From an uncultured Verrucomicrobiae bacterium (GTDB lineage: Bacteria > Verrucomicrobiota > Verrucomicrobiia > Limisphaerales > UBA11358): a stretch of DNA of 64,000 bases. The DNA is taken from positions 89,086 through 153,085 of the forward strand of contig CAWJHF010000009.1 of assembly GCA_963842445.1 (NCBI GenBank). The letters are read 5' to 3'. The translations under genes were made by a program, and so were the position numbers. The notes below the pieces were generated by a model. The model was not told where the DNA came from. It worked only from the letters and a program-made list of their open reading frames with translations, and did no database searches. This document shows positions 1-64,000 of the stretch, one piece after another (within the stretch, counting starts at the first letter, position 1; each line of letters begins with the position of its first letter).

Positions 1-58
1 GCGAATATGCTAACTTGACAGAAACGCCGCGTTTACGCGGCAGAAGCGACCAGTCACA

Positions 59-84
59 GTGCTGCCGCCTGAAGGCGGCGTTCC
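59..84. repeat. Short hairpin repeat (family J, tgctgccgcNtgaaNgcggcgttcc)
   Basis: Second copy at 5505-5530. Confidence 0.6.
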
Positions 85-149
85 TCGCTGGAATTTTGCC
101 CGCACGATTCGGAGTTTTCCAGCCGCTTGGTTTCAAGTAAGTTTTCGCG

Positions 150-923
150 GTGCATCCGATTGCGTTTCAACTCGGTTCCTTCACCATCCATTGGTATGGC
201 GTGATGATTGCGCTGGCGTTTCTCACCGGGCTTTGGACGGCCACACGCCGCGCCCGCCGCGAAAACATCCCCGGCGAAAAAATCGCCGATGTCGTTCTGT
301 GGCTGATGGTCGGCTCAATCATCGGCGCGCGCCTTGTCTATGTGACGACGTATTGGAAGGATGAATTCGCCGACCAGCCGATCTCGGAAATTTTCATGAT
401 CCAGCATGGCGGACTGGTTTATTACGGCGGACTCATCGGCGCGGTCCTCGCAGGTTTCATTTACCTCCGCTGGAAAAAAATACCGCTGTGGAAAACCGCC
501 GACGTGCTTGCGCCGAGCATCGCGCTGGGAAATGTTTTTGGCCGCATCGGCTGCCTGCTCAACGGCTGTTGCTACGGTCGGGCATGCAGCCTGCCGTGGG
601 CAATCCGTTTTCCTGCCGACCATATCACGCATGGCGTGCCGGTGCATCCGACAGAGATTTACGACGCGCTGGATAATTTCATCCTTTACCTTTTGCTGGC
701 CTGGCTGTTTCGCCACAAAAAATTCGACGGCCAGGTGTTTGCCACTTATCTCATAGGTTATGCCGTGACCCGCACCTTCATGGAATGTTTCCGCGGCGAT
801 TATTCGCCCGGCCACATCCACTACGGACTCACGCCGGGCGAACTTGTCAGCATCCCCATTTTCATCGCCGGCCTCGCCCTCGCCGCGGTGCTTTCACACC
901 GCGTTGAACCAAAACAAGGATAG
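150..923 (+). CDS. lgt: Prolipoprotein diacylglyceryl transferase
   Basis: 257-aa polytopic membrane ORF (GTG start) with Lgt-type motifs HGGLVYYGGLIG and FGRIGCLLNGCCYG. Confidence 0.9.
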   Translation: MHPIAFQLGSFTIHWYGVMIALAFLTGLWTATRRARRENIPGEKIADVVLWLMVGSIIGARLVYVTTYWKDEFADQPISEIFMIQHGGLVYYGGLIGAVLAGFIYLRWKKIPLWKTADVLAPSIALGNVFGRIGCLLNGCCYGRACSLPWAIRFPADHITHGVPVHPTEIYDALDNFILYLLLAWLFRHKKFDGQVFATYLIGYAVTRTFMECFRGDYSPGHIHYGLTPGELVSIPIFIAGLALAAVLSHRVEPKQG

Positions 924-940
924 CGGATGGAGGATTGAAG

Positions 941-1924
941 ATGGCAAAACCCTATCTCCCATCTCCGATCTCGCATCTCCCAATTTTGATTGCCGGTCCG
1001 ACCGCCGTCGGAAAATCTGAAATCGCCCTGTGCCTCGCCGGACAACTCGGCGGCGAAATCATTTCCGCCGATTCCATGCAGGTCTATCGCGGACTCGACA
1101 TCGGCACGGCCAAACCGTCGCCCGCCGAACGCGCCCGCGTGCCGCACCACCTGATTGACATCTGCAACCTGACCGAATCGTTCGACGCCGCGCAATTCGC
1201 CCGGCTCGCGCAGCGCGCCGTGGCGGAAATCCGGTCACGCGGCCATGTGCCGATTCTGTGCGGCGGCACGGGGCTTTACTTCAGGGCCTTTCTAGAAGGA
1301 CTCGGCGAAGCCCCATCCGCCGACGCCGGATTGCGCGCCGAGCTTGAAGACACGCCACTGGAAAAGCTGCTGGCCGAACTGCGCGAACGCGACCCGGTCA
1401 CTTACCCAAAAATTGATAAACAAAATCCGCGCCGCATCATCCGTGCCGTCGAAGTGGTTCGGCTCACAGGAAAATCATTTTCCGCGCAGCGCGCAAGGTG
1501 GGGCGAGACGAAGGTAGGGTCATCGCGCCGCGATGACCGGACGGCGCAGCGCGCCGTCCCTGCCAAAATAAATTTTTACTTCTTCACGCGAACGCCTGCC
1601 GATTTGCACGCCCGTATCAACGCCCGCGTGGACGCGATGTTTGCCCGCGGTTTGGTGGATGAGACACGCGAATTGCTCAAGCGCGGCCTCGCCGAAAACA
1701 AAACGGCGATGCAAGCCATCGGTTATCGGCAGGTAGTGGAACATCTGCGCGGCGAACGCTCGCTCGCCGAAACCATCGAACTGGTGAAAACCCGCACGCG
1801 GCAATTTGCCAAGCGGCAACTGACCTGGTTCCGCGCCCAGAAAAATCTGGAATGGATTGAATTGCAGCCGAACGAGCCGCTGGAGAACGTTTCGCAAAAG
1901 ATTGGCACCGCAACCACCAACTGA
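941..1924 (+). CDS. miaA: tRNA dimethylallyltransferase, carrying an in-frame hairpin-element insertion
   Basis: P-loop GPTAVGKSE and SADSMQVYRGLDIGTAKPS motif. ATG at 941 (TTG at 935 also possible). Extra segment VGSSRRDDRTAQRAVPAK is encoded by a double hairpin at 1514-1564. Confidence 0.9.
   Translation: MAKPYLPSPISHLPILIAGPTAVGKSEIALCLAGQLGGEIISADSMQVYRGLDIGTAKPSPAERARVPHHLIDICNLTESFDAAQFARLAQRAVAEIRSRGHVPILCGGTGLYFRAFLEGLGEAPSADAGLRAELEDTPLEKLLAELRERDPVTYPKIDKQNPRRIIRAVEVVRLTGKSFSAQRARWGETKVGSSRRDDRTAQRAVPAKINFYFFTRTPADLHARINARVDAMFARGLVDETRELLKRGLAENKTAMQAIGYRQVVEHLRGERSLAETIELVKTRTRQFAKRQLTWFRAQKNLEWIELQPNEPLENVSQKIGTATTN
1514..1564. repeat. Double-hairpin element (family C) inside miaA
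   Basis: GTAGGG, then hairpin ggtcatcgcg/cgcgatgacc, then hairpin ggacggcgc/gcgccgtcc, then CCCTGC. Lies in frame within the coding sequence. Confidence 0.6.
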
Positions 1925-1947
1925 CCGGTGGTCGGTCCCGGGGCCGT

Positions 1948-2391
1948 TCACTTCGCCGGGTCGTGCGTTACGAACCGGAAGACGTAATAGGTCGCGCGGT
2001 TCGTGCCGATGTTGCGCAACCCGTGCAGTTCGTTCGACGCCTGAAAGATGATTCCGCCGGCCTCGACGATGTTCGTTTTGTCGCCCTGCAAGGCCGCGAG
2101 CGTGCCTTCCTTGATGATCATCAATTCCTCGTCCGCGTGCCGGTGCGGTGGATGCGGTACCTCGCCCGGGTTCAGCGTCGTGATGTGGCACTCGAAATTC
2201 GCGAGCGTCGGCGTGGGCGCGTCGAACACCACGCGCCGCTCGCCCGTTTTGGTCGGCACGGCCTTAAGGTCGGCCCAGTTGAAGACAGACGAATGCATGA
2301 CCGGCTTGCCGGCGGACTGCGCGAGCGCCATCACGGCGACGGCGGTGAACGTGGCAACGGCGGCAACCAACAAATCGCGACGGGTAATCAT
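1948..2391 (-). CDS. Secreted cupin-domain protein with twin-arginine-like signal
   Basis: ATG at 2391 gives leader MITRRDLLVAAVA...ALAQS. Cupin motifs HRHADEELMIIKEG and ELHGLRNIG. Confidence 0.75.
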   Translation of the reverse strand: MITRRDLLVAAVATFTAVAVMALAQSAGKPVMHSSVFNWADLKAVPTKTGERRVVFDAPTPTLANFECHITTLNPGEVPHPPHRHADEELMIIKEGTLAALQGDKTNIVEAGGIIFQASNELHGLRNIGTNRATYYVFRFVTHDPAK

Positions 2392-2490
2392 GCACCCATT
2401 TCCGCTGCAAACGGGAATCAAGTCAAGCGAACAAACATTCGCAGAACGCGCGGTAACCAACCGGGTTCCGCGCCCGGAAAAATCAGGAGT

Positions 2491-2525
2491 GGATTGAATT
2501 GAAGCCGGATGAATCGCTTGAAAAC
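2491..2525. repeat. Short intergenic repeat (family K, ggattgaattgaagcc...gaatcgct)
   Basis: Near-identical copy at 4535-4570. Confidence 0.7.
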
Positions 2526-2573
2526 CCGGCTAAATTTTTCCGCGGGACATGCTGAAGGTTTACAGGAGGAATT

Positions 2574-4427
2574 TCACAAGTGTCGTTGGGACGGGCCGGC
2601 CAGCATAACGCTCTGTCCGATGGCGGGCATCTTAAAGGGCTTGCTGGAAGATGTCCGCCAGTCAAACCAGAGCCAGCGGAAATCAGGCGAATCCAGCGAG
2701 GTATCGAAATGGAACGCAACACGGGAAGGCAAATCCGATGCACCTGATTCCAGGATTTCCACCGTGAACCTGCCGAGATTGTAGCGGTCGCCTTTTTTGC
2801 ATTTGGGTTCGCCTCCGACCAGAGTGAAAGCGCTGAAGGCATAGGCGATATGAATGGGGCCAACGTCGTCGCAGGAGAATATGTTCGAACCTTGGGATTG
2901 AATCACCAGCGTTTTGTCATCGGTCCGTTGGACATCAAAGCCCGTGCAACCCGGCACCAGCACCCGCAAGGTTCTGGGCAGTAACTGGTGATGATACGCT
3001 CGGTAAGAAGGCATATAAGCCGACTCAAGCGGACAGGGGTGGTTGACCACGATTACATTTTCGTTCTCGATGTTTGGCCAATCAGGAGGAATGCCGCGCG
3101 CCCAGGCGAAAACGGAAGCGCCCGCTTTAACCACCGCAACTCTTTTGGCAATCGCTCCCGGACCATGCACCAGAATCAACAAAACGCAGGCGACCCATGC
3201 CAGGATTCGGCAGGCTCGCTGTTCCAGCAATGGATTTGGCCGGGTAAACAGGCCGGCAACGAAACTGGCGATCAATCCATAAGCGCCAACCGCTATAAAG
3301 CCAAAGTTTTTCGACAAGGGCACCAGCACTGCCTCGGGAATGGCGGCCAATATCATGGCCGCGAACCAGAACGCGGCAACTTTGTCGCGAAACACCCAGG
3401 GAAGAAACACCACCAAAGCCGCGACCGCGAACACGCCATAAAGCGCAACGATTATCGGGTGCAATGAAGGTTTGACCGCGAACAAAAACTCCGGCGGCAC
3501 GCTGGTAAGCTGGCTTCCCAGCAGAACCATGTCTCTGGGGATCAGTTCACGCACAAAATGAAACGGCTCCTGGGCGGGGTCAATGTAAATGCCCACATGA
3601 GACAGGCCGTAGCCGGAGAGCATATAGATGACGCGCCACGCGATAATCACCAGGACCGAAGGCAAGACCGTCAACGCCCTGTTGCGAAAAGAACCCGGCT
3701 CAAGCACCAGGGCATACGCGAGGATGAAGGCAAACGTCGAAGCTCCACCTTCTTCCGCAAACAGGGAAAGCGCCAGGAACAATGCGGACAACATCATTCC
3801 GGAACGGGATTTTGTGGAACGCCATTGATGATGCTCATAGAGACACATCAGGCCGAAGAAAAGCGCCAGGAAAAAGCCGCGGTTGGCGACGAACGCCACC
3901 GGGAAATAGGTGTTGCCATCGAGCAGGAACAGCAGCGCCGCCAGTCCGGCGGCCCATCCCGTTCCCATCAGCTTCCGGTAAACCATCGTGAGGAGAAACA
4001 CAACGGCCGCAAACCACGCCATGTTATGGGCGTGCATCAGCGCCGGTGAGTCGGGGAAGAATTGGTAATCGAGCCAATGAGTAAGCGCGGCGACCGGGCG
4101 GCAAAGACTTAATCTTAATTCGTCCGGCGTCCACCACGGCAAGGTGCCATAGTTTTTCATCGAAACCATGCATTGTGGATTCCGGCTGAAACCGAAAAGG
4201 TCAAAAAGGACAGTCGAGAATCTGCCGGAATCCGGGGGGTTACCCGTCTCCTGCATTCGCGGCGGCAATTGGTCCGGTCGAAGCTCAACCGCGCGTTGCG
4301 GCAGATCGTCCATCACCAAGCCGGTCTTCAAGGCGGGCAACATTACCAGGATCGCCCCAATCGCAAGAATCGCGGGAAGATAACGGTGGGCAAGAAATCG
4401 CTTCAGGACATTTAAGATTGCTGCCAT
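2574..4427 (-). CDS. Polytopic membrane protein, possible GT-C-fold glycosyltransferase (ArnT/PMT-like)
   Basis: 617 aa with many predicted TM helices over the N-terminal two thirds. Acidic DD pair in the first loop (GLVMDDLPQR) and a soluble C-terminal domain. Family not verifiable without an HMM search. Confidence 0.5.
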   Translation of the reverse strand: MAAILNVLKRFLAHRYLPAILAIGAILVMLPALKTGLVMDDLPQRAVELRPDQLPPRMQETGNPPDSGRFSTVLFDLFGFSRNPQCMVSMKNYGTLPWWTPDELRLSLCRPVAALTHWLDYQFFPDSPALMHAHNMAWFAAVVFLLTMVYRKLMGTGWAAGLAALLFLLDGNTYFPVAFVANRGFFLALFFGLMCLYEHHQWRSTKSRSGMMLSALFLALSLFAEEGGASTFAFILAYALVLEPGSFRNRALTVLPSVLVIIAWRVIYMLSGYGLSHVGIYIDPAQEPFHFVRELIPRDMVLLGSQLTSVPPEFLFAVKPSLHPIIVALYGVFAVAALVVFLPWVFRDKVAAFWFAAMILAAIPEAVLVPLSKNFGFIAVGAYGLIASFVAGLFTRPNPLLEQRACRILAWVACVLLILVHGPGAIAKRVAVVKAGASVFAWARGIPPDWPNIENENVIVVNHPCPLESAYMPSYRAYHHQLLPRTLRVLVPGCTGFDVQRTDDKTLVIQSQGSNIFSCDDVGPIHIAYAFSAFTLVGGEPKCKKGDRYNLGRFTVEILESGASDLPSRVAFHFDTSLDSPDFRWLWFDWRTSSSKPFKMPAIGQSVMLAGPSQRHL

Positions 4428-4534
4428 TTCCGGCTCCGTTCCGCTCGGGGGTTTTCAACAAGCCCTTCCTACAAAATTTTGCGCCCAGCCGCAAAGAATT
4501 TAATTCTGCCAGGACCCGGATTTGGATTTGGAAC

Positions 4535-4570
4535 GGATTGAATTGAAGCCCGAGGAATCGCTGGGAAAAT
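4535..4570. repeat. Short intergenic repeat (family K)
   Basis: Matches 2491-2525. Confidence 0.7.
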
Positions 4571-4596
4571 GCGTGCAGAAAATTTGCAAAACAATT

Positions 4597-4623
4597 TAAC
4601 GCAGAGGCGCAAAGACGCAGAGA
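4597..4623. repeat. Short intergenic repeat (family D, aacgcagaggcgcaaagacgcagag)
   Basis: Same motif forms an inverted pair at 28599-28682. Confidence 0.7.
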
Positions 4624-4629
4624 TGAATT

Positions 4630-4691
4630 TGTAGGAAACGACGTAAGGAGTCTCCAATTTCAAATCAGAGCCTCGTCACCTCGGCTCCTAC
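4630..4691. repeat. Palindromic element, family A (24-nt imperfect terminal inverted repeats GTAGGAGNCGANGTNANGAGNCTC)
   Basis: Left arm gtaggaaacgacgtaaggagtctc, right arm gagcctcgtcacctcggctcctac. Other copies at 18881, 27662 and 29481. Confidence 0.8.
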
Positions 4692-5377
4692 GAACTTTCC
4701 CTCGGTCTTTTGACCACGACATCAATTCCCGCCTTGTTTTTGGCAATCATGTTCGCGGGCAGGATGCCGCGCCAGAAGACATTCGGGTAAATCACCGAAC
4801 CGCGCCCGACGATGCTGCCGGGGTTCAGCACGGCGTTGCAGCCGATTTCCACGCCGTCACCGAGCAGCGCGCCAAACTTCCGCAAGCCGGTGTCAAACGG
4901 CACGCCGTCCTTCTCCACCTCGATGTTGCCGGGAAACAGTTTGTAGTTGGAAATTTTCACGCCCGCGCCGAGGTGCGCCTTGTGGCCAAGAATCGAATCG
5001 CCGACGTAATTGTAGTGCGGCGCGACGGCGTGGTTGAACAGCAGCGAATTTTTGATTTCGGTCGAGTTGCCCACGACGCAATCGTCGCCGATGATGACAT
5101 TTTCGCGGAGATAGGCGTTGTGGCGGATCTGGCAGTTCCTGCCGATGATGGCCGGGCCTTTGATCATCACGCCATCCTCGACTACCGTGCCCTCGCCGAT
5201 GAAAACTTTTTCGCCGATGTAAGCGCGGCCGTCGCATTTATTTCGCAGTTCCGGTTTCAGGTTCGCGGCGAGGTAGCCTTCAATTTTCTTGAGGGCGTCC
5301 CAAGCGAATTTGCAACCGTCGAAAATCGCGGCGTGTCCGGTCTGGTTGAGGTCAAACAAGTCGGCTGGTTTGAACAT
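4688..5377 (-). CDS. Left-handed beta-helix (hexapeptide-repeat) transferase, GlmU C-terminal-like
   Basis: 229 aa made of consecutive [LIV]-G-x-x-x-x hexapeptide turns (IGRNCQI, IGDDCVV, LGAGVKI, IGCNAVL, VGRGSVI). Confidence 0.7.
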   Translation of the reverse strand: MFKPADLFDLNQTGHAAIFDGCKFAWDALKKIEGYLAANLKPELRNKCDGRAYIGEKVFIGEGTVVEDGVMIKGPAIIGRNCQIRHNAYLRENVIIGDDCVVGNSTEIKNSLLFNHAVAPHYNYVGDSILGHKAHLGAGVKISNYKLFPGNIEVEKDGVPFDTGLRKFGALLGDGVEIGCNAVLNPGSIVGRGSVIYPNVFWRGILPANMIAKNKAGIDVVVKRPRESS

Positions 5378-5504
5378 GGCGGCAAGTTAGGCGAAAGGAC
5401 GCCGGCGGAAAAGTGAAATGACACGGCGTTGCCGGGCATGGGAGCAACTTCGCACCAGCGGCAAGGAACGCTGGCTTCAGCCGGCAGAGTCGCCCCCTTC
5501 TGCC

Positions 5505-5530
5505 ATGCTGCCGCGTGAACGCGGCGTTCC
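5505..5530. repeat. Short hairpin repeat (family J)
   Basis: Matches 59-84. Confidence 0.6.
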
Positions 5531-5601
5531 CTTCCGAGATCTTTTTCTGGATTTGGATTGGCACGCGCGAAGAATACGGCAAATTTTGACGGACGCGTTT
5601 T

Positions 5602-6588
5602 ATGCCCCTGCTCGAAGTCAAAAATCTGAAAGTGCATTTCCCGGTCAGGCACGGGCTGTTCAGCGGCGTCCACGAATTTGTAAAGGCGGTGGACGACGTG
5701 AGCTTCAGCATCGAACCGGGCGAAACGCTGGGGCTGGTCGGCGAGAGCGGTTGCGGCAAGACGACGCTCGGCCGCGCCATCGTGCGGCTGGTCGAGCCGA
5801 CCGCGGGCAGCGTTTTGCTCAACGGCGAGGACGTCACCCGGATGAGCGGTTCGGTGTTGCGCGCGCGGCGGCGCAAGTTCCAGATGATTTTCCAGGACCC
5901 CTACGGCTCGCTCAATCCGCGCATGACGGTCGAGCAAATTGTCGGCGAGGCGCTCGATATTCACAAACTGACCGGCAGCAAATCGGCGCGGCAGAAACGC
6001 ATCACTGAACTGCTGGCCGCGGTCGGTCTCGACCCGGTTCACGCACAGCGGTATCCGCATGAATTCAGCGGCGGGCAACGCCAGCGCATCGGCATCGCGC
6101 GCGCGCTGGCGGTCGAGCCGGAATTGATCATCTGCGACGAACCGGTGAGCGCGCTGGACGTTTCGGTGCAGGCGCAAATCATCAACCTGCTCCGCGATTT
6201 GCAGCAGCAGCGAGGCATCGCCTATCTTTTCATCGCGCACGATCTCGCGGTGGTCGAGCACATCAGCCATCGCGTGATGGTGATGTATCTCGGCAAAATC
6301 GTGGAAACGGCGGATGCAAAAACGTTGATTCGAGAGCCGCAGCACCCCTACACGCAGGCGCTGATTTCCGCCGTGCCGGAAGTGGACCCGGAAACGAAGC
6401 GGCGGCGGATTGTCCTGCCGGGTGACGTGCCGTCGCCGATTCATCCGCCGCCGGGATGCCCGTTCCATCCGCGCTGCCCGATTGCCGAAGAACGATGCAA
6501 AACGGAAATTCCGGCGTTCCGGGAAGTCAAAAAAGACCACATCGCTGCGTGCCACCTGGCGGGAACAAAAATTGACGTGAAGTCGTGA
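5602..6588 (+). CDS. ABC transporter ATP-binding protein, oligopeptide/dipeptide (OppF/DppF) type
   Basis: Walker [10 protein letters not shown], signature [15 protein letters not shown], Walker B LIICDEP, C-terminal [12 protein letters not shown] extension typical of Opp/Dpp ATPases. Confidence 0.9.
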
Positions 6589-6675
6589 CCGGTTGGAGTT
6601 CAAGCTTCAGCTTGCATCCGGCGACAAGCCGAAGCCTGGCCTCCAACGCGCGACAGGCTGCCCGCACCACCAATT

Positions 6676-7146
6676 TCAGTGGCCCGCAGAATTCGTTCCT
6701 TCGGGAGGCTTGCCGCCGATCCAGAAGTCGTGTTGTCCCTTCACAGAACCGGCAAAAACAAACAGACGATAGGTGACATTGTTTTCCAACGTCCCCGGTT
6801 TCGCACCCGGGATGGCCGGTTCCATGCCGTCAATGTTGTCGCCGTAAAGAAATAATTCTATCGGCGCGGACTCGCGATCGCCCACCAAATGCCAGACGGG
6901 AACCACGGTCGGGTTGGACTGCCAGGCCAAGAGTGGAACAACCTTCACCTCGGTAAGCTCGTATTCCCGATCCAGTCTAAAGGCGATGGCCGTGGACATT
7001 CCCTCGGAGTGAAAGCGTGAAAGGGAAGCGCGACTGGTGGAGGAGATGCGGATTTCCTTGTGCCGGAACCAGTCGGTGAAGCAACAGAGATAAACGACGG
7101 CCAGTGCGAAGGCAAAGGCGACAAGAAACCATTGCTTCTTTGTCAT
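6676..7146 (-). CDS. Hypothetical N-terminally anchored protein
   Basis: 156-aa ORF with one N-terminal TM helix (WFLVAFAFALAVVYLCCF). No recognisable motif. Confidence 0.5.
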   Translation of the reverse strand: MTKKQWFLVAFAFALAVVYLCCFTDWFRHKEIRISSTSRASLSRFHSEGMSTAIAFRLDREYELTEVKVVPLLAWQSNPTVVPVWHLVGDRESAPIELFLYGDNIDGMEPAIPGAKPGTLENNVTYRLFVFAGSVKGQHDFWIGGKPPEGTNSAGH

Positions 7147-7194
7147 AAATCGGTTAAGGCAGACATAAGACCCGGCTGATCATTCACTGAAACG

Positions 7195-7986
7195 ATGCCG
7201 GTGAATCGAATGGTTATGAAAATAGCAGCCCCAACTTGTTTGGCCAGTCCGGAAAGGAGGAAGCGCGGAAGGTTTGCCTTCACCTTGATTGAGCTGTTGG
7301 TGGTCATTGCAATCATTTCCATTCTGGCGGCCATGTTGCTGCCGGTCCTGGGGCGGGCCAAGGAAACCGGCAAACGCATTGACTGTCTCAACAATCTCCG
7401 GCAATTGGGTCTGGCGGCGAAACTGTATGCGAATGACAATGAGGGCATTTTTCCGCCCCGGTCGGGAACCGACCGCTGGCCGGATAAGTTCTACGACAGT
7501 TACGGCCGGAATACAAAGCTGTTATTGTGTCCCAGCGACCAATCATACCCACCCCCCGCCACCGATACCACCTCCACTAATGTCGCGGACGCCTCACCGC
7601 GCAGTTATATCATCAATGGCTGGAACGACTATTTTGCCGCCAGCCTGGATACGGATGGTTTCGACCAGTACATGGCCGGCACGTATCCGAACGGTCTGAA
7701 GGAAACTCTGGTCTCCCATCCGAGCGACACGATTATTCTGGGGGAAAAAAATTCCACCAACGAGGATTACTACATGGATATTTTCGAGGGATTGGGCAAC
7801 GATTTCACCGGGATCGCCGAACAAAGCCGCCACGACAGCCGCGGTCCCGGCTCGGGGTCGGGAGGATCGAACTATGCCATGGTGGACGGCAGTGCCCGGT
7901 TCATCAAATTTCCGGCTTCACTGGATCCGCTGAATCTCTGGTGCATCAGTGACGCCAGCCGAATCACCAATTCCATTTCTTATTAG
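7195..7986 (+). CDS. Prepilin-type N-terminal cleavage/methylation domain protein (PVC pseudopilin-like, H-X9-DG class)
   Basis: N-terminus [27 protein letters not shown] and C-terminal [14 protein letters not shown]. Confidence 0.85.
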
Positions 7987-8020
7987 GAACCCGCCCCGGC
8001 GGCCAGCCGGCGGGGGAAAA

Positions 8021-8094
8021 TGGAGCGGGCGAAGGGAATCGAACCCTCGTGTGAAGCTTGGAAGGCTTCCGTTCTACCATTGAACTACGCCCGC
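8021..8094 (-). tRNA. tRNA-Gly (anticodon UCC), CCA encoded
   Basis: Reverse complement GCGGGCGTAGTTCAATGGTAGAACGGAAGCCTTCCAAGCTTCACACGAGGGTTCGATTCCCTTCGCCCGCTCCA folds as a cloverleaf: 7-bp acceptor stem, anticodon stem GAAGC/GCTTC, loop CTTCCAA, TTCGATT T-loop. Confidence 0.93.
8057..8094. repeat. att-type direct repeat (5' half of tRNA-Gly, within the intact gene)
   Basis: ttggaaggcttccgttctaccattgaactacgcccgc is identical to 13695-13732. Confidence 0.85.
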
Positions 8095-8136
8095 TTTTCA
8101 TTTATTTATGCGGCTTTTTTGAGTCGCAAGAAAATG

Positions 8137-8159
8137 TTTGCATCCCATTTTTGCATCCC
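8137..8159. promoter_or_regulatory. Tandem TTTGCATCCC boxes upstream of the integrase fragment
   Basis: tttgcatcccatttttgcatccc lies 13 bp before the ATG at 8172. The same doublet recurs at 13523-13545. Confidence 0.5.
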
Positions 8160-8171
8160 TACAATATCCCC

Positions 8172-8699
8172 ATGAACTTGAATGCGCCTGAATCGCTGCA
8201 AAGCGACTGGCAATACGCTGGCGAAAATTTGAGACGCCGCAAAACATCCGGTGTGTATTATGCGTTCGTCAAAAGAGGCCGCAAGCAATTTCGCCGCTCG
8301 CTCAAAACCACTGACAAAGCCTTCGCCAAACGCCGCCTTGCCGACTTGGAGCGCGATATTAACCGGCTCGCGCCAGCCGAGGCCGCAAACGTCACTTTTG
8401 ATGAGGTTGCCGCCCGCTTGCTTGAAACCACGCGGCACGCGCTGAAGGCGGGCACGATCCGTCACCGTCAAACGTGCCTGAAGGCCATTGCGCCGTTTTT
8501 TCTTGGGCAATCCATCCGCAACGTGACGGCGCGCCATTGCGAAGCGTGGCTGACGCAACGCGGCGCAACCATTGCGCCCCAAACTTTCGCCCATGAACTG
8601 AGCATCATGCGCGCCGTGTTCAAATATTCGCATTTGCAGCAAGCGCACAGCTTGGAGCAAATCAAGCGTGTGAGTTTTGGCGTGACGCCGCGCGCATAG
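8172..8699 (+). pseudogene. Tyrosine recombinase (phage integrase) N-terminal fragment, catalytic domain missing
   Basis: 175 aa resembling the arm-binding plus SAM-like core-binding region (FDEVAARLLE..., HCEAWL..., TFAHELSIMRAVFKY). The ORF ends before any R-H-R-Y catalytic domain. Confidence 0.65.
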
Positions 8700-8800
8700 G
8701 CCAAGGCGATTTCTTTGGGCAACCCTGACGAAAAATCCACCAAGCCAGTCTGACTCACCGCCTGCACGGATAATGTTAACCACCACCCGGGTTAAAACTT

Positions 8801-9736
8801 TCACGGCTTGGTTTCATCAATGATTGGACAATCTATTGCCACCCTAGCATCTCCATTTCCGGTATCAATAGTTGCGTCAAGACGTAGAAAAGGGTAAAGG
8901 CGAGTATTATCAGTCAGATAACTTGGCACGGCTTTCGTAATCGTCACGCTTTTGATGCTCGGCCAATCAATGTAAGGGGCGTTGTCCGGGGCTGGGCCTC
9001 GGATTGCATTGCCTTTACGCAACAAATTTATCACCGCTTTTCGCGAGAGTGTGGGATACGACTTGATGCGCTTCAAATTTGGCCAGGTGATTGAAATGCC
9101 TCGAATTTTGCCGTGTTCGCCGACATTAAAACCGTAAAAATTAGGAGCGACTGGCATTCCATCCACAGTCCTTCTGAAATAGACCCTTCGAGACATAGTG
9201 TTGGTGATAACAGTTTTGCCGGTGAAATACATTCTTCCTTCACCATCTGTGAATTCAATTTTATTCCTGCCAATCCAGCCGGTTATATCGGAGGAACGGA
9301 TGTGCAGCTTGCGTAAGACATCTTTGGTCAATTCCGGCAACTGGCTCATTTGGGGAACGCCAACCGCTAAATTTGTCAGACTATAATGAGGTTCTGGAGT
9401 CTCATAATGAATGTCGCCGGAAGGGAAAGAAATGGACAATTTTCGAGAACCATCAGGGCTTTGAAAAGTTATTCCGTTGGTGTTCTGCTCGGCTTTGTCC
9501 TTTTCTGTAAAGGAACAAAGCACCATCACATTTGAAATGATTTCTGAAGAAAAATCATTCGGCAAAAGTTCATAAATCCAGACCTTGCGCGGAAATCTGG
9601 CTGAATCTTCCCAGCGCACGTCGAGAACGGCGCGCGCTGGGATTGGCGTTCCGTCTTCTTTCCACGGCGGATTTTGCGTGAAACCCGTCGCCAAAAAAAA
9701 CGTTTGGATGATAATGAATAAAATTGTCGTTTTCAT
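8801..9736 (-). CDS. Hypothetical secreted protein (island cargo)
   Basis: ATG at 9736 gives signal peptide MKTTILFIIIQTFFLATGFTQ. Starts 1 nt after the stop of the upstream 715-aa gene. AT-rich codon usage. Confidence 0.6.
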   Translation of the reverse strand: MKTTILFIIIQTFFLATGFTQNPPWKEDGTPIPARAVLDVRWEDSARFPRKVWIYELLPNDFSSEIISNVMVLCSFTEKDKAEQNTNGITFQSPDGSRKLSISFPSGDIHYETPEPHYSLTNLAVGVPQMSQLPELTKDVLRKLHIRSSDITGWIGRNKIEFTDGEGRMYFTGKTVITNTMSRRVYFRRTVDGMPVAPNFYGFNVGEHGKIRGISITWPNLKRIKSYPTLSRKAVINLLRKGNAIRGPAPDNAPYIDWPSIKSVTITKAVPSYLTDNTRLYPFLRLDATIDTGNGDARVAIDCPIIDETKP

Positions 9737-9737
9737 T

Positions 9738-11885
9738 TTATTGCGGGGGATAAACTTGAACTGGAGTATCGTAGAACCATACTCCTTCTGGCGGGTAATT
9801 GGTCTGCAACATATCTTCGCTACAGGCGGCATCACCAGTGACAACAAATTTTATAACTGTGCCGCTGGGAAATGGGGTATTATGCCAAGCATCTTTGGCA
9901 GCTTGATACCAAGCGGCGCGAACCGTCAGCGGATTGTAATTGGTTGAAGTTCCAAAATTCATGTATCTCGCCCACAATTGTAGCAAAGTGGCGCTGGTAG
10001 CACAGTCTGTGGCTGAACCTAAAAGCAAGTGAAGATTGTTGTTATAGGGATAGACACCATAGAATTGCATATTCTGCCAGTCAGATGGATAAAGGCTGAC
10101 GCAAGTTTTGAGTGCCATCCACTTGAGGCCGTTTGTTCCGGCTCCGCCCAAATTCATGTCGGACATCCGCAGCCATTGGGCACCGGTTCCTGAGGAAATG
10201 GGGAAATACATCTGGTCACATCCATTTGCGTAGTAGTCAGGTGAAGTGCCATAAGTGCCATGTCCAAGAAAAACTCCCAAATTGACTTGGTTGAAAGGCG
10301 TTCCACTGCCCTGCAAGTCTGAAAGTTTCAGTTGGTCGTCAGCCTTGACAAAACCCTTAGTCCATCCCCAATGCTGCATCTCGGATACGAAATTATCGGC
10401 CTCCAGCTTGTGGCTTGGCCGGGGTAGGAACGTTCCTCCAGAACTATTTTCAATTGTGATATTCGGAAAGTAAGGTTCATTCAGCGGTGCGGTAAGATGA
10501 TACCCACTTGGCCCGTTTGCAGTAAAAGTCTGGTAGGCAATGGCGAATGAACCGGCAAGTCCCCTGATGGGGTTGTTCGGCGGGCGCTGCGGAGCAGCCG
10601 AAGAATTTTGAGAAGATACTGATGAACCACCGCTGGCATCGTCGGCAGATATGCCGCTACCGCTATCCATAGCAACAGTGGATTCAGCACTGGAAGAAGA
10701 CGACCTTAAAGCCTGTATTTCAGATGGCGTAGCCGCAAAGATTGTCAAACCGTTCGTGTCAAATCCCGGCGGATAAATCGCCAGCGGCACGACATCCTCT
10801 GAATTAGCAGACACCACCCACAATTGAGAGGAGTCAGAAGCGAATGAAGGCGTTGGCGGACTGCCACCGCTGCCGCCACCTGAACCGCCATCTTCTATTT
10901 CATCGGATTCGCCATTGGTTTGTGCCGAAATATAATAATAATAAATTCCGTTGGGCAAATTAGTTTCGCCGGTGCCAGTGCCATCCCAATTGAATAGCAT
11001 GGAAGTTCCACTGCCCGTTGCGGTTAGCACAACGTTGCTATAAACGTCAACGATGTTCAGAGTCCAATCTGAATTTGCGGCAAAAACCGCGCTGACTTGC
11101 TGCGTTTGTCCCGAAGAGGGATCAAAAGATGGTTGTGAGAATGAAATCCTTGTAACGAGATTGCTAAATAATACCGGAACAAAAGCCGAGACACCATGTC
11201 CAGAATAGACCGGCGGCGAGTTCATTGCATCGCTGAAACCAGACTGATTTTCAGCGATTGCAAACAACGTGTGTGTTCCATTCCCCCATTCGCACGTATT
11301 GATGCTGTAGGTGTCCACTTCGTAATTTGTCACACCTGAACTGTCAGTGTAATTTGTAGTGCTATCGGCCACTCGCATTTCCTGACCGTCCACATAAAGT
11401 TTTGTTCCCGAAAGAACAGGTTGGTCAGTGCTGGCGATAACATTTATAGTCAACTCTCCAGTAACGGCAGTGCCATTTGTTGGCGAAGTGACAGAAACGT
11501 TTGGTTCATCCGAAATTGTGTCTGCTCCTTCATCCACAATCCGGTAAAAGCGCATCGGCATATCTTTCGGATGCAAAATTTGCGGAACAAGATTGTAGTT
11601 GCCGGTATCGAGCCAAAAGGTGTTCGTGCCTTGCGATGGGTAGTCATTGTAGAGCATATTCCATGTGATGCTTCCGGTATTCGTATCAATGAGCGCATCG
11701 GCCTCATCAATTTCATAAACTTCATTGCTGACGCTGTTCCAAGTCAGTCGAATGGCCTGCTCATCGGTCACATTGACCCCGATGAATTGAAGTGTGTTTT
11801 GGGCGGTTGCAACGCTCGCCAGTGAAACGGCTAATGCCGCGATGATTGAAAGGCTCCTGAACAACTCTTTGGTTATAGTCTTCAT
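9738..11885 (-). CDS. Large secreted multidomain protein: beta-sandwich/Ig-like and FlgD-Ig-like domains plus C-terminal domain with a caspase-like His/Cys pattern
   Basis: Signal peptide MKTITKELFRSLSIIAALAVSLASVATAQ. FlgD-Ig-like stretch LFNWDGTGTGETNLPNGIYYYYISA. Gly/Ser/Pro linker. C-terminal VFLGHGTYG ... WMALKTCVSL. Confidence 0.6.
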   Translation of the reverse strand: MKTITKELFRSLSIIAALAVSLASVATAQNTLQFIGVNVTDEQAIRLTWNSVSNEVYEIDEADALIDTNTGSITWNMLYNDYPSQGTNTFWLDTGNYNLVPQILHPKDMPMRFYRIVDEGADTISDEPNVSVTSPTNGTAVTGELTINVIASTDQPVLSGTKLYVDGQEMRVADSTTNYTDSSGVTNYEVDTYSINTCEWGNGTHTLFAIAENQSGFSDAMNSPPVYSGHGVSAFVPVLFSNLVTRISFSQPSFDPSSGQTQQVSAVFAANSDWTLNIVDVYSNVVLTATGSGTSMLFNWDGTGTGETNLPNGIYYYYISAQTNGESDEIEDGGSGGGSGGSPPTPSFASDSSQLWVVSANSEDVVPLAIYPPGFDTNGLTIFAATPSEIQALRSSSSSAESTVAMDSGSGISADDASGGSSVSSQNSSAAPQRPPNNPIRGLAGSFAIAYQTFTANGPSGYHLTAPLNEPYFPNITIENSSGGTFLPRPSHKLEADNFVSEMQHWGWTKGFVKADDQLKLSDLQGSGTPFNQVNLGVFLGHGTYGTSPDYYANGCDQMYFPISSGTGAQWLRMSDMNLGGAGTNGLKWMALKTCVSLYPSDWQNMQFYGVYPYNNNLHLLLGSATDCATSATLLQLWARYMNFGTSTNYNPLTVRAAWYQAAKDAWHNTPFPSGTVIKFVVTGDAACSEDMLQTNYPPEGVWFYDTPVQVYPPQ

Positions 11886-12030
11886 CAGTTTCCCTATGGT
11901 TAGTTAGTTTAGTTCGTGCCCGTGCTGAAATCCCAAACGTGCTGAGAGGTTCAGCACTATTGGTGGGATGATGACAGAAACCCGAAAGAGCGCAAGCAAA
12001 AACCAAGCCATTTAAGCTCGTAGGCTTACC

Positions 12031-12255
12031 TCAAAGATTGCCAACTACATCCCGCAGTTTGATGCCAAGGGCTTTGGTGATTTTCAGGAGGGCGTCAATC
12101 GTGATTGCTCGGTCGGCTCTCTCCACTTGGCTGATATAAACTGGGTGCAGATTGGCCTTTTCTGCCAATTTCTCTTGGGTCATCCCGCGTTTCTTGCGGA
12201 ACCTGCGGACGTTCTCGCCAATTTGTTTGTGGGCCTTAAAAGTGGACACAGGCAA
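12031..12255 (-). CDS. XRE-family helix-turn-helix transcriptional regulator
   Basis: 74 aa with IGENVRRFRKKRGMTQEKLAEKANLHPVYISQVERADRAITIDALLKI, a typical Cro/C1 HTH. Confidence 0.85.
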   Translation of the reverse strand: MPVSTFKAHKQIGENVRRFRKKRGMTQEKLAEKANLHPVYISQVERADRAITIDALLKITKALGIKLRDVVGNL

Positions 12256-12424
12256 CTACAGAAGCAGGTTTGGAATGGATACTCCATAAGCGGTGGGCTT
12301 ATTAAGCGAACAGGCTTAGTTTTGACTTGCGTTTTCCTGCTCCGATGGTAGAAGAAATCTGCCATCTGGGGCTTGCCGGGACGGACAGGGATATGTTGGC
12401 TCCCAGAAAACTGACAGAGATTAG

Positions 12425-13339
12425 CTGGCCCTTGGCTGGCAACTTTTATCTGAAACCAAGAATAGGAAACCAAACCATGAAACCGATCCAACCCATATAC
12501 TTATTGGCCGTGTTCTTGGCGAACGCGGCGTTGAGCCTGTGGATGTGTGCAGTGACACTTCATTTCTCACACCGCTTTTTGGCGGCAGAAAATCCGACCC
12601 GATGAATTACTTGCGCGACCCGAAATTCAACAAGGATTTATTCGCGGCGTCTTTGCTCGTTCTTGACGACAAAGGCGCATCAGCAAATCTTGCCGAAAGA
12701 CGGCAACGCGGCGAACGCATTAAGGATTTGGTCTGGAAACCGGAACAACGGATGGAAGGTAAGGGCGTTGACGCCGTGAACTTGCGCCCGTTCTGGCGGT
12801 TCGTTATCGCAGGCAATGATGACGATGCAGGTTTACAGGTTTGCCCCGCGCTCTCGCCCAGTCTTGAAGATAAACTTTTAATTCTCCGCGCGCGACAAGC
12901 GGAAGGTTTGCCCGTAACGCATGAAGAAAACGACGCATGGGCAGCACTCATCCGCGCGGAGCTTCCGGCGTTCGCCGCCTATTTGCTGGCGTGGAGACCG
13001 CCGGAAGGCGTCACGCTCGACCCACGCACGCGCGTTGCGAACTTCTGGCATCCCAAAATTGTTTCCGCACTCCGCGAACTCCAACCGGAAATGCGGCTGC
13101 TTGAATTGATTGACACGCTCGCGCTGATTGACCCCGACGCGCCGCTTTGGGAAGGCACGGCAACCGAGTTTGAAAAGGCCATGAGAGCGAAAGACGGTGA
13201 AGGAATACTTGACCGCATTTTCACGTCTGGCACGTCCGCAGGCCGGATGCTCGCGGAGTTGGCGCGCGTGCTTCCTGACCGCGTAAAGCGCACAGACCGC
13301 GACGGGCGAAGCCACTACCGGATTTTCCGCGCGAAGTGA
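12425..13339 (+). pseudogene. N-terminally truncated SF3-type helicase/primase (P4/D5-like) remnant
   Basis: Walker B-like LLVLDD and motif C-like WRFVIAGND are present, but there is no Walker A anywhere upstream in frame (frame opens after the stop at 12422). Only a GTG at 12539 is available as a start. Confidence 0.5.
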
Positions 13340-13522
13340 TTTAGTCACCCAACAGAAATCCAGCGAATGCTACGGATAACGTTTTGAAAAAACACCCTTT
13401 ATCCCCCTTTGTCTCCTACTACTGTAAGGGGGAGAAAGGGAGACAAAGGGGGTATTCTGAAATTGGTTCCGTAGAAAAGCAATCTGCGTCCAATGCTGAC
13501 AATAGCATTGCCGGTAAAAATT

Positions 13523-13545
13523 TTTGCATCCCTTTTTTGCATCCC
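13523..13545. promoter_or_regulatory. Second tandem TTTGCATCCC box pair at the far end of the island
   Basis: tttgcatcccttttttgcatccc, same orientation as 8137-8159. Confidence 0.5.
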
Positions 13546-13572
13546 CACGCGCTAAAATCTGCGTTTTGCTGC

Positions 13573-13685
13573 TTCCGAAAGTTATCACCGGCAAAAAATG
13601 CGACGGCGAGAATCACCTTGAAAACATTGATTAAGTTGTGCGTGGAGACTTCAAGTTTCAGAAAGTTGTCACCAGTCAGAAATGC
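13573..13685. repeat. Two about 29-bp direct repeats next to the island junction (candidate arm-type sites)
   Basis: ttccgaaagttatcaccggcaaaaaatgc (13573-13601) and tttcagaaagttgtcaccagtcagaaatgc (13657-13685). Confidence 0.6.
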
Positions 13686-13694
13686 CTGATTCAA

Positions 13695-13732
13695 ATTGGA
13701 AGGCTTCCGTTCTACCATTGAACTACGCCCGC
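13695..13732. repeat. att-type direct repeat (orphan 5' half of tRNA-Gly)
   Basis: Identical to 8057-8094. There is no 3' half, so it is not a functional tRNA. Confidence 0.85.
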
Positions 13733-13888
13733 CTGCGCTGCGCTTCGGCGCGGCAAGCCCGAAGCCAGTTCAGCGAATTTTAACGGCCTGTCGAGCCGCA
13801 GCCCAAAGGGCGAAGGCTGACGCGGCAAGCCCGCAAGACTTGCTGCGCGTTGAATCATATCCGCCGCCCGGATATTGTCAATTTGCCA

Positions 13889-13962
13889 TCGTCTTCGTCG
13901 TCGTCCTCGTTCTCGTAATCGGGATGGAATCGAGGACGAGGACGAGAACGAAGGACGAGGAG
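13889..13962. repeat. Inverted GAC/GAG-rich repeat (cgtcctcgttctcg ... cgaggacgaggacgagaacg)
   Basis: Imperfect palindrome just upstream of pyrC. Confidence 0.55.
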
Positions 13963-14012
13963 GATTTTGTTCTGCTTGCGTTGTCAATTCCGCGCGTGTA
14001 TCGTCGCCGCGC

Positions 14013-15401
14013 ATGGCAGCGTTGCTTCTCACCGGCGGGCGCGTCGTGGACCCGGCCAACCGTCTCGACGCAAAAACAGACGTTTTAATTTCGGAGGGCA
14101 AAATCACGGCGGTCGGCGCGGACGCGGTGAAAAAGGCGCCGCGCGACGCCGAACGTATGGCCGTGAACGGCCTGGTGGTCTGTCCCGGCTTGATTGATTT
14201 GCACGTCCATTTGCGCGAACCGGGACAAACGTCCAAGGAAACCCTCGCCACCGGCACCGCCGCCGCCGCGCGCGGCGGATTCACCTCGGTCGTCTGCATG
14301 CCGAACACGTCGCCGGCGATTGACAATGCCGGCACCGTCGCGCTCATCCGCGAACGCGCCGCGCAGCAGGGCATTGTCAATGTTTTCGTAAGCGGCGCCA
14401 TCAGCAAAGGCATCGCCGGCGAAGAGCTCGCGCCGATTGGCGGCCTGAAACGCGCTGGCATCGTGGCCATCACCGACGACGGCCATTGCGTGCAGAACAA
14501 CGACCTCATGCGCCGCGCGTGCGAATACGCCAAAATGTTCGACCTGCCGGTGATGGACCATTGCCAGGATTATGCGCTCGTGACCGACGGTGTGATGCAC
14601 GAGGGTTACTGGAGCACCGTGCTCGGCTTGCGCGGCTGGCCCTCGGCGGGCGAGGAAGTCATTGTGGCGCGGAACATCCTGCTCGCCGAACTGACCGGCG
14701 CCAAAGTCCATTGCCAGCACCTGAGCGCGGCGGGCAGCGTCGCGCTGCTGCGCGAGGCCAAGAAACGCGGCGTGCCAATTTCCGGCGAAGCGTGTCCGCA
14801 CCATTTCACGCTGACCGATGCTGCCGTGGCCGGCAGCGAAAAATTCTGGGCGACGGACGGAAAGACTCTCAGCCCTCAACTCTCAAAGCTCAACTTTTCG
14901 CGCGAATGGCCGAAATACGACACGAATTTCAAAATGAACCCGCCGCTGCGCTCGGCGCGCGATCGCGAGGCGATTCTCGAAGGGCTGGCCGACGGCACGA
15001 TTGAAATTCTGTGCAGCGACCACGCGCCGCACTGCGACTATGAAAAGGAAGTGGAATTTGACTACGCGCCGTTCGGCATCACCGGTCTGGAAACCGAACT
15101 GGCGCTTTCGCTGATGCAACTGGTCCATGCCAAACGAATTTCGCTGCCGGATTTGATTGCGAAATTCACCGTCAACCCGGCGCGATTGCTGAATCTGAAC
15201 AAGGGCACATTGAGTGTGGGGGCAGATGCGGATGTGACGGTGTTTGATCCCGATGCCGAATGGGTTTTTGAGCGCACGGCGACGGCGAGCAAATCAGCCA
15301 ACAGCCCGTTCTGCGGCTGGAAACTCAAAGGCCGGGCCGTGGCTACCATCGTCGGCGGCAAAATTGTCTGGTCGGAAAAATCCGAAATGGTTGCGGCTTG
15401 A
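14013..15401 (+). CDS. pyrC: Dihydroorotase
   Basis: ATG at 14013. Motifs PGLIDLHVHLREPG and GGFTSVVCMPNTSP, ending with CSDHAPH. Confidence 0.9.
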   Translation: MAALLLTGGRVVDPANRLDAKTDVLISEGKITAVGADAVKKAPRDAERMAVNGLVVCPGLIDLHVHLREPGQTSKETLATGTAAAARGGFTSVVCMPNTSPAIDNAGTVALIRERAAQQGIVNVFVSGAISKGIAGEELAPIGGLKRAGIVAITDDGHCVQNNDLMRRACEYAKMFDLPVMDHCQDYALVTDGVMHEGYWSTVLGLRGWPSAGEEVIVARNILLAELTGAKVHCQHLSAAGSVALLREAKKRGVPISGEACPHHFTLTDAAVAGSEKFWATDGKTLSPQLSKLNFSREWPKYDTNFKMNPPLRSARDREAILEGLADGTIEILCSDHAPHCDYEKEVEFDYAPFGITGLETELALSLMQLVHAKRISLPDLIAKFTVNPARLLNLNKGTLSVGADADVTVFDPDAEWVFERTATASKSANSPFCGWKLKGRAVATIVGGKIVWSEKSEMVAA

Positions 15402-15416
15402 GTGAAAAGTCATGAC

Positions 15417-16268
15417 ATGAGAAAGATTTTATTGGTTTTCATGGGTGGTTGGCTGGCGCTTCAAACTGTTGCCGCCGATGAAGCTGGCTGGTTGACGGTA
15501 TTGGATCAACCGGTGGCGAAAGCCCAATTGAATAACAAACCTATCCTGCTTTTTTTCACCGGCTCAGACTGGTGCGGTTGGTGCAAGAAATTCGATCAGG
15601 AGGCTCTGTCCACTCCTGAATTCCGTGAATATGCCGAAAAGAACCTCATACTGGTCGAGATCGATTTTCCCAAACAAACGCCACAAAGTGACGCGATAAA
15701 AAAAGCCAACGCCGCCTGGCAGGAGCGGTTTAAAATAACGGGTTTCCCAACCCTGATCCTCTTGGATAGCCATTTCAAGGCGCTCGGACGCCAGGAAGGG
15801 TATGCCGAGGGGGGCGCAAAAATCTTCATTGAGGAACTGGAGCAATGGAAGGCAGGAGCTGCTTCCCCGAGTCAAACCACCACCTCCGGGGTGCAATGGC
15901 TAACCAACCTGCCCCAAGCACAAGCTCAGGCCAAAAATGAAAACAAACTGGTGCTGCTGGACTTTACCGGTTCAGATTGGTGCGGCTGGTGCATCAAACT
16001 GGACCAGGACACGTTTTCCAAACCGGAATTTGCCGATTACGCGAGAAAAAATCTGGTGCTTGTCCAACTGGACTTTCCGGACAAAAAACCGCAGGCCAAA
16101 GCCTTGAAGCAGGCTAACGCCGCACTCCAAAAGAAATACGGGGTCACGGGTTATCCAACCCTCATCGCGATGAAGCCGGACGGCACGGTCGTTTGGACGC
16201 AGACAGGCTATCTTGAGGGCGGACCGCCGGCCTTGATCACAGAACTGAATGCGGCAAGGAAAAAATGA
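15417..16268 (+). CDS. Secreted tandem thioredoxin-fold protein (two WCGWC domains)
   Basis: Signal peptide MRKILLVFMGGWLALQTVAA. Duplicated module FTGSDWCGWCKKFD / FTGSDWCGWCIKLD, each followed by (I/L)DFP(K/D). Confidence 0.8.
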   Translation: MRKILLVFMGGWLALQTVAADEAGWLTVLDQPVAKAQLNNKPILLFFTGSDWCGWCKKFDQEALSTPEFREYAEKNLILVEIDFPKQTPQSDAIKKANAAWQERFKITGFPTLILLDSHFKALGRQEGYAEGGAKIFIEELEQWKAGAASPSQTTTSGVQWLTNLPQAQAQAKNENKLVLLDFTGSDWCGWCIKLDQDTFSKPEFADYARKNLVLVQLDFPDKKPQAKALKQANAALQKKYGVTGYPTLIAMKPDGTVVWTQTGYLEGGPPALITELNAARKK

Positions 16269-16384
16269 TTTTCGGAAAAACATCCGGCTGTCTGCCGGTA
16301 CAACGGATTTTTATCGCGCTTTTTGGTTAAAAACTTGACCCGTTGCGCCACCTGCCTAGCATCGCGCCCGGTCATAAATCGCTT

Positions 16385-17542
16385 ATGAAAGCAATTCTGG
16401 CACTTGAAGACGGCTCGGTGTATCACGGGCAGGGTTTCGGCGCGTGCGCGTCCGCGTGCGGCGAGGTCTGCTTCAATACCTCCATGACCGGCTACCAGGA
16501 AATCCTCACCGACCCGTCCTACAAAGGCCAGATTGTCACGATGACCTATCCGCATATCGGCAATTACGGCGTCAACGCCGTGGACGTTGAATCGTGGCAG
16601 CCACACGTGGCCGGCTTCGTCATCCGCGAACTTTCGCCGGTAGTCAGCAACTGGCGCGCGGATTTTTCGCTCGCCGAGTACCTGGAGAAAAATGGCGTTC
16701 CGGGAGTCCAAGGCCTGGACACGCGGGTGTTGACCAAAAAACTCCGCGTGCGCGGCGTGATGAACGGATTCATTTCCACGGAGGATATTTCGGAGCCGGA
16801 AGCAATCAAACGCGCGAAGGAATTCGTCTTCGTCGGCGTGGATTACGTAAAGGAAGTCACGCACAAGAAAGCATTCCGTTGGGATGAAAAGGACGAGCAG
16901 AGCGCGGCGTTCGACCTGACGCGCGGCAACACGGCCGTTGATGCCCGGCAAAATCGCCAGCCGCTGCCGCCAGCGGACATTCCCATCGTCGCCCTGGATT
17001 ACGGACTGAAATACAACATTCTGCGCCGGCTGCGGCAGCACGGTTTCAGCGTGCAGGTTTTGCCGGCGACGGCGTCTGCCGCCGACGTGCTCAAGCACAA
17101 ACCGGCGGGCATTTTTCTGTCCAACGGCCCCGGCGACCCGGCGGCGCTAGACTACCTTGTGCGCGAAGTGAAGGCGCTGGTGGACACCGGCATCCCGATT
17201 TTCGGGATTTGCCTCGGGCACCAGATTCTGGGCCAAGCGTTCGGCGGGAAAACCTTCAAATTGAAGTTCGGCCATCGCGGCGCGAACCAGCCGGTGAAGG
17301 ATTTTGAGACCGGCCGGGTGGAAATCACGGCGCAAAACCACGGTTTCGCCGTGGACCCAGAAAGCCTGCCGCCCGACGTGGCCGTGAACCGCATCAATCT
17401 CAACGACCAGACTGTCGAAGGTTTGCGGCACAAGACCAAGCCGGTTTTTTGCGTGCAGTATCACCCGGAAGCCTCGCCCGGGCCGCATGATTCGACGCCG
17501 CTGTTTGCCGAGTTCCGCGCCTTGATTGAGCGGCGGGGCTGA
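16385..17542 (+). CDS. carA: Carbamoyl-phosphate synthase small (glutaminase) subunit
   Basis: [15 protein letters not shown]..., [21 protein letters not shown], catalytic GICLGHQ and HGFAV motifs. Confidence 0.93.
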
Positions 17543-17600
17543 GGATGAGATTTCCGTTTGACTTGAAGCGGGCAGCGTCCATAATCGGTTCACCGTAACT

Positions 17601-18164
17601 ATGGCCAAACTTGTTATCCTGACTCAGGGCATGACCGACCGGGCGCATGAGTTGAAAGCGGATCGCACCACCATCGGCCGTGTGGAGGATAACATGTTTC
17701 AGATCTCCGAACCGTCCGTCTCCAGCCATCATTGCGAGGTGCTTTTGCGCGGCAACGACATCGTCATAAAAGACCTCGATTCCACCAACGGCACGTACAT
17801 CAACAACCAGAAGATTGCCGAAAGCGTTTTGAAACCCGGCCAGACCTTGCGCGTCGGCAACGTGGAACTGCGCCTCGACACCGGCGCGCCGTCCGCCGCG
17901 GGAACTCCGGCATCCGCCCCCGCGCCTGCCCCGGGTGGTGCCGCCAAAAAAACCCCGGAAAGCACGATGGTCATGCCGCGTGGCGTGAGTTTGGGCGAAT
18001 TGGAATCGGGCGGTGGCCGCCCCGCGGGTTTTGATACCAACAAGCAGTTTTCCAAAAAGTCCAACAAGGTCAACAGCATCTTCCTCATCATCGCCATCGT
18101 TGCCGGTTTGCTCATCATCGGTCTCATCCTCTACGCGCGTTGGCTCGTGCGCAGCGGCCACTGA
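17601..18164 (+). CDS. FHA-domain protein with C-terminal membrane anchor
   Basis: FHA core TTIGRVEDNMFQISEPSVSSHHCEVLLRGNDIVIKDLDSTNGTYINN, a Pro/Ala linker, and TM helix IFLIIAIVAGLLIIGLILY. Confidence 0.85.
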   Translation: MAKLVILTQGMTDRAHELKADRTTIGRVEDNMFQISEPSVSSHHCEVLLRGNDIVIKDLDSTNGTYINNQKIAESVLKPGQTLRVGNVELRLDTGAPSAAGTPASAPAPAPGGAAKKTPESTMVMPRGVSLGELESGGGRPAGFDTNKQFSKKSNKVNSIFLIIAIVAGLLIIGLILYARWLVRSGH

Positions 18165-18184
18165 TCAAAACCGGGTTCGCGGCC

Positions 18185-18846
18185 ATGAAACCGCGCCGTT
18201 CAAATCAAAGAAACCAGGCGCTGACGCTGGTGGAAGTCATCGTCATCGTAGCCGTGTTGATGTTTCTTGGGGCATGCCTTTTGTCGGTGCTCAAGGCTAC
18301 GAATAAAGGAGCCAAAGCAATCAATTGTCTCAACAATCTGCATCAAATCGGCGTCGCTCATCAACTTTGGGTGGGTAACCTCAATAACCAGTTTCCGTTG
18401 TTGACTTTTGCAGCGGACAACGACGGGGGGAAATCAGCCCGCAACGATAGCGCTTATGTTTTGTGGCAAGCATGTCCAACCAATTGAGCACGCCCAAGAT
18501 TCTCGTTTGCCCGGCGGACAGGAAACACACTGTCGCAACCAGTTTTGCCACCGGTTTTGGCAACGCCAACATCAGCTATTTCCTCAATGCGGCTGCCAAG
18601 ACCAACTCACAAACAGTTCTTGATGGTGACGCCAATTTGACTGTTGAAGGCGTGCCCGTTCAGTCTGGAATTTTGAACCTTTGGACGAACAGCCGCGTTG
18701 GGTGGGCAAAAGGAAGGAATCACGGCTTGGGCTATTCTGTGGGTAATATTGGGATGGCTGATGGCTCGGTGATGTTGGCCACCAGTAACATGCTCAATTC
18801 AGTATTTGCCGTCAGCCCTGCCAACAACCGGCTGTTTTTTCCGTGA
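18185..18846 (+). pseudogene. Prepilin-type N-terminal domain pseudopilin-like gene with interrupted reading frame
   Basis: N-terminal part QALTLVEVIVIVAVLMFLGACLL ends at 18487. The C-terminal part (STPKILVCPADRKH ... NIGMADGSVML) continues in another frame from 18463. A one-nt indel is implied near 18468-18471. Confidence 0.7.
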
Positions 18847-18880
18847 TACAGGATGGGGAATGCGTTCGGAGTTCGGCGTT

Positions 18881-18966
18881 TGTAGGAGACGAGGTAACGA
18901 GTCTCAAATATTTTGGACTCCTCCTGGTTTCCGACTAAGAATGAGCCTCCTCACGTCGGCTCCTAC
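18881..18966. repeat. Palindromic element, family A (long-spacer copy)
   Basis: gtaggagacgaggtaacgagtctc ... gactcctcctggtttccgac ... gagcctcctcacgtcggctcctac. Confidence 0.8.
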
Positions 18967-19037
18967 ATTTTGATTCGCGAAATTCGCGGATAATCCCTGC
19001 TGGCTTCTGAATTCTGTGTTCTGTATTCTCCAACACC

Positions 19038-20184
19038 ATGTTCGAAACGGTTAAAACGGAAATTACGACGGCCTCGGAAAAACTTGCGCATCTGCGGAGG
19101 TTTCTTTGACGTGCCCGCCGCGCAAAAACGCCTCGGCGAACTCAATTCGCTCATGGCCGCCGACAATTTCTGGAACAACCGTGAAAAGGCGCAGACGCTG
19201 ATTGACGAGGCCAACTCCCTCCGCAACAAAACCGAGCCGTTGCTCCAGGCGGAAAAACATCTGGAGGATTTCCGCGTGATGCTCGAACTCGGCGAGGCCG
19301 AACCGCCCGAAGCGCAGCCGAAAGTCCAGCAGGAATTGGAACGCGACCTCGCGAAGTTTTTGCAGGATCTCGAAGCACTGGAGTTGAAGGTTTTCCTCAG
19401 CGGCCCGCACGACCGCAAGAACTGCATCCTGAGCATCAACGCCGGGGCCGGCGGCACCGAGGCGCAGGATTGGGCGGAAATGCTGTCGCGCATGTATCAG
19501 CGCTGGGCCGAATCGCGCGACTGGGACGTGGAAGTGACTGATGCGCTGCCCGGCGAAGGCGCGGGCCTCAAGAGCGTTACCATGCTGCTTCAGGGTGAAA
19601 ACGCCTACGGCTTCGCCAAGGCCGAACGCGGCGTCCACCGGCTCGTGCGCATCTCGCCGTTCGACGCCAACAAGCGCCGCCACACCAGCTTCGCCAGCGT
19701 GGACGTGATTGCGGAAATCGAGGAAAACGATTCGGAACTTGTGATCCCGCCGAACGAATTTGAAGTGGACACGTTCCGTTCCGGCGGCAAGGGCGGCCAG
19801 AACGTGAACAAGGTCGAGACCGCCGTGCGCATCACGCACATCCCGACTGGCCTGGTCGTCGCATCGCAAACGCAGCGATCACAGCATCAGAACCGCGCCA
19901 CGGCGATGAAACTGTTGCTGTCACGGATTTATGCGCAACGCCAGGACGCGGCAAAGGCCGAGATGGAGCGGTTTTACGGCGAGAAGGGCAGCATCTCGTG
20001 GGGCAACCAGATTCGCAGCTACGTCTTCCAGCCATATCGTATGGTGAAAGATTTGCGCACCGGCATCGAAACCAGCAATGTGCAAGCCGTGATGGACGGC
20101 GATTTGGATCAATTCGTGAATGGCTGGCTCCGCGCCGGCTGCCCGACCAAACGGATGCAGGGAGTGAAAGATGAAGGAGAATAA
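19038..20184 (+). CDS. prfB: Peptide chain release factor 2, requiring programmed +1 frameshift at 19104-19110
   Basis: Frame 0 MFETVKTEITTASEKLAHLRRFL ends at CTT TGA C. The +1 frame continues DVPAAQKRLGELN... and includes SGGKGGQNVNKVETAVR (GGQ) and the SPF motif (ISPFD). Confidence 0.93.
19095..19110 (+). promoter_or_regulatory. prfB autoregulatory +1 frameshift site
   Basis: cggaggtttCTTTGAC: an internal Shine-Dalgarno-like GGAGG lies 3 nt before the slippery CTT and the in-frame TGA followed by C. Confidence 0.9.
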
Positions 20185-20188
20185 AACG

Positions 20189-20246
20189 AGTCAGTAGTCA
20201 GTAGTTCGTAGCTAGTCGCAATCACCGCGCACTACTGACTACTGAT
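20189..20246. repeat. Inverted repeat (agtcagtagtcagtag ... ctactgactactga), likely prfB terminator hairpin
   Basis: Lies directly downstream of the prfB stop. Confidence 0.55.
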
Positions 20247-20262
20247 TGTTGACTGTCAACCG

Positions 20263-21102
20263 ATGAACATTCTCGACACCATTGTTGAGCAAAAGAAGCG
20301 CGAGGTCGCACAATTGCCACCGCGACTCGTCGCCACCGGGGATTTGCGTGATGCGCTGCTGGAACGCGGCGAGCGGCACGACTTTCTGGCGGCGTTGCGC
20401 AAGCCGCGTCACGGTGATATCGCGCTGATTGCCGAGGTCAAAAAGGCCTCGCCATCAGCGGGCGTGATTTGCATGGACTTCGACCCGGTGCACATCGCGA
20501 AGGAATACGAAGCGGCGGGTGCGAGTTGCCTTTCGGTTTTGACGGACGAAAAATTTTTCCAAGGTTCGCTCGATCACCTCCGGCAGATTCGCGCGGCGGT
20601 TAAGCTGCCGTTGTTGCGAAAGGATTTCATCATTGACGAGCGGCAGATTCTCGAGGCCATCGAATGGGGCGCGGACGCCATCCTGCTTATCATCGCCATT
20701 TTGACCGACGCGCAATTGAAAAAATTCCATTCGCTGGCGACCGAGGCCGGTCTGGCTGTACTGGTCGAAGTTCACGATGAAGCGGAACTGGACCGTGCAA
20801 TGAAAATTGGCGCACCCCTCATCGGTGTGAACAACCGCAATTTGAAAAATTTCAAGGTGGATCTGGCAACGACGGAAAAACTGGCGGCAGAATTATACCG
20901 TAGGACGGGTGTCTCGCCTGTCTCTAAAATTAAAAATGGAGACAGGCAGGATGCCTGTCCTACGCTTGTTGCTGAAAGCGGCATCCACACGCGCGCGGAC
21001 GTGGAGCGTCTGAGAAAATGCGGCGCCAACGTAATTTTGGTCGGCGAATCTTTGATGCGCGGCGGTGATATTCAATCCAAAATCCGCGAATTGATCAGGT
21101 AG
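20263..21102 (+). CDS. trpC: Indole-3-glycerol phosphate synthase, carrying an in-frame family B element
   Basis: IAEVKKASPS, LSVLTDEKFFQGS, LLRKDFIIDE and GVNNRNL motifs. Inserted peptide RRTGVSPVSKIKNGDRQDACPT is encoded by 20900-20963. Confidence 0.92.
   Translation: MNILDTIVEQKKREVAQLPPRLVATGDLRDALLERGERHDFLAALRKPRHGDIALIAEVKKASPSAGVICMDFDPVHIAKEYEAAGASCLSVLTDEKFFQGSLDHLRQIRAAVKLPLLRKDFIIDERQILEAIEWGADAILLIIAILTDAQLKKFHSLATEAGLAVLVEVHDEAELDRAMKIGAPLIGVNNRNLKNFKVDLATTEKLAAELYRRTGVSPVSKIKNGDRQDACPTLVAESGIHTRADVERLRKCGANVILVGESLMRGGDIQSKIRELIR
20900..20963. repeat. Palindromic element, family B (GTAGGACRGGYRTCYYGCCTGTCTC arms) inside trpC
   Basis: gtaggacgggtgtctcgcctgtctc - spacer - gagacaggcaggatgcctgtcctac. 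Homologous copy at 32446-32518. Confidence 0.85.
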
Positions 21103-21283
21103 CATTCGCCTTCCGCCTTCGCGGCGCGACGGCGGCCGGCGGGTTCAATTCGGCGTCCCGCCGAATTGCCACGGTAAGCGGAGAATTGCTGACAACCGGG
21201 CAAGTGCCGGCAAATTGTGTCAGCCGTCAGTTTCGGGCGTGACGTTCCGAAACGACCCGCGGGACGCGGGTGTTACCACAAAA

Positions 21284-22276
21284 TCACGCACGGCTCTGGG
21301 CCAGTTGCTTCGCCAGCCGGATCGCGGAAATCATGCTGGACGGATTGGCGATTCCTTTTCCCGCGATGTCGTAGGCCGTGCCGTGGTCGGGTGACGTGCG
21401 GACGAACGGCAGGCCCAGCGTCCAGTTCACGCCGGTGTCGAACGCAACAGCTTTCAGCGGCGCCAGTCCCTGGTCGTGATACATCGCCACGACCGCGTCA
21501 AAATCCCCGCGCAACGCGTAATGAAAAACCGTGTCGCCGCTCAACGGGCCAATGACATCCAGTCCGCGTTTTTGCGCGGCGAGCACCGTTGGCGTGATGG
21601 TTTTGATTTCCTCGTCGCCGAATTCGCCGCCTTCGCCCGCGTGCGGATTCAAGCCGCAAACGGCGACACGTGCGCGGGGCAATTGCAAATCGCGGCAGGC
21701 CCGTGCCGCCAGCTCGATGGCCAGCGCGATTTTTTCCGCCGTCAGTTTTTCAGGAACTGACTTGATGGAAATGTGGATCGTGGCCAGGGCAACGCGCAAC
21801 CAGCGATTCTTTTCGTCATGGCCGAGCAGCATCATTGCGGTGCGTTTGGTGTTGGCAAGTCCGGATAGAAATTCAGTCTGCCCGACAAATTTGTGTCCGG
21901 CACGGATGATGGATTCCTTGTTGACGGGCGCGGTGACGAGCGCATTCAATTCGCGCCGGAGACAGCGCTCGGCGCCGTCCCGCAAAAACGCGACGGCGGC
22001 GTTCGCAGCCGCGGGCGAACCCGCCGTCAGATTTTCCGGCAACGGTTCGGCCAATGGATTTGTGACAAAGAACCGGCCGGAATCCCCGTAGCCGGAAAAT
22101 TTTTTCAGCGGCAGACCCAATCCGAGTTTTTGGTTGAGGTGCCGGACGCAATCAGCGTCGCCAATCAGCAAATATTGTGCGCCATCATTCCTGGCCTCGG
22201 CGGCGATGGCCTTGAGGGTGACTTCGGGACCGATGCCGGTGACATCACCGAGTGTGATGCCGAGCCAGCGCGTCAT
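21284..22276 (-). CDS. pdxA: 4-hydroxythreonine-4-phosphate dehydrogenase
   Basis: ITLGDVTGIGPEV..., GLNPHAGEGG, VAMYHDQGL and TSPDHGTAYDIAG motifs. Confidence 0.92.
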   Translation of the reverse strand: MTRWLGITLGDVTGIGPEVTLKAIAAEARNDGAQYLLIGDADCVRHLNQKLGLGLPLKKFSGYGDSGRFFVTNPLAEPLPENLTAGSPAAANAAVAFLRDGAERCLRRELNALVTAPVNKESIIRAGHKFVGQTEFLSGLANTKRTAMMLLGHDEKNRWLRVALATIHISIKSVPEKLTAEKIALAIELAARACRDLQLPRARVAVCGLNPHAGEGGEFGDEEIKTITPTVLAAQKRGLDVIGPLSGDTVFHYALRGDFDAVVAMYHDQGLAPLKAVAFDTGVNWTLGLPFVRTSPDHGTAYDIAGKGIANPSSMISAIRLAKQLAQSRA

Positions 22277-23232
22277 GGGAAGATCTGGATGAACGTCTTT
22301 TTCTTCAACGAGTCAATCCATTGTTTTTGAACACGGGCCTGTTCTTGGGTGCGAAGGGTTTTTTCAATGTCTTCGCGGATTTCGCTGAGCGGCCGGACAT
22401 GGGCGGGGCGGGTTTGCTCGACGAGCATGAGGTAGCAGGCTTCCGGCGTTTCAACCACGTCGCTGACCTGGCCGGGTTTGAGCGCGAAGGCAACCTCGGC
22501 GAGTTCCTTGCGGAGCACGGAGCGCTCGATCCAGCCCCAGTCGCCACCCTGCTTTTGTTGCGAGCCTTGCGAATAAACGGAGGCCATTTCCTGAAAGCTT
22601 GCGCCTTCCTTGATTTGGGACTGGATTTCGCGGGCCAGAGCCAGCGTGTTGGTGTCGTCACCGGAGGTTTTGTTGAGCACGATCATGCGCAGTTTGATTT
22701 CGTCCTCAACCTTGAAATCGTCCTGATGGGCCAGGTAGTAGGTTTCCACCTTGTAGGGTGAGATGACAATTTGGCGCGAAATGTTCTGTCTGCGCAACTC
22801 CGACTCGATGTTTTGATCGCGGATGTCTTCGCGGAATTGCTCATACGTGATGCCCTGCGCCTGCAATGATTTCATCGCTGTCACGCGGTCGCCGAATTGC
22901 TCGCGGATCCGTTCCTGCACCATTTCGTCCACCACACTGTCCGGCAACTTGGTATATTTGGTCTCGAATTCGTGCAGGATCAACTGGCGCTCCACCAATA
23001 TCTCCAGACTGTTGTCGAGCGCCTCAGCGAGTTTTTGCTGAAAGACTTCCGGCTGTTCGGCGTATTGCCGGCGCAATGCCTCCATCGCCGGCGCGGTGAA
23101 TTCCGCGACCTGCTCGTAGGTGATGACCGTGTTGTTCACGATGGCCTTGACGCCGTCGGCCAGTTCCGCGCGCACGGGCAGGCCCAAGCACAATGCCACC
23201 GCCCATATTGGAATCAATCGGGACCAATTCAT
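22273..23232 (-). CDS. SurA-like periplasmic chaperone / PpiC-type peptidyl-prolyl isomerase
   Basis: ATG at 23232 gives signal peptide MNWSRLIPIWAVALCLGLPVRA. SurA N-domain-like region and a parvulin segment (FQEMASVYSQGSQQKQGGDWGW). Overlaps the pdxA start by 4 nt. Confidence 0.8.
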   Translation of the reverse strand: MNWSRLIPIWAVALCLGLPVRAELADGVKAIVNNTVITYEQVAEFTAPAMEALRRQYAEQPEVFQQKLAEALDNSLEILVERQLILHEFETKYTKLPDSVVDEMVQERIREQFGDRVTAMKSLQAQGITYEQFREDIRDQNIESELRRQNISRQIVISPYKVETYYLAHQDDFKVEDEIKLRMIVLNKTSGDDTNTLALAREIQSQIKEGASFQEMASVYSQGSQQKQGGDWGWIERSVLRKELAEVAFALKPGQVSDVVETPEACYLMLVEQTRPAHVRPLSEIREDIEKTLRTQEQARVQKQWIDSLKKKTFIQIFP

Positions 23233-23288
23233 CAAATCCAATGCGAATACTAACAACTGCCTCCGGCGGGTCAAGCGCCGCCACTTCA

Positions 23289-23498
23289 TCAAAACGGCCG
23301 CGTGCGATCCAACAAATACATGACCAGCGCCATGAGTGCGGAGAAAATCAAGCCTGCCACGATTGACCATTTCAAAAACTTTCGATGCTTGCGGCGCGCC
23401 GCCGGGCCGCCTTGGCCCGGTAACAGGTAATATCGTTCGCGCTCTTTTTTGCCGTTCGAGAAAAACATACGCTTCCGACTTCGCCAATTTTTTAGCAT
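23289..23498 (-). CDS. Possible small basic membrane protein
   Basis: 69-aa ORF with one TM helix (WSIVAGLIFSALMALVMYLL) upstream of the surA-like gene. No supporting motif. Confidence 0.3.
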   Translation of the reverse strand: MLKNWRSRKRMFFSNGKKERERYYLLPGQGGPAARRKHRKFLKWSIVAGLIFSALMALVMYLLDRTRPF

Positions 23499-23561
23499 AC
23501 AATCCGCTGTTGCTCAAGCCTGATGCTTGCGGTGACGGGCCTTGCCCTTTAACGTTCCGGC

Positions 23562-24383
23562 GTGAATCTCGAAGACCATCTCGGCGACATCATCCGCAAG
23601 GCGCGGGCGATGAGCAACGTTTCGACGGCTGCCGCGGCAATGGCCGCGGGAATTTCCGAAGCCGAACTTTCCGCGCTCGAAGAAAGCGGACGAACCGGCA
23701 AACGACCCGACTTTACCGCGCTGGCCCGGCTGGTCGGCTTGCACCCGGCCAAACTCGCAGGCGTTGCCAACGGCTGGCGGCCGGCGGAAACGGATTTGAG
23801 CGTCTGGCGCGAATTGCGCGTGTTCACCACCGCCGGCGACGGCATGACCGTAAATTGCTATCTGGTTTGGGACGAAGTCACGCGCGACGCGGCGCTGTTC
23901 GACACCGGCTTCGATGCGAAACCGGTGCTGGCTTGCATCGCCGAAAACCAGCTTCAGCCCCGGCACGTTTTCATCACGCACTCGCACTATGATCACGTCG
24001 AAGCACTGCCAAAAATCCGCGAGGCCTTCCCAAAAGTGCGGCTGCACAGCGGCTCCAAAAACGCGCCGGTGGACCAGCGCAACAAGCCGAGCGAAATCGT
24101 CCATCTCGGCGGACTGCGCATCACGCATCGCGAGACCCCCGGCCACGCGGACGACGGCGTGACCTACATCGTCGGCAACTGGCAGGAGGACGCGCCGCAC
24201 GTGGCCATTGTAGGCGACGCGATTTTCGCCGGGTCCATCGGGCGCGGTAACCAGTCGTGGGATTTGGCGCGGCAAAAAGTGCGCGAACAGATTTTGACTT
24301 TGCCGCCGGGAACGTTGATTTGCCCCGGCCACGGTCCGTTGACGACGGTGGCGGAAGAAAAGGAACACAATCCATTCTTTTGA
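23562..24383 (+). CDS. HTH-domain / metallo-beta-lactamase-fold hydrolase fusion
   Basis: N-terminal XRE-like segment (IIRKARAMSNVSTAAAAMAAGISEAELSALE) followed by an MBL core with ITHSHYDH and later GH/D ligands. Confidence 0.8.
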   Translation: MNLEDHLGDIIRKARAMSNVSTAAAAMAAGISEAELSALEESGRTGKRPDFTALARLVGLHPAKLAGVANGWRPAETDLSVWRELRVFTTAGDGMTVNCYLVWDEVTRDAALFDTGFDAKPVLACIAENQLQPRHVFITHSHYDHVEALPKIREAFPKVRLHSGSKNAPVDQRNKPSEIVHLGGLRITHRETPGHADDGVTYIVGNWQEDAPHVAIVGDAIFAGSIGRGNQSWDLARQKVREQILTLPPGTLICPGHGPLTTVAEEKEHNPFF

Positions 24384-24630
24384 TTTGCTGATGGTTCGAC
24401 TGGTAAAGTAAATGGCGAAGCAAAAATTGGACACCGCCATACAATCATCGGGACACATTTCGCGATCTTCGAGGGAACCAGCCAAATCAAACACGCAGTT
24501 TTTCGTGAGTCAGACTCTGAATTTGCCGGGATGTCAGCACTCCGCCTGTCCGGCGGTTTACCCGTGAAGTTCTCCGACCAAGTGGCACGAACTATGCACT
24601 TTGGAATAATTGAGCATAAAGACGTGACTT

Positions 24631-24909
24631 ATGAGATTCAGCCTGGAAGTCGGCAACGCAGACAAACACCTCGTCGAATTCAACTTCAACCAGTTCTACG
24701 GCACCCTGGTCATCCGCGTGGACAACCGGCCGGTATTCCAATCCAAGCGCATTTTCAACGAACCGGTCCGTGAAGTTTACCACTTCGTGATTGATGGCGC
24801 GGAGAAATCGGACGTGCGGATTGAGAAACGGCGCAAACCGCTGTTCGGCCACCACAACTCGGTCTATGTAAACGACCGCCTGACCCGGGTCGTGGACGGG
24901 TATTTTTGA
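24631..24909 (+). CDS. Hypothetical protein
   Basis: 92-aa ORF with coding-like composition and no recognisable motif. Confidence 0.4.
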   Translation: MRFSLEVGNADKHLVEFNFNQFYGTLVIRVDNRPVFQSKRIFNEPVREVYHFVIDGAEKSDVRIEKRRKPLFGHHNSVYVNDRLTRVVDGYF

Positions 24910-24984
24910 TCAATTTTTACTGAATGGAACTGCCTCCGACCCCATGGCCGCATTCGACGCGAAATAATTTGAATGCCGGGATCG

Positions 24985-25092
24985 GACACAAATTTCACGA
25001 ATTCGCACAGATTAAAAGCCACTTGAATCAATCTGGATAATTCGTGTAATTCGCGTCTCAGCATCCGCATCCATCCGTGCTAATTCGTAGCT
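24985..25092. repeat. Cluster of short repeats (cacgaattcgcac... and catccgcatccatccgtg types)
   Basis: Inverted cacgaattcgca / aattcgtgtaattcgcg pair. The catccgtg motif is related to 44911-44950. Confidence 0.55.
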
Positions 25093-25179
25093 TTGGCGGA
25101 CGCACAGATCCATTTGAATTTGCAAATTGACCCTATTCGTTTGGGTTGTTAGCCTGTCCCTCCGTTCCAACGGGATTTT

Positions 25180-25653
25180 ATGCGACATACCATTTCAGTT
25201 CTGGTGGAGAACAAGTTCGGCGTGCTCACGCGCGTGGCGGGCCTGTTCAGCGGACGCGGCTACAACATTGACACGCTCAACGTCGGCCCGACCCAGGACC
25301 CCGACCTGTCACGCATGACCATCGTCACCCACGGCGACGAGGCCACGCTTGAACAGATCGTCAAGCAGCTTAACAAGCTGCCTAACGTCATCAAGGTGCA
25401 GGATTTCCACGAGGGCGAATACGTGGACCGCGAACTGGTGCTGGTGAAAGTGGCGGTGGACTCCAAATCGCGCGCCGAGGTGATGCAAATCACGGACATT
25501 TTCCGCGCCAAAATCGTGGACGTGCAGCCCAAGAGTCTTGCCATCGAAATCACCGGCGCCGAAAGCAAGGTGGAAAAGTTCATCGAATTGATGAGCACAT
25601 TTGGCGTGTCGGAAATCACGCGCACGGGCAAGGTCGCCCTGCCGCGCAAGTAA
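25180..25653 (+). CDS. ilvN: Acetolactate synthase small (regulatory) subunit
   Basis: MRHTISVLVENKFGVLTRVAGLFSGRGYNIDTLNVGPT, ACT domain plus C-terminal domain. Confidence 0.92.
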   Translation: MRHTISVLVENKFGVLTRVAGLFSGRGYNIDTLNVGPTQDPDLSRMTIVTHGDEATLEQIVKQLNKLPNVIKVQDFHEGEYVDRELVLVKVAVDSKSRAEVMQITDIFRAKIVDVQPKSLAIEITGAESKVEKFIELMSTFGVSEITRTGKVALPRK

Positions 25654-25922
25654 CCACGCCCGGACGCAGGGGCCGCGGTTTCTTCATCCGCCGGCAATCC
25701 AGAATGCAACCGGATACTGTTTTGGAGCGCGAGTTGTTCCAACTCGCAGCGTTTCCAGCAAATCCAAACGCTGCGGATTGAGGACAATCCGCGCTCCGGG
25801 ACAAATAAAATACTCACCCGGATTGCGTTTGCATTTGACGGACAAGCGCTGATGTTTAAAACTAAAAGTTCGCTTGAACGAGTTGAAGAGATTGAAAACA
25901 CACTGACGAGAAAGATTGAGTT

Positions 25923-27023
25923 ATGGCAACGATTGATTTTGGCGGAACGAAGGAAAAAGTGATCACGCGGAAGGAATTCCCGATGGCCCGCGCCCGCACG
26001 GTGCTCAAGAACGAAACCATCGCCATCATCGGCTATGGCGTGCAAGGCCCGGCGCAGGGACTGAACCTGCGCGACAACGGCTTCAAAGTCATCGTCGGCC
26101 AGGCTAAATCGTTCAAGCGCGATTGGGACCGTGCCGTGAAGGACGGCTGGAAACCCGGTAAGACGCTGTTCGACATCGAGGAAGCGGTGCAAAAGGGCAC
26201 CATCATCCAGATGCTCGTTTCCGATGCCGCCCAGCGCGCCATCTGGCCGGTGGTGAAGAAAAATCTCAAGCCCGGCGCTGCGCTTTATTTCTCGCACGGA
26301 TTCTCCATCGCCTACAAGAAACAGACCGGCGTCATCCCGCCGAAAAACGTGGACGTGATCATGGTCGCGCCGAAGGGTTCCGGCCTGAACGTGCGCCGCA
26401 ATTTTCTCACCGGCGCGGGCATCAATTCCAGTTTCGCCGTCGAGCAGGACGCCACCGGCCACGCCGAGGAACGTTGCCTCGCTGTTGGCATTGGTATCGG
26501 GTCGGGCTACCTGTTCCCCACCACGTTCCAGCATGAGGTGTTCAGCGATCTCACCGGCGAGCGCGGCGTGTTGATGGGCGCACTGGCCGGCATCATGGAG
26601 GCGCAATACGACGTGCTCCGCACCCACGGCCATTCGCCGAGCGAAGCGTTCAACGAAACCGTCGAGGAACTCACGCAAAGCCTCATCCGGCTCGTGGACG
26701 AAAATGGCATGGACTGGATGTATTCCAACTGTTCCGCTACCGCCCAGCGCGGCGCGTTGGACTGGAAACCCAAGTTCAAGCAGGCCACCCTGCCGGTGTT
26801 CAAGGAACTTTACCATCGCGTCAAGACGGGCAAGGAATGTGCGCGGGTGCTCTCCGCCTGCGGCGCGCGCAACTATCAGGCGCAGTTGGCGAAGGAATTG
26901 GGCCAGATCCACAATTCCGAAATGTGGCGCGCCGGGGCAGCTTCCCGCGCGTTGCGACCCAAGCAATCCGCCAAATTAATCGCCAAAGGCACCAAAGGCG
27001 TCTCCGGACGTATGGCAAATTAA
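25923..27023 (+). CDS. ilvC: Ketol-acid reductoisomerase
   Basis: IAIIGYGVQGPAQGLNLRDNG Rossmann motif, SHGF and GERGVLMG segments. Confidence 0.93.
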   Translation: MATIDFGGTKEKVITRKEFPMARARTVLKNETIAIIGYGVQGPAQGLNLRDNGFKVIVGQAKSFKRDWDRAVKDGWKPGKTLFDIEEAVQKGTIIQMLVSDAAQRAIWPVVKKNLKPGAALYFSHGFSIAYKKQTGVIPPKNVDVIMVAPKGSGLNVRRNFLTGAGINSSFAVEQDATGHAEERCLAVGIGIGSGYLFPTTFQHEVFSDLTGERGVLMGALAGIMEAQYDVLRTHGHSPSEAFNETVEELTQSLIRLVDENGMDWMYSNCSATAQRGALDWKPKFKQATLPVFKELYHRVKTGKECARVLSACGARNYQAQLAKELGQIHNSEMWRAGAASRALRPKQSAKLIAKGTKGVSGRMAN

Positions 27024-27042
27024 ATCCGCGCAACGAATTAAA

Positions 27043-27072
27043 AGCCGCTGGAACCATCCGGCGGCTTTTTTG
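27043..27072 (+). terminator. Rho-independent terminator after ilvC
   Basis: agccgctggaaccatccggcggc stem-loop followed by TTTTTTG. Confidence 0.7.
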
Positions 27073-27162
27073 TTTAAGTATCGGAGGGGCGAGTTACACG
27101 AGCCCCAAATTTCCCGGGTTTTTTTAGTCAGGGACTCGCGGAGCTCGTCCCTCCGGAATGAT

Positions 27163-28536
27163 TCAACCGCCCAGCGAACCCGGATCGCCCACGTCGCCCT
27201 TGTTGAAATCCACGTAGGCCTCGGTCAAATCGGCGGCGTAAATTACGGTGCTTGCCTTGCCGAGATTCAGGTTGATGTGCAAATCGAATTCCTTCGGCAC
27301 CACGGCGGCGCAAAGTTCCCTGAATGTCGCCTTTGTCGGCTGGCCGCGCTTTAAACTCCACAAGATCCTTTTGCCGCCGGGAGCGCTGTAACCGATATCC
27401 ACCTTCTCCTCGACGATTTTGGCCGGCGAATAACCGAGCGCGTCAATAATGCGGCCCCAATTCGGGTCGCCGCCGTGCCAGCTCGTTTTCACGAGCGGAC
27501 TGTTCGCCACCGCCCGCGCGGCGGCATCGGCATCGGCAACTGTCTTTGCACCGTTCACACGCACTGTCACAATGCGATGCACGCCTTCGCCATCGCGCAC
27601 AATCATCTTCGCCAGTTCCAGGCAGACGTGATTCAGCGCGGCTTGAAAAACCTTGAAGTTTTGTAGGAGCCGACGTGAGGAGGCTCTGACTTTTTTTGAC
27701 GAAGTGAGACTCGTTACCTCGTCTCCTACAATTATTGGATTGCCCGCCAGCCCATTCGCCAGCACCAGCACCGTGTCGTTCGTGCTCATGTCGCCGTCCA
27801 CAGTGATGCGATTGAAGCTCTGCGCGACGGCTTCCTCCAGAGCAGCCTGCAAAGTTTTCGCATCAATCGCCGCGTCGATGGTGATGAAACAAAGCATCGT
27901 CGCGTGCAACACCGCCGGCCTTGCTCCCGTGGCGCTCATGCCAGGCTGAATCATGCCTGCGCCTTTGCAAATGCCGCCGATGCGGACGGTCTTGCCGTCC
28001 AGCTTGAACTCGACCGCGATTTGCTTGGGCCGCGTGTCGCTCGTCATGATGGCCTCGGCGGCATGAGCGGCGCTCTCCGGCGAATTGTCGAGTAGCGTCA
28101 CGGCCTCTTTGATACCGGCCCGGACATTGGCCATCGGCATCGTAACCCCGATGCGGCCGGTGGAACCGACCAGAACATGTTCCGCCGGTATGTGCAGATG
28201 TTTGGCGAGCAATGCAGTCATTTCACGCGCGTCCTGCAAGCCTTGTTTTCCCGTGCAGGCATTGGCGTTGCCGGAATTGACGACGATGGCCTGGGCGGTT
28301 CCCTTTTTCACGCGTTCAACGCAAACTTTCACCGGCGCGGCGCAGACCTGATTGGTCGTGAACATGCCCGCAACCGTCGCCGGAACCTCAGACACAATCA
28401 GCGCGAGATCGCGCTTTTGCCCCTTGTTCGAGCCTTTGCCGGTGCCGAGGCGTTTGATATCGCAAAACACGCCGCCGGCCAGAAAACCTTTTGGCGCGAC
28501 GATGGAACCTAGGATTTTTTTGAACCTGATTTTCAT
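27163..28536 (-). CDS. argJ: Bifunctional ornithine acetyltransferase / N-acetylglutamate synthase, carrying an in-frame family A element
   Basis: KGFLAGGVFCDIK, self-cleavage site HATMLCFITID, and MSTNDTV. Inserted peptide VGDEVTSLTSSKKVRASSRRLLQ is encoded by 27662-27730. Confidence 0.9.
   Translation of the reverse strand: MKIRFKKILGSIVAPKGFLAGGVFCDIKRLGTGKGSNKGQKRDLALIVSEVPATVAGMFTTNQVCAAPVKVCVERVKKGTAQAIVVNSGNANACTGKQGLQDAREMTALLAKHLHIPAEHVLVGSTGRIGVTMPMANVRAGIKEAVTLLDNSPESAAHAAEAIMTSDTRPKQIAVEFKLDGKTVRIGGICKGAGMIQPGMSATGARPAVLHATMLCFITIDAAIDAKTLQAALEEAVAQSFNRITVDGDMSTNDTVLVLANGLAGNPIIVGDEVTSLTSSKKVRASSRRLLQNFKVFQAALNHVCLELAKMIVRDGEGVHRIVTVRVNGAKTVADADAAARAVANSPLVKTSWHGGDPNWGRIIDALGYSPAKIVEEKVDIGYSAPGGKRILWSLKRGQPTKATFRELCAAVVPKEFDLHINLNLGKASTVIYAADLTEAYVDFNKGDVGDPGSLGG
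27662..27730. repeat. Palindromic element, family A, inside argJ
   Basis: gtaggagccgacgtgaggaggctc - spacer - gagactcgttacctcgtctcctac. Confidence 0.85.
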
Positions 28537-28598
28537 TTTGCGGAATTGAATCTGCCAATTTTGCATGTCAACGCGAATCATTTTTTTACGATTAAAAT

Positions 28599-28682
28599 CT
28601 AACGCAGAGGCGCGGAGACCGCAGAGGGACGCAAAGAAAACTTGTTTATCTAACTCTGCGTTTTCTGCGTCTCTGCGTTAAA
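28599..28682. repeat. Inverted pair of family D repeats (probable terminator hairpin after the methyltransferase gene)
   Basis: taacgcagaggcgcggagaccgcagag ... ctctgcgttttctgcgtctctgcgtta. Confidence 0.7.
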
Positions 28683-29498
28683 TCAAATCTTCACGGCATC
28701 AATTTCCAGCCGCACCATGCGGACATGGACGTGCCCGGTGTCGTCCGGTGGATGTTTGGCCAGGTATCGGCCTGTGACCGCAGCGATGAATTCCTCACGC
28801 AAATCCTCCGGCACACGCTGGACGTAAGGCAGCCAGGTCGTGCGCAACCATGACGCAAAGCCTTTGCGCTCGTCGTAAGTTGCATCCTTCGGCGACAGCC
28901 GCACACCCAATGATTTGAACCCAAACCTCGGCAGCCATTTTTCATAGCTCTCCGGGCTGTAAAAAAAATAAGGCTTCTCCAACTTCCGGAAAAACTCGCG
29001 CCAGCGTTTGAGCCGCATTTCCGGCCGCAACGCCACAAACACGTCCTGCGCGTTACCCCTGCCGCCGCACGAAACCACCAGGCGTCCGCCCGAACGCAGG
29101 CACGCCGCCACGCCGCGCAAAAACGCCTGATGATCGTCCATCCAATGCAGAGCCGCGTTTGAAAAAATGACGTCAAATTTTCGCCCAAACCGGATTTTGT
29201 GCGCGTCCATGACTTGAAATTTCAAGTTGGGAACTTTGCCGGATGGAAAAGCAGTGCGAGCGAATTTGATCATTTGCGGCGAGGCGTCAATACCCACCAC
29301 GGAACCGCGCGGCACGGCCTGGGCGATTTCGGCGCTGACCTTGCCATCGCCGCAGCCGACATCAAGGACGTGCTCATTACCCCGCAGGTTGAGTCTGGCG
29401 ATGAGTTCGCGCGCCCAGGCTTGTTGCACGACCGAATTCGCGGCGTAATCGGCGGCGTTCCACCTGGCTACCCTTTTCTTTGTAAGAGACGAGGTCAC
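28683..29498 (-). CDS. Class I SAM-dependent methyltransferase (Tam-like)
   Basis: Motif I VLDVGCGDGKVS, post-I GIDASPQM. The only available start (GTG 29498) lies inside a family A repeat. Confidence 0.85.
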   Translation of the reverse strand: MTSSLTKKRVARWNAADYAANSVVQQAWARELIARLNLRGNEHVLDVGCGDGKVSAEIAQAVPRGSVVGIDASPQMIKFARTAFPSGKVPNLKFQVMDAHKIRFGRKFDVIFSNAALHWMDDHQAFLRGVAACLRSGGRLVVSCGGRGNAQDVFVALRPEMRLKRWREFFRKLEKPYFFYSPESYEKWLPRFGFKSLGVRLSPKDATYDERKGFASWLRTTWLPYVQRVPEDLREEFIAAVTGRYLAKHPPDDTGHVHVRMVRLEIDAVKI

Positions 29499-29545
29499 GA
29501 GACTCTATTTTCTTTTGGTCAGAGACTCCTGACGTCGTCTCCCAC
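29481..29545. repeat. Palindromic element, family A (diverged copy)
   Basis: gtaagagacgaggtcacgagactc - spacer - gagactcctgacgtcgtctcccac. Confidence 0.7.
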
Positions 29546-29553
29546 CTTAAAAC

Positions 29554-30594
29554 TCAGACCAACCCCGCCGTTTCCTGGAAACCGCAGAGGAGGTTCAGGC
29601 TTTGCACGGCCTGGCCGCTCGCGCCCTTGACCAAATTGTCCTCGGCGCTCATGACGATGAGCCGGTCCGTGCGCGGGTCGAGCCGCCACGCGATTTCAAT
29701 GACATTCGTGCCGGTGACATTCTTCGTATCCGGCAGATTTTTGCCGTCGAGCACGCGAACGAACGGTTCATTGCCGTAGGCTTTCTGGTAGCAGGCGGCA
29801 ATCTTCTCCGCGTCAACGGATTTATCCGCCGGCGCAAGGTAAAGCGTCGTCAAAATGCCGCGATTCACCGGAATCAGATGCGGTGTAAACTGGATAGTGA
29901 CCTTGACGCCCGCCGCCAGCGAAAGCTGCTCCTCGATTTCCGACAAATGCCGGTGTTTGGGCACAGCGTATGGCCGGACACTTTCGTTGCACTCGCAAAA
30001 AAGATAGTCCGCCTCGGCCTTGCGGCCCGCCCCGCTCACACCGCTCAATGAATCGGCGATGATGCCGACCGGTTTGATCAACCCCGCCTTCAACAACGGA
30101 ATCACCGGCAGCAAAATGCTGGTCGGGTAACAGCCGGGTGACGCGACGAGCAGGGCTTTTTTGATTTCCGCACGATAAATTTCCGGCAACCCGTACACGG
30201 ATTTTTTCAGCAAATCCGGTGCGGGATGGTCGTGCGCGTAAAATTCCTTGTAGATTTCCGCGCTCTTGAGCCGGAAATCCGCGCTGAGGTCTATCACGAG
30301 GCAGCCGGCGTCCAGCAGCGGCACAGTGTATTCGGCAGCGACGCCGTGAGGCAAAGCCAGAAACACCACGTCTACCTGCTTGGCCAGCAGCTCGGCCTTC
30401 GGTTCGGTGAATCGCAGGGATTTTGATTTGGGATGGCTGGCAAATTTCGGAAAGACCTGGGCGAGCGTCTGCCCGGCGTTCTGGCGCGAGGTCACGGCCA
30501 CCAGCTCCACGTGGGGATGGTTCAACAATAACCGGACGAGTTCCTCGCCGGAGTAACCGGATGCGCCGATGATGGCGATTTTCTTCGATTTCAT
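29554..30594 (-). CDS. argC: N-acetyl-gamma-glutamyl-phosphate reductase
   Basis: ATG at 30594. MKSKKIAIIGASGYSGEEL and active-site SPGCYPTS. Confidence 0.92.
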   Translation of the reverse strand: MKSKKIAIIGASGYSGEELVRLLLNHPHVELVAVTSRQNAGQTLAQVFPKFASHPKSKSLRFTEPKAELLAKQVDVVFLALPHGVAAEYTVPLLDAGCLVIDLSADFRLKSAEIYKEFYAHDHPAPDLLKKSVYGLPEIYRAEIKKALLVASPGCYPTSILLPVIPLLKAGLIKPVGIIADSLSGVSGAGRKAEADYLFCECNESVRPYAVPKHRHLSEIEEQLSLAAGVKVTIQFTPHLIPVNRGILTTLYLAPADKSVDAEKIAACYQKAYGNEPFVRVLDGKNLPDTKNVTGTNVIEIAWRLDPRTDRLIVMSAEDNLVKGASGQAVQSLNLLCGFQETAGLV

Positions 30595-30607
30595 AATCGT
30601 GTCAAAC

Positions 30608-30677
30608 GTTGGAGTAATGGAGTAATGGAGTAATGGAATTTTGCAACACTCCATTTCTCCAACACTCCATTTCCCCA
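30608..30677. repeat. Inverted tandem repeat (ggagtaatgg x3 / ctccatttc x2)
   Basis: ttggagtaatggagtaatggagtaatgg ... caacactccatttctccaacactccatttcccc. Confidence 0.6.
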
Positions 30678-30678
30678 A

Positions 30679-30712
30679 TAAAAAAAGCCCCGCCGGTTTT
30701 GCCAGCGGGGCC
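30679..30712 (-). terminator. Rho-independent terminator after rpsI
   Basis: Minus strand reads ggccccgctggcaaaaccggcggggc followed by TTTTTTTATT. Confidence 0.7.
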
Positions 30713-30729
30713 TGGAAATTTCCACGCGA

Positions 30730-31131
30730 TTAACGTTTCGAGTATTGGAACCGTTTGCGCGCGCCCGGCTGGCCGTATTTCTTGCGCTCTTTCATGCGCG
30801 AATCGCGCGTGAGCAGGCCCTCGGCCTTGAGCGCGCCGCGCAGCGTGGCGTCGGCCACAATCAGCGCCCGGGCAATCCCATGCCGCACCGCGCCGGCCTG
30901 CCCGTTCGGGCCGCCGCCGGTGACATTGACGCGCACATCAAATTTCTCCGCCGTGCCGGTGGTGGTCAACGGTTGCGCCGCCGTCGAGCGCAGGGTCTCG
31001 AGCGGGAAATAATTTTCAAACGCCCGGCCATTCACGGTGATTTTGCCGGAGCCGGACGCAAGCCGGACGCGGGCGATGGCGGTCTTGCGCCGTCCGGTGC
31101 CGAGAAATTCGTTGGTTTTCGTTTCAGCCAT
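30730..31131 (-). CDS. rpsI: 30S ribosomal protein S9
   Basis: [14 protein letters not shown]... and C-terminal [17 protein letters not shown]. Confidence 0.96.
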
Positions 31132-31145
31132 CGATCAGTTGATTA

Positions 31146-31172
31146 TTGAGAGTTGAGAGTTGAGGGTTGAGG
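31146..31172. repeat. Short tandem repeat (ttgagRg x4) between rpsI and rplM
   Basis: ttgagagttgagagttgagggttgaggg. Confidence 0.5.
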
Positions 31173-31177
31173 GAAAA

Positions 31178-31612
31178 TCAGGCCGCGGCCTTGAGCGGTT
31201 CCGGCTTTTGCGCGGCATGGGGATGTTTCGGACCTTTGAACACCTTCAGTTTGGTCAACAACCGGTCACCCAGCCGGTTCTTCGGAATCATGCCTTTGAC
31301 CGCGTGCATGACGAGTTTTTCGGGATGCCTCGCCCGGATTTGTTCAACGGTCCGGTATTTTTCGCCGCCCTTCCAGCCGGAATAGGTCATGAATTCCTTG
31401 GCCGTTTCCTTTTTGCCCGTGAGCCGGACTTTTTCGGCGTTGACGACAACGACAAAGTCGCCAGCGTCGAGGTGAGGCGTGTACACGGGCTTGTTTTTGC
31501 CGCGTAAAATGTCGGCAACCTGCACAGCCAGCCGTCCGAGCACGGCGCCGTCGGCGTCAATCACGTGCCATTTCCGCTGGTCCAAATTCACTTTGGGCAA
31601 ATGCGTTTTCAT
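31178..31612 (-). CDS. rplM: 50S ribosomal protein L13
   Basis: RKWHVIDADGAVLGRLA..., YTPHLDAGDFVVVVNA, YSGWKGG. Confidence 0.96.
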   Translation of the reverse strand: MKTHLPKVNLDQRKWHVIDADGAVLGRLAVQVADILRGKNKPVYTPHLDAGDFVVVVNAEKVRLTGKKETAKEFMTYSGWKGGEKYRTVEQIRARHPEKLVMHAVKGMIPKNRLGDRLLTKLKVFKGPKHPHAAQKPEPLKAAA

Positions 31613-31707
31613 TCAAACGAAGGACGGAGAATTTATCAGACGCGCGAATGAAGTCAACAGGGCATCAATGAACGAACATTGACCTTCCATTTTCAACTTC
31701 GAACATG

Positions 31708-31739
31708 ATATATCAACATATCCAGATACGTTGATATAT
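31708..31739. promoter_or_regulatory. Perfect 10-bp inverted repeat in the rplM/metH divergent promoter region
   Basis: ATATATCAAC - 12 nt - GTTGATATAT in an AT-rich stretch. Confidence 0.4.
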
Positions 31740-31796
31740 TTTATTTGCTTCCTGTGAACAAAAGGTTATTTTACACGCAGCATTGCCAATATTGAA

Positions 31797-34700
31797 TTGA
31801 ACCGTGTGAACACAAAATTGAACAGGGCCGCCGAATTGGAGCGTTTGCTGCGCGAGCGCATCGTGATCCTTGATGGCGCGATGGGCACGACGATTCAGCA
31901 GCGCAAGTTGACGGAAGCCGATTTCCGCGGCGCGCGGTTTGCGGATTGGCGCGGCAAGGAACTCAAAGGCTGCAACGACCTGCTGAACGTCACGCGGCCG
32001 GACATCATCGAGGACATTCATCGCGAATACCTCGAAGCCGGTGCGGACATCATCGAGACGAACACGTTTAATTCACAGGCCGTTTCGCTGGCCGATTATG
32101 GCCTGGAATCGCTCGCCTATGAACTGTCCAAGGCCGGCGCGGAATGCGCCCGGCGCGCGGCGGACACGGCGGAACAAACGCAGCCGGGCCGCGTCTGTTT
32201 TGTGGCCGGAGCCATCGGGCCGACGACAAAGACATCGTCCATTTCGACCGACGTGAACAATCCGGCGGCGCGCGGCTGCACTTACGATGAACTGGTCGCA
32301 GCGTATTCGGAACAGGTCCGCGGGTTGCTCGATGGCGGCGCGGATTTGCTGCTGGTGGAAACGATTTTTGACACTCTGAACGCAAAGGCGGCATTTTTTG
32401 CGATCCAGAACATATTTGATGAGCGCGGGATTGAGCCGCTTCAAAGCAGGACAGGCGTCGCGCCTGTCTCTGACTTTTCGGAAATAAAAAATGGAGACAG
32501 GCGGGATGCCTGTCCTACGAAAGTTGTTCCCATTCTCGCCTCCGTCACGTTCATCCAGGCGGGCAGCAATCGCGGTGTGACCGGCCAGACCGTCGAGGCG
32601 TTTTGGAATTCCATTTCGCACGTTCCGCTGTTGAGCGTCGGCATGAACTGCGCGCTCGGACCGAAGGAACTGCGTCCGCTCATCGAAGAGCTTTCCGGCA
32701 TCGCGCCGATCTACGTCAGCGCATATCCGAATGCCGGCCTGCCGAATCCACTTTTGCCGACGGGTTTTCCCGAAACACCGGAAACCCTCGCGCCGCAACT
32801 GCGCGAGTGGGCGCAAAACGGCTGGCTCAACATCGTCGGCGGTTGCTGCGGCACCACGCCGGCGCACATCAAGGCGATTGCCGAAGCAGTCCGCGGAATT
32901 CCGCCGCGCAAGGTGCCGGTGGTTGAACCGTATTTACGTTTGAGCGGACTCGACGCGCTGACGGTCCGTCCGAATTCCAATTTTCTGAACATCGGCGAGC
33001 GTACGAACGTCGCCGGCTCGCCGAAATTCGCGCAGCTCATCAAGGCCGGCGATTACGAAGCCGCGCTCGCCGTCGCACGCCAGCAGGTCGAGAACGGCGC
33101 GCAGGTCATTGACGTCTGCATGGACGAAGGGATGATTGACGGCGTCGCCGCGATGACGCGTTTCCTGAACCTCGTCGCGTCCGAACCGGACATCTGCAAG
33201 GTGCCAGTGATGGTGGACTCGTCGAAATGGGAGGTCATCGAAGCCGGCCTGAAATGCCTCCAAGGCAAGGGCATCGTGAATTCGATTTCGCTCAAGGAAG
33301 GCGAGGAAAAATTCCTGCGCCAGGCGAAACTGGTCCGCCGGTACGGCGCGGCAGTCGTCGTGATGGCGTTCGACGAACGCGGCCAAGCTGATTCGTTCGA
33401 ACGCAGGATCGCAGTCTGCCAACGCGCCTACGATTTGCTTGTCGGGCAGGTTGGCTTCCCATCGCAGGACATCATTTTCGATCCGAACGTGCTGACTGTC
33501 GGCACCGGCATGGAGGAACACGCGAATTATGCCGTGGATTTCATCCGGGCGACGAAATGGATCAAGGAAAACCTGCCGCACGCGAAAGTCAGCGGCGGCA
33601 TCAGCAACATTTCATTTTCGTTTCGCGGCAACAACACCGTGCGCGAGGCGATGCACTCGGCGTTTCTTTATCACGCCATCCAGGCGGGTCTCGATATGGG
33701 GATTGTTAATGCCGGCCAGCTTGCCGTCTATGACGAAGTGCCGAAGGACCTTTTGGAATTGGTCGAGGATGTTTTGCGCAACCGCCGTCCGGACGCAACC
33801 GAACGGCTGATCAAATTTGCCGAGTCCGTGAAGCAGAAAGGCAAGGCCGAGGCCGTCGAGGACGAATGGCGCAAGGGCACTGTCGAGGAACGGCTCACGC
33901 ACGCGCTCGTCAAAGGCATCGTGGATTTTATTGACCAGGATATCGAGGAAGCACGGCAGAAATTTGCGCGGCCCTTGCAAGTCATCGAAGGCCCGCTCAT
34001 GGCCGGCATGAATGTCGTCGGCGATTTGTTCGGTTCAGGCAAAATGTTCCTGCCACAGGTGGTGAAGTCCGCCCGGGTGATGAAAAAAGCCGTGGCGTAT
34101 CTGTTGCCGTACATGGAAGCGGAGAAAAAGGCCGCCGGTGGCGTGCATAAAAACGCCGGGAAAATCCTCGTGGCCACTGTCAAAGGTGACGTGCATGACA
34201 TTGGCAAAAACATCGTTGGCGTCGTGCTCGCCTGCAATAATTACGAAGTCATTGACCTCGGCGTGATGGTGCCGTGCGAAAAAATCCTCCAGACCGCGCG
34301 GGAACAAAAGGTGGACATCATCGGTTTGAGCGGGCTGATCACGCCGTCGCTCGACGAGATGACGCACGTCGCGCACGAGCTGGAGCGCGAAGGATGCAGG
34401 CTGCCGTTGCTCATCGGCGGCGCGACGACGAGCAAGGCCCATACGGCGGTGAAGATTGCGCCCGGCTACAGCCAGCCGGTCGTTCACGTGCTCGATGCCA
34501 GCCGCGCCGTGCCGGTCGTCAGCAATTTAATCAGCGCGGAAAACAGGCCCGCGTTCGCGCAGGAAATCCGCGTAGAATACGACCGCATCCGCTCACAGCA
34601 CGGTGGCAGAACGGCAAAACTGGTTTCCATCGAAGAAGCCCGCGCCCGTGCGCCAAAGCTGGGCTTCGACAATCTGCCCAAACCGGAGTTCACTGGCATC

Positions 34701-35627
34701 CGCGCGTTGTCGTCCGATGTCACCACGCTCAACACCCAGCACTCCGCGCGCATCACGCTTTCGGAGCTGTTGCCTTTCATTGACTGGTCGCCGTTCTTCC
34801 ACACCTGGGAATTGCGCGGCCGTTATCCCGCGATTCTGAATCACGAAAAGCATGGCGAAGAGGCGCGCAAACTTTTTGCCGACGCGCAGAAGCTGCTCGA
34901 AGAGATGGTCAGCAGGAAGCTGATTCAGCCGCGGGGTGTTTATGGATTATTCCCGGCGAACCGGGCTGGCGATGACGTGGAACTCTACACCGATGAATCG
35001 CGGGCAAAGGTTTTGACAACCTTTCATTTCCTGCGTCAACAGATCGCCAAGGACGATGGCACGCCGAACTGGTGTCTGGCGGATTTTGTTGCCCCGAGAC
35101 CCGATTATATCGGCGCATTCGCCGTCACGACAGGCCACGGGCTTGACGAAGTGGTCAAAAAGTTCAAGGCCGACCACGATGACTACAATGCCATCATGGC
35201 CGAGGCGCTGGCGGACCGGCTGGCCGAGGCCTTCGCGGAATATTTGCACAAGCGCGTCCGGGAGGAATGGGGTTACGGCAAAACGGAAAGGCTGACGACC
35301 GAGGATCTCATCGCCGAAAAGTATCGCGGCATCCGCCCGGCGGCGGGTTATCCCGCGTGCCCCGATCACACTGAAAAGCAAATTCTTTGGAAGCTTCTCG
35401 ACGTTGAAAAAAATGCCGGCATCAAACTGACGGAAAGCTTCGCCATGTGGCCGGGGAGTTCCGTGAGCGGACTCTATTTCGCGCACCCGGAATCAAAGTA
35501 TTTCGCCGTCGGCAAACTTGGCCGCGACCAGCTTCTGGATTACCACCGGCGCAAAGGAATGACCTTGCCAGAGGTGGAAAGATGGTTGGGGCCGTATTTG
35601 AATTACGACCCGGTTAAAAACTCCTGA
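31797..35627 (+). CDS. metH: Cobalamin-dependent methionine synthase, carrying an in-frame family B element
   Basis: 1276 aa with Hcy-binding, pterin-binding, B12-binding ([11 protein letters not shown]) and AdoMet-activation domains. TTG 31797 or GTG 31806 start. Inserted peptide [25 protein letters not shown]. Confidence 0.95.
32446..32518. repeat. Palindromic element, family B, inside metH
   Basis: aggacaggcgtcgcgcctgtctc - spacer - gagacaggcgggatgcctgtcctac. Same reading frame as the trpC copy. Confidence 0.85.
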
Positions 35628-35798
35628 AATTGCCGAATCCACAGGAATGCAGTTCATCCGCGGCATACCGGCAACAGCTCAGGTTTGAAGCGATTCATCG
35701 CCTTCGTCACGCTGCCCGGTTCAGCAATCTGTTTCGCCGGGTCGAATTCCAAATTGCGGAATCGAATTGGGGGACTTTTGACCTTGTGCTTGGGGTGC

Positions 35799-36734
35799 TC
35801 AACGCGCCAAGGCGGTTTTTTTGCGCCTTGTCCGGCTTGGTTTCCGTGCGGCAATTTTCCTGACGCGCACGAAAGCGGTTTGCCGCGATGTCTCGCCGTT
35901 TTTTTGCGGCGCGGTCAGCAAATGGTCGCCGTTCTTCTCCGCCGGTTCCGAGGCCGGTTCCGGTGTTGGTTCCCGCGTGATGATTGCCGTGTCGAACCCG
36001 GCAACCACCGGCCACGATCCCCCACCGTTTTCGTGCGGGGCGGGTGGTGGGTGTTCGCCGTTTTTCTCCGCCGGTTCCAGTGCCGGTTTCTGCGCGGCAA
36101 TTTCCTGGTCGAATCCGGCGACCACCGGTGGCGGTTCCTCGCCGTTTTTGGGGGGGGCGGTCAGCGGGTGTTCGCCGTCTTTCTCCGCCGGTCCCTGTGT
36201 CAATGCGGGCTGCTGTTCGACAGTTTCTGTTTGCGGCCCGGTTACGGCCGGCGGCAAGGTTTTCTCGTTTTGACGCGACGCGGCCAGCAGCGCCTGCAAA
36301 TTTTTCTCCAGTTGTTCCTGCACCTGTTTCCGTTCGGCAATTTCTGTTTCATGCCGGTTGATCGTCTGGCGCAATTTCTCGTTGGTTTTGATCAATTCCA
36401 CCCACTGTTCCTTGACTTGCAATTCCCATTTGTCCAGCGCCTGTCGTTTCGCCGCCTCTTCCTGCAGGAAGGTCTTGAGGCCGGGATAAAAACGCACCAC
36501 TCCCACAAGCAGCAGGAAGGAGTAAATGATGTCCACTTTGATTCCCCACTGGGCGTCGGCGTCAAGTGGTTCCACCGCGAGGAACAAACTCATCAGCGCC
36601 ATAAATGAGAGCGCGCCAAAAAGCAACCACCTCATGAGCGTTGATTTGAAAAGCCGACCCAGGCACAGCGCGTAACAAGCCACCCCAAACTGCAGCAGCC
36701 CTGATGTCAGGCGGAAAATGTCGATGTCGTTCAT
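35799..36734 (-). CDS. Membrane protein with coiled-coil and Pro-rich tandem-repeat tail
   Basis: ATG at 36734. Three or four TM helices, heptad-like segment (LDKWELQVKEQWVELIKTNEKLRQTINRHETEIAERKQVQEQLEKNLQ), then 2.5 copies of PAEKxGEHP...NGE..VVAGFD. Confidence 0.6.
   Translation of the reverse strand: MNDIDIFRLTSGLLQFGVACYALCLGRLFKSTLMRWLLFGALSFMALMSLFLAVEPLDADAQWGIKVDIIYSFLLLVGVVRFYPGLKTFLQEEAAKRQALDKWELQVKEQWVELIKTNEKLRQTINRHETEIAERKQVQEQLEKNLQALLAASRQNEKTLPPAVTGPQTETVEQQPALTQGPAEKDGEHPLTAPPKNGEEPPPVVAGFDQEIAAQKPALEPAEKNGEHPPPAPHENGGGSWPVVAGFDTAIITREPTPEPASEPAEKNGDHLLTAPQKNGETSRQTAFVRVRKIAARKPSRTRRKKTALAR
35880..36191. repeat. About 120-bp tandem coding repeat (2.5 copies)
   Basis: Repeated ...ttctccgccggttcc...ggtcgaa(t/c)ccgg(c)gaccaccgg... 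units, mirrored as PAEK(D/N)G(E/D)H peptide repeats. Confidence 0.75.
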
Positions 36735-37200
36735 ATTGATATGGCAACCTCTGCCCGGGTTAGAGCAGGAAAAAGGCCAAAGAAACTGTAACGGATGCAA
36801 GGGCATACGACGTGGAAAAAGGCACCCCATACCTCCCCAAATGCCAGAATCTGGGACAGTGGTAAACTGGCCAGGGCGCACGTTCCTACAGTGTCGGCAA
36901 CGCGACCAGCGGCTCAAAGGAAGCGGCAAAGTCCATGAAAAGCAAATAAGCGCAGGACCTGTGTCGCGGTCTTTGCCAGGTGCGAAACCCCGGCACGCGG
37001 CGTCAGGGCATCCTTGCGGCGGAACTTTTCCATATGCTTTTCGGCAAAAGGCGAGAACGATGAATCCAATCTGACCGCCGACAAATACCATCAAGCGGCT
37101 CGAAAAAACGAAGTCACGTCAAGCCGGACTTGCCATTCCTGCAATACCCCTCCACCACCAGAAGCGCACGGTTCCAAAACTCTCGAATGCCAATAAAATC

Positions 37201-37230
37201 AACATTAATTTAATTTGAGGCATTAATGTT
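37201..37230. promoter_or_regulatory. Perfect 9-bp inverted repeat upstream of the cytochrome operon
   Basis: AACATTAAT - 12 nt - ATTAATGTT inside a strongly AT-rich 150-bp island, about 140 bp before 37371. Confidence 0.4.
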
Positions 37231-37370
37231 TAATAATACGAAAAGTAAATTCAAAAATTGTCAAAGTTTAGCCAAAACAAGGTTAGTCATTTTGCTGACT
37301 TTCAGCAATCTTTCTGTTTGAAAGGCGCGAAAACGGCGCCGGTAACGACCAACAAACATAAAAACCAACA

Positions 37371-37715
37371 ATGAAAAAGATACTTGTACTTGCAACCGTA
37401 TTTGGCTTCGCCGCCGTGCTAAATGTCTCGGCTGCGGATGCCAAAGCAAACTGGGATTCGCTCTGCGCCAAGTGCCACGGCGCGGACGGTAAGGGCCAGA
37501 CCAAGATCGGCGCGAAGCTCGGCGTCAAGGACTTCACGGATGCCAAGGTTCAGGCGGCCATCAAGGATGAAGACGCGGTGAAAGCCATTAAAGATGGCAT
37601 CAAGGATGCGGATGGCAGGACGAAGATGAAGGCGTTCGTTACCGGGGTGGATACCCCCCTATCGGACGACGAAGTCAAGGCTCTGGTCGCCTACGTCCGC
37701 GGTTTGAAGACGTAG
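37371..37715 (+). CDS. Monoheme class I c-type cytochrome (paralog 1)
   Basis: Signal peptide, single CAKCH motif, distal Met candidate (TKMKAF). Very similar in sequence pattern to the 40760 ORF. Confidence 0.85.
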   Translation: MKKILVLATVFGFAAVLNVSAADAKANWDSLCAKCHGADGKGQTKIGAKLGVKDFTDAKVQAAIKDEDAVKAIKDGIKDADGRTKMKAFVTGVDTPLSDDEVKALVAYVRGLKT

Positions 37716-37801
37716 CAGGGTTTGCAGACGAGGATTGCTGGACTAACAATTTGAAAAGGCAGTCCTCGTCCATCTGAAAAGTCAAACCAAAGCCCGGCAT
37801 T

Positions 37802-38254
37802 ATGCGCCCCTTCAAATTGCCACCGCAAATTCTGCGATTGGTTTTGCTGACGCTGGCCATCGTCGGGTCATATCTGGTCGCACGGGCTTTCCTTACCCCG
37901 CCGTCCTTTGGTCAATACGGCTGGTATCGTGGAGCGGCACTGGCGGAGATTGCGGCGCGGCCACCCGTATTTGCAGGCAAGCAGGCGTGCGATGAATGTC
38001 ACTCCGACATCCTGCACAAGCTGGCGGCGGATGCGCACAAGACGCTTTCCTGCGAGGCCTGCCACGGCGTGAGTCGGGAGCATTGCGACAACCCGGACAT
38101 CCTGCCGGTCAAGGCAACCGGCAGCTATTGCCTTCGTTGCCACGAAGCCAATCCGGCCCGTCCGGAGTGGTTCAAGCAAATCGTCGTCAAAGATCATTAC
38201 AGCGGAAAGTGCACCGACTGCCACCTGCCGCATCAACCCAACCACACCCCATGA
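37802..38254 (+). CDS. Membrane-anchored tetraheme c-type cytochrome
   Basis: N-terminal TM helix, then CDECH, CEACH, CLRCH, CTDCH. Confidence 0.85.
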   Translation: MRPFKLPPQILRLVLLTLAIVGSYLVARAFLTPPSFGQYGWYRGAALAEIAARPPVFAGKQACDECHSDILHKLAADAHKTLSCEACHGVSREHCDNPDILPVKATGSYCLRCHEANPARPEWFKQIVVKDHYSGKCTDCHLPHQPNHTP

Positions 38255-39060
38255 AAACTCAAATCAGCCGGCGCAGCGCGCTCGCCAAACTGGGCGGCGC
38301 TCTGGCGGGCGTGCTCACCCTGTCGGTCGCGCGCAAGGCCAAAGCGGTGGTGCAAAAAGTATTCGTGTCCTCCGGCGCGCCCAAGGGCTACGACCCGACC
38401 AAGCATAAATGGCTCATGTGCATTGATGACAACAAGTGCATCGGCTGCGGGCTTTGCGTGGAGGCGTGCAAGCGGGAAAACGGCGTGCCGGAGGGGCCTT
38501 ACTTCCGCACCTGGATTGAGCGTTACATCATCCCCAAGCCGAAACCGGGCTCGGACCAAACCCGCGGTGAGGCGCTGGTGGATTCTCCCAACGGCGGGAT
38601 GCACGGTTTCCCCGAACCGCCCTTGCCGAAGGATCAGATTGAGCACGCGTTCTTCGTCCCGAAGCTGTGCAACCTGTGCGAGAATCCGCCTTGTGTCCAG
38701 GCATGTCCCGTTGGCGCGACATTTCGCGCGCCGGATGGCGCGGTGCTGATTGACCCGAAATACTGTATCGGCTGCGCCTTTTGTGTTCAGGCCTGTCCTT
38801 ATGGCTCCCGGTTCCTGAATCCGGTTACGAAGACCGCCGAAAAATGCACCCTGTGTTATCATCGCATTACGCGCGGATTGAAGCCGGCCTGCGTCGAGAT
38901 TTGTCCGGCGGAGGCGCGCATATTTGGCGATTTGAAAAACTTGCCGACCGATGATCCACTCCGGAAATTTTACGAAAAAAACCGGGTGCAGGTGCTCAAG
39001 CCGCATCTGGGCACCGAACCCCGCGTGCTCTACGCCGGCTTGGACAAGGAGGTAAGGTAA
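38251..39060 (+). CDS. Tat-exported 4Fe-4S cluster protein (NrfC/PsrB/HybA-like)
   Basis: ATG overlaps the upstream stop (ATGA). Tat leader SRRSALAKLGGALAG. Four Cys clusters, e.g. CIGCGLCVEAC, CNLCENPPCVQACP, CIGCAFCVQACP, CTLC...CVEICP. Confidence 0.88.
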   Translation: MKTQISRRSALAKLGGALAGVLTLSVARKAKAVVQKVFVSSGAPKGYDPTKHKWLMCIDDNKCIGCGLCVEACKRENGVPEGPYFRTWIERYIIPKPKPGSDQTRGEALVDSPNGGMHGFPEPPLPKDQIEHAFFVPKLCNLCENPPCVQACPVGATFRAPDGAVLIDPKYCIGCAFCVQACPYGSRFLNPVTKTAEKCTLCYHRITRGLKPACVEICPAEARIFGDLKNLPTDDPLRKFYEKNRVQVLKPHLGTEPRVLYAGLDKEVR

Positions 39061-39061
39061 T

Positions 39062-40297
39062 ATGACTGGCGAGGTAACTAATATCGTCGTGGAGGCGCTG
39101 CCGCAGTTTGAGGGGTATGTGTATCCCAATGAAGCCAGCTTTCACCCGGTCTGGAGCACGTTGATTGTCATTTATCCCTACATCACCGGACTGGTGGCGG
39201 GTGCCTTTATCATGGCCTCGCTGGTGCGCGTGTTCAATGTCAAGGCGCTGGCACCGGTGTATCGGCTCTCGATGTTGACAGCACTGGCGTTTTTGCTTTG
39301 CGCCACCTTGCCGCTGCTGTGTCATCTGGGGCATCCCGAGCGGTGCTATGAGATCATGATGACACCGCACATGACTTCGCCCATGGCGATTTTCGGCTTC
39401 GTCTATGCCTGGTATTTGATGGCGGTCCTGCTGCTGGAGCTGTGGTTTGATTACCGTCAGGACTTCGTGAAATGGTCAATAAGCACGTCTGGCTTCAGGG
39501 GGATCCTCTATCGGGCGTTGACCTTGGGTGTGACCGATGTGTCAGAGCAAAGTGTGCGGCTGGATATGAAGATGGAGTGGATCCTTTCGATTGTCGGAAT
39601 TCCATCAGCCTTTCTGTTGCACGGTTATGTCGGTTTCATTTTCGGCTCAATCAAGGCCAATCCCTGGTGGGGCAACGTGCTAATGCCGATCATGTTTATT
39701 CTTTCAGCCATCGTGTCGGGCATCGCGCTTTGCGTGTTCAACTACATCGTTCTGACTTGGATTCGCCGCAAGACCGTGGATATGCGCTGCCTGGACACCA
39801 TGGCGATGTTTCTCTTTTACGCGCTGGTGGTGGATGCCGTCGTTGAAGGGTTGGACGTGCTCCATCGCGGCTATGCGGCGGAGGAGGGGTTCGCGGTGTT
39901 GCAGACCATGATCCGCGAGAAACTCTTTTACACGCTGAATGTCGGCCAGGTGACCATTGGCACGTTGGTGCCGTTGTTGCTGCTGGGATCGCTCCAACTG
40001 CTGCGCCGGCGCGTGCCGGAGCTGATGCGGCGGCGCATGATTTTCGGCAGCGGGGCGATGATCCTGGTCGGCGTGCTGGCGATGCGTTGGAATGTCGTCA
40101 TGGGCGGCCAGTTTTTCTCCAAGAGCCTGCGCGGCGTGATGAGTTACAAAATGGAGTTTGCCGGACAGGAAGGCTGGCTCATCAGCGCCGTCATTATGTG
40201 CCTGCCGTTCATCATTCTGACGGTGCTGGTGAAACTGTTTTTGTCCGAGCGATTGCAAACCAGTGAACACGTGCCGCCGAACAGTTCCACAACATAG
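39062..40297 (+). CDS. NrfD/PsrC-family integral membrane quinone-interacting subunit
   Basis: 411 aa, about 10 TM helices. Start is 1 nt after the FeS gene stop. N-terminal WSTLIVIYPYITGLVAGAF pattern is typical of NrfD-type proteins. Confidence 0.8.
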   Translation: MTGEVTNIVVEALPQFEGYVYPNEASFHPVWSTLIVIYPYITGLVAGAFIMASLVRVFNVKALAPVYRLSMLTALAFLLCATLPLLCHLGHPERCYEIMMTPHMTSPMAIFGFVYAWYLMAVLLLELWFDYRQDFVKWSISTSGFRGILYRALTLGVTDVSEQSVRLDMKMEWILSIVGIPSAFLLHGYVGFIFGSIKANPWWGNVLMPIMFILSAIVSGIALCVFNYIVLTWIRRKTVDMRCLDTMAMFLFYALVVDAVVEGLDVLHRGYAAEEGFAVLQTMIREKLFYTLNVGQVTIGTLVPLLLLGSLQLLRRRVPELMRRRMIFGSGAMILVGVLAMRWNVVMGGQFFSKSLRGVMSYKMEFAGQEGWLISAVIMCLPFIILTVLVKLFLSERLQTSEHVPPNSSTT

Positions 40298-40759
40298 GCT
40301 CGACGGAAAAGGTTTAGATTGGCATCCGGTCGTTCTGCCTGCCGTGCCGCGCGCCTTTCCTTCACTTGTGGGGCCGGTTTCTATCACTTCGCGCCCGGCA
40401 CCTCCCGCGGTGGCGGGAACCGGCTGGCTCTTTGGAATGGCGCGCTCTATCAGGAAATGATGAGCCTTTGGCAAGATTGGAAAGGCCAAGGCATCGGGGC
40501 GGAACGAGAATGTCTGTGTAGGTGTCTGTTCGTCGGAAAATCCGGGCGAAATCGGTTCTCAGGCCTTCGCCGCGCCGAAGTGTCGGATGTCGGGATTTTG
40601 CGTCCTGCTGCTGGCGAGCTTGGTGGAGTCGTGCGGCTGCCGGCTTCGGCTACACAAGGGGAACGTGCTTGAATGAAGAACGGAATTTCGGAATAATTCC
40701 GGGGTTCCCGACAATCGGTATGGTGACCGGAGTTTGTCGGTTAACGAAAAAATAAGCTT

Positions 40760-41089
40760 ATGAAAAAACTACTCGTTCTGGGCATCGCGGCAATGACCGT
40801 CGCAGCACTGTCCGCTCGCGCGGAAGACCCGAAGGCCATCTACGAAAATAATTGTGCCAAGTGCCATGGCGCTGATGGCAAAGGTGATACCAAGATAGGC
40901 AAGAAACTTGGCGCGAAGGATTATACCGATCCCAAAGTCCAAGCAGAATTGAAGGACGATGCCGCGTTCAAGGCAATCAAAGAAGGATTGAAAGACAAGG
41001 ATGACAAGACCCTGATGAAGCCAGCTGAAGATCTGTCCGACGGCGACATCAAGGGATTGGTCGCGTACATACGGACGTTTAAGAAGTAA
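40760..41089 (+). CDS. Monoheme class I c-type cytochrome (paralog 2)
   Basis: Signal peptide, CAKCHGADGKGDTKIGKKLGAKDYTD, TLMKPA, C-terminal LVAYIRTFKK as in paralog 1. Confidence 0.85.
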   Translation: MKKLLVLGIAAMTVAALSARAEDPKAIYENNCAKCHGADGKGDTKIGKKLGAKDYTDPKVQAELKDDAAFKAIKEGLKDKDDKTLMKPAEDLSDGDIKGLVAYIRTFKK

Positions 41090-41290
41090 GTGACCCCGGC
41101 AGCCCCTGCCGCGTGAATGACCCGGCCGTGAGCGTGGCGGCAGGGTTGGTTGCTTCAGAAAGAGCCGAAACGAATCCGGGCGGCGCCGGGCGGAAAATGC
41201 CTGCGCAGCCGGGAGTGGGATTATTTGCCTGCGGGAAAACTGACAAACGCAAAGCCGGGCAAATTCCGACGATAGTAATTTGACCGATAT

Positions 41291-42760
41291 ATGAATAACG
41301 AGAACGCGGGAAAGCCGCCTCGCCGGCCGTCCCTGCTGCAAAATTGGATGAGTTTGACTGGGCTGGTCGTTGTGATCGGCAGCCTGTTCTCGTTCTTCAT
41401 GTTGCTCATGCTGGATGCCGTCGCGCACTTTTCCAATCCTTACATCAGCATCCTGACTTGGATGGTGACGCCCGGATTCCTGATTAGCGGGCTGCTTCTG
41501 ACGCTGATTGGGGTGCTGCGCGAGCGGCGCAGACGGGCAAAGACCACCTCCTGGATATCGGTGGTGCAAATTGATCTTTCGCGCCCGCGTGACCGGCGCA
41601 TCCTTGTCACCTTCGTCATCAGCAGCCTGCTATTCATCATGCTTTCGGCGGTGGGCAGTTACAACGCATTTGAATTTACGGAATCGGTTCAGTTTTGCGG
41701 CGAGACCTGCCACGGTGTCATGAAACCGGAATTGACGACCCACGACCACGGGCCACACGCCCAAGTGGCCTGCGTGGCCTGCCACGTCGGTCCGGGAGTC
41801 AATTGGTTTGTCCGTTCGAAACTGTCCGGTTCCTACCAGGTCTATGCCGTCGCCTTCAACAAATATCCGCGCCCGATTCCGACGCCCATCAAAAACCTGC
41901 GGCCCGCCCGGGAAACCTGCGAGCAATGTCACTGGCCGCAGAAATTCTCCGGCAACCTCGACCGCACCTACAATTATTTCCAGGACGACGAATCCAATTC
42001 ACCTTATTCCATCCGGCTCTCGATCAAAATCGGCGGCGCCGACCCCACCCGCGGCCCGGTCGGCGGCATTCACTGGCACATGGTCGTGGGTAACGAGGTG
42101 GAATACATTGCCACGGATGAGGCCCGGCAAAAAATTCCCTGGGTGCGGATCACCGACCGACAGGGCGTCGTCACGGTTTACAAGACCAGAAATTTCACCA
42201 ACGACATCTCCCGCTTTGAAATCCGCAAAATGGATTGCATGGATTGCCACAACCGTCCGTCGCATCGTTACGTTCCGCCCGACCAGGCTGTTAATCTGGC
42301 CATGGAACTCGGCCAGATTGACCGCACCCTGCCTTGGATCAAGACCAACGCTGTCTTTGTCCTGACCCGCAAATACGACAACGACACCCAGGCGCGCGAC
42401 GGCATCGCCACTGCGCTGGCGGAGCGGTATCCCAATGATCCGCGCATCCGCGACGTGATCCCGGTGGTGCAGCAGATTTACCGCGACAATTTCTTTCCCG
42501 AAATGAAGGCCGACTGGAGCGTTTATCCGGACAACCTCGGCCACATGATCTGGCCCGGCTGTTTCCGGTGTCACGACGGCAACCACAAGGCCGACGATGG
42601 CCGGACCATCAAGGCCAACGATTGCAACGCCTGCCACACCATCCTCGCCCAAGGCACCGGCGCGGAATTACAGCAACTGACCCCGGGCGGCCAGCCCTTC
42701 AAACACACGGGTGGAGATTATGACCTTTCCTGTTCAGACTGCCACACCGGCGGACCATAG
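41291..42760 (+). CDS. Seven-heme inner-membrane c-type cytochrome with NapC/NirT-like N-terminal module (ImcH-like)
   Basis: Three N-terminal TM helices. CGETCH, CVACH, CEQCH, CMDCH, CFRCH, CNACH, CSDCH. Confidence 0.75.
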   Translation: MNNENAGKPPRRPSLLQNWMSLTGLVVVIGSLFSFFMLLMLDAVAHFSNPYISILTWMVTPGFLISGLLLTLIGVLRERRRRAKTTSWISVVQIDLSRPRDRRILVTFVISSLLFIMLSAVGSYNAFEFTESVQFCGETCHGVMKPELTTHDHGPHAQVACVACHVGPGVNWFVRSKLSGSYQVYAVAFNKYPRPIPTPIKNLRPARETCEQCHWPQKFSGNLDRTYNYFQDDESNSPYSIRLSIKIGGADPTRGPVGGIHWHMVVGNEVEYIATDEARQKIPWVRITDRQGVVTVYKTRNFTNDISRFEIRKMDCMDCHNRPSHRYVPPDQAVNLAMELGQIDRTLPWIKTNAVFVLTRKYDNDTQARDGIATALAERYPNDPRIRDVIPVVQQIYRDNFFPEMKADWSVYPDNLGHMIWPGCFRCHDGNHKADDGRTIKANDCNACHTILAQGTGAELQQLTPGGQPFKHTGGDYDLSCSDCHTGGP

Positions 42761-44874
42761 GTTGTCGGCGTTCATCGCTGGCATCCTTATCCTGTGCTGC
42801 CTGCCGGTCGCATCGTCGGCTTCGGTGGCCACGAATCTGGCGAATTCGGATTGCTTGGATTGCCATACCGATCCTTCCAACACCCGGAAAGTGGATGGCA
42901 AAATTGTCCCGCTTGCAGTTTTTCCCACCAACAGCTTCGCCCGGTCTGTCCATTCCATGCTCGATTGCACGGACTGTCACACCGGCGTCAAGGAACTCGT
43001 CCACGGTCGCCAAACTGCCGCCGCCGGATTGCACCGGCTGCCATGAAAAGGAGGGAAAGGATTATGCGGCCAGCATCCACGGCGTGAGCCACGCGCTCGG
43101 CGCGTCCGGGGCCGCCAATTGCTGGGACTGCCACGGTTCGCATGACATCCTGCCGGTCAAGGACCCGACATCGCCGGTCTTCAAACTCAACCTTCCCAAA
43201 ACGTGTGCCAAATGCCACAACAACCCGGCCTTGACGCGGGAGTACGAGATGAAACATCCCGAGGCGGCGGCGCAATACCTCGACAGCATCCACGGCCGCG
43301 CTTTGCTCAAGATGGGACTCATCGTCGCTCCGTCTTGCAACGACTGCCACGGCACGCACGACATCAAACGGTCTGTGGACCGCGACTCGCCCATCAACCA
43401 TGCCAACGTCGCCAGAACCTGCGGCAAATGTCACGTCGGCATCGAGGAAACCTACAACCAAAGCGTTCACGGGCAGTTGCTGGCCAGGGGCGATTCGCGC
43501 GGACCCGTCTGCACGGATTGCCATACCGCGCATGACATCGAAAATCCCGAAGGCAACAACTTCAAGGCCATCAGCGACGCGCGCTGCGGCAAATGCCACG
43601 CTGACCGGCTGGAACATTATCGCGACACGTACCACGGCAAGGCCATGGCCCTGGGCAAACCCAACGCCGCGCCTGCCGTTGCCGCCTGCTACGATTGCCA
43701 CGGCCATCACGACATCCTGCCACCCTCCAATCCTGCGTCGCATCTTTCAAAAACCAACATCCTCGCCACCTGCCAGCAATGTCATCCCGGCGCCACCATC
43801 GGCTTCACCGAATACAAGCCGCACGCCAACCCGATGGACAAAAAGAATTATCCCCTGCTCCACCTGGTTTTCATGGGCATGACCGGCCTGCTCATCGGCA
43901 CGTTCGCTTTCTTCGGCCTGCACACCCTCATGTGGCTCGTCCGCGCTATTTATCTTTACCTGCATGATTCAAAGAAGTTCCGCGAAGCGAAAATCGCGAC
44001 GCAGACGGATGGCGAATGGTTCACCCGTTTCATGCCCTTCGAGCGGCTTCTGCATTTCATGGTGGTGACCAGCTTTCTGCTGCTGGTCGTCACCGGCATG
44101 CCTTTGAAGTTCTACTACACCGGCTGGGCCAAGGCGATTTTCGCGGTCATCGGCGGACCGGAAACCGCGCGGACGCTGCACCGGTTCGGCGCGGTGGTGA
44201 CGTTCATGTATTTCGGCCTGCACTTGGCGTCGCTCATCGGCAAGGCGTGGAAAGGCCGCAAATCCGTGCGCGGCGCGGACGGCAAATTCCATTTCAAGCG
44301 TCTCTGGCAGGTGTTGTTCGGGCCTGACTCCATGATGCCGACCCTCCAGGACTGGCGGGATTTCGTCGCGCACAACAAATGGTTCTTCGGTAAGGGTCCC
44401 AAACCGGAGTTCGACCGCTGGACCTATTGGGAAAAATTCGATTACTTCGCCGTGTTCTGGGGTGTAGCCATTATCGGCGCCTCGGGGCTTATCATGTGGT
44501 TCCCGACGTTTTTCACGCGGTTCCTGCCGGGCTGGATCATCAACATCGCCCTGCTGATCCATTCGGACGAGGCGCTGCTGGCCGCCGGCTTCATCTTTTC
44601 CATCCATTTTTTCAACACCCATTTCCGCATCGAGAAATTTCCAATGGACACCGTCATCTTCTCCGGCCGCGTTTCCAAGAACGAGATGCTGCACGAGCGC
44701 AAACGCTGGTACGACCGGCTCGTGGCGACCGGCCGGCTGGACGACCACCGCGTCAAGGACGAATGGTTGCGCTGGAAAAACATCGCGCGGTCGTTCGGCT
44801 ACTTCTTTTTCGGTCTGGGCATCCTGCTGCTGCTGCTGATCATCTACGCCATGTTCACTCGGCTGGCACACTGA
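42720..44874 (+). CDS. Eleven-heme c-type cytochrome fused to a b-type cytochrome membrane domain (CbcL-like 1), with reading frame interrupted near 43005-43010
   Basis: ORF 42720-43046 has a signal peptide plus CLDCH and CTDCH. ORF 42895-44874 has 9 CXXCH motifs plus a 5-6 TM FdnI/HydC-like domain with conserved His. The two frames join colinearly with the paralog at 45061. Confidence 0.75.
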
Positions 44875-44910
44875 AGTTAGGGGCTGGCATCTTGGCTCTG
44901 GGTTCTGGGG

Positions 44911-44950
44911 TAAATCCGCGTCCATCCGTGTTCATCCGTGGTTAAATTTT
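44911..44950. repeat. Short intergenic repeat (aaatccgcgtccatccgtgttcatccgtggttaaa)
   Basis: Internal catccgtg duplication, related motif at 25062-25090. Confidence 0.55.
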
Positions 44951-45060
44951 TTGTCTCTGCCTCCGTTCGTGTGTTTGGTGGTTGTCCCCTCCGGCAAAAA
45001 AGGGCAAAGGGCCGCCAAACCAGGTGGAGTCCCATGTCCCTTTCCACCTGATATTTATCC

Positions 45061-46735
45061 GTGATGCAGCCCTCGCGATTTCTGTTCATCAGCATCCTGA
45101 TCACGACGCTTGCTCATCCGGCCTTCGCCGGCCTGAAAAACAGCGACTGCATGGATTGTCATTCGGATAACACCCTCGCCATCACCAACGCCGCCGGCCG
45201 GGCCATTTCCCTGTTCGTGGATGAGGCCAGACTCAAGGCTTCCGCCCACAAAACCAACACCTGCGTCAGTTGCCACGCCGACGTCACCGTCAAACATCCC
45301 GACGACAATGTTCCACTCAAGCCCGTCAACTGCGCCACCTGCCACGAACAACAGACCGAAAGTTACAACGCCAGCGTGCATGGACTGGCGGCCAAAGCCG
45401 GACACCGGGACGCGGCCACCTGCCAAGACTGTCACGATTCCCATGAAATCGTCCCGGCGAATCTGCCGGCCTCGCCACTGCATTACTCGCGTTTGGCCCA
45501 GACCTGCGGCGCGTGCCACGACCAGGAAGTCAGGGATTGGGCGATGAGCGTGCATGGCCAAGCGCTGGCAGCGGGCACGCGCGACGCGCCCACCTGCACC
45601 GATTGCCATTCCGAACACAAAATCCAAGCGTTGAAAAACACGTCACCGGAAGTTTCCGCGGAAGTGTGCAGCCGTTGCCACGCCTCGGAACGGCTCAACA
45701 CCAAGTACAATCTGCCGGCTGACCGGGTGAAGACCTTCTTTGAAAGTTATCACGGTCTCGCGGTGCAATACGGTTCGACCGTCGCCGCCAACTGCGGCAG
45801 TTGCCACGGCTACCACAAAATCCTGCCCTCGACCGACCCCCGTTCCACCATCAACAAGGCCCACCTCGTCGAGACTTGCGGCAAATGTCATCCGGGCGCC
45901 GACGAGAAGTTCGCCTCCGGCAAAATCCACGTGGACCTGGCCGCCGGCAACGGCGGGACCGATTTCTCGGCCAAAATCAACCGGTGGGTGCGCCGGGTTT
46001 ATCTGGTCCTCATTTTCGGCACCATCGGCGCCATGTTCATTCACAACGCGCTGTTGTTCCTGCGCAAGGTCGCCGCGCGCTATCGCGTGGCCGTGCGACC
46101 AGTGATGCGGATGAGCCTTGCGCAACGCTGGCAACATTTCGTGCTGGCGGCCAGCTTCATCATCCTCGCTGTCACCGGGTTCGCGTTGAAGTTTCCGGAT
46201 TCGTGGCTCGCGCGGGCGCTCGGTTCCAGCGAACCGTTCCGGCGCTGGACGCATCGCATCGCCGGCATCGTGCTGCTGCTGGTCGGGCTCTGGCATTTGA
46301 TTTACCTGCTCAGCTCGAAGGATGGGCGGCGGCTGGTGTGCGATTTGTTCCCGGTGAAAAAGGACATGGCCGACGTTCTGGGCGCAAATCCGCTATCTGC
46401 TGGGTTGGAGCACCGAGAAGCCGAAGACAGGCCGGTTCGGGTACGCAGAGAAGCTGGAATATTGGGCGGTGATTTGGGGCACCATCATCATGGGCGTGAC
46501 CGGGCTGGCGATCTGGTTCAAGCTGGACGTGACCCGGTTCCTGCCGCGCTGGGCCGTGGATGTGGCATTGACCATTCATTACTACGAAGCTGTGCTCGCC
46601 TGCCTGGCGATAATCGTGTGGCATTTCTACCACGTCATCTTCGACCCGGACGTTTACCCGCTGAACCCAGCCTGCTGGGACGGCCACGTGTCGGAAGAAT
46701 GGCAAAAGCACGAGCATCCGCTCAATAATCACTGA
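45061..46735 (+). CDS. Nine-heme c-type cytochrome fused to a b-type cytochrome membrane domain (CbcL-like 2), with reading frame interrupted at about 46375
   Basis: Signal peptide. CMDCH, CVSCH, CATCH, CQDCH, CGACH, CTDCH, CSRCH, CGSCH, CGKCH. TM domain begins in frame 1, but after 46375 the sensible sequence (FWAQIRYLLGW...EYWAVIWGTIIMGV...) lies in another frame ending at 46735. Confidence 0.75.
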
Positions 46736-46758
46736 GTTGGTCTAGCAGGAGCCAATAG

Positions 46759-47736
46759 TCAGCGTTTGCGGGCGTGGTAACGCCCGCGCGGTTCAGCCAA
46801 GGCCATCGTAAGTTGGCTTTCTTCGACAGCTTCTTGCGGATAATCGCTCAAATCGAATTCAAGCTCATCACCCTCAAAGCTCGGATAAAGCGCGGCAAGC
46901 TTCGGGATGGCAGCCCCGGCGAGGCGGAAATAGTCTTTGTCAATTTCGATCCCAACTGACCGGTAGCCGACAGCTTCGGCAGCAGCGATGGTTGAACCGG
47001 AACCCATGAACGGGTCGAGCACCGTCCCCTCGCCCAAGGGCAGGAGTGCGCGCACAATAATACGCATGAAATGCTGCGGCTTCAGGCACGGGTGATCCGA
47101 GATGGCTTCTTCACGTTTCGGGGTGCGACCACTTGGCACGACTTCGGGAAACGGTTTGTCGGTGGAGAGGCGCCGCAAACCCCCTGTCTTCCACTTTCGC
47201 AAGTTCTCGGCCACCGTCCTTTCGGCGAGTGGCTTGCGAAACAGCATCCATGGTTCATAAGCGCCCTTTGGCGTAACGCAGACTTCCGGGAATTCCTTCT
47301 CGGCATTCTTGGGACGGTCGCCACCACGGAAGCCGAAGTATAGCCGCATGACGGCAGGGCGAACCTCGTAACCGGCTTCGGCCATCGCTCCCTGCACGTG
47401 ATGCTGGAGGATTGGGTGACCGGCCACACAAACATGCGCGCCGGGTACGAGAACATCGAGAAGAAGTTTTCCCCAATCGCGGAAGAACGCCCGGAGGTTC
47501 TGCTTCTCCTCGTCCGTCAACACAGTGAACCGGGGCAGCGGATCGCGTTTGTGTCCGCCGATCATGGGGGGCAACCGCCACACGCCACCGCGTCCGTTGC
47601 GCAACTTGGATAATTCTTTTTCGGAGAACTCGATGAGTCCGTAAGGCGGGTCGGTGCAGACCGCATGAATGCCCTGCGGCGCACAACCGCGCAGCCAATC
47701 AAAGCAATCCGCGAGGTGTATCTCGTACTTCCTCAT
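46759..47736 (-). CDS. Beta-class amino DNA methyltransferase (N6-adenine or N4-cytosine)
   Basis: Motif IV TDPPYG near the N-terminus and motif I VLDPFMGSGST near the C-terminus. Confidence 0.88.
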   Translation of the reverse strand: MRKYEIHLADCFDWLRGCAPQGIHAVCTDPPYGLIEFSEKELSKLRNGRGGVWRLPPMIGGHKRDPLPRFTVLTDEEKQNLRAFFRDWGKLLLDVLVPGAHVCVAGHPILQHHVQGAMAEAGYEVRPAVMRLYFGFRGGDRPKNAEKEFPEVCVTPKGAYEPWMLFRKPLAERTVAENLRKWKTGGLRRLSTDKPFPEVVPSGRTPKREEAISDHPCLKPQHFMRIIVRALLPLGEGTVLDPFMGSGSTIAAAEAVGYRSVGIEIDKDYFRLAGAAIPKLAALYPSFEGDELEFDLSDYPQEAVEESQLTMALAEPRGRYHARKR

Positions 47737-47748
47737 CGCGCGCAAGTT

Positions 47749-47803
47749 TCAACTATAGTCGAAAGACAATCAAGCCTGTTCTTGGTATCAACTATAGACG
47801 AAA
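47749..47803. promoter_or_regulatory. Two copies of a 16-nt box between the divergent methyltransferase and nuclease genes (C-box-like operator candidate)
   Basis: TCAACTATAGTCGAAA (47749-47764) and TCAACTATAGACGAAA (47788-47803). The core ACTATAGT is palindromic. Confidence 0.55.
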
Positions 47804-48699
47804 TGGATGCCAAGACGATCATCGGCAATTTCGTCCGCCGTCTGCGCGAGCAAAAGAATTTGACGCAGGACGAACTGGCCGCGCGCACCGGCATTACATA
47901 CCAGTATCTATCCGGTCTGGAGAACGGACGCGAGAATTTTTCCATCGGCATCCTCGAATCGCTTGGCAAGGCACTGGATTGTCCGCTCCCACAACTTGTG
48001 GCGGGCGCGTTCGCCGGGCCGCCGGTTTTGGCACCGGTCGAAGCCAATCCCGACTATTTCCGACCGCAAGCACCATTGCCACCCGGCCTCAAGATCGCTC
48101 ACCTGCAACGCGCAATGGACGAGACCCAGCGGATTGTCTCGTTGATTAATGCAAATTTGTTGGCCAGCGGCGCGAAACCATTGCCGAAATATATTCAGGG
48201 CAATAATTTCAGCGGATTGGTCTCCAATATCCTCTGCGACGCGATTCATGAAAACTCGCCGTACAAACATAATTCCGACCAAGCGTATCCAGACTTAATC
48301 AATCCAAAGGTTTCCGCGAAAGGCAAGCCGGTCGGCTTGGAGGTCAAGTCAACAATCCAAATCGGCAAGGGCGGAGAAAGCCACAACGGACATTCCGGTT
48401 GGCATCTCGTGGCGTGCTTTGCCATTGATCAAAAAACGGGTAACATTCGTTTCGTTCACGTCATGCTGGCCGTGCTTAATGGTCACAACCGGCCTGAGCC
48501 GGATTGGGTGTATGTGGGCAGCAAGGTGAACGTTGATACCGGCAGTCGTCGAACCGAGACATACAACACGACGTTGATCGGCACGACAAAACTACGGGAT
48601 GGCTCAGTTTATCTCGACCCCATCTCAATTAATTTCAAACGCTGGCGACAGAGTCAACGCGGACCCGTACCGCCATTTTCGATCTTTGCCGAACCATGA
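47803..48699 (+). CDS. HTH (XRE-type) domain fused to a PD-(D/E)XK-like nuclease domain; candidate restriction endonuclease
   Basis: N-terminal LREQKNLTQDELAARTGITYQYLSGLENGRENFSI. Later YPDLINPKVSAKGKPVGLEVKST fits PD...(E)xK. Confidence 0.6.
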   Translation: MDAKTIIGNFVRRLREQKNLTQDELAARTGITYQYLSGLENGRENFSIGILESLGKALDCPLPQLVAGAFAGPPVLAPVEANPDYFRPQAPLPPGLKIAHLQRAMDETQRIVSLINANLLASGAKPLPKYIQGNNFSGLVSNILCDAIHENSPYKHNSDQAYPDLINPKVSAKGKPVGLEVKSTIQIGKGGESHNGHSGWHLVACFAIDQKTGNIRFVHVMLAVLNGHNRPEPDWVYVGSKVNVDTGSRRTETYNTTLIGTTKLRDGSVYLDPISINFKRWRQSQRGPVPPFSIFAEP

Positions 48700-48720
48700 A
48701 CGGGTTGGTTCTTATTTTGA

Positions 48721-50648
48721 CTAGCCAGCGCTCGCGCCGGTTTGAAAACTGCGCCACAAATTTACCGGCAACAGGCCAAGGAGGATGAGGCTGACCTGGG
48801 TGGCGATAAAGAGCATCAGCCATTTGAACGCCGCGTCGGTGAATCCGTAGCTATGCAGGCCGATGCCAAGCATGTTCACGCCGAACCATGACCAACTCGT
48901 GACGATGTTGCCAAACACGGCCAAGTTCATCAGGCCGCGTTCACGCACGAGACCGCCCCAGCGCGCGTGCAGAATGGTCGCATTCCAGAGCACGATGAGC
49001 AGCGCGCCGTTTTCCTTCGGTCCCAGCCCCAGAACCGGCCCCACGATTGGTCGGCCCAGATGCCGCCCAGCACCGTGCCGACAAAGCTGAACAACGTGGC
49101 AAAACAGACGATGCCATAAACCATCCGCGCCAGTGATTTGGCGGTTTCCGCCGAAAGCGTGGTGGTGAACACGCCACGCAGGATGTAGATGATGGCCAGA
49201 AAACCCGCCACAAAGGTCGAGGCGTAGCCGAGGGTGACGGTGACAACGTGGGTGGCGAGCCAGAAATTCGTGTCGAGCACGGCGCGCATCATTTCCATGG
49301 TGTCGCCGCCCAACGCCAGGTTGTGCGCAATGATCTGTGTGACGAAACCGACAAACGCGGCGACGACGCAGCCGATGCCGTCGTGATAAATTTTCTCGAG
49401 GACCATTCCGAGGATGACCGCGGCCCAGCCGATGAAAATGGCCGAGGAATAAAGGTTGGTCACCGGCGGCCGGCCTTCGAGATACATTCTAAAAACGAGG
49501 CCGAAGGTGTGAATCACCCACGCCAAGATCACGAGATAAAACGCCGAACGCCGGAGCCAGTCGGACAGGTTAAACCAAGAGAGCAACGCCAGCACCAGGG
49601 CGAGTACGTAGATGACCGTGGCCTTGTAGAACGGCTGGAGGGTGCTGAAAAAACACTCCTTGTTCGCCTTGCGCACCTGCGGCGCGAAACGATCGGCCAG
49701 CCACGCGTGGTATTCACCGACCAAGCGGTTGAAATCATCCGGCAACCCGGAACGATAGGCGGTGACCATCGCGGCATAATATTTGGTCGCCGGGTTGAGT
49801 TCGCCCGTGCGCGCGGTCTGCATGAGGTTGGTGCCGATATTCTGCCAGGCGTCGCGCGGCAGGCCGGGATCCACGGGCGGAATGGTCAGCGGCAAAGCAA
49901 AACGCGCGACGGTCTCATAGTTGCCCATGAAACCGAGGAGGGTGTTGAAGGCGTTCTGGTCGAATTTCTGGCCGGCGTCACGGGCATTCACGGCGGCGAT
50001 GCCCGGCGCGATGCTCTTCTGGTAGGCGTCCAGTTCCGCCGCAAAATCATCCGAAGCCGGTGGTTTGAGGCTGACTTCGAGCCGCTGGTACAGATTCATC
50101 ATCTCGTACAGTTTCATCAACTGCGATTCGAAGACGGTACGTTTGGAAGCATCAATCGGGTCGATGCGGGCAGCCTGCTTTTCGATTTCATCTGCCTGCG
50201 GTCGGAGTTGGTTAAAGGAATAATATCGCTGACCGTCGGTTAACTTGAGCAATTCGGTCACCTCGTTGTTATCGATGCGAAAAACTTTCAGGTCATCGGC
50301 TTGCTCGGGTTTCATCATCATTTCCAACAACCATTCCGTGGCAGAGAGCGTATTGGTTGTGACCCACCATTCATCGTTGGATGCTTTCGGCACATCGAAC
50401 AATGTGGCAAAGATTCTATTTGCACCGGTGAGCCGCCGCGCTTCCTGAACGGCGACCGTGGATTTGGTGCGGATTTGGAGCAACGAATTGCGGGCGATGG
50501 AATCGAACGGCTGGAACCGGCCATTCATGAGCACGGGCAGGCGGCCAAATTCGCGGACGTGAAAATCGGTTTCGGGCGGCTGGCGCAATCCGGACAAAGC
50601 CCAGACCGCCATCACCACGACCAGAATGAGGGGAATCCACCTTTTCAT
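48721..50648 (-). CDS. ccsA: System II cytochrome c biogenesis protein CcsA/ResC with N-terminal periplasmic extension, with reading frame interrupted near 49017
   Basis: The Trp-rich heme-handling motif is split: WADQSWGRFWGWD ends frame 1, and PKENGALLIVLWNATILHARWGG continues in ORF 48721-49044. Confidence 0.8.
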
Positions 50649-50671
50649 AACATCGAGGACAAGTTGGATTT

Positions 50672-50724
50672 GGAGTGCGGCGACATGTCGCCGCTTTCAA
50701 AGCGCGGACATGTCCGCGCATTCC
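50672..50724. repeat. Twin palindromes gcggcgacatgtcgccgc / gcgcggacatgtccgcgc
   Basis: Lies between ccsB and ccsA. Confidence 0.6.
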
Positions 50725-50799
50725 ATATTCCGGCTCGCGAGGACGCTCGCCCCACCGGTTTCCGCCCCGGAAATCGTAAATTGCGGGGAATCCACTTTT

Positions 50800-52044
50800 T
50801 CATGACTTCTTTTTCTCCTTTCCGGGAGCGCCGGGGTCACGCCGGCCGGACAGGTTCACACGAACACCGCTGGCCACCGGCGGAACGGCGGCAGGTGCCG
50901 GAACGACGATGCGTCGTTTCAAAAAAGGAATCAAGTGGCTGAGGAACTGGATGACCAAGCCGGTCGCCACGAGTACACACGAGAAATAGGGAGTGAGCCA
51001 GCTTGGATTATGCACCACCTGCAACACGCTGCCGTGGTCGTCGGGGTCGAAGCTGGCCTGATAAAACGTTTCACCGGCGTAACGCAGCGGGTTGTTCATG
51101 AAAATCCGTACTTCACGGTCCTCGCCGTTCTCCAGGTTTTGCAACCGGACACGGCTGGAGAAATTTTTGGGGATGTCGGTGCCGGGATATTTGTCGTGCC
51201 GGAATTCGATGAGATGGAGGCTGAACGGCAGGTAATAACGTTCCTGTCGCAGCAACAATTCATAGGAACGGTTGTTGTAGGTGAACGCTTGCGGCTGGTC
51301 CAGCCAGGCAGAAACGAGGAACGTGCCCAGCGAGCCTTGCGGGGTGGTGATTTCGACGGTGGCCGACGGCATATCGAGCCGGTTCATTTCGGTTTCGCGC
51401 GGGACTTCGCGCCACCAGATGCCAGAACCAAGGCCGGTGGTGGTTTTGACCGGCTCATAACCCGGCTGGGACTGCTGTTCGAGCAACGAATTGGCGTAAA
51501 AGGTTTTCACCCGCGCACGGAACGGCATTTCCGGGTCGCCCACTTCGCCGTGCCGGACGAGCAGGCTGCAGGGGATGGCGACGACCTTGTCCGAGTCCGG
51601 ATCGATCGTGTCGATGACGGCCAGTTCGTAGGCGCGTTCGGCCTCGGAGTAATTTTTTGTCTCGCCGATGCGCAGGTGCAGGGCGCTTTCCCGGGACAGG
51701 AAATCTGTGAGCATCTGCCCGACCAGCAACAGCACGACGCCAAGATGAATCAGCAGAATGCCGATTTTTCGTTTGCCAGGCTGATAATAGCGGAAGTGCG
51801 CGACGAACAGGTTGATGAGCAGCACGGTGCCGATGAAGTAACCGCCGGGAAAGATGGGAATGTGGAAACTGGAGCCGTCTGGTGTCCAATAGACGAAAAA
51901 GCTGCGGAAAAATTCGTTCTGGGCCTTGAAGAGGCCGAGATGCACCTGGGCGATGGTGCCCCAGAATACAATCACGCAGCCGAGCGCCAGGCACGTGACG
52001 GTGAGCTTGAGCGAGGAAAAAAAACGGTATAAGCTCGCGAGCAT
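50800..52044 (-). CDS. ccsB: System II cytochrome c biogenesis protein CcsB/ResB
   Basis: N-terminal FFSSLKLTVTCLALGCVIVFWGTIAQ, large periplasmic loop, C-terminal TM helix, His residues in ResB-like positions. Confidence 0.8.
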   Translation of the reverse strand: MLASLYRFFSSLKLTVTCLALGCVIVFWGTIAQVHLGLFKAQNEFFRSFFVYWTPDGSSFHIPIFPGGYFIGTVLLINLFVAHFRYYQPGKRKIGILLIHLGVVLLLVGQMLTDFLSRESALHLRIGETKNYSEAERAYELAVIDTIDPDSDKVVAIPCSLLVRHGEVGDPEMPFRARVKTFYANSLLEQQSQPGYEPVKTTTGLGSGIWWREVPRETEMNRLDMPSATVEITTPQGSLGTFLVSAWLDQPQAFTYNNRSYELLLRQERYYLPFSLHLIEFRHDKYPGTDIPKNFSSRVRLQNLENGEDREVRIFMNNPLRYAGETFYQASFDPDDHGSVLQVVHNPSWLTPYFSCVLVATGLVIQFLSHLIPFLKRRIVVPAPAAVPPVASGVRVNLSGRRDPGAPGKEKKKS

Positions 52045-52045
52045 T

Positions 52046-53263
52046 TCAATATTTCACGCCTTGGACGAATTGAGTGAACGCGGCCTTCTGGCTTTCGACG
52101 ACTCTGGGGTCGCCCATGAGCTTGTAAAACCACGTCTGGTCGGATTGAGGAACGACCACGCCCACAAGCCGGGTGGGCAGGCCGGTGCGTGCATCCGTGC
52201 CACTCAGGTCCACCAGCGACGCCTTGCCGACCGCCACGTCAATCGTTGTGACCGATTGATTCACTTCGGCTTCGGACCACGGGACCAGGCCAAGCTGGCC
52301 GCGCCAGCGGTTGATGTTGCCAATCAAACCACCACCTTCACCGGCAGCACTGCTGACGTTGACAGCGGCGGTGGCCCCGCCATCGCCGGTGAGCATGAAT
52401 TTGGCGACGAGGAATTGTCCGCCGGAAACCTCCTGCCAGCCAGCCGGCACCTGCCAGTTCGGCTTGCCTTCACTTGAAATCGGGGCGGCGGCCAGAGACG
52501 CCCCCACGCTCGTGTCGCCGATGGCCGGATGCCCCGGCGGTAAAGCGGTCTGCGTCGGCGCGGCGGTGAAATTCAGCGATTTGAGGAAGGCGACGAACGC
52601 TGGTTTTTGTTGTTCAACCAAGCCAGCGTCACCAGTCATTTTGAAAAACCAGGCCATGTCGTTACGATGCTGAATCACACCCAGAATACGTTCCGCGCCA
52701 CCGCTGCCCGGGTTTTGACCGGCGATGTCGTAGAGCTGCGCGGGCTGGCCGGCGGCTTCAACGTCTTCAGCGGATTTTTTCAGTTCTTCCGGCGACACGG
52801 GTGATAATCCAACCTGGCCGCGCCAGCGGTTGACATTGGCTGCGTCGCTGCCGGCCAAGCCGGGCAGGGGAATAACACTGACGTCGGCTGATTTGCCGTC
52901 CGCGCCGGTCACTTTGAATGACGCCACGCGCATTTCACTGGGCGGGATCTCGGTCCACCCGTCCGGCGTTTTCCAGGTCAACTGCGGCAGGGCGGATGCC
53001 GCAGGTAGCGCGGCCGCGGATGCGGACGAGATGTCCGGATGCCCCGGCGGCAACGACGGGTTGGGCGAATCGGTGGGCAGGGCGGGTGCGGTTTGCTGCT
53101 GTGGCTGGTCCTGGTCCTTGGCGACGCGATAAACCTTGACTTCATCGCGGTGGCAACCGGCGGCGAGGAACAAGAACGGGACCAGGACAGAGAGCCGCCA
53201 AAGGGGTTGAGGAAGCCGCTGCACGAGAGTGGCCGTGAACTTTTTAATCGGATTTCTTTTCAC
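52046..53263 (-). CDS. Lipoprotein with internally duplicated domain (function unknown)
   Basis: Lipobox LFLAAGC. Two homologous halves, each starting LPPGHP(D/A)I and containing (V/I)NRWRGQ(V/L)GL. Stop is 1 nt before the ccsB start. Confidence 0.65.
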   Translation of the reverse strand: MKRNPIKKFTATLVQRLPQPLWRLSVLVPFLFLAAGCHRDEVKVYRVAKDQDQPQQQTAPALPTDSPNPSLPPGHPDISSASAAALPAASALPQLTWKTPDGWTEIPPSEMRVASFKVTGADGKSADVSVIPLPGLAGSDAANVNRWRGQVGLSPVSPEELKKSAEDVEAAGQPAQLYDIAGQNPGSGGAERILGVIQHRNDMAWFFKMTGDAGLVEQQKPAFVAFLKSLNFTAAPTQTALPPGHPAIGDTSVGASLAAAPISSEGKPNWQVPAGWQEVSGGQFLVAKFMLTGDGGATAAVNVSSAAGEGGGLIGNINRWRGQLGLVPWSEAEVNQSVTTIDVAVGKASLVDLSGTDARTGLPTRLVGVVVPQSDQTWFYKLMGDPRVVESQKAAFTQFVQGVKY

Positions 53264-53385
53264 AATACAAAATTAGATTACGGATTGGTGAAGATTCAAG
53301 TTTATTCTGGAAGGATGACACGGATATTCATGATTCATCGCGGCTTAATCAACGCTGCGCAGCGAAAGGACCGTTTGGGTGCCGC

Positions 53386-55527
53386 TTAAAATCGGTATTG
53401 GAGGCTGGCAAAGATGACGTGGGCATCGTAATTGAAGTTGCCGCCGGACGCCGCATCTTCGTAGTGGGCGAACGCGTATTTCAGGTTGAGACGCAGGTTT
53501 TTGGTGATCCGGCGGGAGAGTGCCGCAGTAACGCTGTGTTCCTCGTTATCGGTTCCGAGCGGCACGCCGTCAACAATGTTGTTCTGGCCGTCGGCGGCGC
53601 GGTAATAAAAGTAACCGATGTTCAAATCGGTTTTGTCGTCCAGCACGAAATCCGAGTTGAAATTGATCGTCCAGTAATTGTTTTGCGAGTTGAGGACGGA
53701 CTGGGTCAGAATGGAGCCGGGGGTTGGCGGTGTCTCCGTGGTGCTGCGGACATAATTGAATCCGGCCTGCAGGCCAAGCCAGTTCAACGGCGTCCAGCTC
53801 GCGTTCTGGCCGATGATGTGGGTGTACATTTTCGAGGAATCCACTTCGCTCAAGCCGGACGCGGGGTCGGGCCGCGTATTGATGGTGGAGTACTGATATT
53901 CGTAGCGGCTGACGAGCGTGATGTTTTTCGGCAGGCGCAGCGTCAGGCGGATATTGCCGTCCCAAGTTTGAAATCCCTGATACACAATAAACCCGGGATA
54001 CAACGGGTTATCGGGGCCGGCATTGTTCGGCGTGCTGTCCTGCGTGAAGTTGTAGGTGTAGGTGTTGATTTTATAATAGCCGCCGACATCGAGGCTGGCC
54101 TGTCGGACGGGATACCACCGGGCGCTGGCAAAATATTTTTGGAAAAGACGCGAATCGTCGGTCGCGAATTGCACCGGATTGGGACCGATGCCATTTACTT
54201 GGAGCAGACCCCCGTTTTCGTACAGATTTCCCTGTCCCTCCGTCCATTGGCCGCCGGCGTTGAAGACCCAGTTGGTCATGGCGGTGTAGCGCAGGTCCAA
54301 GCGTTCACACACGTCGAGGGAATCGCGTCCGCTGTTGGACAAGATGTTGTCTTGCGTGTCAGTGTTCAAGGTGCCGGTGACGACGGAATCGGCATTCCAA
54401 TCCTCCCTTTGCACCCGGATCGAAGGGCTTATGGTAAAAGTCTTCGTCGGCAGCGACATGAGGTTGACGTTCAGGACATACTGGTGCTCGTGGGCAACGC
54501 CGTTGAGATTGACGTAGCCATAATCAAGGCCAGGGTAAGCCGGTGAATAAACCACGTCAAAATCATCTCCATAAATCCGGCTGCCGGTGAAGGTGTCGTC
54601 CAGATTGGCAAACATGAATCCGGCGGACAGGAACAGGTTGTTTTTGATCCAGCTTTCGGCGAAGGCATGGGTGCTCAACATGTCGTAGGACGTGCCCTCT
54701 TGATCAGTGACTTTTTGCTGAATGGGTTCCCCCGACCAGAAGGTCAACTCGTGGGCGTCATTCAAATCACCTGTCTCATAGCTTACCCCCACCCCGTAAT
54801 TCACTTTCTTGTAATGATGAGTCAGATCGAGTTGGAACGTGTCGGACGTTTCATCAATGCTGTAAATTCCCGGATACACCGCGTAGATATTCCCGCTGCT
54901 GGGATCATGGACCGGTCCCCAGAGGGTCGAGCTTTCATCGCCATTCCGGTAGCTGTGACTGTATTTGAAGGTGATTTGCGGAAGGTCTGGTTTGGTCAGC
55001 CCGGCCTCGAAGGTAATCAGGCCGCGGTCCAGTGCCAGCGCGTCGCCCGGCAGCGCATACGAAAGCTGCGCGTCGGGGATGTATCCTCCGGTGCCAGAAT
55101 CCCAGGTGCGGAAATTCTCAAAGTGGACGCGGACAAAACCCAGATCATCGCGAACCAAGCCGAGGCCGACGCTGTAATCGTGATCATCAAAAATGGAGTG
55201 TCCGTCCAACGTGAAAGTGGTCTTCTTGGCCACCTGATCTTCGTAGTGCAGGTCCTCGATGCCGCCAAAGACCCCCGTGTTGAGTTGTTTCCCTTGGACC
55301 GCCTGGTTCGCGTAACCCTGCGTCAACATGGCGCCGGAGGAAAGCTCGATCCAGTTGCTGTAACTGTTGGTGCCGCCTTCATACGACTGTTGCGGGGTGA
55401 TGGCGTCACCCGCCCGTGCCGCTGGTGCGCCGAGGACGACCAAGGACGCGCCGATGACATATCGGCCGAGGCCGGGTTTTCGCCGTCCGGCGCGAAGCAG
55501 TTTTGACTTTCGATATTTCTTTTTCAT
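53386..55527 (-). CDS. Large outer-membrane beta-barrel protein (porin component candidate, MtrB/PioB-like in size and context)
   Basis: Signal peptide ending APAARAGD, 713 aa of alternating amphipathic strands rich in Y/G/N/T/D, C-terminal ASLQYRF. Confidence 0.7.
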   Translation of the reverse strand: MKKKYRKSKLLRAGRRKPGLGRYVIGASLVVLGAPAARAGDAITPQQSYEGGTNSYSNWIELSSGAMLTQGYANQAVQGKQLNTGVFGGIEDLHYEDQVAKKTTFTLDGHSIFDDHDYSVGLGLVRDDLGFVRVHFENFRTWDSGTGGYIPDAQLSYALPGDALALDRGLITFEAGLTKPDLPQITFKYSHSYRNGDESSTLWGPVHDPSSGNIYAVYPGIYSIDETSDTFQLDLTHHYKKVNYGVGVSYETGDLNDAHELTFWSGEPIQQKVTDQEGTSYDMLSTHAFAESWIKNNLFLSAGFMFANLDDTFTGSRIYGDDFDVVYSPAYPGLDYGYVNLNGVAHEHQYVLNVNLMSLPTKTFTISPSIRVQREDWNADSVVTGTLNTDTQDNILSNSGRDSLDVCERLDLRYTAMTNWVFNAGGQWTEGQGNLYENGGLLQVNGIGPNPVQFATDDSRLFQKYFASARWYPVRQASLDVGGYYKINTYTYNFTQDSTPNNAGPDNPLYPGFIVYQGFQTWDGNIRLTLRLPKNITLVSRYEYQYSTINTRPDPASGLSEVDSSKMYTHIIGQNASWTPLNWLGLQAGFNYVRSTTETPPTPGSILTQSVLNSQNNYWTINFNSDFVLDDKTDLNIGYFYYRAADGQNNIVDGVPLGTDNEEHSVTAALSRRITKNLRLNLKYAFAHYEDAASGGNFNYDAHVIFASLQYRF

Positions 55528-55545
55528 CGGCTGCCGGGGCGTTGG

Positions 55546-56406
55546 TTAAAATCTGAGGGACGGACTCACACGGGAGCCGTGAACCGCCTCGTGACAACCG
55601 GCGCTCCAGCAGGCGCCCTGGCTCAAGCGGCTGTCGTGTGGAACGCCGCCAATATAAATGCCTCCATTTTTGTACTGCTGGAAATGGCATTTCAAACACA
55701 GGTTCGCATTGCGTTCGGTGAGCATTTTGGCGTTGACGCTGCCGTGCGGGGAATGACAGGTGGTGCAGCCTTCGCGCAGGGCTTCGTGTTCAAAGACAAA
55801 TGGCCCCTGCTGGGAAGGATGGCATTGGACGCAGTTTTCCTCCTGCGAAAGCAACTGGGTGCTGCCGCCAGCAAAGGCGATGCCCTTGTGCGGGGGATGG
55901 CATAGGATGCAAGTCATTCGTCCTTCGGGCACAGGATGGTGGTTGGGCAGATTGAACTGGCCGCGCACGTCCATGTGACATTGGTAACAGGCCGTCTCGA
56001 TCTTGCGCGCCGGGTCGAGCGGGAACCGCCCACTCAGCCCCTCCGGCTGCGGCCGACCGGCGGTGAAGCTGTAAGGCGGTTTAACATCGCCGCCCGAATC
56101 CTCATGCAAACTGCAAGGGCCGTGGCAGGATTCGCAACCGGCATCGAGCCCGTTTTTGCCCCGGGCGATGAGCCGCGCGTGGTCGGCGGTCTTGAAGCTG
56201 CGGCAGATTTCGTCGTGGCATTGTTCGCAGTCCGCGGAGCCGACGTACTTTGCACCCGGCACGTCCGGGAGCACCACCGCCTGGCGGCTGATGGTGCTGC
56301 AGGAAATAACTGCCAACAGCACAACAACCACGCCGGCCACCAGCGCCAGGTTTCGGCCACGCCACCCACGCCGCGGTAGCAGTTTGATGAAAGAAAATTT
56401 TGTCAT
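55546..56406 (-). CDS. Eight-heme c-type cytochrome (7 CXXCH + 1 CX4CH), lipobox-like signal
   Basis: VLLAVISC leader. CEQCH, CESCH, CYQCH, CILCH, CVQCH, CTTCH, CLKCH and CWSAGCH. Confidence 0.85.
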   Translation of the reverse strand: MTKFSFIKLLPRRGWRGRNLALVAGVVVVLLAVISCSTISRQAVVLPDVPGAKYVGSADCEQCHDEICRSFKTADHARLIARGKNGLDAGCESCHGPCSLHEDSGGDVKPPYSFTAGRPQPEGLSGRFPLDPARKIETACYQCHMDVRGQFNLPNHHPVPEGRMTCILCHPPHKGIAFAGGSTQLLSQEENCVQCHPSQQGPFVFEHEALREGCTTCHSPHGSVNAKMLTERNANLCLKCHFQQYKNGGIYIGGVPHDSRLSQGACWSAGCHEAVHGSRVSPSLRF

Positions 56407-56472
56407 GCGGATTTTTAGTTGTCGGTCATTTCACGCATATTCGGAAAACGCGCCGTTGTCGTGGCCTGCCGC

Positions 56473-58191
56473 TCATGGGTCTAATTCCTGGCCGATCAAG
56501 TTTTCAGCCGCGGACAACAGGTTAAGGGTAAAAATCCAATTGTGCGCGCCGAGGCTGCCGTCATTGACCACGAGATACAAATCGAACCGGGCCTTTTTGA
56601 TGTTGTCCGGGATCAGGGCCTGGCCGGCGGCGTTAGGCCCGCTGGAATTCACCTGGTCTGCCAACGTCCAACTGGTCACGTACCCCGCCGAGTTGGTCTG
56701 CCAGACCAATCCGCCCGGTGTCGTGTATTCCCAGATGACGGTCCCGTTGGTCCGCAACGCCGCCGGCGCCTGGGTGGCAGCCCACTGGTTCAATTCGTCA
56801 ATTACCAGGGAAACATCGTCGGAGACGCCAGGCGCCGATTGTCCGGGGTCAGTGAGATGACAGTTCATGCAGACATCGTGGGAAGCCACTTCGAACGTGT
56901 GGCTGAGAGTGTTGGCCGGCGGGGCGTCCGGTTGCATATGGCAGGACACGCATTGATTGGTCAGATAAAACGTGCCGTTCGTGGAGTACTTGGCGGAATC
57001 CGGCAGTCCCGCGTGCGTACCGGGATTGAAAATGGCCGGGCTGTCTGTCACGCCATTCCACAATTGCCCGACGGAACCGAGCAGGAAGTCGTACTGCAGC
57101 GAACGATGCGGCGCATAGGAGGTGTCCGTCCACGCGGCCCCGCGGGAGTTATGACACTGGCCGCAGAGATTGATGTTCGTGTTCGCCGCGTATTTGTTCG
57201 TAAACACGTCCGTGGGGGAGAGTGAAAAATAGTTGGTCGAGAAGATGGGATTGCGGAGCTGCGCCGGATTGGAATTGGTCTGGTGTGGATCGTGACAAAC
57301 GGCGCAGGTGATGGCGACGTCCAAGTCGTTCGTGAGCGTGAGGGGATTCTGACCGTTGATCAAGGCGAGCCGGACGGAGCCGGAATGACATTGGCCGCAA
57401 CTGCTGATGTTGTTGGTGGACGCACTTATGACCTGCAGCGCATCCGGCACCACGGTGGCATGGTCGCTGGTGTTCCATTCCTCGTAAGTAGGCTGCATGG
57501 GTCCGGTGTGGCAGCCGCCGCAAACGGTGGCGGCGATTTCCACGCGCGGGACCACCGTAGGGTCATCCTCGCTGGCCGCATGATTGGCCGCTGGCCCGTG
57601 ACAATTTTCACACTGCACCCCCGCCAGGTTGGTGGCGTAGGAAAAAACTCCGTTCTTGTTGGTGAAACTGAACCCGGTTGGCAAACCATAGCCAACCGTG
57701 TGGCAGGGCAGGCACGAACTGTTGGTCTGGCCGCCGGCGGCCTTGAACGCCGGGCTGCTGAAGGCGCTGGCGTGGAGCGTGTTTGTCTCGTACTGGCAGA
57801 TGCTCAAATGACACGTGAGGCAGACCTTCAAGCCGGCATAGTTCGGCGCCGGACCAGAGACGCGGAAGAAGGCATTGCTGTAGAGCTTTGTGATGACGGC
57901 GTAGCGGACCAGATTGGTAGCCTTGCCCAGCGTCATCCACGGGGCCAGCAAGCTGTTGCTTTTCTGATAGACCTGATAATAACCGGAGGGGCCGTCCCAA
58001 GTGACCTGCACGCCGTTGGTCAACTGTTCAATCCCGCCCATGACCGGCATTCCCGGCATCCCTCCCGGCTGGGTGGTGCCCAAGTGTTGGACCGATTGGG
58101 CCATCAGGGACGATGCAGTGAAAAGAATGCCCGCCGTCAGAATCAACCATGGCCTCTGGTTGGACGGCAAAGCCCTGACGCGGTTCATCAT
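56473..58191 (-). CDS. Nine-heme c-type cytochrome with N-terminal beta-sandwich domain
   Basis: ATG at 58191, signal peptide ...SSLMAQS. CLTCH, CLPCH, CENCH, CGGCH, CGQCH, CAVCH, CGQCH, CVSCH, CMNCH. Confidence 0.85.
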   Translation of the reverse strand: MMNRVRALPSNQRPWLILTAGILFTASSLMAQSVQHLGTTQPGGMPGMPVMGGIEQLTNGVQVTWDGPSGYYQVYQKSNSLLAPWMTLGKATNLVRYAVITKLYSNAFFRVSGPAPNYAGLKVCLTCHLSICQYETNTLHASAFSSPAFKAAGGQTNSSCLPCHTVGYGLPTGFSFTNKNGVFSYATNLAGVQCENCHGPAANHAASEDDPTVVPRVEIAATVCGGCHTGPMQPTYEEWNTSDHATVVPDALQVISASTNNISSCGQCHSGSVRLALINGQNPLTLTNDLDVAITCAVCHDPHQTNSNPAQLRNPIFSTNYFSLSPTDVFTNKYAANTNINLCGQCHNSRGAAWTDTSYAPHRSLQYDFLLGSVGQLWNGVTDSPAIFNPGTHAGLPDSAKYSTNGTFYLTNQCVSCHMQPDAPPANTLSHTFEVASHDVCMNCHLTDPGQSAPGVSDDVSLVIDELNQWAATQAPAALRTNGTVIWEYTTPGGLVWQTNSAGYVTSWTLADQVNSSGPNAAGQALIPDNIKKARFDLYLVVNDGSLGAHNWIFTLNLLSAAENLIGQELDP

Positions 58192-58459
58192 ATCGCATTT
58201 GAGCCGTCTCCCATCCTGTGCCGGGCAGTGCGGCGCGCGTCGAACCATTGGATGCAACTTTGCAACGCCAGAACAAAGAACAACAAATGGAACTTTGTTC
58301 AACATATTCTTCGCTTGAAGGATACTCCCGCCCGGCGCGCGAACCAACCTTCAATTGCTTCATACTCGTCAAAAATTGCCTACCCTGGCTGGCGGCATCA
58401 CCTGCCGGTACAGCCTGCCCGCCCGCCCCGGAATTTTCTAAAATTGACAGACCACAATT

Positions 58460-59416
58460 ATGCCCGAAGAATGGAACCAAAATGAGAAACGCCACATAAT
58501 GAAATCTGCCTCCCCCAACACCCCACCGGCAACCGACCCACAGACCGTAAGACCATCCGGTTGGCGTCCCCTGATTCTGGTGCCGGTTTTTTTCCTGTTG
58601 GGAGCCGCATTGACCGGCGTCTGGTTTAAATACGGCAAACCCGCAACGGGTTCCATGCTGCCGGAACAGGAACTTTCCGGCCAGACCGTGAATCTTCTGC
58701 ACCATTTGAATTCACCGGTGGAACTCCGGTTTTATTCGGTGCTCCCGCCGGGCAGTGCCCTGGAACCGCTTCAGGATTTTTCCCGGCGGGTGGACCATTT
58801 GCTGTCCGAATTTCAAAACGCAAATGACGGTCAAATCCACGTGATCCGGAACCTCTCAACTTCGGGAGCCAATGCGGACGCCGCCGCGGCTGACGGCATC
58901 CATCCTTTCAATCTGGACAAGGGCGAGGCTTGTTTTCTGGGAATCACCGTCGCCAGCGGGGGGCGGAAGGAATCGCTGTCCCAGATCCAGCCCGAATGGG
59001 AACCGGCGCTGCCGTTTGACCTGGCCCGCGCGATCCTTCAGGTGACCGCCACGCCGTCATCGCCCGTCGTCAAGGCAAGTCCCCCGGTTTCCCCCGAAAC
59101 CACCAATGAAATCCTGCGCCTGATTCCCGATGTCAATGGCACGTCACTGGAGGACGGAATCGGAATTTTACGCCAGGCCGCCGTGGACAAATTCAGCGAG
59201 GCCGGAGCCGAAATGGAGAAGCAGATTCAGGCCGCGCAACAACAAGCCAGCGACGCGCAAAACGGCGGGCCGGGGGCGGGGCAGCAGGCCGCGATGAAAC
59301 ATCTCCAGCAGGTCCAGTTGGACCAGGCGGAAAAACTCAAACAAATCGCCGCTCAACTGCAGGCCCAGATTTCCGCCTTCGAGCAGATGAAAGCCGCGCC
59401 TCCCGCCACAAAATAA
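58460..59416 (+). CDS. Membrane-anchored protein with GldG-like (ABC auxiliary) N-domain and Gln-rich coiled-coil tail
   Basis: One TM helix (LILVPVFFLLGAALTGVWF). Segment VELRFYSVLPPGS...DFSRRVDHLLSEF resembles the GldG family. Assignment is tentative. Confidence 0.45.
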   Translation: MPEEWNQNEKRHIMKSASPNTPPATDPQTVRPSGWRPLILVPVFFLLGAALTGVWFKYGKPATGSMLPEQELSGQTVNLLHHLNSPVELRFYSVLPPGSALEPLQDFSRRVDHLLSEFQNANDGQIHVIRNLSTSGANADAAAADGIHPFNLDKGEACFLGITVASGGRKESLSQIQPEWEPALPFDLARAILQVTATPSSPVVKASPPVSPETTNEILRLIPDVNGTSLEDGIGILRQAAVDKFSEAGAEMEKQIQAAQQQASDAQNGGPGAGQQAAMKHLQQVQLDQAEKLKQIAAQLQAQISAFEQMKAAPPATK

Positions 59417-59646
59417 TTTCTTGCCATCCGGCGCGGAGCTTCGGCGCGAAAAACCATCACCTCAAAAAAGGCGCCACGATGCGAAGGGACAGCGCGCTGG
59501 GCACGTCGTCAAAGCTGCTCGCTCCAAGCTTGCGCCGCCTTCATTCATTCCGTTGCGCCGGGGTGTTGAGAGTCCTCCCACCTTTACCGGCAAACAAAAA
59601 CCCCTTCCCGTTGCCGGGAAGGGGGTGGTCAATTGATGTTACCCGA

Positions 59647-62013
59647 TTACGGCGTGTGCACCACGCGGAAAAACATCTGCGGCTCGTTCCGCGTCGGGGT
59701 CAGGTAACTGATGGAACCACCGGTGCCGGGAATATTGGTGCTGATGTTCAGCCAGCCACCAGTCAGAGCCGAGACACCCTGGATCTGATAAGTGGTGTTG
59801 ATCTGCGTGTCGAAGGCGATTTCCGCCGCCGTGTAGATGGCGACGGTGTTGGTAGCACCGTTGACCATGTTGTTGCCATCGAAATAGATCACACCGCTGC
59901 CCGTCACCGTGAAGGCACCGAACGGATTGAGACCCAAGGTGCACATCATCCAGTTTGGGACACCGGCGCTGTTGTTGACAGCGTTGGGGCCGGCCGCAGT
60001 GTTAGTGGCAAAGCCGGCGCCGAAGTAAGCTTCCTGCCAGGCATCGGGCAGACCGTCGTTGTTGGCGTCACCGGTCAAATTGCCAATGGAAGCCTTGAGC
60101 AGGCCGACTGCGTAGGGCGCGTTGTGAATGCCCAAGCTTCCGTCATTGCTGACGAACTGCCAGTTGTAGGCAGCTTCCAGAAATTGCGTCGGCCAGTTGG
60201 TCTGGGTTGTAATGGACGACTGGACCACGCCGGCCGCAACATAGTTGTTTGCATTCGCCTCGTAATTCGTAGGAGGCAGGAGAGTGGACAGCTTGTTGAG
60301 CAGGAGTTGGACCTGGGTCTGAACACCCAGGCTGTAGCCAACACCAACGTAATCGGGAACCAGCATGTCAAAGTTGGTGATGGCACCATGGCATTGGGTG
60401 CAGACATAGGTCACGTCAACGTTGACGCCCTGGCTGTTGGTGTAACTCATCATGGTGGAATGGCCGCCGGCCAGGGTGAACGCCGGATCGGTGGAAGCTA
60501 TCGGCTGATAATGGCAACCAACGCAGGTGTTGGACACCACGTTGGCGTGGGGAGCGCTCGGAATCACCTGGCCGTAGGTCACGGCATTAATGCCCTCCAG
60601 CATATCGCCTTGCGGGCTGTCATGCGGACCAAAAGCGGACCCGCCATTCCACGTCGGTTGGGAGAGCGCATAATTCACAATGCTGTTGCTGAACGAACCG
60701 TTGCGGCTGTTGTGGCAGTTCATGCAGAAACCACCAAGACCGGCATTGGTGACCACAAAGCCGGTATTCCCATTAAACGCGACAGTGGTGCTGGTGCGCA
60801 GTTGATGCGGGTTGGAGGCGTCGTGGGGATTGTGGCAGGTCTGACAGTTGATCGCTTCGTAAACCACATTGGTGACGTAAGCATTGGTGTTGCCCAGATT
60901 GGCGACGTAATTAATAAAGCCGGGAGCCGTATGGCAACGAACACAGGCTATGCGGCTGGCGGAACCGGAAGGCGTCCGGGTCGTGACGGCGTGCAGTGAA
61001 TTGTACCATTCGGCGGCGTAGTAATAGTTGGTCAGGCTGTCATGGCATTGGGCGCAATCACCTGCGTTATAGCTGATGGCGATGGCATTGGTATTTCCCA
61101 CAATGCCCTGCGAATACAGATGCTGGCTGCCGGGGCCATGGCAGTTTTCGCACTGGATATTGGCCAGGTTTTGCAATTGCGGCGGCATTGCGGCCCAGTT
61201 GCTGTTGGTCAGCGCGGTCGGGAAAGTCCAGTTCAGCAGCGTTGCCAGGTCGTCAAAACCGCCGTTGTTGGCGAATGAGTTGGTGTCATAACCAACAGTG
61301 TGACACACAATGCAACTTGCGCTGTAATTGCTGCTCTCCAAGCCATTAATGGCACGGGTGAAGAATGTGGCATGGGGCGTATTGGTCCAAGTGGGGTAAA
61401 TGTCGGGCACACCCACCAAGCCGCCGCTGTGACAGTCGGCGCAAGCAGCAATGCCCAGATAAGTGGCCGCCGTAACGGTGATGGCGATATTTGTCGTGGC
61501 CGGGGCGATGGTGTTCGTCCCGTTTTTACCCGTCGTGGTGATCGTAGCTTGGACAGTGTATTGTCCGACGACATCCGGGCGGAAAAAGGTCCGGCCCGCC
61601 AGTTGGGATACCAAAGCGCCGGATTGGGTATTGTTGGGTATTAAACGGTCTGCCGGGTTGTAAAGCGGCACATTGGTGCCCAGCGGACTGTTGGTCAGCA
61701 CCGCCAGCGAACCCAGAGGCTTGTTGGTCAGCGGCCACCAAGTGACGCTAAGAATGTTCGAAGGCGCAATGGAGTTGTTCACCAAGGCGTCAAGATAGAC
61801 CGGCTCGCCCACGCCGACATTATTAATGCCGGCGGAAACCTGGGCATTGGTCAACCCATACGCCGAGATTTCATTCGGGGTGAGGGGACGCTGTTCGACC
61901 TGGCCATTTAGTGCGGTCGTCGCCGCGTTGACGGTGGTCACAGCTCCGACAAACGTCAATGCCACTGCCGCAAGGCCGGCAAACATCTTCGATGGGGGAT
62001 GGTGTGCTTTCAT
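59647..62013 (-). CDS. Nine-heme c-type cytochrome, 788 aa, with Ig-like N-domain and C-terminal beta-sandwich
   Basis: Signal peptide. CADCH, CIVCH, CENCH, CAQCH, CVRCH, CQTCH, CMNCH, CVGCH, CTQCH. GDANNDGLPDAWQ calcium-binding-like motif. Confidence 0.85.
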   Translation of the reverse strand: MKAHHPPSKMFAGLAAVALTFVGAVTTVNAATTALNGQVEQRPLTPNEISAYGLTNAQVSAGINNVGVGEPVYLDALVNNSIAPSNILSVTWWPLTNKPLGSLAVLTNSPLGTNVPLYNPADRLIPNNTQSGALVSQLAGRTFFRPDVVGQYTVQATITTTGKNGTNTIAPATTNIAITVTAATYLGIAACADCHSGGLVGVPDIYPTWTNTPHATFFTRAINGLESSNYSASCIVCHTVGYDTNSFANNGGFDDLATLLNWTFPTALTNSNWAAMPPQLQNLANIQCENCHGPGSQHLYSQGIVGNTNAIAISYNAGDCAQCHDSLTNYYYAAEWYNSLHAVTTRTPSGSASRIACVRCHTAPGFINYVANLGNTNAYVTNVVYEAINCQTCHNPHDASNPHQLRTSTTVAFNGNTGFVVTNAGLGGFCMNCHNSRNGSFSNSIVNYALSQPTWNGGSAFGPHDSPQGDMLEGINAVTYGQVIPSAPHANVVSNTCVGCHYQPIASTDPAFTLAGGHSTMMSYTNSQGVNVDVTYVCTQCHGAITNFDMLVPDYVGVGYSLGVQTQVQLLLNKLSTLLPPTNYEANANNYVAAGVVQSSITTQTNWPTQFLEAAYNWQFVSNDGSLGIHNAPYAVGLLKASIGNLTGDANNDGLPDAWQEAYFGAGFATNTAAGPNAVNNSAGVPNWMMCTLGLNPFGAFTVTGSGVIYFDGNNMVNGATNTVAIYTAAEIAFDTQINTTYQIQGVSALTGGWLNISTNIPGTGGSISYLTPTRNEPQMFFRVVHTP

Positions 62014-62083
62014 AAGTTTGTAATCTAGTCTGGATTTACGATTGTCGGTGTAATCTTTTATGTTTTCGCAATTGCGGTTTCGT

Positions 62084-63160
62084 TCATATCGTCACCTCGC
62101 ACAAGGTCCAGCGCGGCACCAATTCCACGTCGGCAAGCGACCAGGCAATAGACGGCAGATTCAATTTCACCAGCAATCCTGCTGCGCGCCGGGTGATGAT
62201 TTCGTTGCACTTGGAAAGCTCCTGCTCCCGCACCCGGGAATTCTCGCGGACAATCGCTTCCAGGTGGTCAATGTTATAGAGGTAAACGTTTTCCAGTTCC
62301 TCCACGTCCGGGGCGATGTCCCGCGGCACGGCGATGTCCACCAGGATAAGCGGCCGGTTCGAGCGCGCCGCAAGGATGCCGGCAATCTCATGCTTGTGGA
62401 GAACCGTCGTTGGGCTGCCGGTGGAACTCACCACAATGTCGGCTTCGACGATGGCGGCCATGCGTTCCTCAAACGACAACGCGCGTCCGCCGAGTTCTGC
62501 GGCCAGCGATTGGGCGCGTTCGAGGGAGCGGTTGGCCACCAGCACCGACCGGGTGCCACGTTTGGCCAGATGACGGACACAAGCCTCGCCCATCTTGCCC
62601 GCGCCCAGGATCATCACCGTCTTGTCGGACAAATCGCCGGAAAAGATCTTCTCGGCCAGCTCGACAGCCACGCGCCCAACGGAAGTCGCGCCACGGCCTA
62701 TGCCCGTGTGCGTGCGGACCTCCTTGGCCACCTGCAGCGCGGTTTGAAACCACCGGTTCAGCACGCGGCCGGTCAACCCGAATTGTTGCGCCGCTTGATA
62801 CGCATTTTTGACCTGGCCGGTGATTTCCGTTTCACCAATCACCATTGAATCCAAGCCGCTGGCGACCGAGAACAGATGCTCCACCGCAGCGGCGCCTTCC
62901 TTGACGTAAACATAAGGCGTCACATCCAGCTCAGGACAGAGCTGTTGAAAAATGCGAAACACCCGGCCCTGGATCCAGGCTGACGTCGCGCCATACACCT
63001 CGACGCGGTTGCAGGTGGAAAGCAGCACGACTTCATCCAGGCCGGCGCCGAGCTTGAGCCGGCAGCCGTAGCATGGCAGCAGCGAGGGTCGCACCGCCAG
63101 CTTTTCGCGCACCTCCACCGGCGCGGTTTTGTAACTCAAACCTGTGACAAACACCTTCAT
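62084..63160 (-). CDS. hemA: Glutamyl-tRNA reductase
   Basis: ATG at 63160. LSTCNRVEVYG active-site motif and NADPH motif VMILGAGKMGE. Confidence 0.9.
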   Translation of the reverse strand: MKVFVTGLSYKTAPVEVREKLAVRPSLLPCYGCRLKLGAGLDEVVLLSTCNRVEVYGATSAWIQGRVFRIFQQLCPELDVTPYVYVKEGAAAVEHLFSVASGLDSMVIGETEITGQVKNAYQAAQQFGLTGRVLNRWFQTALQVAKEVRTHTGIGRGATSVGRVAVELAEKIFSGDLSDKTVMILGAGKMGEACVRHLAKRGTRSVLVANRSLERAQSLAAELGGRALSFEERMAAIVEADIVVSSTGSPTTVLHKHEIAGILAARSNRPLILVDIAVPRDIAPDVEELENVYLYNIDHLEAIVRENSRVREQELSKCNEIITRRAAGLLVKLNLPSIAWSLADVELVPRWTLCEVTI

Positions 63161-63370
63161 GTCCCCGCCCTCCCTGAGGATTCGACGCCGCAGCGCACCG
63201 GCGCGGGGGAAACGAGCCACCGGAGGCGCATCTCGCGCCTTCCACCGATGCGGCCAAGCCGGTCAAGGCCACATCGAAGCTCGCCTTTTAGATTCACGGG
63301 ATAACTCTAGGGCGCGGGGCAAAAGTTGCTGCCCATCCATTGGCAACCGTTTTACATTTATTGTCATTAG

Positions 63371-63384
63371 CATAACATGTTATG
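63371..63384. promoter_or_regulatory. Perfect 14-bp palindrome in the hemA/rhodanese divergent promoter
   Basis: CATAACATGTTATG within an AT-rich stretch. Confidence 0.35.
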
Positions 63385-63516
63385 TATATGTCTGTAAACA
63401 AGTATTTGTGAATTTATTATTAAGCAGACCTGACCTGTGGAAAAAGGGGTTGTCCCCTGCGGTGGGATGGCTCACGCTGTTGCCCGATCCGTGTGAAAGA
63501 CAATTCCATACAGTCC

Positions 63517-64000
63517 ATGGCGCCCAGTCGTTTGCCCGCAGTGAAATGGGTCTTGCTGGAGGCCGCGTTCGTGGTGGTCATCGGCGCCCTGTTCGCGTTC
63601 GCGGCCAACCAGGTTTCACCGCGGGGTCTGGCGCTCACCCGAAACTATTTCCCGGCAGGGACCGGCAGACTTTTGCCGACAACCCGTCTCGCCACCCTGC
63701 CGCACGAGGCCGCCGACACCAATTCCACGCCGGTTGACCCAGCGCAATTGCTCGCCGCGGAATTGAAGGAAAAAGGACTGCAACTGGCAGATGCCAACCA
63801 GGCGCTGCAACTTTTTCACGACCCGCGCTTCAAACAGGACATCGTGGTGTTCATTGATGCCCGGGACGAACAACATTACCGGGAGGGGCACATTCCCGGG
63901 GCTTACGAATTTGATCCTTACCGTCCAGAAAAATATTTTGACGCCGTGCTTCCGGTCTGCAAGGCAGCGGAACAAATCGTGGTTTACTGCAACGGTGGCG
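63517..64000 (+). CDS. Membrane-anchored rhodanese-domain protein (3' end outside window)
   Basis: ATG at 63517, TM helix WVLLEAAFVVVIGALFAFAA, rhodanese pattern VFIDARDEQHYREGHIPGA ... VVYCNGG. Open to the end of the window and absent from the ORF track. Confidence 0.7.
   Translation, partial: MAPSRLPAVKWVLLEAAFVVVIGALFAFAANQVSPRGLALTRNYFPAGTGRLLPTTRLATLPHEAADTNSTPVDPAQLLAAELKEKGLQLADANQALQLFHDPRFKQDIVVFIDARDEQHYREGHIPGAYEFDPYRPEKYFDAVLPVCKAAEQIVVYCNGG

Follow-up and report, generated by a model that had tools for sequence, protein, structure and literature searches.

In the window, by which we mean the whole 64,000-nucleotide stretch of DNA analysed, the gene trpC, encoding indole-3-glycerol-phosphate synthase (IGPS), contains a 64-bp palindromic element (Table 1). 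The element is composed of GTAGGACGGGTGTCTCGCCTGTCTC, a 14-nt A/T-rich spacer and GAGACAGGCAGGATGCCTGTCCTAC, in that order, exactly as quoted in the original prediction. The host ORF comprises 279 codons and is intact, with a Pfam IGPS match that runs end to end at 296 bits, and the frame reads through the element (...LAAELYRRTGVSPVSKIKNGDRQDACPTLVAESGI) with zero stops and zero frameshifts, as had likewise been predicted. The encoded peptide, R-TGVSPVSKIKNGDRQDACPT, accounts for about 18-21 added residues, and its tryptic digest in silico gives the peptides TGVSPVSK and QDACPTLVAESGIHTR. Judging from the intact frame, the insert is probably translated, and it is presumably neutral for TrpC.

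A repeat search identifies the two arms of the element as 26-nt sequences with 81% complementarity, and the chance expectation in shuffled sequence is below one for either arm pattern; the palindrome is not a chance repeat. The 72-nt stretch that contains it is predicted to fold at -47.1 kcal/mol as RNA (z = -10.8, with 0 of 200 shuffles as stable) and at -21.1 kcal/mol as DNA. Each arm is also predicted to fold alone, with a stem of 7-8 bp and a loop of 3-5 nt (z = -2.5 to -4.9). The hairpin gacaggc-N5-gcctgtc, which had been proposed for both arms, is perfect in the right arm (GACAGGC-N5-GCCTGTC) and degenerate in the left, where 5 of the 8 pairs of the scored 8-bp stem are Watson-Crick; in a 7-bp stem read by eye, two of the left-arm mismatches are G-T and would allow G-U wobble in RNA. 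The element begins with GTAG at 20900 and ends with CTAC at 20960-20963, and it matched no Rfam family.

An unpaired GTAG tag with an adjoining short stem-loop places the element among REPs, for which PMC3733652 (Di Nocera et al. 2013) sets out an unpaired GTAG (or GYRG) tag, a stem of 5-13 bp and a loop of 2-20 nt. Since GTAG with a short hairpin is the REP signature, and two inverted REPs around a spacer constitute the REPIN or REP-dimer architecture (Bertels & Rainey 2011, PMC3116915; PMC3733652), the trpC element, with its inverted REPs, short spacer and capacity to form one long hairpin, has the layout of a REPIN. We refer to it as a REP doublet and to its sequence family as family A.

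Table 1. Positions of the doublets, their host genes and other features in the window, and of example ORFs in related loci (locus name before the colon)
Feature	Position	Strand	Basis
Family-A REP doublet (REPIN-like) inside trpC	20900..20963	+	sequence, repeat search, folding
Left REP of trpC doublet	20900-20924		
Spacer of trpC doublet	20925-20938		
Right REP of trpC doublet	20939-20963		
trpC (IGPS), intact ORF, doublet in modelled α6-β7 loop	20263..21102	+	ORF, Pfam, alignment, model
Family-A doublet in metH, in frame, 73 bp, with the mutated head GCAG	32446..32518	+	
metH (B12-dependent methionine synthase), 1276-codon ORF, host of second copy	31797..35627	+	Pfam
Family-B doublet, 67 bp, in frame in argJ ORF	27663..27729	-	
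argJ ORF	27163..28581	-	
Family-B doublet, 85 bp, intergenic, ~70 bp upstream of prfB start	18882..18966	+	
Family-B doublet, 61 bp, at 3' end of the ORF in the next row	4631..4691	+	
ORF ending in the 61-bp family-B doublet	4688..5377	-	
prfB	19038-20184		
prfB frameshift site CTT TGA C	~19104-19110		
Hairpin in prfB-trpC spacer	20191-20245		
Third repeat type, first region	4596-4691		
Third repeat type, second region	28597-28683		
Extra residues in ArgJ	~27900-27960	-	
tRNA-Gly(TCC)	8021-8094	-	Rfam, ARAGORN
DnaE frame with doublet and REP-RAYT-REP block	L097:564-5063		
Example nested-RAYT ORF	L203:863-4243		
Example nested-RAYT ORF	L212:818-3898		
Example nested-RAYT ORF	L218:1595-4825		
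Example nested-RAYT ORF	L228:3-3473		
Example nested-RAYT ORF	L263:1526-5437		

Further doublets in the window

The window contains two family-A and three family-B copies. The second family-A copy, in metH, is near-identical to the trpC element and is read in the same frame, encoding a 24-residue peptide; its tags are GCAG and CTAC. Within the Hcy-binding barrel, it occupies the loop preceding the strand VPILASVTF, where about 34 residues align opposite 4 of human MetH, and the Pfam match of MetH is full length despite the insert. Family B has the architecture of family A with other stems (GTAGGAGAC...GTCTC / GAGCC...GGCTCCTAC). Its copy in argJ, with arms GTAGGAGCC...GGCTC / GAGAC...GTCTCCTAC, encodes ...IVGDEVTSLTSSKKVRASSRRLLQ... 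and places about 26 residues opposite 8 in the alignment with 1vra; the ArgJ ORF is intact, with a full-length Pfam match. By these alignments, the metH and argJ copies are insertions as well. The remaining two family-B copies lie upstream of prfB and at the end of a minus-strand ORF, the TAG stop of which is supplied by the GTAG head of the doublet. A generic scan of the window for GYRG hairpins was too noisy for use.

Elements that are small, palindromic and multi-copy, with a variable internal spacer, could also be MITEs, which here would mean that a DDE-type insertion sequence gave rise by deletion to a derivative with terminal inverted repeats. We regard this origin as highly improbable: reading the sequence by eye, no target-site duplication is seen beside the copies at 20900, 32446, 27663, 18882 and 4631, the arms are self-folding GTAG hairpins and not plain terminal inverted repeats, and the sole transposase type found adjoining such hairpins is Y1/HUH (see below).

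The window has several other features. A third repeat type (TTTAACGCAGAGGCGC..GACGCAGAG) occurs as a 30-nt-arm palindrome in the spacer downstream of argJ and as a single arm beside the family-B doublet at 4631, where it makes a small BIME-like cluster between two minus-strand genes. The spacer between prfB and trpC contains an 18-nt-arm hairpin of GTAG-containing repeats (CAGTAGTCAGTAG...CTACTGACTACTG), which has no repeat elsewhere in the window; it may represent either a terminator or a further type of REP. The prfB gene has a programmed +1 frameshift site preceded by GGAGG, an ordinary and well-known feature. In comparison with solved ornithine acetyltransferases (aligned to 1vz6), ArgJ has about 11 extra residues (...GMIQPGMSATGARPAVLHATML) just before the ATML autoprocessing motif, with no obvious hairpin in the corresponding DNA. 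The N-terminal region of MetH is 70-76% identical to Nitrospira MetH (comparison with loci L285-L330), as close as to many Verrucomicrobiota, which may hint at horizontal transfer of metH. The tRNA-Gly gene is the sole Rfam or ARAGORN match in the window.

The trpC and metH loops in relatives

Alignments place the trpC segment outside the native IGPS fold. Specifically, the solved structures 3tsm and 6y88 have gaps opposite most of it, and the distance from VNNR to ESGI is 53 residues in TrpC of the window versus 35 in species-level relatives, many of which have a short loop such as ...LAKKIGDEQILVAESGI. Orthologs that lack the repeat thus have a short, unrelated loop and no peptide homologous to the insert. 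By this comparison, the segment is an inserted repeat element foreign to native TrpC, in line with the insertion in a loop that had been proposed. An AlphaFold model of TrpC, of moderate quality (mean pLDDT 64, pTM 0.67) and used for the order of secondary structure only, predicts a helix at 201-215 and a strand at 234-238, joined by a coil in which residues 218-230 have pLDDT below 50. Because this helix-coil-strand order places the coil there, the insert is assigned to the loop from α6 to β7, consistent with the surface loop that had been suggested. As is established for TIM barrels, the catalytic βα loops of a (βα)8 barrel are on one face and the αβ loops on the other.

Of the 120 TrpC clusters nearest to that of the window (76-100% identity), essentially all have an insert at the trpC site (one was unparsed), indicating that the insertion is not recent in the source genome. 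In these clusters the peptide RTG[VS/VA/VP/FQ]PVS follows the genome-wide variants of the REP hairpin loop, and spacers differ in length or are missing. Across 80 species-level loci (L121-L200), the trpC loop is empty, holds family A in the frame seen in the window, or holds a related REP with a GTGGCAC stem. Other loci in the same set have a family-A-like doublet in another frame (VGQASCL...GKMPALP), another hairpin doublet (L167), or an unrelated, non-GTAG palindrome (EDGGWKMAKTS.PSSILNSPSS) or its deletion remnants. On a TrpC tree calculated with the loop masked, and of low resolution, these states are interleaved, which argues for repeated gain, partial deletion and replacement at the site.

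The metH loop, surveyed in L282-L361, is empty in very similar Nitrospira-type MetH, whereas in verrucomicrobial relatives four or more distinct elements occupy it, of which several are GTAG doublets; one palindrome in this set encodes FRRDDTGSRGTRPSE... As judged from these surveys, the two α-to-β loops are insertion hotspots, and the element that fills them differs from species to species. Among the trpC and metH relatives, no empty site is near enough to give boundaries or a target signature at nucleotide resolution; with both loops diverged or differently filled, no clean junction can be read.

In six species with a full trpC doublet, third codon positions are identical at a fraction of 0.80 in the arms versus 0.60 in the rest of trpC, and 3 of 2000 random 16-codon sets reach 0.80. 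Codon positions 1+2 are identical at 0.84 in the arms versus 0.89 in the rest of the gene. Constraint that is flat across codon positions points to nucleotide-level constraint or homogenisation, rather than to a selected peptide. Compensatory changes point both ways between the long inter-arm stem and hairpins within each arm: full-length copies favour inter-arm pairing (8/8), whereas in the spacer-less L125 and L127 pairing within each arm fits 8/8 versus 6/8 for inter-arm pairing.

The retention of the insert in essentially all 120 closest homologue clusters, the conservation of arm nucleotides beyond synonymous expectation and the very stable predicted hairpin would suit a segment with a function for the host, either as an mRNA hairpin (-47 kcal/mol) that pauses ribosomes or stabilises the transcript, or as a peptide whose conserved Cys serves TrpC. 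We consider such a function improbable, given that the same DNA occurs in unrelated proteins and in intergenic DNA, and that the loops of sister lineages are empty or filled quite differently at the same site. In addition, the lower conservation of codon positions 1+2 in the arms than in the rest of trpC speaks against a selected peptide, and homogenisation among copies explains the conservation of the arms equally well.

For a REPIN-type mobile element, we propose that an ancestor of a Limisphaerales-type verrucomicrobial clade gained a copy in the α6-β7 loop of trpC, on the barrel face opposite catalysis, where a stop-free insert that keeps the frame would be tolerated. The insert would be translated as an extra surface loop, probably disordered. 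The copy would then have been inherited, remodelled by spacer loss and swaps of hairpin-loop variants, and replaced or deleted in some lineages, while its sequence was held at the level of nucleotides and not of the peptide, by hairpin constraint or by homogenisation against genomic copies.

Distribution of family A and its link to RAYT

When species-representative genomes were scanned with the element's core as query, the search revealed at least about 45 family-A copies among the matches listed, in many MAGs; together with the metH copy, these establish that the element is not unique to trpC, a point on which the original prediction had partly hinged. The hosts of the listed copies are nearly all Verrucomicrobiota (Limisphaerales/Pedosphaera-type), with a few Planctomycetota MAGs. 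The consensus of the listed copies is GTAGGACAGGC-N5-GCCTGTCTC, a variable A/T-rich spacer and GAGACAGGC-N5-GCCTGTCCTAC, with the head GTAGGAC... and the recurrent loop variants GTCGC, ATCCT, TTCCA and ATCTT. The core pattern, GCCTGTCTC-N-GAGACAGGC, is loose and also caught terminator-like hairpins and matches at contig ends with the motif CTGTCTCTTATACACATCT, which we take to be sequencing-adapter-like; these matches were set aside. Several MAG records labelled Bifidobacterium, Bifidobacteriaceae or Akkermansia muciniphila hold Limisphaerales-type trpC, RAYT or REP sequences (L141, L146, L151, L155, L188, L193, L204, L208 and L216); these labels are probably mislabels or binning errors. An extrapolation to hundreds of copies per genome was dropped, because the trpC flanks of 66 other genomes, 178 kb in total, contain zero REPs of the trpC-element class.

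The fetched loci contain 41 usable family-A doublets. When a long open frame is defined as one that continues without a stop for 60 codons or more to either side of the element, 31 of the 41 (76%) lie in one, compared with 72% of random 70-nt windows from the same loci and 5.5% for shuffled DNA under the same criterion. By eye, about 3 of the 31 in-frame cases look like spurious arginine-rich frames. A proportion of 76% versus 72% indicates no depletion of family A from coding sequence, contrary to classical REPs. For ten recognisable host ORFs picked from the set, Pfam domains extend across the insert in all ten (PurM, GlnS, LeuS, IspG, a class-III aminotransferase, IleS, XseA, PheS, a thymidine-phosphorylase-type enzyme and a peptidase U32). 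Family-A copies use every combination of frames except the one in which the GTAG head is read as a TAG stop. The lengths from GTAG to CTAC fall in all three residue classes modulo 3, implying that the inserted unit is not simply GTAG..CTAC; a rule of length 1 modulo 3, suggested by three copies in the window, fails across the family.

The transposase linked to these hairpins is found in related genomes. In L097, a segment matches Pfam Y1_Tnp at 34.9 bits (cut-off 23), and its best NCBIfam match is REP_Tyr_transpos (REP-associated tyrosine transposase) at 73.7 bits, below the cut-off of 80. A REP doublet interrupts this Y1 segment, and family-A REPs bracket it. For the 22 closest of 80 relatives of the L097 protein, on a recount, GT[AG]G..CAGGC-N5-GCCTG hairpins lie within ~130 bp on both sides at 17 of the 22 transposase loci and on one side at 2 more. 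At L217, the head on either flank is exactly GTAGGACAGGC. The HUH and catalytic-Tyr motifs are intact and conserved in the RAYT relatives. A RAYT gene flanked by the same REPs is thus a REPIN trait seen in related genomes only, and it is such a RAYT that presumably moved the trpC copy. The degenerate left arm in trpC and the GCAG head in metH suggest that both copies may no longer be mobilisable.

The original prediction had compared the element with Rickettsia palindromic elements (RPEs). The likeness in behaviour stands, as both insert in frame in housekeeping genes; the family does not, since the element belongs with RAYT-linked GTAG REPs and REPINs. A stricter version of the comparison, in which an RPE-like element spreads by some undescribed route that needs no transposase and the co-occurrence with RAYT is coincidental, would fit the in-frame inserts in housekeeping enzymes and the 64-kb window, in which no RAYT gene is found. 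We judge it quite improbable, because a GTAG head with a hairpin is the architecture that RAYT recognises and the same hairpins flank RAYT on both sides at 17 of the 22 related loci. Moreover, the short RPEs covered in PMC3733652 (RPE-4 and RPE-6) are in the CGTC-tagged class and have no dedicated transposase, whereas the trpC element has GTAG.

Taken together, we consider it likely that the trpC element consists of two inverted GTAG-headed REP hairpins in REPIN architecture, with the history proposed above; elements of this kind are non-autonomous and depend on RAYT (Y1/HUH) for mobilisation in trans.

Nested RAYT genes and comparison with known systems

In a set of 80 loci (L201-L280), the Y1 domain is nested at 43, in a larger frame that continues without a stop for 100 codons or more to either side; a further 14 loci are ambiguous, and at 23 the RAYT is free-standing. 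The nested RAYT domains are bracketed by REP-encoded peptides, in frame in large host ORFs (examples in Table 1). Pfam host domains are found on both sides of the nested Y1 in DnaE (between finger and HhH), DinG-like helicases, PriA, a UDPGP-like protein, DUF1156 proteins, a CCA-adding/poly(A) polymerase, CarB, a GH38 glycosidase and HsdR. The DnaE frame of L097 contains a plain family-A doublet and a REP-RAYT-REP block, the latter interrupted by a further REP doublet. In L084, DnaE has a REP doublet alone, just before IRFGLAAIKGVGE, the site at which L097 and L201 have REP-RAYT-REP. Nesting in DnaE, PriA or DinG might be thought to bring the transposase to replication forks, but hosts such as CarB, GH38 and the CCA-adding enzyme weaken this idea.

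Close relatives of this RAYT in a large protein database are mostly RayT proteins of 190-340 residues, a few of which have foreign N-terminal domains, suggesting that nesting is common but not universal. In the literature searched, we found no published description of RAYT genes nested in frame in host genes. The arrangement resembles that of inteins, which are also selfish in-frame coding elements in large, often essential genes such as DnaE, where host selection shields the frame. It differs in that the nested RAYT is a Y1 transposase bracketed by REP-encoded peptides, in which neither protein-splicing motifs nor evidence of excision was seen.

By definition REPs are extragenic, and it is commonly assumed that genes exclude them. 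The original prediction was not aware of such in-frame elements as a textbook feature of this lineage; PMC3733652 describes GTAG-tagged REPs in the PVC superphylum, including families GTAG-17 to -20 of Opitutus terrae, with about 70 intragenic cases, a catalogue of in-frame dimers (for GTAG-19, e.g. GTGVPPV...HGRDARAT) and GTAG heads that can provide TAG stop codons. As documented there, the O. terrae GTAG REPs share with the trpC family the phylum and, in GTAG-19, a GTAG/GTGG head and a ...CAGGC-GTCCC-GCCTG... core; the GTAG-19 peptide GTGVPPV compares with RTGV[SAP]PVS in the trpC family. Also shared with the O. terrae elements are the dimers with a variable spacer, the 20-30 residues in frame in housekeeping genes, the supply of a TAG stop to a neighbouring gene, and REPs that flank RAYT genes. 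The trpC family differs in its order (Limisphaerales-type MAGs) and in its stem (GGACAGGC). It goes beyond this precedent in being undepleted in coding sequence and in the recolonisation of the trpC and metH loops by different families; neither trpC nor metH is among the O. terrae intragenic cases in the part of the list examined.

With the REPIN-RAYT systems of Pseudomonas and E. coli (Bertels & Rainey 2011, PMC3116915; Nunvar 2010, PMC2817692; Ton-Hoang 2012, PMC3333891), the elements share inverted REPs around a spacer, a long hairpin, GTAG, a Y1/HUH gene flanked by REPs, and long persistence in a lineage. Classical REPINs are overwhelmingly extragenic, whereas family-A elements are mostly intragenic and, to judge from the frame, translated; the classical RAYT is free-standing, whereas the related RAYT here is frequently nested in frame, and the mobility of the elements here is putative. 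As for RPEs, PMC3733652 likewise presents palindromes in frame in genes for functional proteins, to which they add a peptide loop. By description, RPEs are set apart by the Rickettsia lineage and by the CGTC tag of RPE-4/-6, whereas the elements here are GTAG-tagged, RAYT-associated, 61-85 bp long and found in Verrucomicrobiota. Their lengths also differ from those of RPE-1 type elements, which are ~100-150 bp.

Intragenic GTAG REPs in Verrucomicrobiota are already known from PMC3733652, and the trpC element is best filed with the GTAG-REP/REPIN class. What looks new is that the family is undepleted in coding sequence, that the same enzyme loops are used repeatedly and that transposase genes are nested; in the literature searched, we found no papers on such elements in Limisphaerales or Pedosphaera. 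We tentatively suggest, as a serious possibility that stops short of being probable, that the whole REPIN-RAYT system of Limisphaerales-type Verrucomicrobiota and some neighbours has shifted into coding sequence, with doublets undepleted, loops recolonised and RAYT often an internal domain of a host protein.

Under the REPIN assignment, oddities of 20-30 residues in verrucomicrobial housekeeping enzymes would be translated mobile-DNA hairpins, not lineage-specific functional motifs, and such inserts would show which loops of TIM barrels and other folds are permissive. A lineage with undepleted REPs and reusable loop landing pads would offer a natural experiment on insertion tolerance and on the persistence of REPIN populations. 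If the shift into coding sequence is true, selection on the host gene would shield the nested transposase frame from decay by nonsense and frameshift mutation, giving intein-like persistence without splicing. If the nested RAYT is both real and undescribed, it would add a new means by which domesticated transposases ensure that they are maintained.

Follow-up and report, generated by a model that had tools for sequence, protein, structure and literature searches.

GTAG REP dimers lying in frame within Verrucomicrobial genes have been known since 2013, when Di Nocera, De Gregorio and Rocco (PMC3733652) reported that Opitutus terrae, a Verrucomicrobium, has the most numerous intragenic GTAG REP dimers, which encode 20–30 aa. 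The copy in argJ described here is a further example. It shares with the GTAG-17 to GTAG-20 families of O. terrae, a member of the same phylum, a short stem-loop preceded by a GTAG (or GTGG) tag, the occurrence of both single units and dimers, the presence of several families per genome, and the placement of in-frame dimers in housekeeping genes, where they specify 20–30 residues beginning V(G/A). The stem-loop itself is different, as the argJ family has a 5-bp stem, tandem G.A mismatches, and a GTNA loop. argJ is absent from the list of decorated genes in the O. terrae study, and that paper does not report a single codon slot holding different families across species; its nearest statement is a one-line remark on recB of Xanthomonas.

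Two further described systems are the REPIN-RAYT system (Bertels and Rainey 2011, PMC3116915) and the BIMEs of E. coli with their transposase, TnpA-REP (PMC3333891; structure 4ER8). TnpA-REP depends on the GTAG tag and on a mismatch in the stem; it cleaves at C|T, also where this lies in CTAC, and carries out strand exchange (PMC3333891, Ton-Hoang et al. 2012). The argJ family resembles both systems in its inverted doublets with a variable linker, in the GTAG tag and imperfect stem, in the lack of target duplications, and in having, in relatives, a single HUH/Tyr gene between inverted REPs. As in the y and z REPs of BIMEs, two REP subtypes are paired. It departs from these systems in that its arm motif is kept across many species rather than within one species or genus, and in that the argJ copy sits in translated sequence. 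Its RayT also differs, belonging to a PVC-type clade, closest to rba11751 of R. baltica, and having a conserved C-terminal extension of about 40 aa, GC.PGYP..P....W..FW.

The Rickettsia palindromic elements (RPEs) offer another parallel. In the account of PMC3733652, they are in-frame palindromic repeats in genes that still seem functional and that have gained a surface peptide, much as in argJ; there, RPE-4 and RPE-6 bear a CGTC tag, RPE-1 inserts as a longer palindrome, and no tyrosine transposase is associated with the CGTC repeats as a class. Unlike the RPEs of that account, whose hosts are obligate intracellular Alphaproteobacteria, the argJ element is RayT-associated and unrelated in sequence, and membership among the RPEs was rejected on the tag, which is GTAG and not CGTC.

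The window, that is, the whole 64-kb stretch of DNA analysed, contains argJ (bifunctional glutamate N-acetyltransferase/amino-acid acetyltransferase) at 27163–28581 on the minus strand, an intact, full-length gene of 472 aa and the sole long ORF here. We consider it highly probable that the element within argJ is a REPIN, i.e., an inverted GTAG-REP doublet linked to a RayT in relatives, and that it is tolerated in a variable ArgJ loop whose occupants turn over. Taken singly, the argJ observation is an ordinary case of the catalogued GTAG REP dimers translated in Verrucomicrobial housekeeping genes. The new point is the turnover of occupants at identical argJ codons between related bacteria.

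The element spans 67 bases, from 27663 to 27729, and has two 24-nt arms, each a GTAG tag plus hairpin, in inverted orientation. The preliminary description had placed it at 27662–27730; the sequence is as described there, and the coordinates are off by one base, a trivial matter. Arm 1 (27663–27686, plus strand, subtype C12/G17) is GTAGGAGCCGACGTGAGGAGGCTC, in which the GTAG tag precedes the hairpin GAGCC-GA-C-GTGA-G-GA-GGCTC, and its translation on the coding strand of argJ is (R)ASSRRLL(Q). The 19-nt linker (27687–27705) is A/T-rich, with the A-rich strand coding, and is read as TSSKKV. Arm 2 (27706–27729, minus strand, subtype G12/C17) is GAGACTCGTTACCTCGTCTCCTAC, the reverse complement of GTAGGAGACGAGGTAACGAGTCTC; the latter, on the minus strand, encodes VGDEVTSL, in which Val-285 comes from the GTA of the tag. 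The doublet thus lies in the phase in which GTA is Val, and the sole phase with a stop, xxG TAG, is avoided. Because the GTA phase is stop-free and the linker has its A-rich strand on the coding side, translation passes through the doublet and adds 23 hydrophilic residues rich in Lys, Arg, and Ser. The 23 REP-derived codons cover nt 27729–27661 of the minus strand and specify VGDEVTSLTSSKKVRASSRRLLQ, residues 285–307, 58 residues past the catalytic Thr. The self-cleavage motif ATML is at residues 227–230 (nt 27903–27892), and the insertion is therefore in frame and downstream of ATML, as had been claimed.

A search with a degenerate arm pattern finds eight arms in the window, forming four inverted doublets (shuffled sequences average 0.68 arms, and 0 of 100 reach eight); no extra arms appear in the window even when four mismatches are allowed. 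All eight pair as plus/minus with linkers of 13–37 nt, which is the REPIN/BIME layout, and among the four copies the linkers vary in sequence as well as in length (13, 37, 19, and 16 nt in order of position). The tag is GTAG in six of the eight arms and degenerate in the other two, GTAA at 29482 and GTGG at 29522. No flanking direct repeat that could be a target-site duplication is present at any of the four copies. An Rfam scan of the window returned a tRNA only, with no match at the repeats. A generic scan of the window for GT[AG]G plus a perfect hairpin gave 17 matches, against 10.6 in shuffles, a difference too small to be informative, but it exposed a third recurrent tagged hairpin.

The three other doublets had been described as intergenic copies at 4630, 18881, and 29481. 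All three do lie outside gene bodies, but two of them touch coding sequence at their margins. The copy at 4631–4691 (13-nt linker), of the same family, has a right-hand GTAG tag whose TAG serves the hexapeptide-transferase gene (4691–5377, minus strand) as its stop codon, and in the copy at 29482–29545 (16-nt linker), in the argC-methyltransferase spacer, one arm overlaps the sole in-frame start of the methyltransferase ORF. REP tags can thus provide stop or start codons. The copy at 18882–18966 (37-nt linker) is intergenic, 118 nt upstream of a peptide-chain-release-factor gene, and contains both argJ arms in an order that is, on the plus strand, opposite to that of the argJ copy: argJ arm 1 matches the arm at 18943–18967 in 25 of 25 nt, and argJ arm 2 matches 18880–18906 in 27 of 27.

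The arms share a structure consisting of GTAG, a 5-bp stem, a tandem G.A/A.G mismatch, one further base pair, and the GTNA loop. When 80 distinct variants of the arm are aligned, the tag has an invariant G1 and G4, T2 and A3 are conserved at >= 90%, and 90.4% of cells are paired under the structure ....(((((..(....)..))))). The covariation score is 0.455; shuffles score 0.123, with 0 of 500 attaining the observed value, and slid controls do not exceed 0.066. Changes on both sides of the hairpin are seen in 88 cells, against 32 in shuffles (again 0 of 500). For example, pair 8/21 is AU in 27, CG in 26, and UA in 7 variants, and pair 12/17 is CG in 46 and GC in 30. The G.A/A.G combination is found at positions 10/19 and 11/18 in about 93% of 652 instances in 1.8 Mb of loci, and one arm subfamily has G-C/A-T there instead. 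The tandem G.A mismatch parallels the stem imperfection required by E. coli TnpA-REP.

The family is spread through Verrucomicrobiota of the Limisphaerales/Pedosphaerales type. Among the matches listed are more than 117 stretches from public genomes; the record titles name Verrucomicrobiota or one of its subgroups in nearly every case, the exceptions being about a dozen MAG records with other names. In other genomes, 22 of 27 doublets are hetero-doublets with both subtypes, and linkers are mostly 10–44 nt; single arms and same-orientation arrays also occur. The flanks of the arms show a preference for pyrimidines at −1 and −2 and nothing else. With pyrimidines immediately before GTAG, the junction on the opposite strand is C|TAC, where cutting has been mapped in E. 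coli.

The window ArgJ, in which the doublet lies, matches Pfam PF01960, the family of the self-cleaving ornithine acetyltransferase, with E = 5.1e-131 over profile positions 10–372 of 377, all conserved ArgJ motifs are retained, and database protein P0001, which begins five codons later, is 100% identical to it. It aligns to ArgJ structures 1VZ6, 1VRA, and 3IT4 on either side of the insert, and the alignment breaks exactly at the insert, where ArgJ residues 281 to 312 correspond to residues 234 to 240 of 1VZ6. The position is a variable loop of the beta subunit, bounded by the conserved strand VLVLANG on one side and the helix FQAALNHV on the other. A second site in argJ lies around residue 121. 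This loop has 5 residues in ArgJ of solved structures and 30 in the window protein; in more distant Verrucomicrobial orthologs it has 5–13 residues and is free of the repeat. The element swaps out a few loop codons, so that, with 23 codons repeat-derived, the net gain is about 17–20 residues. AlphaFold2, run on ArgJ with 57 close homologs, gave no usable model (mean pLDDT 38.5). Because the conserved motifs and the neighbourhood are kept, the argC-methyltransferase-argJ arrangement being common to the window and the relative L278, and because REP-bearing argJ alleles are found in many independent assemblies, the insert is most likely a tolerated passenger sequence, to judge from sequence comparison.

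The alignment of ArgJ orthologs had been proposed in advance as a means of checking whether the segment is ancestral, and neither the repeat-free distant orthologs nor the PDB ArgJs contain an equivalent. A contrary reading would make the segment an ancestral part of the ArgJ coding sequence, which the intergenic copies resemble by chance or by derivation; in its favour, the segment is in frame and stop-free and occurs in many homologs. But an exact match of 27 nt to intergenic DNA, the presence of the same arms at unrelated loci in many genomes, and the pattern of divergence all oppose it. Between the window and the relative L001, 48 of 48 nt of the arms match, against 81.5% identity for the remainder of argJ; of the conserved residues in argJ, only 68% have the same codon (a 32% change in the gene background), whereas there are 0 synonymous changes in 16 codons of the segment. 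We give the ancestral reading practically no credence. As judged from its sequence, the segment is repeat DNA, and the earlier claim of an inserted repeat holds.

No RayT gene lies within the 64-kb window, and regular expressions for HUH/Tyr transposase motifs gave no match in the first 198 loci. A tblastn search with the published R. baltica RAYT did find a gene adjoining three arms. RayT-like relatives numbered 152, and 80 of their loci were retrieved. With single sequences of the RayT-like protein, searches returned no Pfam and no PDB match. The family profile, compared with the published RAYT alignment by hhalign, gave a probability of 98.7% and E = 1.9e-16, the HUH and Tyr motifs being spanned, and its best PDB match is 4ER8, TnpA-REP (E = 4.8e-6). 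All 38 of 38 members match NCBIfam NF047646, 'REP-associated tyrosine transposase', at scores under the equivalog cut-off; the proteins likewise fall under the curated threshold of Pfam Y1_Tnp. Several homologs are annotated RayT by JGI.

Arms of the family lie within 300 nt of the RayT gene in 70 of 77 loci of related Verrucomicrobial genomes. Typically, a plus arm is 13 nt upstream of the ATG and a minus arm 17 nt downstream of the stop, and the bracketed gene is single and encodes a HUH/Tyr protein of about 200 aa. Such an arm-bracketed gene is a REPtron, with a layout like that of a REPIN in which the gene takes the place of the linker. Arm subtype tracks RayT clade. The RayT of the relatives is thus probably the cognate enzyme of the family, and in the window's own genome it is a candidate. 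What emerges is a REP-RayT system, widespread among Limisphaerales-type Verrucomicrobiota, with its arm structure, a PVC-type RayT clade, and a co-varying arm subtype.

The same observations bear on whether the arms might be simply the terminal inverted repeats of an element whose association with RayT is coincidental. The inverted termini, the small size (61–85 bp), and the dispersal through the window would suit such an element. This reading is nonetheless very improbable, given the bracketing and the subtype correspondence just described, the lack of target-site duplications at the window copies, and a GTAG tag as in RayT substrates; moreover, each arm is a covarying hairpin, which terminal inverted repeats do not need to be, and single arms and same-orientation arrays exist. 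Membership in the MITEs, which have terminal inverted repeats, a target-site duplication, and a DDE transposase, was rejected on the same lack of duplications.

For the REPIN, a mechanism may be proposed by analogy with the biochemistry of E. coli TnpA-REP. RayT would bind the folded REP on single-stranded DNA, binding would depend on the GTAG tag and on the stem imperfection, and the enzyme would cut C|T, including inside CTAC, and exchange strands. REP doublets might thereby be copied or replaced, leaving no target duplications. In the literature examined, we found no direct observation of RayT-driven REPIN transposition in any organism.

The preliminary description pictured a single insertion in argJ. 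The insertion of a repeat is borne out, but the site is not a naive one, since close relatives hold other occupants in the same slot. In relatives about 90% identical in the remainder of ArgJ, the slot contains a REP of another family, a doublet of the same family with its arms swapped, a lone REP, or a tandem array of 7-nt units. The occupants comprise families A, B, and C, single arms, and 7-nt arrays, and they show both arm orders, two reading phases, and unrelated peptides. Pairs of ArgJ proteins that are 90–95% identical outside the loop have the same loop class in only 33% of cases; the comparison was made by classes of pairwise identity, an NJ tree of 198 ArgJ sequences being too poorly resolved near its tips. 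The 20 codons on either side of the insert are 72–90% identical between genomes, and the arms are 98–100% identical. That the arms stay identical in nucleotide sequence amid diverged flanking codons suggests that REPs have repeatedly been replaced or homogenised here in a REP-specific manner, more than that a single old insertion has slowly decayed.

Two other routes were considered. Spread of the argJ REP by homologous recombination of a larger tract is not supported, as alleles of the same class have flanking codons no more alike than alleles of different classes. Simple in-situ inversion was rejected as the source of the swapped arm order, since the window and L278 alleles both have the A-rich strand of the linker as coding strand, and the linker is not reverse-complemented.

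The constancy of the arms could also mean that the host has co-opted the REP of the argJ slot, so that the hairpin or the peptide is functional and selection keeps the slot filled; an mRNA stability or processing signal in the arg operon, a replication or gyrase site, and a surface loop of ArgJ are roles that might be envisaged. No sampled allele of the subclade resembles the unrepeated loops of distant orthologs: the alleles read as DNA have either a REP or an array of heptamers, and short loops known as protein alone show the 7-residue period expected of heptamer arrays. The extreme conservation of the arms relative to their flanking codons could reflect selection, the doublet as a whole has a favourable folding energy (−15.2 kcal/mol, z = −4.4), and REPs elsewhere are reported to stabilise mRNA, to function in termination, and to bind gyrase (PMC3733652). 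Even so, we regard co-option as unlikely. The occupants are unrelated in sequence, order, phase, and peptide, with no specific peptide or structure conserved, and the distant orthologs and the solved ArgJ enzymes work without the segment. Furthermore, the intergenic argC-methyltransferase site persists likewise, its spacer holding a REP doublet or arm also in the relatives L278, L282, and L281, so that persistence looks general to REPs and not specific to argJ.

On the reading of a tolerated REPIN with turnover, it is tempting to speculate that the argJ loop, and perhaps REP sites of the clade generally, is a landing pad where RayT swaps REP units by site-specific strand transfer at YY|GTAG and C|TAC. 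We put this forward tentatively, as a possibility that we think less likely than not. Were it true, the allelic series would keep the exact junctions of many independent REPIN replacements, preserved because the argJ flanks are coding sequence under constraint, and would be a natural record of REPIN movement and target choice, a process as yet without experimental demonstration.

A conserved enzyme of arginine synthesis, ArgJ, thus has one hypervariable codon slot in which the repeat occupant changes between genomes about 90% identical elsewhere. With conserved coding sequence on both sides, the junctions of each occupant can be read to the base, and the slot is comparative material on the copying, replacement, and targeting of REPINs. 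For gene callers and alignments, the consequence is that spurious 'variable regions', in reality translated repeats, will turn up in Verrucomicrobial proteins.

The short tandemly repeated repetitive (STRR) heptamers of heterocystous cyanobacteria are dispersed arrays of 7-nt units. They are comparable to the 7-nt arrays in the argJ slot of some relatives and in window spacers, and not to the REP doublet; units and phylum differ. A physical tie between heptamer arrays and REP arms is not supported, as only 4 of 82 arrays are within 60 nt of an arm. In the window itself, 7-nt tandem arrays occupy several spacers.

The element inside argJ, 27663–27729, comprises a first arm, GTAGGAGCCGACGTGAGGAGGCTC (27663–27686), a linker of 19 nt (27687–27705), and a second arm, GAGACTCGTTACCTCGTCTCCTAC (27706–27729). 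Since GAGACTCGTTACCTCGTCTCCTAC is the reverse complement of GTAGGAGACGAGGTAACGAGTCTC, the segment consists of two inverted 24-nt arms, i.e., a REPIN. The preliminary description had placed a mobile palindromic family, inserted in frame, at 27662–27730, and re-reading of the sequence bears out its coordinates and structure to within one base. Searched with a degenerate arm pattern, the 64-kb window yields exactly eight arms, against a mean of 0.68 in shuffled windows (eight were reached in 0 of 100 shuffles), and tolerating up to four mismatches adds none. The arms form four +/− doublets, the argJ copy and those at 4631–4691, 18882–18966, and 29482–29545, so the family is indeed present at three other sites of the window, as had been claimed. 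The argJ arms are exactly identical to the arms at 18882–18966 over 25 and 27 nt, and the arm order on the + strand is opposite in these two copies. No target-site duplication was found at any of the four copies. Two doublets overlap gene signals: the TAG of a GTAG tag (4688–4690) is the stop codon of a hexapeptide-transferase gene, 4691..5377(−), and the sole in-frame start (GTG) of the methyltransferase ORF lies within a REP-arm loop, both in the window (29498) and in L278, a locus from a related genome (5158).

Each arm has a GTAG tag followed by a hairpin, in which positions 5–9 pair with 20–24, positions 10/19 and 11/18 form a tandem G.A/A.G step, position 12 pairs with 17, and positions 13–16 are a GTNA loop. 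In an alignment of 80 distinct arm variants from the window and related genomes, pairing holds in 90.4% of cells; pair 8/21 is seen as A-T, C-G, and T-A, and pair 12/17 as C-G or G-C. Covariation scores 0.455, versus 0.123 in shuffles (reached by 0 of 500) and at most 0.066 in slid-partner controls. One arm subfamily has G-C/A-T in place of the G.A/A.G step, which fits the expectation for stem positions. The two subtypes of pair 12/17 are combined in 22 of 27 doublets, recalling the y/z pairs of E. coli BIMEs, and the two bases 5′ of GTAG are pyrimidines in 82–84% of 575 arms. Among the matches listed for public genomes, more than 117 stretches contain the exact arm motif; their titles nearly all name Verrucomicrobiota or a subgroup, about a dozen MAG records being named otherwise. 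MAG records L009, L011, L058, L085, L116, and others carry Limisphaerales-type argJ, REPs, or RayT, and their titles (Bifidobacteriaceae, Klebsiella, Akkermansia muciniphila, Acidoferrum, etc.) look like taxonomic mislabels.

The sole long ORF over the site, 27163..28581(−), encodes a full-length ArgJ (Pfam match, E = 5.1e-131, profile positions 10–372 of 377). The insert is read in frame as VGDEVTSLTSSKKVRASSRRLLQ, residues 285–307, and thus lies downstream of the ATML self-cleavage motif (residues 227–230), as first described. Across the insert the coding strand has one GTAG, in the left arm, and one CTAC; a stop arises only in the phase xxG TAG, and in the window argJ GTA is the codon of Val-285. 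On the coding strand the linker is A-rich, giving a Lys-rich, hydrophilic sequence; the opposite strand would yield T-rich codons and TGA triplets. The insert is a RayT-type REP doublet read as a 23-residue ArgJ loop insertion.

The segment is very unlikely to be ancestral coding sequence. Alignment to the solved ornithine acetyltransferase 1VZ6 is interrupted exactly at the element: residues 281 to 312 of the window ArgJ correspond to residues 234 to 240 of 1VZ6, so 30 residues stand where 1VZ6 has 5. The insert lies between two conserved elements, the strand VLVLANG and the helix FQAALNHV..., and the more distant Verrucomicrobial orthologs have 5–13 unrepeated residues at the slot, with no equivalent segment found in repeat-free relatives. 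Together with the exact copies of the arms elsewhere in the window, this upholds the proposal of a repeat insertion. The argJ genes of the window and of the related locus L001 share 81.5% nucleotide identity, with the same codon at just 68% of the conserved residues. In the 16 arm codons 48 of 48 nucleotides agree, versus only 72–90% identity for the 20 codons on either side of the insert. What is constrained, or has recently been copied, is the DNA of the repeat, not the peptide.

All conserved ArgJ motifs are retained in the window gene, the argC-methyltransferase-argJ neighbourhood is common to the window and L278, and REP-bearing argJ alleles occur in dozens of independent assemblies. Judged from the sequence, ArgJ with the insert would stay active, and the 23-residue insertion is most likely tolerated. 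An AlphaFold model built with 57 close homologs was unusable (pLDDT 38.5). Directly before the catalytic ATML is a segment of 11 residues, SATGARPAVLH (216–226; nt 27904–27936), missing in 1VZ6. It is not repeat-derived, and its length differs by 0–10 residues among relatives (ARPAALPGGRPQGLHATML and similar).

In-frame GTAG REP dimers in Verrucomicrobial genes were already known before the argJ case. Di Nocera et al. described the GTAG REPs of the PVC superphylum, intragenic copies being most numerous in the Verrucomicrobium Opitutus terrae (PMC3733652). Dimers or groups that code for 20–30 residues make up over half of the intragenic inserts catalogued there across species, and many O. terrae insert peptides start with VG or VA; argJ is absent from the decorated genes listed there (PMC3733652). 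The RPEs of Rickettsia are classic in-frame palindromes, yet belong to other families than the argJ REP.

REP-associated tyrosine transposases (RAYT, or TnpA-REP) act on GTAG-tagged hairpins. No RAYT gene was found in the 64-kb window by HUH/Tyr motif patterns or by tblastn with the published RAYTs in the supplementary material to Di Nocera et al. 2013 (PMC3733652). A tblastn match in a Limisphaerales MAG is a truncated RAYT-like gene adjoining three family arms; the N-terminus of its product led to 152 relatives, and 80 of the 152 loci were retrieved. These RayT-like proteins, of about 200 residues, have an invariant CLMPDH.H..W.G (HUH motif) and a Y....N motif. Compared with the published RAYT alignment, the profile of these proteins gives a match of 98.7% probability (E = 1.9e-16) that spans both motifs, and the profile's top solved-structure match is 4ER8, E. 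coli TnpA-REP (E = 4.8e-6). The NCBIfam model "REP-associated tyrosine transposase" is matched by 38 of 38 tested members, below the equivalog cut-off, and Pfam Y1_Tnp only weakly by the family profile; a single RayT-like sequence as query gave no Pfam or PDB matches. Several homologs are labelled RayT in the JGI annotation.

Family arms lie ≤300 nt from the RayT gene in 70 of 77 loci; in the usual arrangement, the ATG is preceded by a + arm at 13 nt and the stop followed by a − arm at 17 nt, as in a REPIN with a gene replacing the linker. Since RayT homologs are bracketed by family arms, the argJ element is a REPIN of a REP-RayT system whose RayT is known from the relatives' loci. Arm subtype tracks RayT clade (GTAGGAG..., GTAGCAGCC..., and the fully paired GTAGCAGCCGACGTGAGTCGGCTC), and other GTAG hairpins flank more distant RayT clades, which indicates that RayT and REPs co-diverge across the PVC group. 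A non-exhaustive literature search found no description of a PVC-type RayT clade with co-varying arms. The distant loci examined were L272, L274, L275, L246, and L266; the RayT flanks of L272 and L274 contain GTAGCCGCGGACGTCAGTCCGCGC, which is similar to the second family of the argJ slot, and RayT in the Phycisphaera locus L275 is flanked by arrays of GTAGTGGACGAGGCGACGAGTCC. RayT genes themselves contain in-frame REP dimers, between LEPAL and KFQPQ, in L245 (about 1345–1470), L247, and L261, for example ...ALVGDDVRSRP...SVGDEVTSRSGEHSLRRVLQ....

A survey of 198 ArgJ sequences of the clade shows several occupants of the argJ slot. The window-type doublet is found in 53, the window family with swapped arm order, mostly of the GTAGC subtype, in 28 (DNA: L278, L010), a second family, GTAGCCGCGAACGTGAGTTCGCGG, in 11, and a third family, with a GTGG tag and two reading phases, in 14 (DNA: L015, L033, L280). 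L281 has a single arm of the third family, and elsewhere arrays of four 7-nt units encode the loop instead of a REP, for example (TTCAAAG)4 in L279 and (TTCGGAG)4 in L006. Outside the loop, the window ArgJ is 91.8% identical to a third-family carrier versus 91.6% to its nearest same-type relative. Loop class is shared by 95% of ArgJ pairs at 95–100% identity outside the loop but by only 33% of pairs at 90–95%. The left junction is constant, a Leu or Ile codon followed by GTA/GTG, as is the right flank, (R/Q)DFEVFQ, throughout. The argC-methyltransferase spacer, which is intergenic, behaves likewise: it holds a doublet in the window, L278, and L282, with a lone arm there in L281. In L278 the spacer and argJ copies are both of its own GTAGC subtype. 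The slot and spacer comparisons point to REP sites that are retained in the Limisphaerales-type clade, with replacement or homogenisation of what occupies them. The single argJ case is ordinary; site turnover is the part of specialist interest. Apart from a remark on Xanthomonas recB, a non-exhaustive search of the literature found no allelic REP series at one codon slot.

ArgJ has a second loop, in the alpha subunit following about residue 121 of P0001 (a database protein 100% identical to the window ArgJ, starting 5 codons later), where other lineages carry REP-like inserts. These add 17–33 REP-like residues in several lineages, including Chthoniobacterales-type MAGs; carriers are L001 (3340), L002 (3340), L003 (3364–3440), and the database proteins P0010, P0022, P0032, P0036, and P0076. 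The window ArgJ lacks this insert.

How is the occupant replaced? Homologous recombination of a larger tract is unsupported by the flanking-codon comparison. Simple inversion would have reverse-complemented the linker, which is not the case, and is thereby excluded as a source of the swapped arm order. E. coli TnpA-REP, which requires the GTAG tag and a stem imperfection, is a strand-exchanging enzyme whose cuts in single-stranded DNA fall at C|T, also within CTAC (PMC3333891). The family arms terminate in CTCC|TAC, and a G.A imperfection is part of their stem. As these features match the needs of TnpA-REP, replacement in which RayT would catalyse the swapping of REP occupants is the most economical reading.

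The window has other repeats. Short intergenic tandem arrays of 7–8-nt units, which resemble cyanobacterial STRR repeats, lie at 954–982, 14865–14895, 19005–19029, 30610–30637, and 31146–31171. (ACTCTCA)x4.4 at 14865 and (TTGAGAG)x3.7 at 31146, the latter filling the rplM-rpsI spacer, are one unit on opposite strands. Such heptamer arrays are the kind encoding the loop in L279 and L006; 82 short tandem arrays across 1.8 Mb of loci show no association with REP arms. A further palindromic or 8-nt-periodic family (TTAACGCAGAGGCGC...), probably the other palindromic family of the preliminary description, occurs at 4596–4623 and 28597–28683; one copy directly adjoins the REP doublet at 4631, and two copies in inverted orientation are located in the spacer that separates argJ from the methyltransferase gene. 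GTAGGACAGGCATCCTGCCTGTC, a third hairpin with a GTAG tag, has an 8-bp stem and a 3-nt loop and is found twice, at 20941–20963(−) and 32496–32518(−), within a 62-nt repeat (20910–20971 / 32465–32526), suggesting a further REP family in the same genome. CxxCH-type motifs (TGC..GA.TGCCACGG) are repeated at 43103–46702 in the long ORFs 42895..44874 and 45061..46728, which probably encode multihaem cytochromes. Lastly, four tandem copies of a 117–129-nt unit, 60–78% identical, at 35885–36318 within overlapping long ORFs, may encode a repeat protein.

Follow-up and report, generated by a model that had tools for sequence, protein, structure and literature searches.

A multihaem cytochrome cluster of an uncultured Limisphaerales bacterium, a candidate porin-cytochrome electron conduit accompanied by several quinol oxidase modules

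The window, a 64-kb stretch of DNA, contains a cluster of about 26 kb in which nine c-type cytochrome genes hold 59 haem motifs (1, 4, 1, 7, 11, 9, 8, 9 and 9). Their companions are an NrfC/NrfD pair, two cytochrome-b fusions, a 713-aa barrel, ccsB/ccsA and hemA. In a six-frame count, 58 CXXCH motifs fall inside positions 37371-62013 and 3 in the remaining 39 kb, so that haem-motif density in the cluster is far above chance. An Rfam search of the window returned a single tRNA, distant from the cluster. The features are as follows.

37371-37715, plus strand: monohaem class-I cytochrome c, candidate periplasmic carrier (114 aa, signal peptide, one CXXCH; Pfam Cytochrom_C, 44 bits)
37802-38254, plus strand: CbcS-like membrane-anchored tetrahaem cytochrome (150 aa, four CXXCH, transmembrane helix at residues 8-32)
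38251-39060, plus strand: NrfC/CbcT-like Tat-exported ferredoxin (Fer4_11, 94.5 bits; RR signal and four Cys clusters in the sequence)
39062-40297, plus strand: NrfD/CbcU-like integral membrane quinol-interacting subunit (411 aa; NrfD, 129.8 bits, profile positions 10-311 of 313)
40760-41089, plus strand: second monohaem class-I cytochrome c (109 aa, one CXXCH; Cytochrom_C, 50.9 bits)
41291-42760, plus strand: ImcH-type heptahaem quinol oxidase, inner membrane (489 aa, three transmembrane segments, CX3CH at residue 136 and six CXXCH)
42720-44874, plus strand: CbcL-type fusion of an 11-haem periplasmic domain with an FdnI-like dihaem cytochrome b (FdnI 1kqf_C, E 8e-5)
45061-46735, plus strand: second CbcL-type fusion, nine haems and cytochrome b (paralogue of the first, 29% identity, E 2e-45)
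46759-48699, both strands: inserted restriction-modification pair, outside the electron-transfer system (Pfam N6_N4_Mtase, HTH_3)
48721-50648, minus strand: ccsA, System II cytochrome c synthase (Cytochrom_C_asm, 63 bits, match stopping at profile position 160 of 212; tail in another frame)
50800-52044, minus strand: ccsB/resB (414 aa; Pfam ResB, 59 bits)
52046-53263, minus strand: lipo405, a lipoprotein with two tandem PsbP/DcrB-like domains (405 aa; AF2 model and Foldseek)
53386-55527, minus strand: MtrB-like outer-membrane beta-barrel of about 26-28 strands (713 aa; AF2 model, pLDDT 70, pTM 0.64)
55546-56406, minus strand: MtrA-family octahaem periplasmic cytochrome (286 aa, seven CXXCH and one CX4CH; PDB 6r2q_A, E 3.1e-23)
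56473-58191, minus strand: OmhA/OcwA-like nonahaem cytochrome (572 aa from the likely start; 6qvm_A, E 1.2e-11; 6i5b_A, E 4e-8)
58460-59416, plus strand: single-pass membrane protein with DUF7088 (Pfam DUF7088, 33 bits; same position in 61 of 90 related loci)
59647-62013, minus strand: OcwA-like nonahaem cytochrome with extra N- and C-terminal domains (788 aa; 6i5b_A, E 3.8e-8)
62084-63160, minus strand: hemA, glutamyl-tRNA reductase (GlutR_N, 158 bits; Shikimate_DH, 149 bits)

All the parts listed in an earlier, sequence-only reading of this DNA were thus recovered in place: the nine cytochromes with their 59 motifs, the NrfC/NrfD quinol module with its Tat signal and its Fer4_11 and NrfD domains (94 and 130 bits), a Ni_hydr_CYTB/FdnI-like C-terminal domain in each of the two fusions, a 713-aa protein that models as a barrel, and ccsB, ccsA and hemA, each with its Pfam domain.

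The barrel and octahaem genes are separated by 18 bp and are adjacent in 86 of 89 loci. Profile searches with the barrel sequence gave no match in the PDB, Pfam or NCBIfam, and no sequence similarity to MtrB was found. Its predicted structure, a model of moderate confidence, is nevertheless best matched by the fold of MtrB (Foldseek, 6r2q_B, E 5.7e-14, TM 0.57/0.62). The runner-up was a TonB-dependent receptor (E 6e-10, TM about 0.4). Such a 22-strand receptor was rejected, since the model has no plug domain and the match is about 10^4 weaker in E value than that to MtrB. The octahaem protein scores 152.8 bits against the DmsE family, under the curated cut-off of 192.2, and its arrangement of seven CXXCH and one CX4CH recurs in 80 of 80 orthologues. 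It carries a possible lipobox, VISC.

The two nonahaem cytochromes are paralogues (27% identity, E 6e-28), and nine CXXCH are present in 71 of 73 orthologues of the 572-aa protein. Both match PDB 6I5B, which is OcwA (PMC6703420); the 681-aa cytochrome of 6QVM is very probably OmhA of Carboxydothermus ferrireducens. Their sole MtrC-related signal in Pfam is an Mtrc-MtrF_II-IV_dom module (43-50 bits), next to weak matches to Cytochrom_C552 and NapB that lie under the cut-offs. An NrfA-type nitrite reductase was rejected for these proteins, which do not contain the catalytic motif CXXCK and score below the cut-off. Both have plain Sec signals, and neither a lipobox nor a recognisable surface-sorting signal was found in their sequences, so that a location on the outer surface is assumed.

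On the inner-membrane side, the 489-aa protein has the traits by which ImcH is defined, namely three N-terminal transmembrane helices, a CX3CH by the membrane domain and six CXXCH (PMC6295460). The haem-1 His/Gln pocket is also present, the length agrees with the class size of about 490-520 aa, and the N-terminal end matches NapC/NirT. Residues E127, H137, K173, Q179 and Y188 of Geobacter sulfurreducens ImcH correspond to E131, H141, K177, Q183 and Y192 here, with a constant offset of +4, in a mapping made through the published residue numbers of that protein (GSU3259). Six CXXCH and one CX3CH are found in 17 of 17 orthologues, among which E, K and Q of the quinone site are kept and Y is variable. 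Both fusions have the architecture of CbcL, MtoC and MtrH, with a multihaem c domain at the N terminus and a dihaem b domain at the C terminus. The b domains match FdnI/formate dehydrogenase gamma and score 24 and 30.3 bits against Ni_hydr_CYTB (cut-off 30.1). In the first fusion, nine motifs lie in the ORF at 42895-44874; the signal peptide and two further motifs are encoded upstream in a different frame, so that its 11 haems are counted only through a frameshift.

The genes at 37802-40297 follow the order of Cbc4: an anchored tetrahaem cytochrome, a protein with four [4Fe-4S] clusters and a membrane subunit. The likeness to Cbc4 (GSU0068-0070) is one of composition and gene order. The tetrahaem cytochrome, with its one N-terminal transmembrane helix, weakly matches NapC/NirT and NrfH; the ferredoxin is TtrB/DsrO/NrfC-like, with scores under the equivalog cut-offs. 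The closest PDB entry to the 109-aa cytochrome c is 5mxy, the c-552 protein Ks_3358 (E 1.4e-9).

The synthase genes are of the System II (CcsBA) type, with both a ResB and a Cytochrom_C_asm domain; the WGRFWGWD motif of ccsA is present, with a frameshift straight after it, and intact relatives of ccsA measure 606-632 aa. Upstream of ccsB lies lipo405, which matched nothing in Pfam or NCBIfam. Neither its exact sequence nor that of the barrel was found in a public record. A thioredoxin-like role of the CcsX/ResA kind was rejected for it, its sole Cys being that of the lipobox. A ResB gene directly follows lipo405 on the 3' side in 57 of 64 loci. The module lipo405-ccsB-ccsA occurs in at least 587 species genomes and was near the barrel in 19 of 80 sampled loci. 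It is thus a general module that lies mostly away from the barrel, so that ccsBA cannot be called the cluster's own machinery, as had been claimed. Nor is the claim borne out that the cluster has its own haem synthesis gene, since we take hemA to be an ordinary single-copy housekeeping gene; in 35 of 90 loci it is a neighbour of the gene for the 788-aa cytochrome. Both would then be the general maturation and haem-synthesis genes of the lineage, placed beside the core by chance in this sub-lineage. A bolder idea, which we put forward as doubtful, is that lipo405 might be an unrecognised third System II component in Verrucomicrobiota, and that the placement of ccsBA and hemA might reflect the bulk production of about 59 haem sites under shared regulation. 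The first part is suggested by the position of lipo405 directly before ccsB-ccsA in most of the species genomes that encode it, which number at least 587.

Two features of the locus had been missed in the sequence-only reading: a 2-kb restriction-modification pair in the middle of the cluster and three single-base frameshifts (near 43000, 46378 and 49021). On the minus strand lies an N6/N4 DNA methylase gene (46759-47745), and the plus strand carries a gene for a putative endonuclease fused to an HTH domain (about 47803-48699). Two 19-nt palindromic operator-like repeats lie at 47746-47803. No homologue of the pair was found in 90 related loci. A repeat search around it revealed neither target-site duplication nor terminal inverted repeats, only the internal operator-like palindromes. 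The pair was probably inserted later, at the junction of two convergent transcription units. As for the frameshifts, one extra base breaks the 11-haem fusion near 42995-43003, another breaks the 9-haem fusion near 46375-46380, and in ccsA one C is absent from a CCC run near 49021, directly after the WGWD motif. As assembled, therefore, both b-fusions and ccsA are not intact.

We regard these three frameshifts as probably consensus errors of a long-read assembly. Two of them fall at short single-base runs (the missing C in CCC and an extra base at a G run), and both halves of each affected gene remain highly conserved. A motif common to the three sites, such as methylation-linked basecalling errors might leave, was sought and none was convincing. 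It is also conceivable, though in our judgement rather unlikely, that the frameshifts are real, perhaps tied to the arrival of the restriction-modification pair, and that the system is decaying in this genome, the low-potential branch and this copy of ccsA being pseudogenes. The three lesions lie within 6 kb, on either side of an insertion found in this genome alone; three random events would cluster so closely with a probability of about 0.025, which is not what uniformly distributed sequencing errors would predict. The other Pfam-covered genes of the 64-kb window look full length and show no evident frameshift. Against decay, each gene has one lesion only, with neither stop codons nor further damage. 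The 11-haem fusion is intact in the related locus L008, to which it is 95% identical in protein and 89.5% in DNA, protein identity thus exceeding DNA identity. The gene ccsA is intact in both of the orthologous lipo405-ccsBA loci whose gene calls were examined (L001 and L003). Moreover, lipo405-ccsBA looks like the general System II operon of the lineage and ccm genes are reported absent from its MAGs, so that the loss of ccsA would abolish all c-type cytochromes, yet nine cytochrome genes are kept alongside. Finally, the source contig of 542,666 bp and the several broken genes in the cluster of a related long-contig MAG (L026) fit long-read indel errors.

Barrels related to this one are encoded by at least 99 species genomes of Verrucomicrobiota. 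The loci related to those of the window come from Limisphaerales/subdivision-3 MAGs, and the host is, judged from these relatives, an uncultured Limisphaerales (Verrucomicrobiota) bacterium of soil or peat. Among 90 such loci the barrel is present in 89, the octahaem gene in 86, the nonahaem genes in 80 and 78 (the latter count taking in cross-matches of 25-28% identity to the other nonahaem gene) and the DUF7088 gene in 61. These genes form the only constantly linked part, hereafter the core. Inner-membrane modules are linked to it variably, the ImcH-like gene in 20 of the 90 loci, NrfC in 14 and the CbcL-like gene in 10, which does not bear out the view of one supercluster. The synteny test proposed with that view succeeded for the core, kept in about 80 of 90 loci, and the outcome that was to speak against it, assignment of the barrel and large cytochromes to unrelated families, did not appear: the large cytochromes match OcwA/OmhA and not NrfA-type proteins.

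The host lineage had been presented as one not classically associated with such systems. This does not stand, since Verrucomicrobia clusters of porins and multihaem cytochromes with the same anatomy were published in 2017 (He et al., PMC5615132), and a Limisphaerales type, 'EET4', reported to be transcribed in peat, was described in 2026 (bioRxiv 10.64898/2026.05.27.727921). The present cluster is a very complete new example of this already predicted type, not a new kind of system. It shares with the published loci the phylum and order, a barrel of at least 20 strands adjoining a periplasmic cytochrome that has sites for eight haems, and co-clustered candidate extracellular multihaem cytochromes; MtrA-like and OcwA-like components are mentioned there too, as are humic and peat habitats. 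The likeness is one of description, and the 2026 definition requires at least 50% sequence identity. In contrast, the main texts of both papers make no mention of co-located ImcH-, CbcL- or Cbc4-like modules or of in-cluster ccsBA (the terms ImcH, CbcL, NrfD and ccsA do not occur in the 2026 text), and the window also contains the restriction-modification insertion and the three frameshifts. What is new here is, first, that MtrA homology and an MtrB-like fold are detectable, whereas homologues of the Shewanella and Geobacter systems were reported absent from the MAGs of the 2017 paper (PMC5615132); second, that some members of the lineage have ImcH-, CbcL- and Cbc4-like modules in linkage with the core; and third, that the in-cluster ccsBA belongs to a general module with a new lipoprotein partner.

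Compared with Shewanella MtrCAB (6R2Q), the locus has a similar layout: an MtrA homologue (E 3e-23) beside a large barrel whose model is closest in fold to MtrB, with candidate outer cytochromes alongside. However, the octahaem protein has eight haems and not the ten of MtrA, lacking two N-terminal CXXCH in a part that aligns weakly, and the barrel resembles MtrB in fold and not detectably in sequence. The outer partners are nonahaem OmhA/OcwA-like proteins without a lipobox, so that no decahaem surface lipoprotein of the MtrC/OmcA type is present, and the quinol oxidases differ from CymA. From Geobacter, compared through published architectures and residue numbers (OmaB/OmbB, ImcH, CbcL and CbcSTU), the resemblances are the membrane helices, haem motifs and quinone-site residues of ImcH, the multihaem c plus FdnI-like b architecture of CbcL (with 11 haems in one fusion here), the composition and gene order of Cbc4 (CbcSTU) in the tetrahaem/NrfC/NrfD trio, and the octahaem count of OmaB. 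The locus departs from the Pcc complex (OmaB-OmbB-OmcB) in its larger barrel, of about 26-28 strands against about 20, and in having no OmcB-type dodecahaem lipoprotein. Its carriers are monohaem class-I cytochromes, with no PpcA-type trihaem gene within the cluster, and the quinol oxidase genes, scattered in Geobacter together with those of Pcc, lie here beside the conduit. OcwA of Thermincola potens (6I5B) and the 6QVM protein act on Gram-positive cell walls as terminal reductases of Fe(III) minerals and electrodes. The nonahaem proteins share the haem number of OcwA and the haem core of both (E 1e-11 to 4e-8); in contrast to them, they stand alongside an Mtr-type conduit of the outer membrane and have extra N- and C-terminal domains.

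These comparisons favour the proposal of trans-envelope electron transfer built on the logic of Geobacter and Shewanella with different parts: MtrA homology, a barrel model closest in fold to MtrB, OcwA/OmhA-like cytochromes and ImcH-, CbcL- and Cbc4-like modules. We consider it reasonably likely that this is a porin-cytochrome electron conduit, encoded together with several quinol oxidases of the inner membrane and working along an outward path, although direction is not readable from sequence. Menaquinol would be oxidised at the inner membrane by the ImcH-type protein, the two CbcL-type fusions and the Cbc4-like tetrahaem/FeS/NrfD complex; the two small monohaem cytochromes c would ferry electrons over the periplasm; the MtrA-like octahaem cytochrome, threaded through the MtrB-like barrel of about 26 strands, would carry them across the outer membrane; and one or both of the OcwA/OmhA-like nonahaem cytochromes, on the outer face, would reduce acceptors outside the cell, for instance Fe(III) or organic matter in humic or particulate form. 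Each of these steps is modelled on homologous proteins.

The same hardware might instead work inward, drawing electrons from a syntrophic partner, from reduced humics or from Fe(II) outside the cell and passing them to the quinone pool or an oxidase, as in MtoAB/MtoD/MtoC and PioAB, which we think improbable. The two monohaem class-I cytochromes c are of the carrier type of the Mto pathway, and their weak matches include PDB 4xxl (E 0.0037), which we take to be MtoD; neither Cyc2 nor an oxidase gene, however, was found within the cluster, and the nonahaem proteins resemble the terminal reductases of Fe(III)-reducing Firmicutes. Mtr-type conduits are reversible, and proteins of the CbcL/MtoC/MtrH type occur both in Fe(II) oxidisers and in Fe(III) reducers, but ImcH homologues have so far been found in Fe(III) reducers only and are regarded as quinol oxidases (PMC6295460). 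Very improbable is periplasmic oxyanion respiration without a conduit, in which the nonahaem cytochromes would be soluble nitrogen- or sulfur-compound reductases of the NrfA/ONR/MccA-like fold family: by its structure OcwA does fall in the NrfA/HAO/MccA group, and in vitro it reduces nitrite and hydroxylamine, if slowly (PMC6703420), and the weak Cytochrom_C552 and NapB matches and the missing lipobox would agree, but those scores are below the cut-offs, CXXCK is absent, nitrite turnover by OcwA is about 1 per minute (PMC6703420), and the nonahaem genes share about 80 of 90 loci with those for an MtrA homologue and an MtrB-like barrel, a linkage that is sensible only for crossing the outer membrane.

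For the preferred reading, an outward conduit, the conceptual gain is small, since the cluster type and its proposed role have already been published. Peat, bog water and soil are rich in Limisphaerales, and respiration there with organic matter, humic or particulate, as the electron acceptor may draw carbon away from methanogenesis. On a single contig, the locus holds every candidate part: quinol oxidases of four types, carriers for the periplasm, an Mtr-like conduit and a pair of OcwA-like terminal cytochromes, which makes it a convenient template for heterologous expression or targeted metatranscriptomics.

In the cytochrome region of the window, two blocks of genes converge on an insertion, as read from the ORF listing and the translation of the window. 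The following gene assignments are backed by Pfam and NCBIfam profile searches.

Genes of the cytochrome region (coordinates, strand, description)
37371-37715, +, monohaem cytochrome c
37802-38254, +, membrane-anchored tetrahaem cytochrome
38251-39060, +, NrfC-like ferredoxin with a Tat signal and four Cys clusters
39062-40297, +, NrfD
40760-41089, +, second monohaem cytochrome c
41291-42760, +, 489-aa heptahaem protein
42720-44874, +, first cytochrome c/b fusion gene (11-haem)
45061-46735, +, second cytochrome c/b fusion gene (9-haem)
50648-48721, -, ccsA
52044-50800, -, resB/ccsB
53263-52046, -, 405-aa lipoprotein (lipo405)
55527-53386, -, 713-aa protein (the barrel), no family match
56406-55546, -, 286-aa octahaem cytochrome
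58191-56473, -, 572-aa nonahaem cytochrome
58460-59416, +, DUF7088 single-pass membrane protein with a Gln/Ala-rich tail, between the two nonahaem genes on the opposite strand
62013-59647, -, 788-aa nonahaem cytochrome
63160-62084, -, hemA

The haem motifs number 1, 4, 1, 7, 11, 9, 8, 9 and 9 per gene, so that the nine genes and the total of 59 given in the sequence-only reading were reproduced exactly. The heptahaem and octahaem proteins each include one non-canonical motif, CX3CH in the former and CX4CH in the latter. A chance origin is excluded, since a six-frame count found 58 CXXCH in the cluster region and 3 across the other 39 kb.

Judged from its sequence, the octahaem protein is homologous to MtrA, its N-terminal part having two haem sites fewer. 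Its match in the PDB is chain A of 6R2Q, the Shewanella Mtr complex (E 3.1e-23); this chain is the 333-aa MtrA, in spite of an erroneous PDB name field. The six C-terminal haem sites are covered by the alignment, in which the CX4CH site pairs with the final haem motif of MtrA. The protein's score for the DmsE decahaem family, 152.8 bits, falls short of the 192-bit cut-off. An AlphaFold2 model of the barrel, built from 44 homologues (pLDDT 70, pTM 0.64), has about 26-28 strands and no plug domain. Its best fold match in the PDB is MtrB (6r2q_B; E 5.7e-14, TM 0.57/0.62), followed by 22-strand TonB-dependent receptors (E 6e-10 and weaker, TM about 0.4); a profile search against the PDB detected no sequence-level similarity to MtrB. 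The two nonahaem proteins are paralogues (27% identity, E 6e-28), and both match 6I5B, the structure of OcwA, a nonahaem terminal reductase at the cell surface of Thermincola (PMC6703420). A further match of the 572-aa protein is 6QVM, a 681-aa "multiheme cytochrome cf"; since OmhA of Carboxydothermus ferrireducens is encoded by a gene of equal length (PMC7829351), we infer that 6QVM is OmhA. Because both nonahaem proteins carry Sec signals without a lipobox, their location at the cell surface is assumed here.

On the inner-membrane side, the 489-aa protein has three N-terminal transmembrane segments, a CX3CH right behind them at residue 136, and six CXXCH, which is the published definition of ImcH (PMC6295460). 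The residues highlighted in Geobacter sulfurreducens ImcH, E127, H137, K173, Q179 and Y188 (bioRxiv 10.1101/2023.05.03.539133), have equivalents at a constant offset of +4 from the published numbering (E131, H141, K177, Q183 and Y192); the E, K and Q of this set are retained in 17/17 orthologues. The two fusion proteins are paralogues (29% identity, E 2e-45), in each of which a multihaem c domain precedes an FdnI-like cytochrome b domain, the architecture of CbcL (bioRxiv 10.1101/2023.05.03.539133). The tetrahaem/NrfC/NrfD trio shares its composition and gene order with Geobacter Cbc4, CbcS-CbcT-CbcU (bioRxiv 10.1101/2025.04.14.648717).

The barrel has hundreds of close homologues (567 matches), none with a protein name; those with a taxon label belong to Verrucomicrobiota. 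Relatives are encoded by 99 genomes of a species-representative collection, the best 80 of which are uncultured MAGs, mostly labelled Verrucomicrobiota and many of them Limisphaerales or "subdivision 3", with peat, bog, soil and lake among the sample origins. Synteny, scored by tblastn over 90 loci, shows a constant core, to which the other modules of the "supercluster" proposed earlier are linked only in subsets of genomes. The octahaem gene accompanies the barrel in 86/90 loci, the 572-aa-type nonahaem gene in 80 and the 788-aa-type in 78 (the latter count takes in some 25-28% matches that fall on the other nonahaem gene), and DUF7088 is present in 61, in the same position between the nonahaem genes. 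Linkage is far sparser for hemA (35 of the 90 loci), monohaem c (24), the ImcH-like gene (20), lipo405 (20), resB (18), ccsA (17), NrfC (14) and the CbcL-like gene (10). The supercluster is thus put together from modules, with a core that stays the same. In five more distant relatives (L012, L018, L035, L040 and L047) the CbcL-type gene lies upstream of hemA and not beside ccsA; therefore the quinol-oxidase modules have been shuffled around this core. Haem counts are conserved among orthologues: 7 CXXCH and 1 CX4CH in 80/80 octahaem proteins, 9 motifs in 71/73 and 47/51 nonahaem proteins, and 6 CXXCH and 1 CX3CH in 17/17 ImcH-like proteins.

The view that the cluster has its own haem-synthesis and maturation genes could not be upheld. 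The hemA of the window is presumably a housekeeping gene of the usual kind, present once per genome, and lipo405-ccsB-ccsA occurs mostly away from the barrel, in far more genomes. The lipo405 family gave more than 3,500 matches against 567 for the barrel, and its relatives occur in 587 or more species genomes, compared with 99. Among 80 Verrucomicrobiota loci sampled around lipo405 (L093-L172), 64 had enough downstream DNA; resB lies directly downstream in 57/64 and ccsA then follows in 58/64, while the barrel is found within 8 kb in only 19/80. On the closed chromosome OY760937.1 the barrel and lipo405 loci are 1.5 Mb apart, and in another locus (L091) the neighbour of the lipo405-resB-ccsA operon is a two-component system and not the conduit. 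Its larger family, constant order and usual distance from the barrel mark this trio as the general System II module of the lineage; ccm genes are reported to be absent from Verrucomicrobiota EET (extracellular electron transfer) MAGs (bioRxiv 10.64898/2026.05.27.727921). The constant position of lipo405 before ccsB-ccsA suggests that it is a candidate new accessory factor of System II cytochrome maturation. Pfam and NCBIfam gave it no family assignment; in its model (pLDDT 69), two alpha/beta domains stand in tandem, and their PsbP/LpqN/DcrB-like matches are weak (E about 5e-5).

An outward electron-transfer chain is the best-supported model, each step being deduced from homology and synteny. 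Menaquinol would be oxidised by the ImcH-, CbcL- and Cbc4-type oxidases; the ImcH and CbcL of Geobacter differ in the redox potential of the acceptors for which they are used (bioRxiv 10.1101/2023.05.03.539133). The monohaem cytochromes c may carry electrons across the periplasm to the MtrA-like octahaem chain, which would conduct them through the MtrB-like barrel to the OcwA/OmhA-like cytochromes and on to humic or particulate organic matter, or Fe(III). Electrons could also flow inward through the conduit, CbcL/MtoC-type and Mtr-type parts being bidirectional. That the nonahaem proteins, despite their constant pairing with an outer-membrane conduit and their want of a CXXCK motif, are reductases of soluble oxyanions is unlikely on both counts.

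Comparable clusters have been described. He et al. (2017) found novel porin genes (at least 20 strands) in bog Verrucomicrobia MAGs, clustered with periplasmic cytochromes of eight haem sites and extracellular multihaem cytochromes, and proposed EET to humic substances (PMC5615132). A 2026 preprint defined two syntenic Verrucomicrobiota architectures, including "EET4" for Limisphaerales, noted MtrA-like and OcwA-like components among four architectures and reported in-situ transcription (bioRxiv 10.64898/2026.05.27.727921). The window fits these clusters feature by feature, matched by description and not by sequence, and is therefore an unusually complete new example of an already described, putative cluster type. 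Added here are a detectable relationship between the octahaem protein and MtrA, likewise a detectable MtrB-like fold of the barrel, the linkage of ImcH-, CbcL- and Cbc4-type modules to the core in some of the genomes, the place of ccsBA in a general module of three genes, one of which encodes a new lipoprotein, and an insertion and frameshifts specific to this locus.

The insertion is a compact restriction-modification (R-M) pair, an N6/N4 methylase and an HTH-fused putative endonuclease by Pfam, which lies within 46736-48720, exactly between the convergent stops of the second CbcL-type gene and ccsA. The shared promoter region holds two 19-nt palindromic operator-like repeats (47746-47764 and 47785-47803); a search for repeats flanking the pair found none, and tblastn found its genes in 0/90 related loci. 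In L001, the closest Illumina-derived relative (barrel 92% identical), an intact 619-aa ccsA abuts the ImcH-like gene with no fusion genes in between; L008 has both fusion genes, intact, at this place but no R-M pair, which makes this junction a variable spot. In a 90%-identical relative (L004), about 4.7 kb of unrelated sequence (about 16750-21500), with neither CbcL-type nor R-M genes, separates ccsA from the ImcH-like gene; this suggests that insertions recur, or that the sequence varies, at the junction.

Three genes, both fusions and ccsA, are broken as assembled, which the sequence-only reading overlooked. The frame changes near 43000 (about 42995-43003) in the 11-haem fusion, whose signal peptide and first two haem sites are out of frame with the ORF 42895-44874 and whose 11 motifs appear only if it is read through; near 46378 (46375-46380) in the 9-haem fusion, with the true stop at 46735; and near 49021 (49019-49022) in ccsA, right behind the WGWD motif, where a CCC run is short of one C. 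Alignment with the intact orthologous L008 shows each lesion to be a single-base indel. They are probably assembly artefacts: each broken gene has one such indel and no further stops, and identity to L008 is higher in protein (95% and 91%) than in DNA (89.5% and 88.8%). The length of the source contig (542,666 bp) is read as a sign of long-read assembly, and so is the cluster of a related long-contig MAG (L026), where several genes are broken. Real lesions, signalling decay of the system in the source genome, are a good deal less probable. The other Pfam-covered genes of the window all look full length, and the three indels fall inside 6 kb around an insertion unique to the source genome, a range so narrow that three random events in 64 kb would produce it with a chance of about 0.025; but poorer consensus in a strain-variable region is an alternative source of such clustering, and without ccsA, of which this is probably the only copy, no c-type cytochrome could be made, whereas nine adjoining cytochrome genes stay intact.

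Between metH and the cluster, a putative gene (35799-37094, -) encodes 431 aa with several proline-rich PAEKNGEHP-type repeats and had no significant family match. An N-terminal-methylation/DUF1559 protein (7195-7986, +), of a kind that Planctomycetes and Verrucomicrobia typically encode, speaks for the assignment of the host to the PVC group. A tRNA gene (8024-8094, -) adjoins a lower-GC stretch at 8-12 kb (0.48-0.50 versus about 0.57 elsewhere), which codes for large Ig-domain/DUF6345 proteins.

Follow-up and report, generated by a model that had tools for sequence, protein, structure and literature searches.

Do three consecutive cytochrome genes in an uncultured Verrucomicrobiae bacterium encode relatives of ImcH and CbcL, the inner-membrane cytochromes defined in Geobacter, and what respiratory route might they serve? 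The genes, referred to in the following as g1, g2 and g3, lie in a 64,000-nucleotide stretch of contig CAWJHF010000009.1 (the window). They fill positions 41291–46735 exactly, from the first start codon to the last stop codon, just as the earlier note on this DNA had placed them. The analysis established the gene models and their domain architecture, located the haem sites and ligand residues, and showed both the homology to the two families and the conserved linkage of the genes (Table 1), with GSU3259 (ImcH) and GSU0274 (CbcL) represented by other Geobacteraceae sequences and by published coordinates. Full-length homologues of the proteins number in the thousands, and chance resemblance is excluded.

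Table 1. Predicted genes and products in and around the three-gene stretch (TM, transmembrane; L001, a 99.2%-identical contig).
Positions	Strand	Predicted product	Details
37371–37715	+	Monohaem cytochrome c	Upstream part of the row
37802–38254	+	Membrane-anchored tetrahaem cytochrome	
38251–39060	+	Tat-signal 4Fe-4S protein	
39062–40297	+	NrfD-type membrane subunit	Upstream part of the row, 37371–40297
40760–41089	+	Monohaem class-I cytochrome c	109 aa, signal peptide, CAKCH; Pfam Cytochrom_C, E = 4e-13
41291–42760	+	g1, ImcH-family inner-membrane heptahaem cytochrome	489 aa, single intact ORF
42720–44874	+	g2, CbcL/MtrH/MtoC-family bc-cytochrome	Signal peptide, 11 CXXCH, 6 TM helices, FdnI-like dihaem b domain
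45061–46735	+	g3, CbcL-like bc-cytochrome, separate subfamily	Signal peptide, 9 CXXCH, 5 TM helices, FdnI-like dihaem b domain
48721–50648	-	ccsA, System II cytochrome c maturation	Split by indel at 49018; Pfam Cytochrom_C_asm in L001
50800–52044	-	resB/ccsB, System II cytochrome c maturation	Pfam ResB in L001
53386–55527	-	MtrB-like β-barrel	Putative outer-membrane electron conduit
55546–56406	-	Periplasmic octahaem cytochrome	7 CXXCH plus CX4CH
56473–58347	-	9-haem cytochrome with MtrC/MtrF-type domains	
58460–59416	+	Gene unrelated to the conduit	Inside the conduit span
59647–62013	-	9-haem cytochrome with MtrC/MtrF-type domains	Conduit span 53386–62013

An ImcH-family heptahaem cytochrome

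The g1 product has three hydrophobic helices, at about residues 22–40, 52–76 and 104–122, and seven haem sites: a CX3CH motif (FCGETCH, C136...H141) and CXXCH motifs at 161 (CVACH), 210, 316, 424, 445 and 481. The NapC/NirT module (Pfam Cytochrom_NNT) was matched over residues 102–192 with E = 6e-10, and NrfH (2j7a_C) with E = 0.018. All of the features noticed at 41291 beforehand, namely three TM helices, a NapC/NirT-like FCGETCH...CVACHV module and seven haems, were found.

[quoted passage not shown] Like g1, it has three N-terminal TM helices, a first CX3CH haem right after the third helix and six more CXXCH motifs. The haem spacing of the two proteins is collinear (Table S3 of PMC6295460), with a constant offset of +4 up to haem 4; g1 is 9 residues shorter between haems 4 and 5, and GSU3259 has 507 residues in all compared to the 489 of g1. 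Five residues around haem 1 are conserved in both, E131, H141, K177, Q183 and Y192 of g1 corresponding to E127, H137, K173, Q179 and Y188 of GSU3259, and H141, K177 and Q183 are invariant across 78 homologues. Besides these ImcH-specific residues, g1 is similar to ImcH over its full length and not only in the CXXCH motifs, with 39% identity end to end over 492 aa to the ImcH of an "uncultured Geobacter sp." (L269, E = 1e-127) and 40% to another Geobacter-group ImcH (L315, E = 1.5e-134). These values fall inside the published range of 31.5–49% for ImcH homologues outside Geobacter. On these alignments, g1 is predicted to belong to the ImcH family. Whereas GSU3259 is monocistronic, g1 stands in an operon-like row, preceded by a monohaem cytochrome c gene and followed by the two CbcL-like genes.

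Two CbcL-like proteins and their reading frames

As assembled, g2 is split between ORFs 42711–43046 and 42895–44874 by a +1 frameshift (a 1-base insertion) near 43009, and g3 between ORFs 45061–46728 and 46469–46735 by another near 46376–46381. The earlier counts of 11 and 9 CXXCH motifs are right, but only if these frameshifts, unmentioned at the time, are read through, one in each gene. Neither extra base is present in the 99.2%-identical contig L001, where both proteins are intact; the g3 product encoded there, P0121, matches the corrected g3 along 100% of its length at 100% identity. There are 20 single-base indels between the two assemblies in 21.5 kb, hitting different genes in each: ccsA is broken in the window, and an FeS gene and the C-terminus of g2 in L001, a pattern that is the signature of error-prone assembly. 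Because g2 and g3 are intact in L001, which has its own indels elsewhere, their frameshifts are most likely assembly errors.

With the frameshifts read through, both proteins have the architecture of CbcL (GSU0274), as the earlier note had described: the multihaem c domain, on the periplasmic side, is joined in one chain to a dihaem b domain of the HydC/FdnI type that keeps the ligand histidines. The best PDB match of the b domain, by sequence and by fold, was FdnI (1kqf_C), the cytochrome b556 subunit of E. coli formate dehydrogenase-N, which has the same four-helix dihaem b fold; it was also the best fold match of the g3 model. The four FdnI haem ligands, H18, H57, H155 and H169, align with H431, H473, H600 and H615 of g2 (numbered from a TTG start at 42762) and with H359, H398, H506 and H521 of g3. 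In g3 they are invariant in 46 relatives; among 32 relatives of g2, H473 is conserved in 97% and the other three in 100%. The g3 b domain scored 58.7 bits against Pfam Ni_hydr_CYTB (cut-off 30.1), and the Pfam score of the g2 b domain, 23.8 bits, was under that cut-off. Invariant histidines outside the motifs number 10 for the 11 c-haems of g2 and 9 for the 9 c-haems of g3 (46 relatives). FdnI is a separate subunit of a formate dehydrogenase, whereas in g2 and g3 an additional TM helix links the b domain to the multihaem c domain within one polypeptide, and genes for Fdn or Hyd catalytic subunits were not found near g2 or g3.

The start of g2 overlaps the end of g1. Over ~636 aa the g2 product has 38% identity to CbcL of Geobacteraceae (E = 1e-130 to 1e-139). 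It shares with CbcL the motifs RWTYWEKFD and FGPDS, six TM helices and a phenylalanine (F610 in g2, F525 in CbcL), but has 11 haems to the 9 of CbcL. A Verrucomicrobia 11-haem protein with the haem pattern of g2 (OQB93798.1) is already a listed member of the CbcL/MtrH/MtoC family. In a quick, unbootstrapped NJ tree g2 was placed within the CbcL/MtrH/MtoC clade, and we consider it a predicted CbcL-architecture member of that family. The g3 product is 28–30% identical to Geobacteraceae CbcL over ~575 aa (E = 1e-57 to 1e-79); in the same quick tree it joined Acidobacteriota proteins to form a sister clade separate from the sampled CbcL/MtrH/MtoC group. Like CbcL it has nine haems, but their spacing differs in the N-terminal half, and g3 lacks both the C-terminal helix and the CbcL/MtrH/MtoC family motif. 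By architecture it is CbcL-like, but it belongs to this separate clade.

The earlier observation was thus partly confirmed: g1 is intact and the haem counts and domains stand, but g2 and g3 are broken as assembled. Its interpretation as ImcH and CbcL types is supported by both comparisons that it had named, since similarity extends beyond the CXXCH motifs, albeit with g3 in a sister clade, and the four histidines align in both b domains.

The gene row and its neighbours

Of 80 species loci, 22 have a g2-type gene directly after imcH, and in 10 a g3-type gene follows as well; a cultured Limisphaera sp. (L039) also has imcH→g2. The row imcH→g2(→g3) is not unique to this genome. The closest relatives, L003 and L040 (ImcH 82–90% identical), have neither g2 nor g3, so that the two genes are dispensable accessories. 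The statement that such genes are unlinked in Geobacter is true of G. sulfurreducens but cannot be generalised: cbcL→imcH neighbours are common in other phyla, Desulfuromonadaceae included, and 40 of 84 evaluable loci from other phyla have a CbcL-like gene that ends no more than 500 bp before imcH.

The monohaem cytochrome encoded just upstream of imcH is likely its periplasmic partner. The genes at 37371–40297, found upstream of imcH in many other Verrucomicrobiota loci as well, resemble Cbc4 of G. sulfurreducens (CbcSTU, GSU0068–0070) in combining a tetrahaem cytochrome, a 4Fe-4S protein and an integral membrane subunit, a likeness of architecture only, by published description (preprint 10.1101/2025.04.14.648717). 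On the other side, the AF2 model of the barrel (pTM 0.65) has about 26–28 strands, and its best PDB fold match was MtrB (6r2q_B, E = 3.5e-15, TM 0.62/0.67), at a sequence identity of only 12%. A large β-barrel, an adjoining eight-haem periplasmic cytochrome and surface multihaem cytochromes also make up the verrucomicrobial porin–multihaem clusters (He et al. 2017) and Shewanella MtrAB. He et al. gave the inner-membrane step only as "ET in IM", whereas here the octahaem–barrel pair lies 7 kb from the cytochrome c–imcH pair, and at least 10 other loci have the two pairs contiguous. The Cbc4-like module, the monohaem cytochromes c, CcsBA and the nearby MtrB-like porin–octahaem conduit point to extracellular electron transfer, and the region is probably the inner-membrane end of a Verrucomicrobiota gene island for that process.

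Proposed electron route and alternatives

In the proposed pathway, g1, g2 and g3 would be quinol:cytochrome c oxidoreductases of the two Geobacter-defined families, encoded consecutively. g1 would oxidise menaquinol on the periplasmic side, at a site beside its unusual first haem, a CX3CH haem with His/Gln ligation that has E131, K177 and Y192 around it, and the electrons would be relayed along the seven c-haems. In g2 and g3, the FdnI-like four-helix dihaem b domain would meet the quinone pool and connect to the c-haems of the fused periplasmic domain, 11 in g2 and 9 in g3 and mostly bis-His. Small cytochromes of the periplasm would then take up the electrons; the row encodes two monohaem cytochromes c. 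From there the octahaem/β-barrel conduit, which resembles MtrAB, would lead the electrons to multihaem cytochromes at the cell surface, with Fe(III) or humics as the final acceptors. The menaquinol substrate, the direction of flow and the partners are what we infer here. Electrons may instead reach soluble high-potential acceptors or oxidases, because the carriers adjacent to imcH are monohaem class-I cytochromes and Geobacter ImcH did not interact with the monohaem PccH.

In one alternative, the three proteins would be general quinol:cytochrome c oxidoreductases, working like NapC/NirT/CymA or an alternative complex III and feeding the co-encoded soluble monohaem cytochromes c, then periplasmic or membrane terminal reductases or oxidases, with no dedication to extracellular electron transfer. 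Of 78 species loci, 45 have a homologue of the class-I cytochrome gene no more than 700 bp ahead of imcH, the window has two monohaem cytochromes, NapC/NirT relatives serve many periplasmic reductases, and the cultured Limisphaera sp. shares imcH→g2. We nevertheless consider this unlikely, given the octahaem–barrel pair joined to cytochrome c–imcH elsewhere and close by here; moreover, no terminal reductase or oxidase gene was found in the row, and in Verrucomicrobiota MAGs with porin–multihaem clusters the genes for respiring nitrate, nitrite, sulfate, DMSO or TMAO are largely missing (He et al. 2017).

Flow in reverse, from extracellular Fe(II) or reduced humics through the Mtr-like conduit and CbcL/MtoC-like proteins into the quinone pool, in the FdnI direction (periplasm to N-side quinone site), is more doubtful still. 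FdnI, the fold template of the g3 model, reduces menaquinone, and Fe(II) oxidisers carry CbcL/MtrH/MtoC homologues that are proposed quinone reductases. However, ImcH homologues so far come only from reducers and are implicated solely in quinol oxidation, the multihaem domains of g2 and g3 are bis-His, a type that is typically low-potential, and neither Cyc2 nor another iron-oxidation marker was found in the window. Least probable of all is that g2 and g3 are true pseudogenes in this strain, with ImcH alone functional in a decaying remnant, since against the two broken ORFs and the complete loss of both genes from L003 and L040 stand breaks of one extra base each, absent from L001, no substitutions in g3 and only 5 in g2 relative to that genome, and single-base indels that also strike the essential ccsA here and the FeS gene and g2 C-terminus there.

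We thus prefer the reading as export of electrons from the cell. The earlier suggestion of a potential-tuned set of quinol oxidases extrapolates from Geobacter, and such a division of labour by redox potential may apply. What the locus presents is a conserved row in a soil or freshwater Verrucomicrobiota genome, with relatives of ImcH and CbcL beside an Mtr-like conduit, and it is credible, and unsurprising, that this row is a kit for respiratory electron export.

The gene row and its interruptions

All genes between 37371 and 46735 are on the plus strand, and the last three of them are the ImcH-family gene g1 and the CbcL-type genes g2 and g3 (Table). The gene set at the start of this row shares its architecture with Geobacter Cbc4 (CbcSTU, GSU0068-0070). 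A Cbc4-like set also precedes imcH in many Verrucomicrobiota relatives, and its location beside g1–g3 gives four quinol–cytochrome modules in a row. Two monohaem class-I cytochromes c are encoded in the row upstream of g1; in 45 of 78 loci, a monohaem cytochrome c gene precedes imcH by no more than 700 bp. Scans for promoters and terminators were uninformative on operon structure. The six promoter-like matches (4.7 expected) were at background level, and the 24 terminator-like matches (12.6 expected) were weak and mostly intragenic, with one weak hairpin after g2.

Features of the cytochrome gene row and its surroundings, in window coordinates
Feature	Position	Strand	Remarks
431-aa ORF	35685-37094	-	repeated 'PAEKNGEHP'-like units in a Pro/Glu/Lys-rich repetitive tail; spurious ORFs overlap in large numbers here; no confident Pfam match
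Cbc4-like stretch	37371-40297	+	monohaem cytochrome c, membrane-anchored tetrahaem cytochrome, Tat-signal 4Fe-4S protein, NrfD-type subunit
g1	41291-42760	+	intact ORF, 489 aa
g2	42711-43046 and 42895-44874	+	split by +1 frameshift
g3	45061-46728 and 46469-46735	+	split by +1 frameshift
DNA methyltransferase (N6_N4_Mtase) and HTH-domain protein	46759-48699	- and +	between g3 and ccsA
ccsA	48721-50648	-	two ORFs, interrupted by a single-base indel at ~49018 relative to L001
resB	50800-52044	-	with ccsA, cytochrome c maturation; next to the 405-aa protein
405-aa predicted lipoprotein	52046-53263	-	no Pfam match
Putative Mtr-like outer-membrane conduit	53386-62013	-	barrel, octahaem and two 9-haem cytochromes
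hemA	62084-63220	-	glutamyl-tRNA reductase; end of multihaem cytochrome cluster

The frameshifts in g2 and g3 were compared with L001, a 2.57-Mb ENA contig that is 99.2% identical to the window over 21.5 kb. The extra bases at ~43009 and ~46376 are both absent from L001, in which g2 and g3 are uninterrupted at those sites, and the g3 product of L001 (P0121) showed 100% identity over 100% of the corrected g3. The alignment of the two contains 20 single-base indels, which break ccsA in the window, and an FeS gene and the C-terminus of g2 in L001. Since the indels hit different genes in each assembly and g3 carries no substitutions between them, the interruptions most likely reflect error-prone assembly rather than gene decay. 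The frameshift in ccsA, the third within 10 kb, suggests an unpolished long-read assembly. We therefore treat g2 and g3 as presumably intact in vivo, with only a slight residual doubt.

An ImcH homologue and two CbcL-type proteins

The published ImcH family traits are three transmembrane (TM) helices, a CX3CH motif after the last helix followed by six CXXCH motifs, NapC/NirT homology, and a haem 1 with His/Gln ligation, next to E127, K173 and Y188 (Levar 2014; Zhong & Shi 2018; Pimenta 2023). By sequence, g1 carries every one of them, which bears out its earlier identification as ImcH-like. Hydropathy maxima at residues 22-40, 52-76 and 104-122 indicate three N-terminal TM helices, compared to 13-35, 45-67 and 100-122 in GSU3259, the Geobacter sulfurreducens ImcH (Zhong & Shi 2018). 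The first haem site is a CX3CH (C136GETC140H141, within FCGETCH), followed by CXXCH at 161, 210, 316, 424, 445 and 481. These sites are collinear with those of GSU3259 at a constant offset of +4 up to haem 4, whereas the interval between haems 4 and 5 is nine residues shorter in g1. The same haem pattern was found in the complete, untruncated ORFs among the 80 relatives. The NapC/NirT N-terminal region was recognized by Pfam PF03264 (residues 102-192, 39.6 bits against a cut-off of 24.1, E = 6e-10), and the only PDB sequence relative of g1 was NrfH (2j7a_C, E = 0.018). The residues surrounding haem 1 in GSU3259, E127, H137, K173, Q179 and Y188 (Pimenta 2023), have counterparts in E131, H141, K177, Q183 and Y192 of g1, of which H141, K177 and Q183 are invariant across 78 homologues from several phyla.

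Geobacter-group imcH references (L269, L315 and L237), found by motif scan, served as proxies for GSU3259. The L269 protein ("uncultured Geobacter sp."; haem sites at 132, 157, 206, 312, 430, 450 and 488) carries E127, H137, K173 and Q179 at exactly the numbers published for GSU3259. Identity between g1 and the three proxies was 39-40%, end to end over ~490 aa (E = 1e-127 to 1.5e-134), inside the 31.5-49% span reported for ImcH homologues outside Geobacter (Zhong & Shi 2018). The family is large, with 747 clusters at 50% identity and E <= 1e-30. L237, a Desulfuromonadales MAG, contains two tandem full-length imcH genes (509 and 511 aa; 981-4417) with identical haem spacing, and three ImcH-like proteins of ~940 aa among the representatives (P0252, P0266 and P0352) are possibly fusions. 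A 1005-aa ImcH–CbcL "fusion" in L066 was rejected as an artefact of the ORF-start rule in GC-rich DNA.

After bridging of the frameshifts, g2 is predicted to have a signal peptide, 11 CXXCH motifs and six TM helices, and g3 a signal peptide, nine CXXCH motifs and five TM helices, the C-terminal helix being absent. Members of the CbcL/MtrH/MtoC family have 3-23 CXXCH in the periplasmic domain and mostly six TM helices, with five or four in a minority. Both proteins include an FdnI/Ni_hydr_CYTB-type domain, for which Pfam PF01292 scored 58.7 bits in g3, above the cut-off of 30.1, and 23.8 bits in g2, below it. In an alignment of the b domains, the haem ligands H18, H57, H155 and H169 of E. coli FdnI correspond to histidines in g2 (H431, H473, H600 and H615), in g3 (H359, H398, H506 and H521) and in all Geobacteraceae CbcL proteins compared. 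All four are invariant in 46 relatives of g3; among 32 relatives of g2, H473 is conserved in 97% and the other three in 100%. An AF2 model of g3 had a poor overall pLDDT of 54 and an unusable haem domain, so that only the b-domain helices (pLDDT 65-79) and their fold match were considered; the best PDB match was FdnI (1kqf_C, weak), with HyaC next.

The peptide RWTYWEKFD is common to g2 and the legible part of a CbcL alignment (Antunes 2022), a supplement with unreliable OCR used solely as the lead for this motif. Scanning with it yielded 120 CbcL-family members, including proteins from Trichlorobacter thiogenes ATCC BAA-34 (L200) and a Geobacter sp. MAG (L111), which served as proxies for the G. 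sulfurreducens CbcL, GSU0274, and L108, in which all nine haems sit at the positions listed for GSU0274. To these Geobacteraceae proteins (L200 and L111), g2 is 38% identical over ~636 aa (E = 1e-130 to 1e-139). The g3 protein is 28-30% identical to Geobacteraceae CbcL over ~575 aa (E = 1e-57 to 1e-79), at the lower edge of the 28.6-100% family range, and 30% identical to g2. The earlier view that both have the CbcL architecture holds for the fusion of a multihaem c domain to an FdnI-like b domain. The haem arrangement of GSU0274 is not shared: g2 has 11 haems rather than nine, and the first five of the nine in g3 are spaced by 38, 23, 30 and 28 residues, compared to 23, 25, 23 and 24. In relatives of g3, nine histidines outside the haem motifs are invariant, as many as there are c-haems, matching the all-bis-His CbcL domain; in those of g2 there are ten such histidines for eleven c-haems, plus a methionine that is 91% conserved.

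In an unbootstrapped neighbor-joining tree of the b domains, with references biased by the RWTYWEKFD scan, g2 fell within the CbcL/MtrH/MtoC clade, in a subclade of Verrucomicrobiota/PVC proteins, and g3 joined 11-haem proteins of Acidobacteriota in a sister clade. The g2 haem pattern is also found in an 11-haem Verrucomicrobia protein, OQB93798.1, listed in the family table (Zhong & Shi 2018). From these sequence comparisons, g2 appears to be a CbcL/MtrH/MtoC member of a known subtype, and g3 to be CbcL-like in design, but to represent a separate, unnamed subfamily. Judged by its own tests, the earlier identification of the three genes is right.

An NCBIfam search returned no ImcH or CbcL model, every match being far under cut-off. 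Among solved structures, the one closest to the haem domains was PDB 28pb_A ("Cytochrome c", 278 aa), matching residues 29-186 of g3 (E = 7e-12) and 31-168 of g2 (E = 6e-5). It was rejected as the CbcL haem domain, since its first and second haem motifs are spaced by 33 residues, compared to 23 in GSU0274.

Linkage of imcH and cbcL-type genes

Two sets of loci were used to analyze gene order. In the first, 80 species-representative loci with an ImcH relative, a g2-type gene lies directly 3' of imcH in 22 (gap -61 to +225 bp), and the full order imcH, g2-type, g3-type recurs in ten; one locus has a g3-type but no g2-type gene after imcH, and a g3-related 11-haem gene lies directly upstream of imcH in seven Acidobacteriota loci. 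The second, independent set comprised 120 loci from other phyla, 84 of them evaluable. Here, 40 of the 84 have a same-strand CbcL-like gene that ends at most 500 bp upstream of imcH, and none was found downstream. The proposal that the three genes form one array is supported by its recurrence, but both g2 and g3 are missing in L003 and L040, whose ImcH is the most closely related to that of the window.

The earlier note had also contrasted this array with Geobacter, where the genes are unlinked. This applies to G. sulfurreducens but not more widely. The two genes are adjacent in many phyla: the order cbcL–imcH is common in Acidobacteriota, Ignavibacteria, Bacteroidota and Desulfuromonadaceae. 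In three Desulfuromonadaceae-type loci, the gene upstream of imcH shares 70-79% identity with CbcL of T. thiogenes, and ImcH and CbcL of one Geobacteraceae MAG have the locus tags A2X80_11560 and A2X80_11570 (Zhong & Shi 2018). With adjacency in 22/80 and 40/84 loci, linkage is the norm and not an oddity of this locus; the one feature confined to a Verrucomicrobiota clade is the order imcH–g2–g3. Our literature search found no paper describing imcH–cbcL linkage.

It is conceivable, albeit rather doubtful, that ImcH and the CbcL-family bc-cytochromes are an ancient co-transcribed functional pair and not independent alternatives, possibly forming a supercomplex or an obligatory "two-gear" quinol oxidase, an idea that we did not find stated in a paper. 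If so, the Verrucomicrobiota clade may have inverted the order and gained a third member from the unnamed g3-type subfamily, and the unlinked arrangement in G. sulfurreducens would be a derived exception.

Six "binchicken" MAGs titled Bifidobacterium or Bifidobacteriaceae (L014, L022, L023, L038, L042 and L046) contain Verrucomicrobiota-like imcH/g2 loci, 53-69% identical; these labels are almost certainly wrong.

Opposite-strand genes and a possible electron-export chain

Related loci, L003 and L040 among them, lack the methyltransferase/HTH pair at this place downstream of g3, and the pair therefore looks like an inserted restriction-modification-type module. Beyond it are the minus-strand genes, including hemA, whose product catalyzes the first step of haem synthesis. 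The 405-aa predicted lipoprotein has an internal duplication ("LPPGHP...", "N(V/I)NRWRGQ(V/L)GL"), and its gene adjoins resB in many relatives.

The putative conduit includes a 713-aa protein that was modelled by AF2 as a 26-28-strand β-barrel (pTM 0.65). Its best PDB fold match was MtrB of the Shewanella Mtr complex (6r2q_B, E = 3.5e-15, TM 0.62/0.67), ahead by four orders of magnitude; the barrel family has no Pfam domain and is annotated only as "hypothetical". The octahaem periplasmic cytochrome has seven CXXCH motifs and one CX4CH, and the two 9-haem cytochromes carry MtrC/MtrF-type domains. In at least ten other Verrucomicrobiota loci, an octahaem–barrel pair directly adjoins cytc–imcH, and the arrangement matches the "novel porin–MHC" clusters of bog Verrucomicrobia, in which the inner-membrane step was left open (He et al. 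2017).

The most economical reading of the locus is an electron-export chain, in which electrons from menaquinol would be taken by the ImcH, CbcL-like or Cbc4-like enzymes, carried by small periplasmic cytochromes and passed through the Mtr-like conduit across the outer membrane to surface cytochromes. In Geobacter, ImcH is a menaquinol oxidase needed for high-potential extracellular acceptors, and CbcL (GSU0274) has its role below -0.1 V. It is from Geobacter that we infer which way the electrons flow, which quinone and which partners take part, and how far, if at all, the enzymes are partitioned by redox potential, including the potential-tuned set of quinol oxidases envisaged earlier.

These findings are of modest novelty: members of both families had been catalogued in Verrucomicrobia as early as 2018 (Zhong & Shi 2018), so that none of this would surprise specialists, and the gene row is a widespread, conserved arrangement. 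Of most interest are the cross-phylum imcH–cbcL linkage and the distinct g3-type subfamily. The adjacency of these genes in many phyla suggests a tighter joint use than the Geobacter model implies, and could help to steer surveys that use marker genes for metal and humic respiration, as well as work on energy yield versus acceptor potential in cells. If the reading as extracellular electron transfer is right, the row would supply the missing inner-membrane step in the model for humic-lake and peat Verrucomicrobiota, and would carry the ImcH/CbcL scheme of Geobacter over to a soil and freshwater phylum that is abundant and mostly uncultured.
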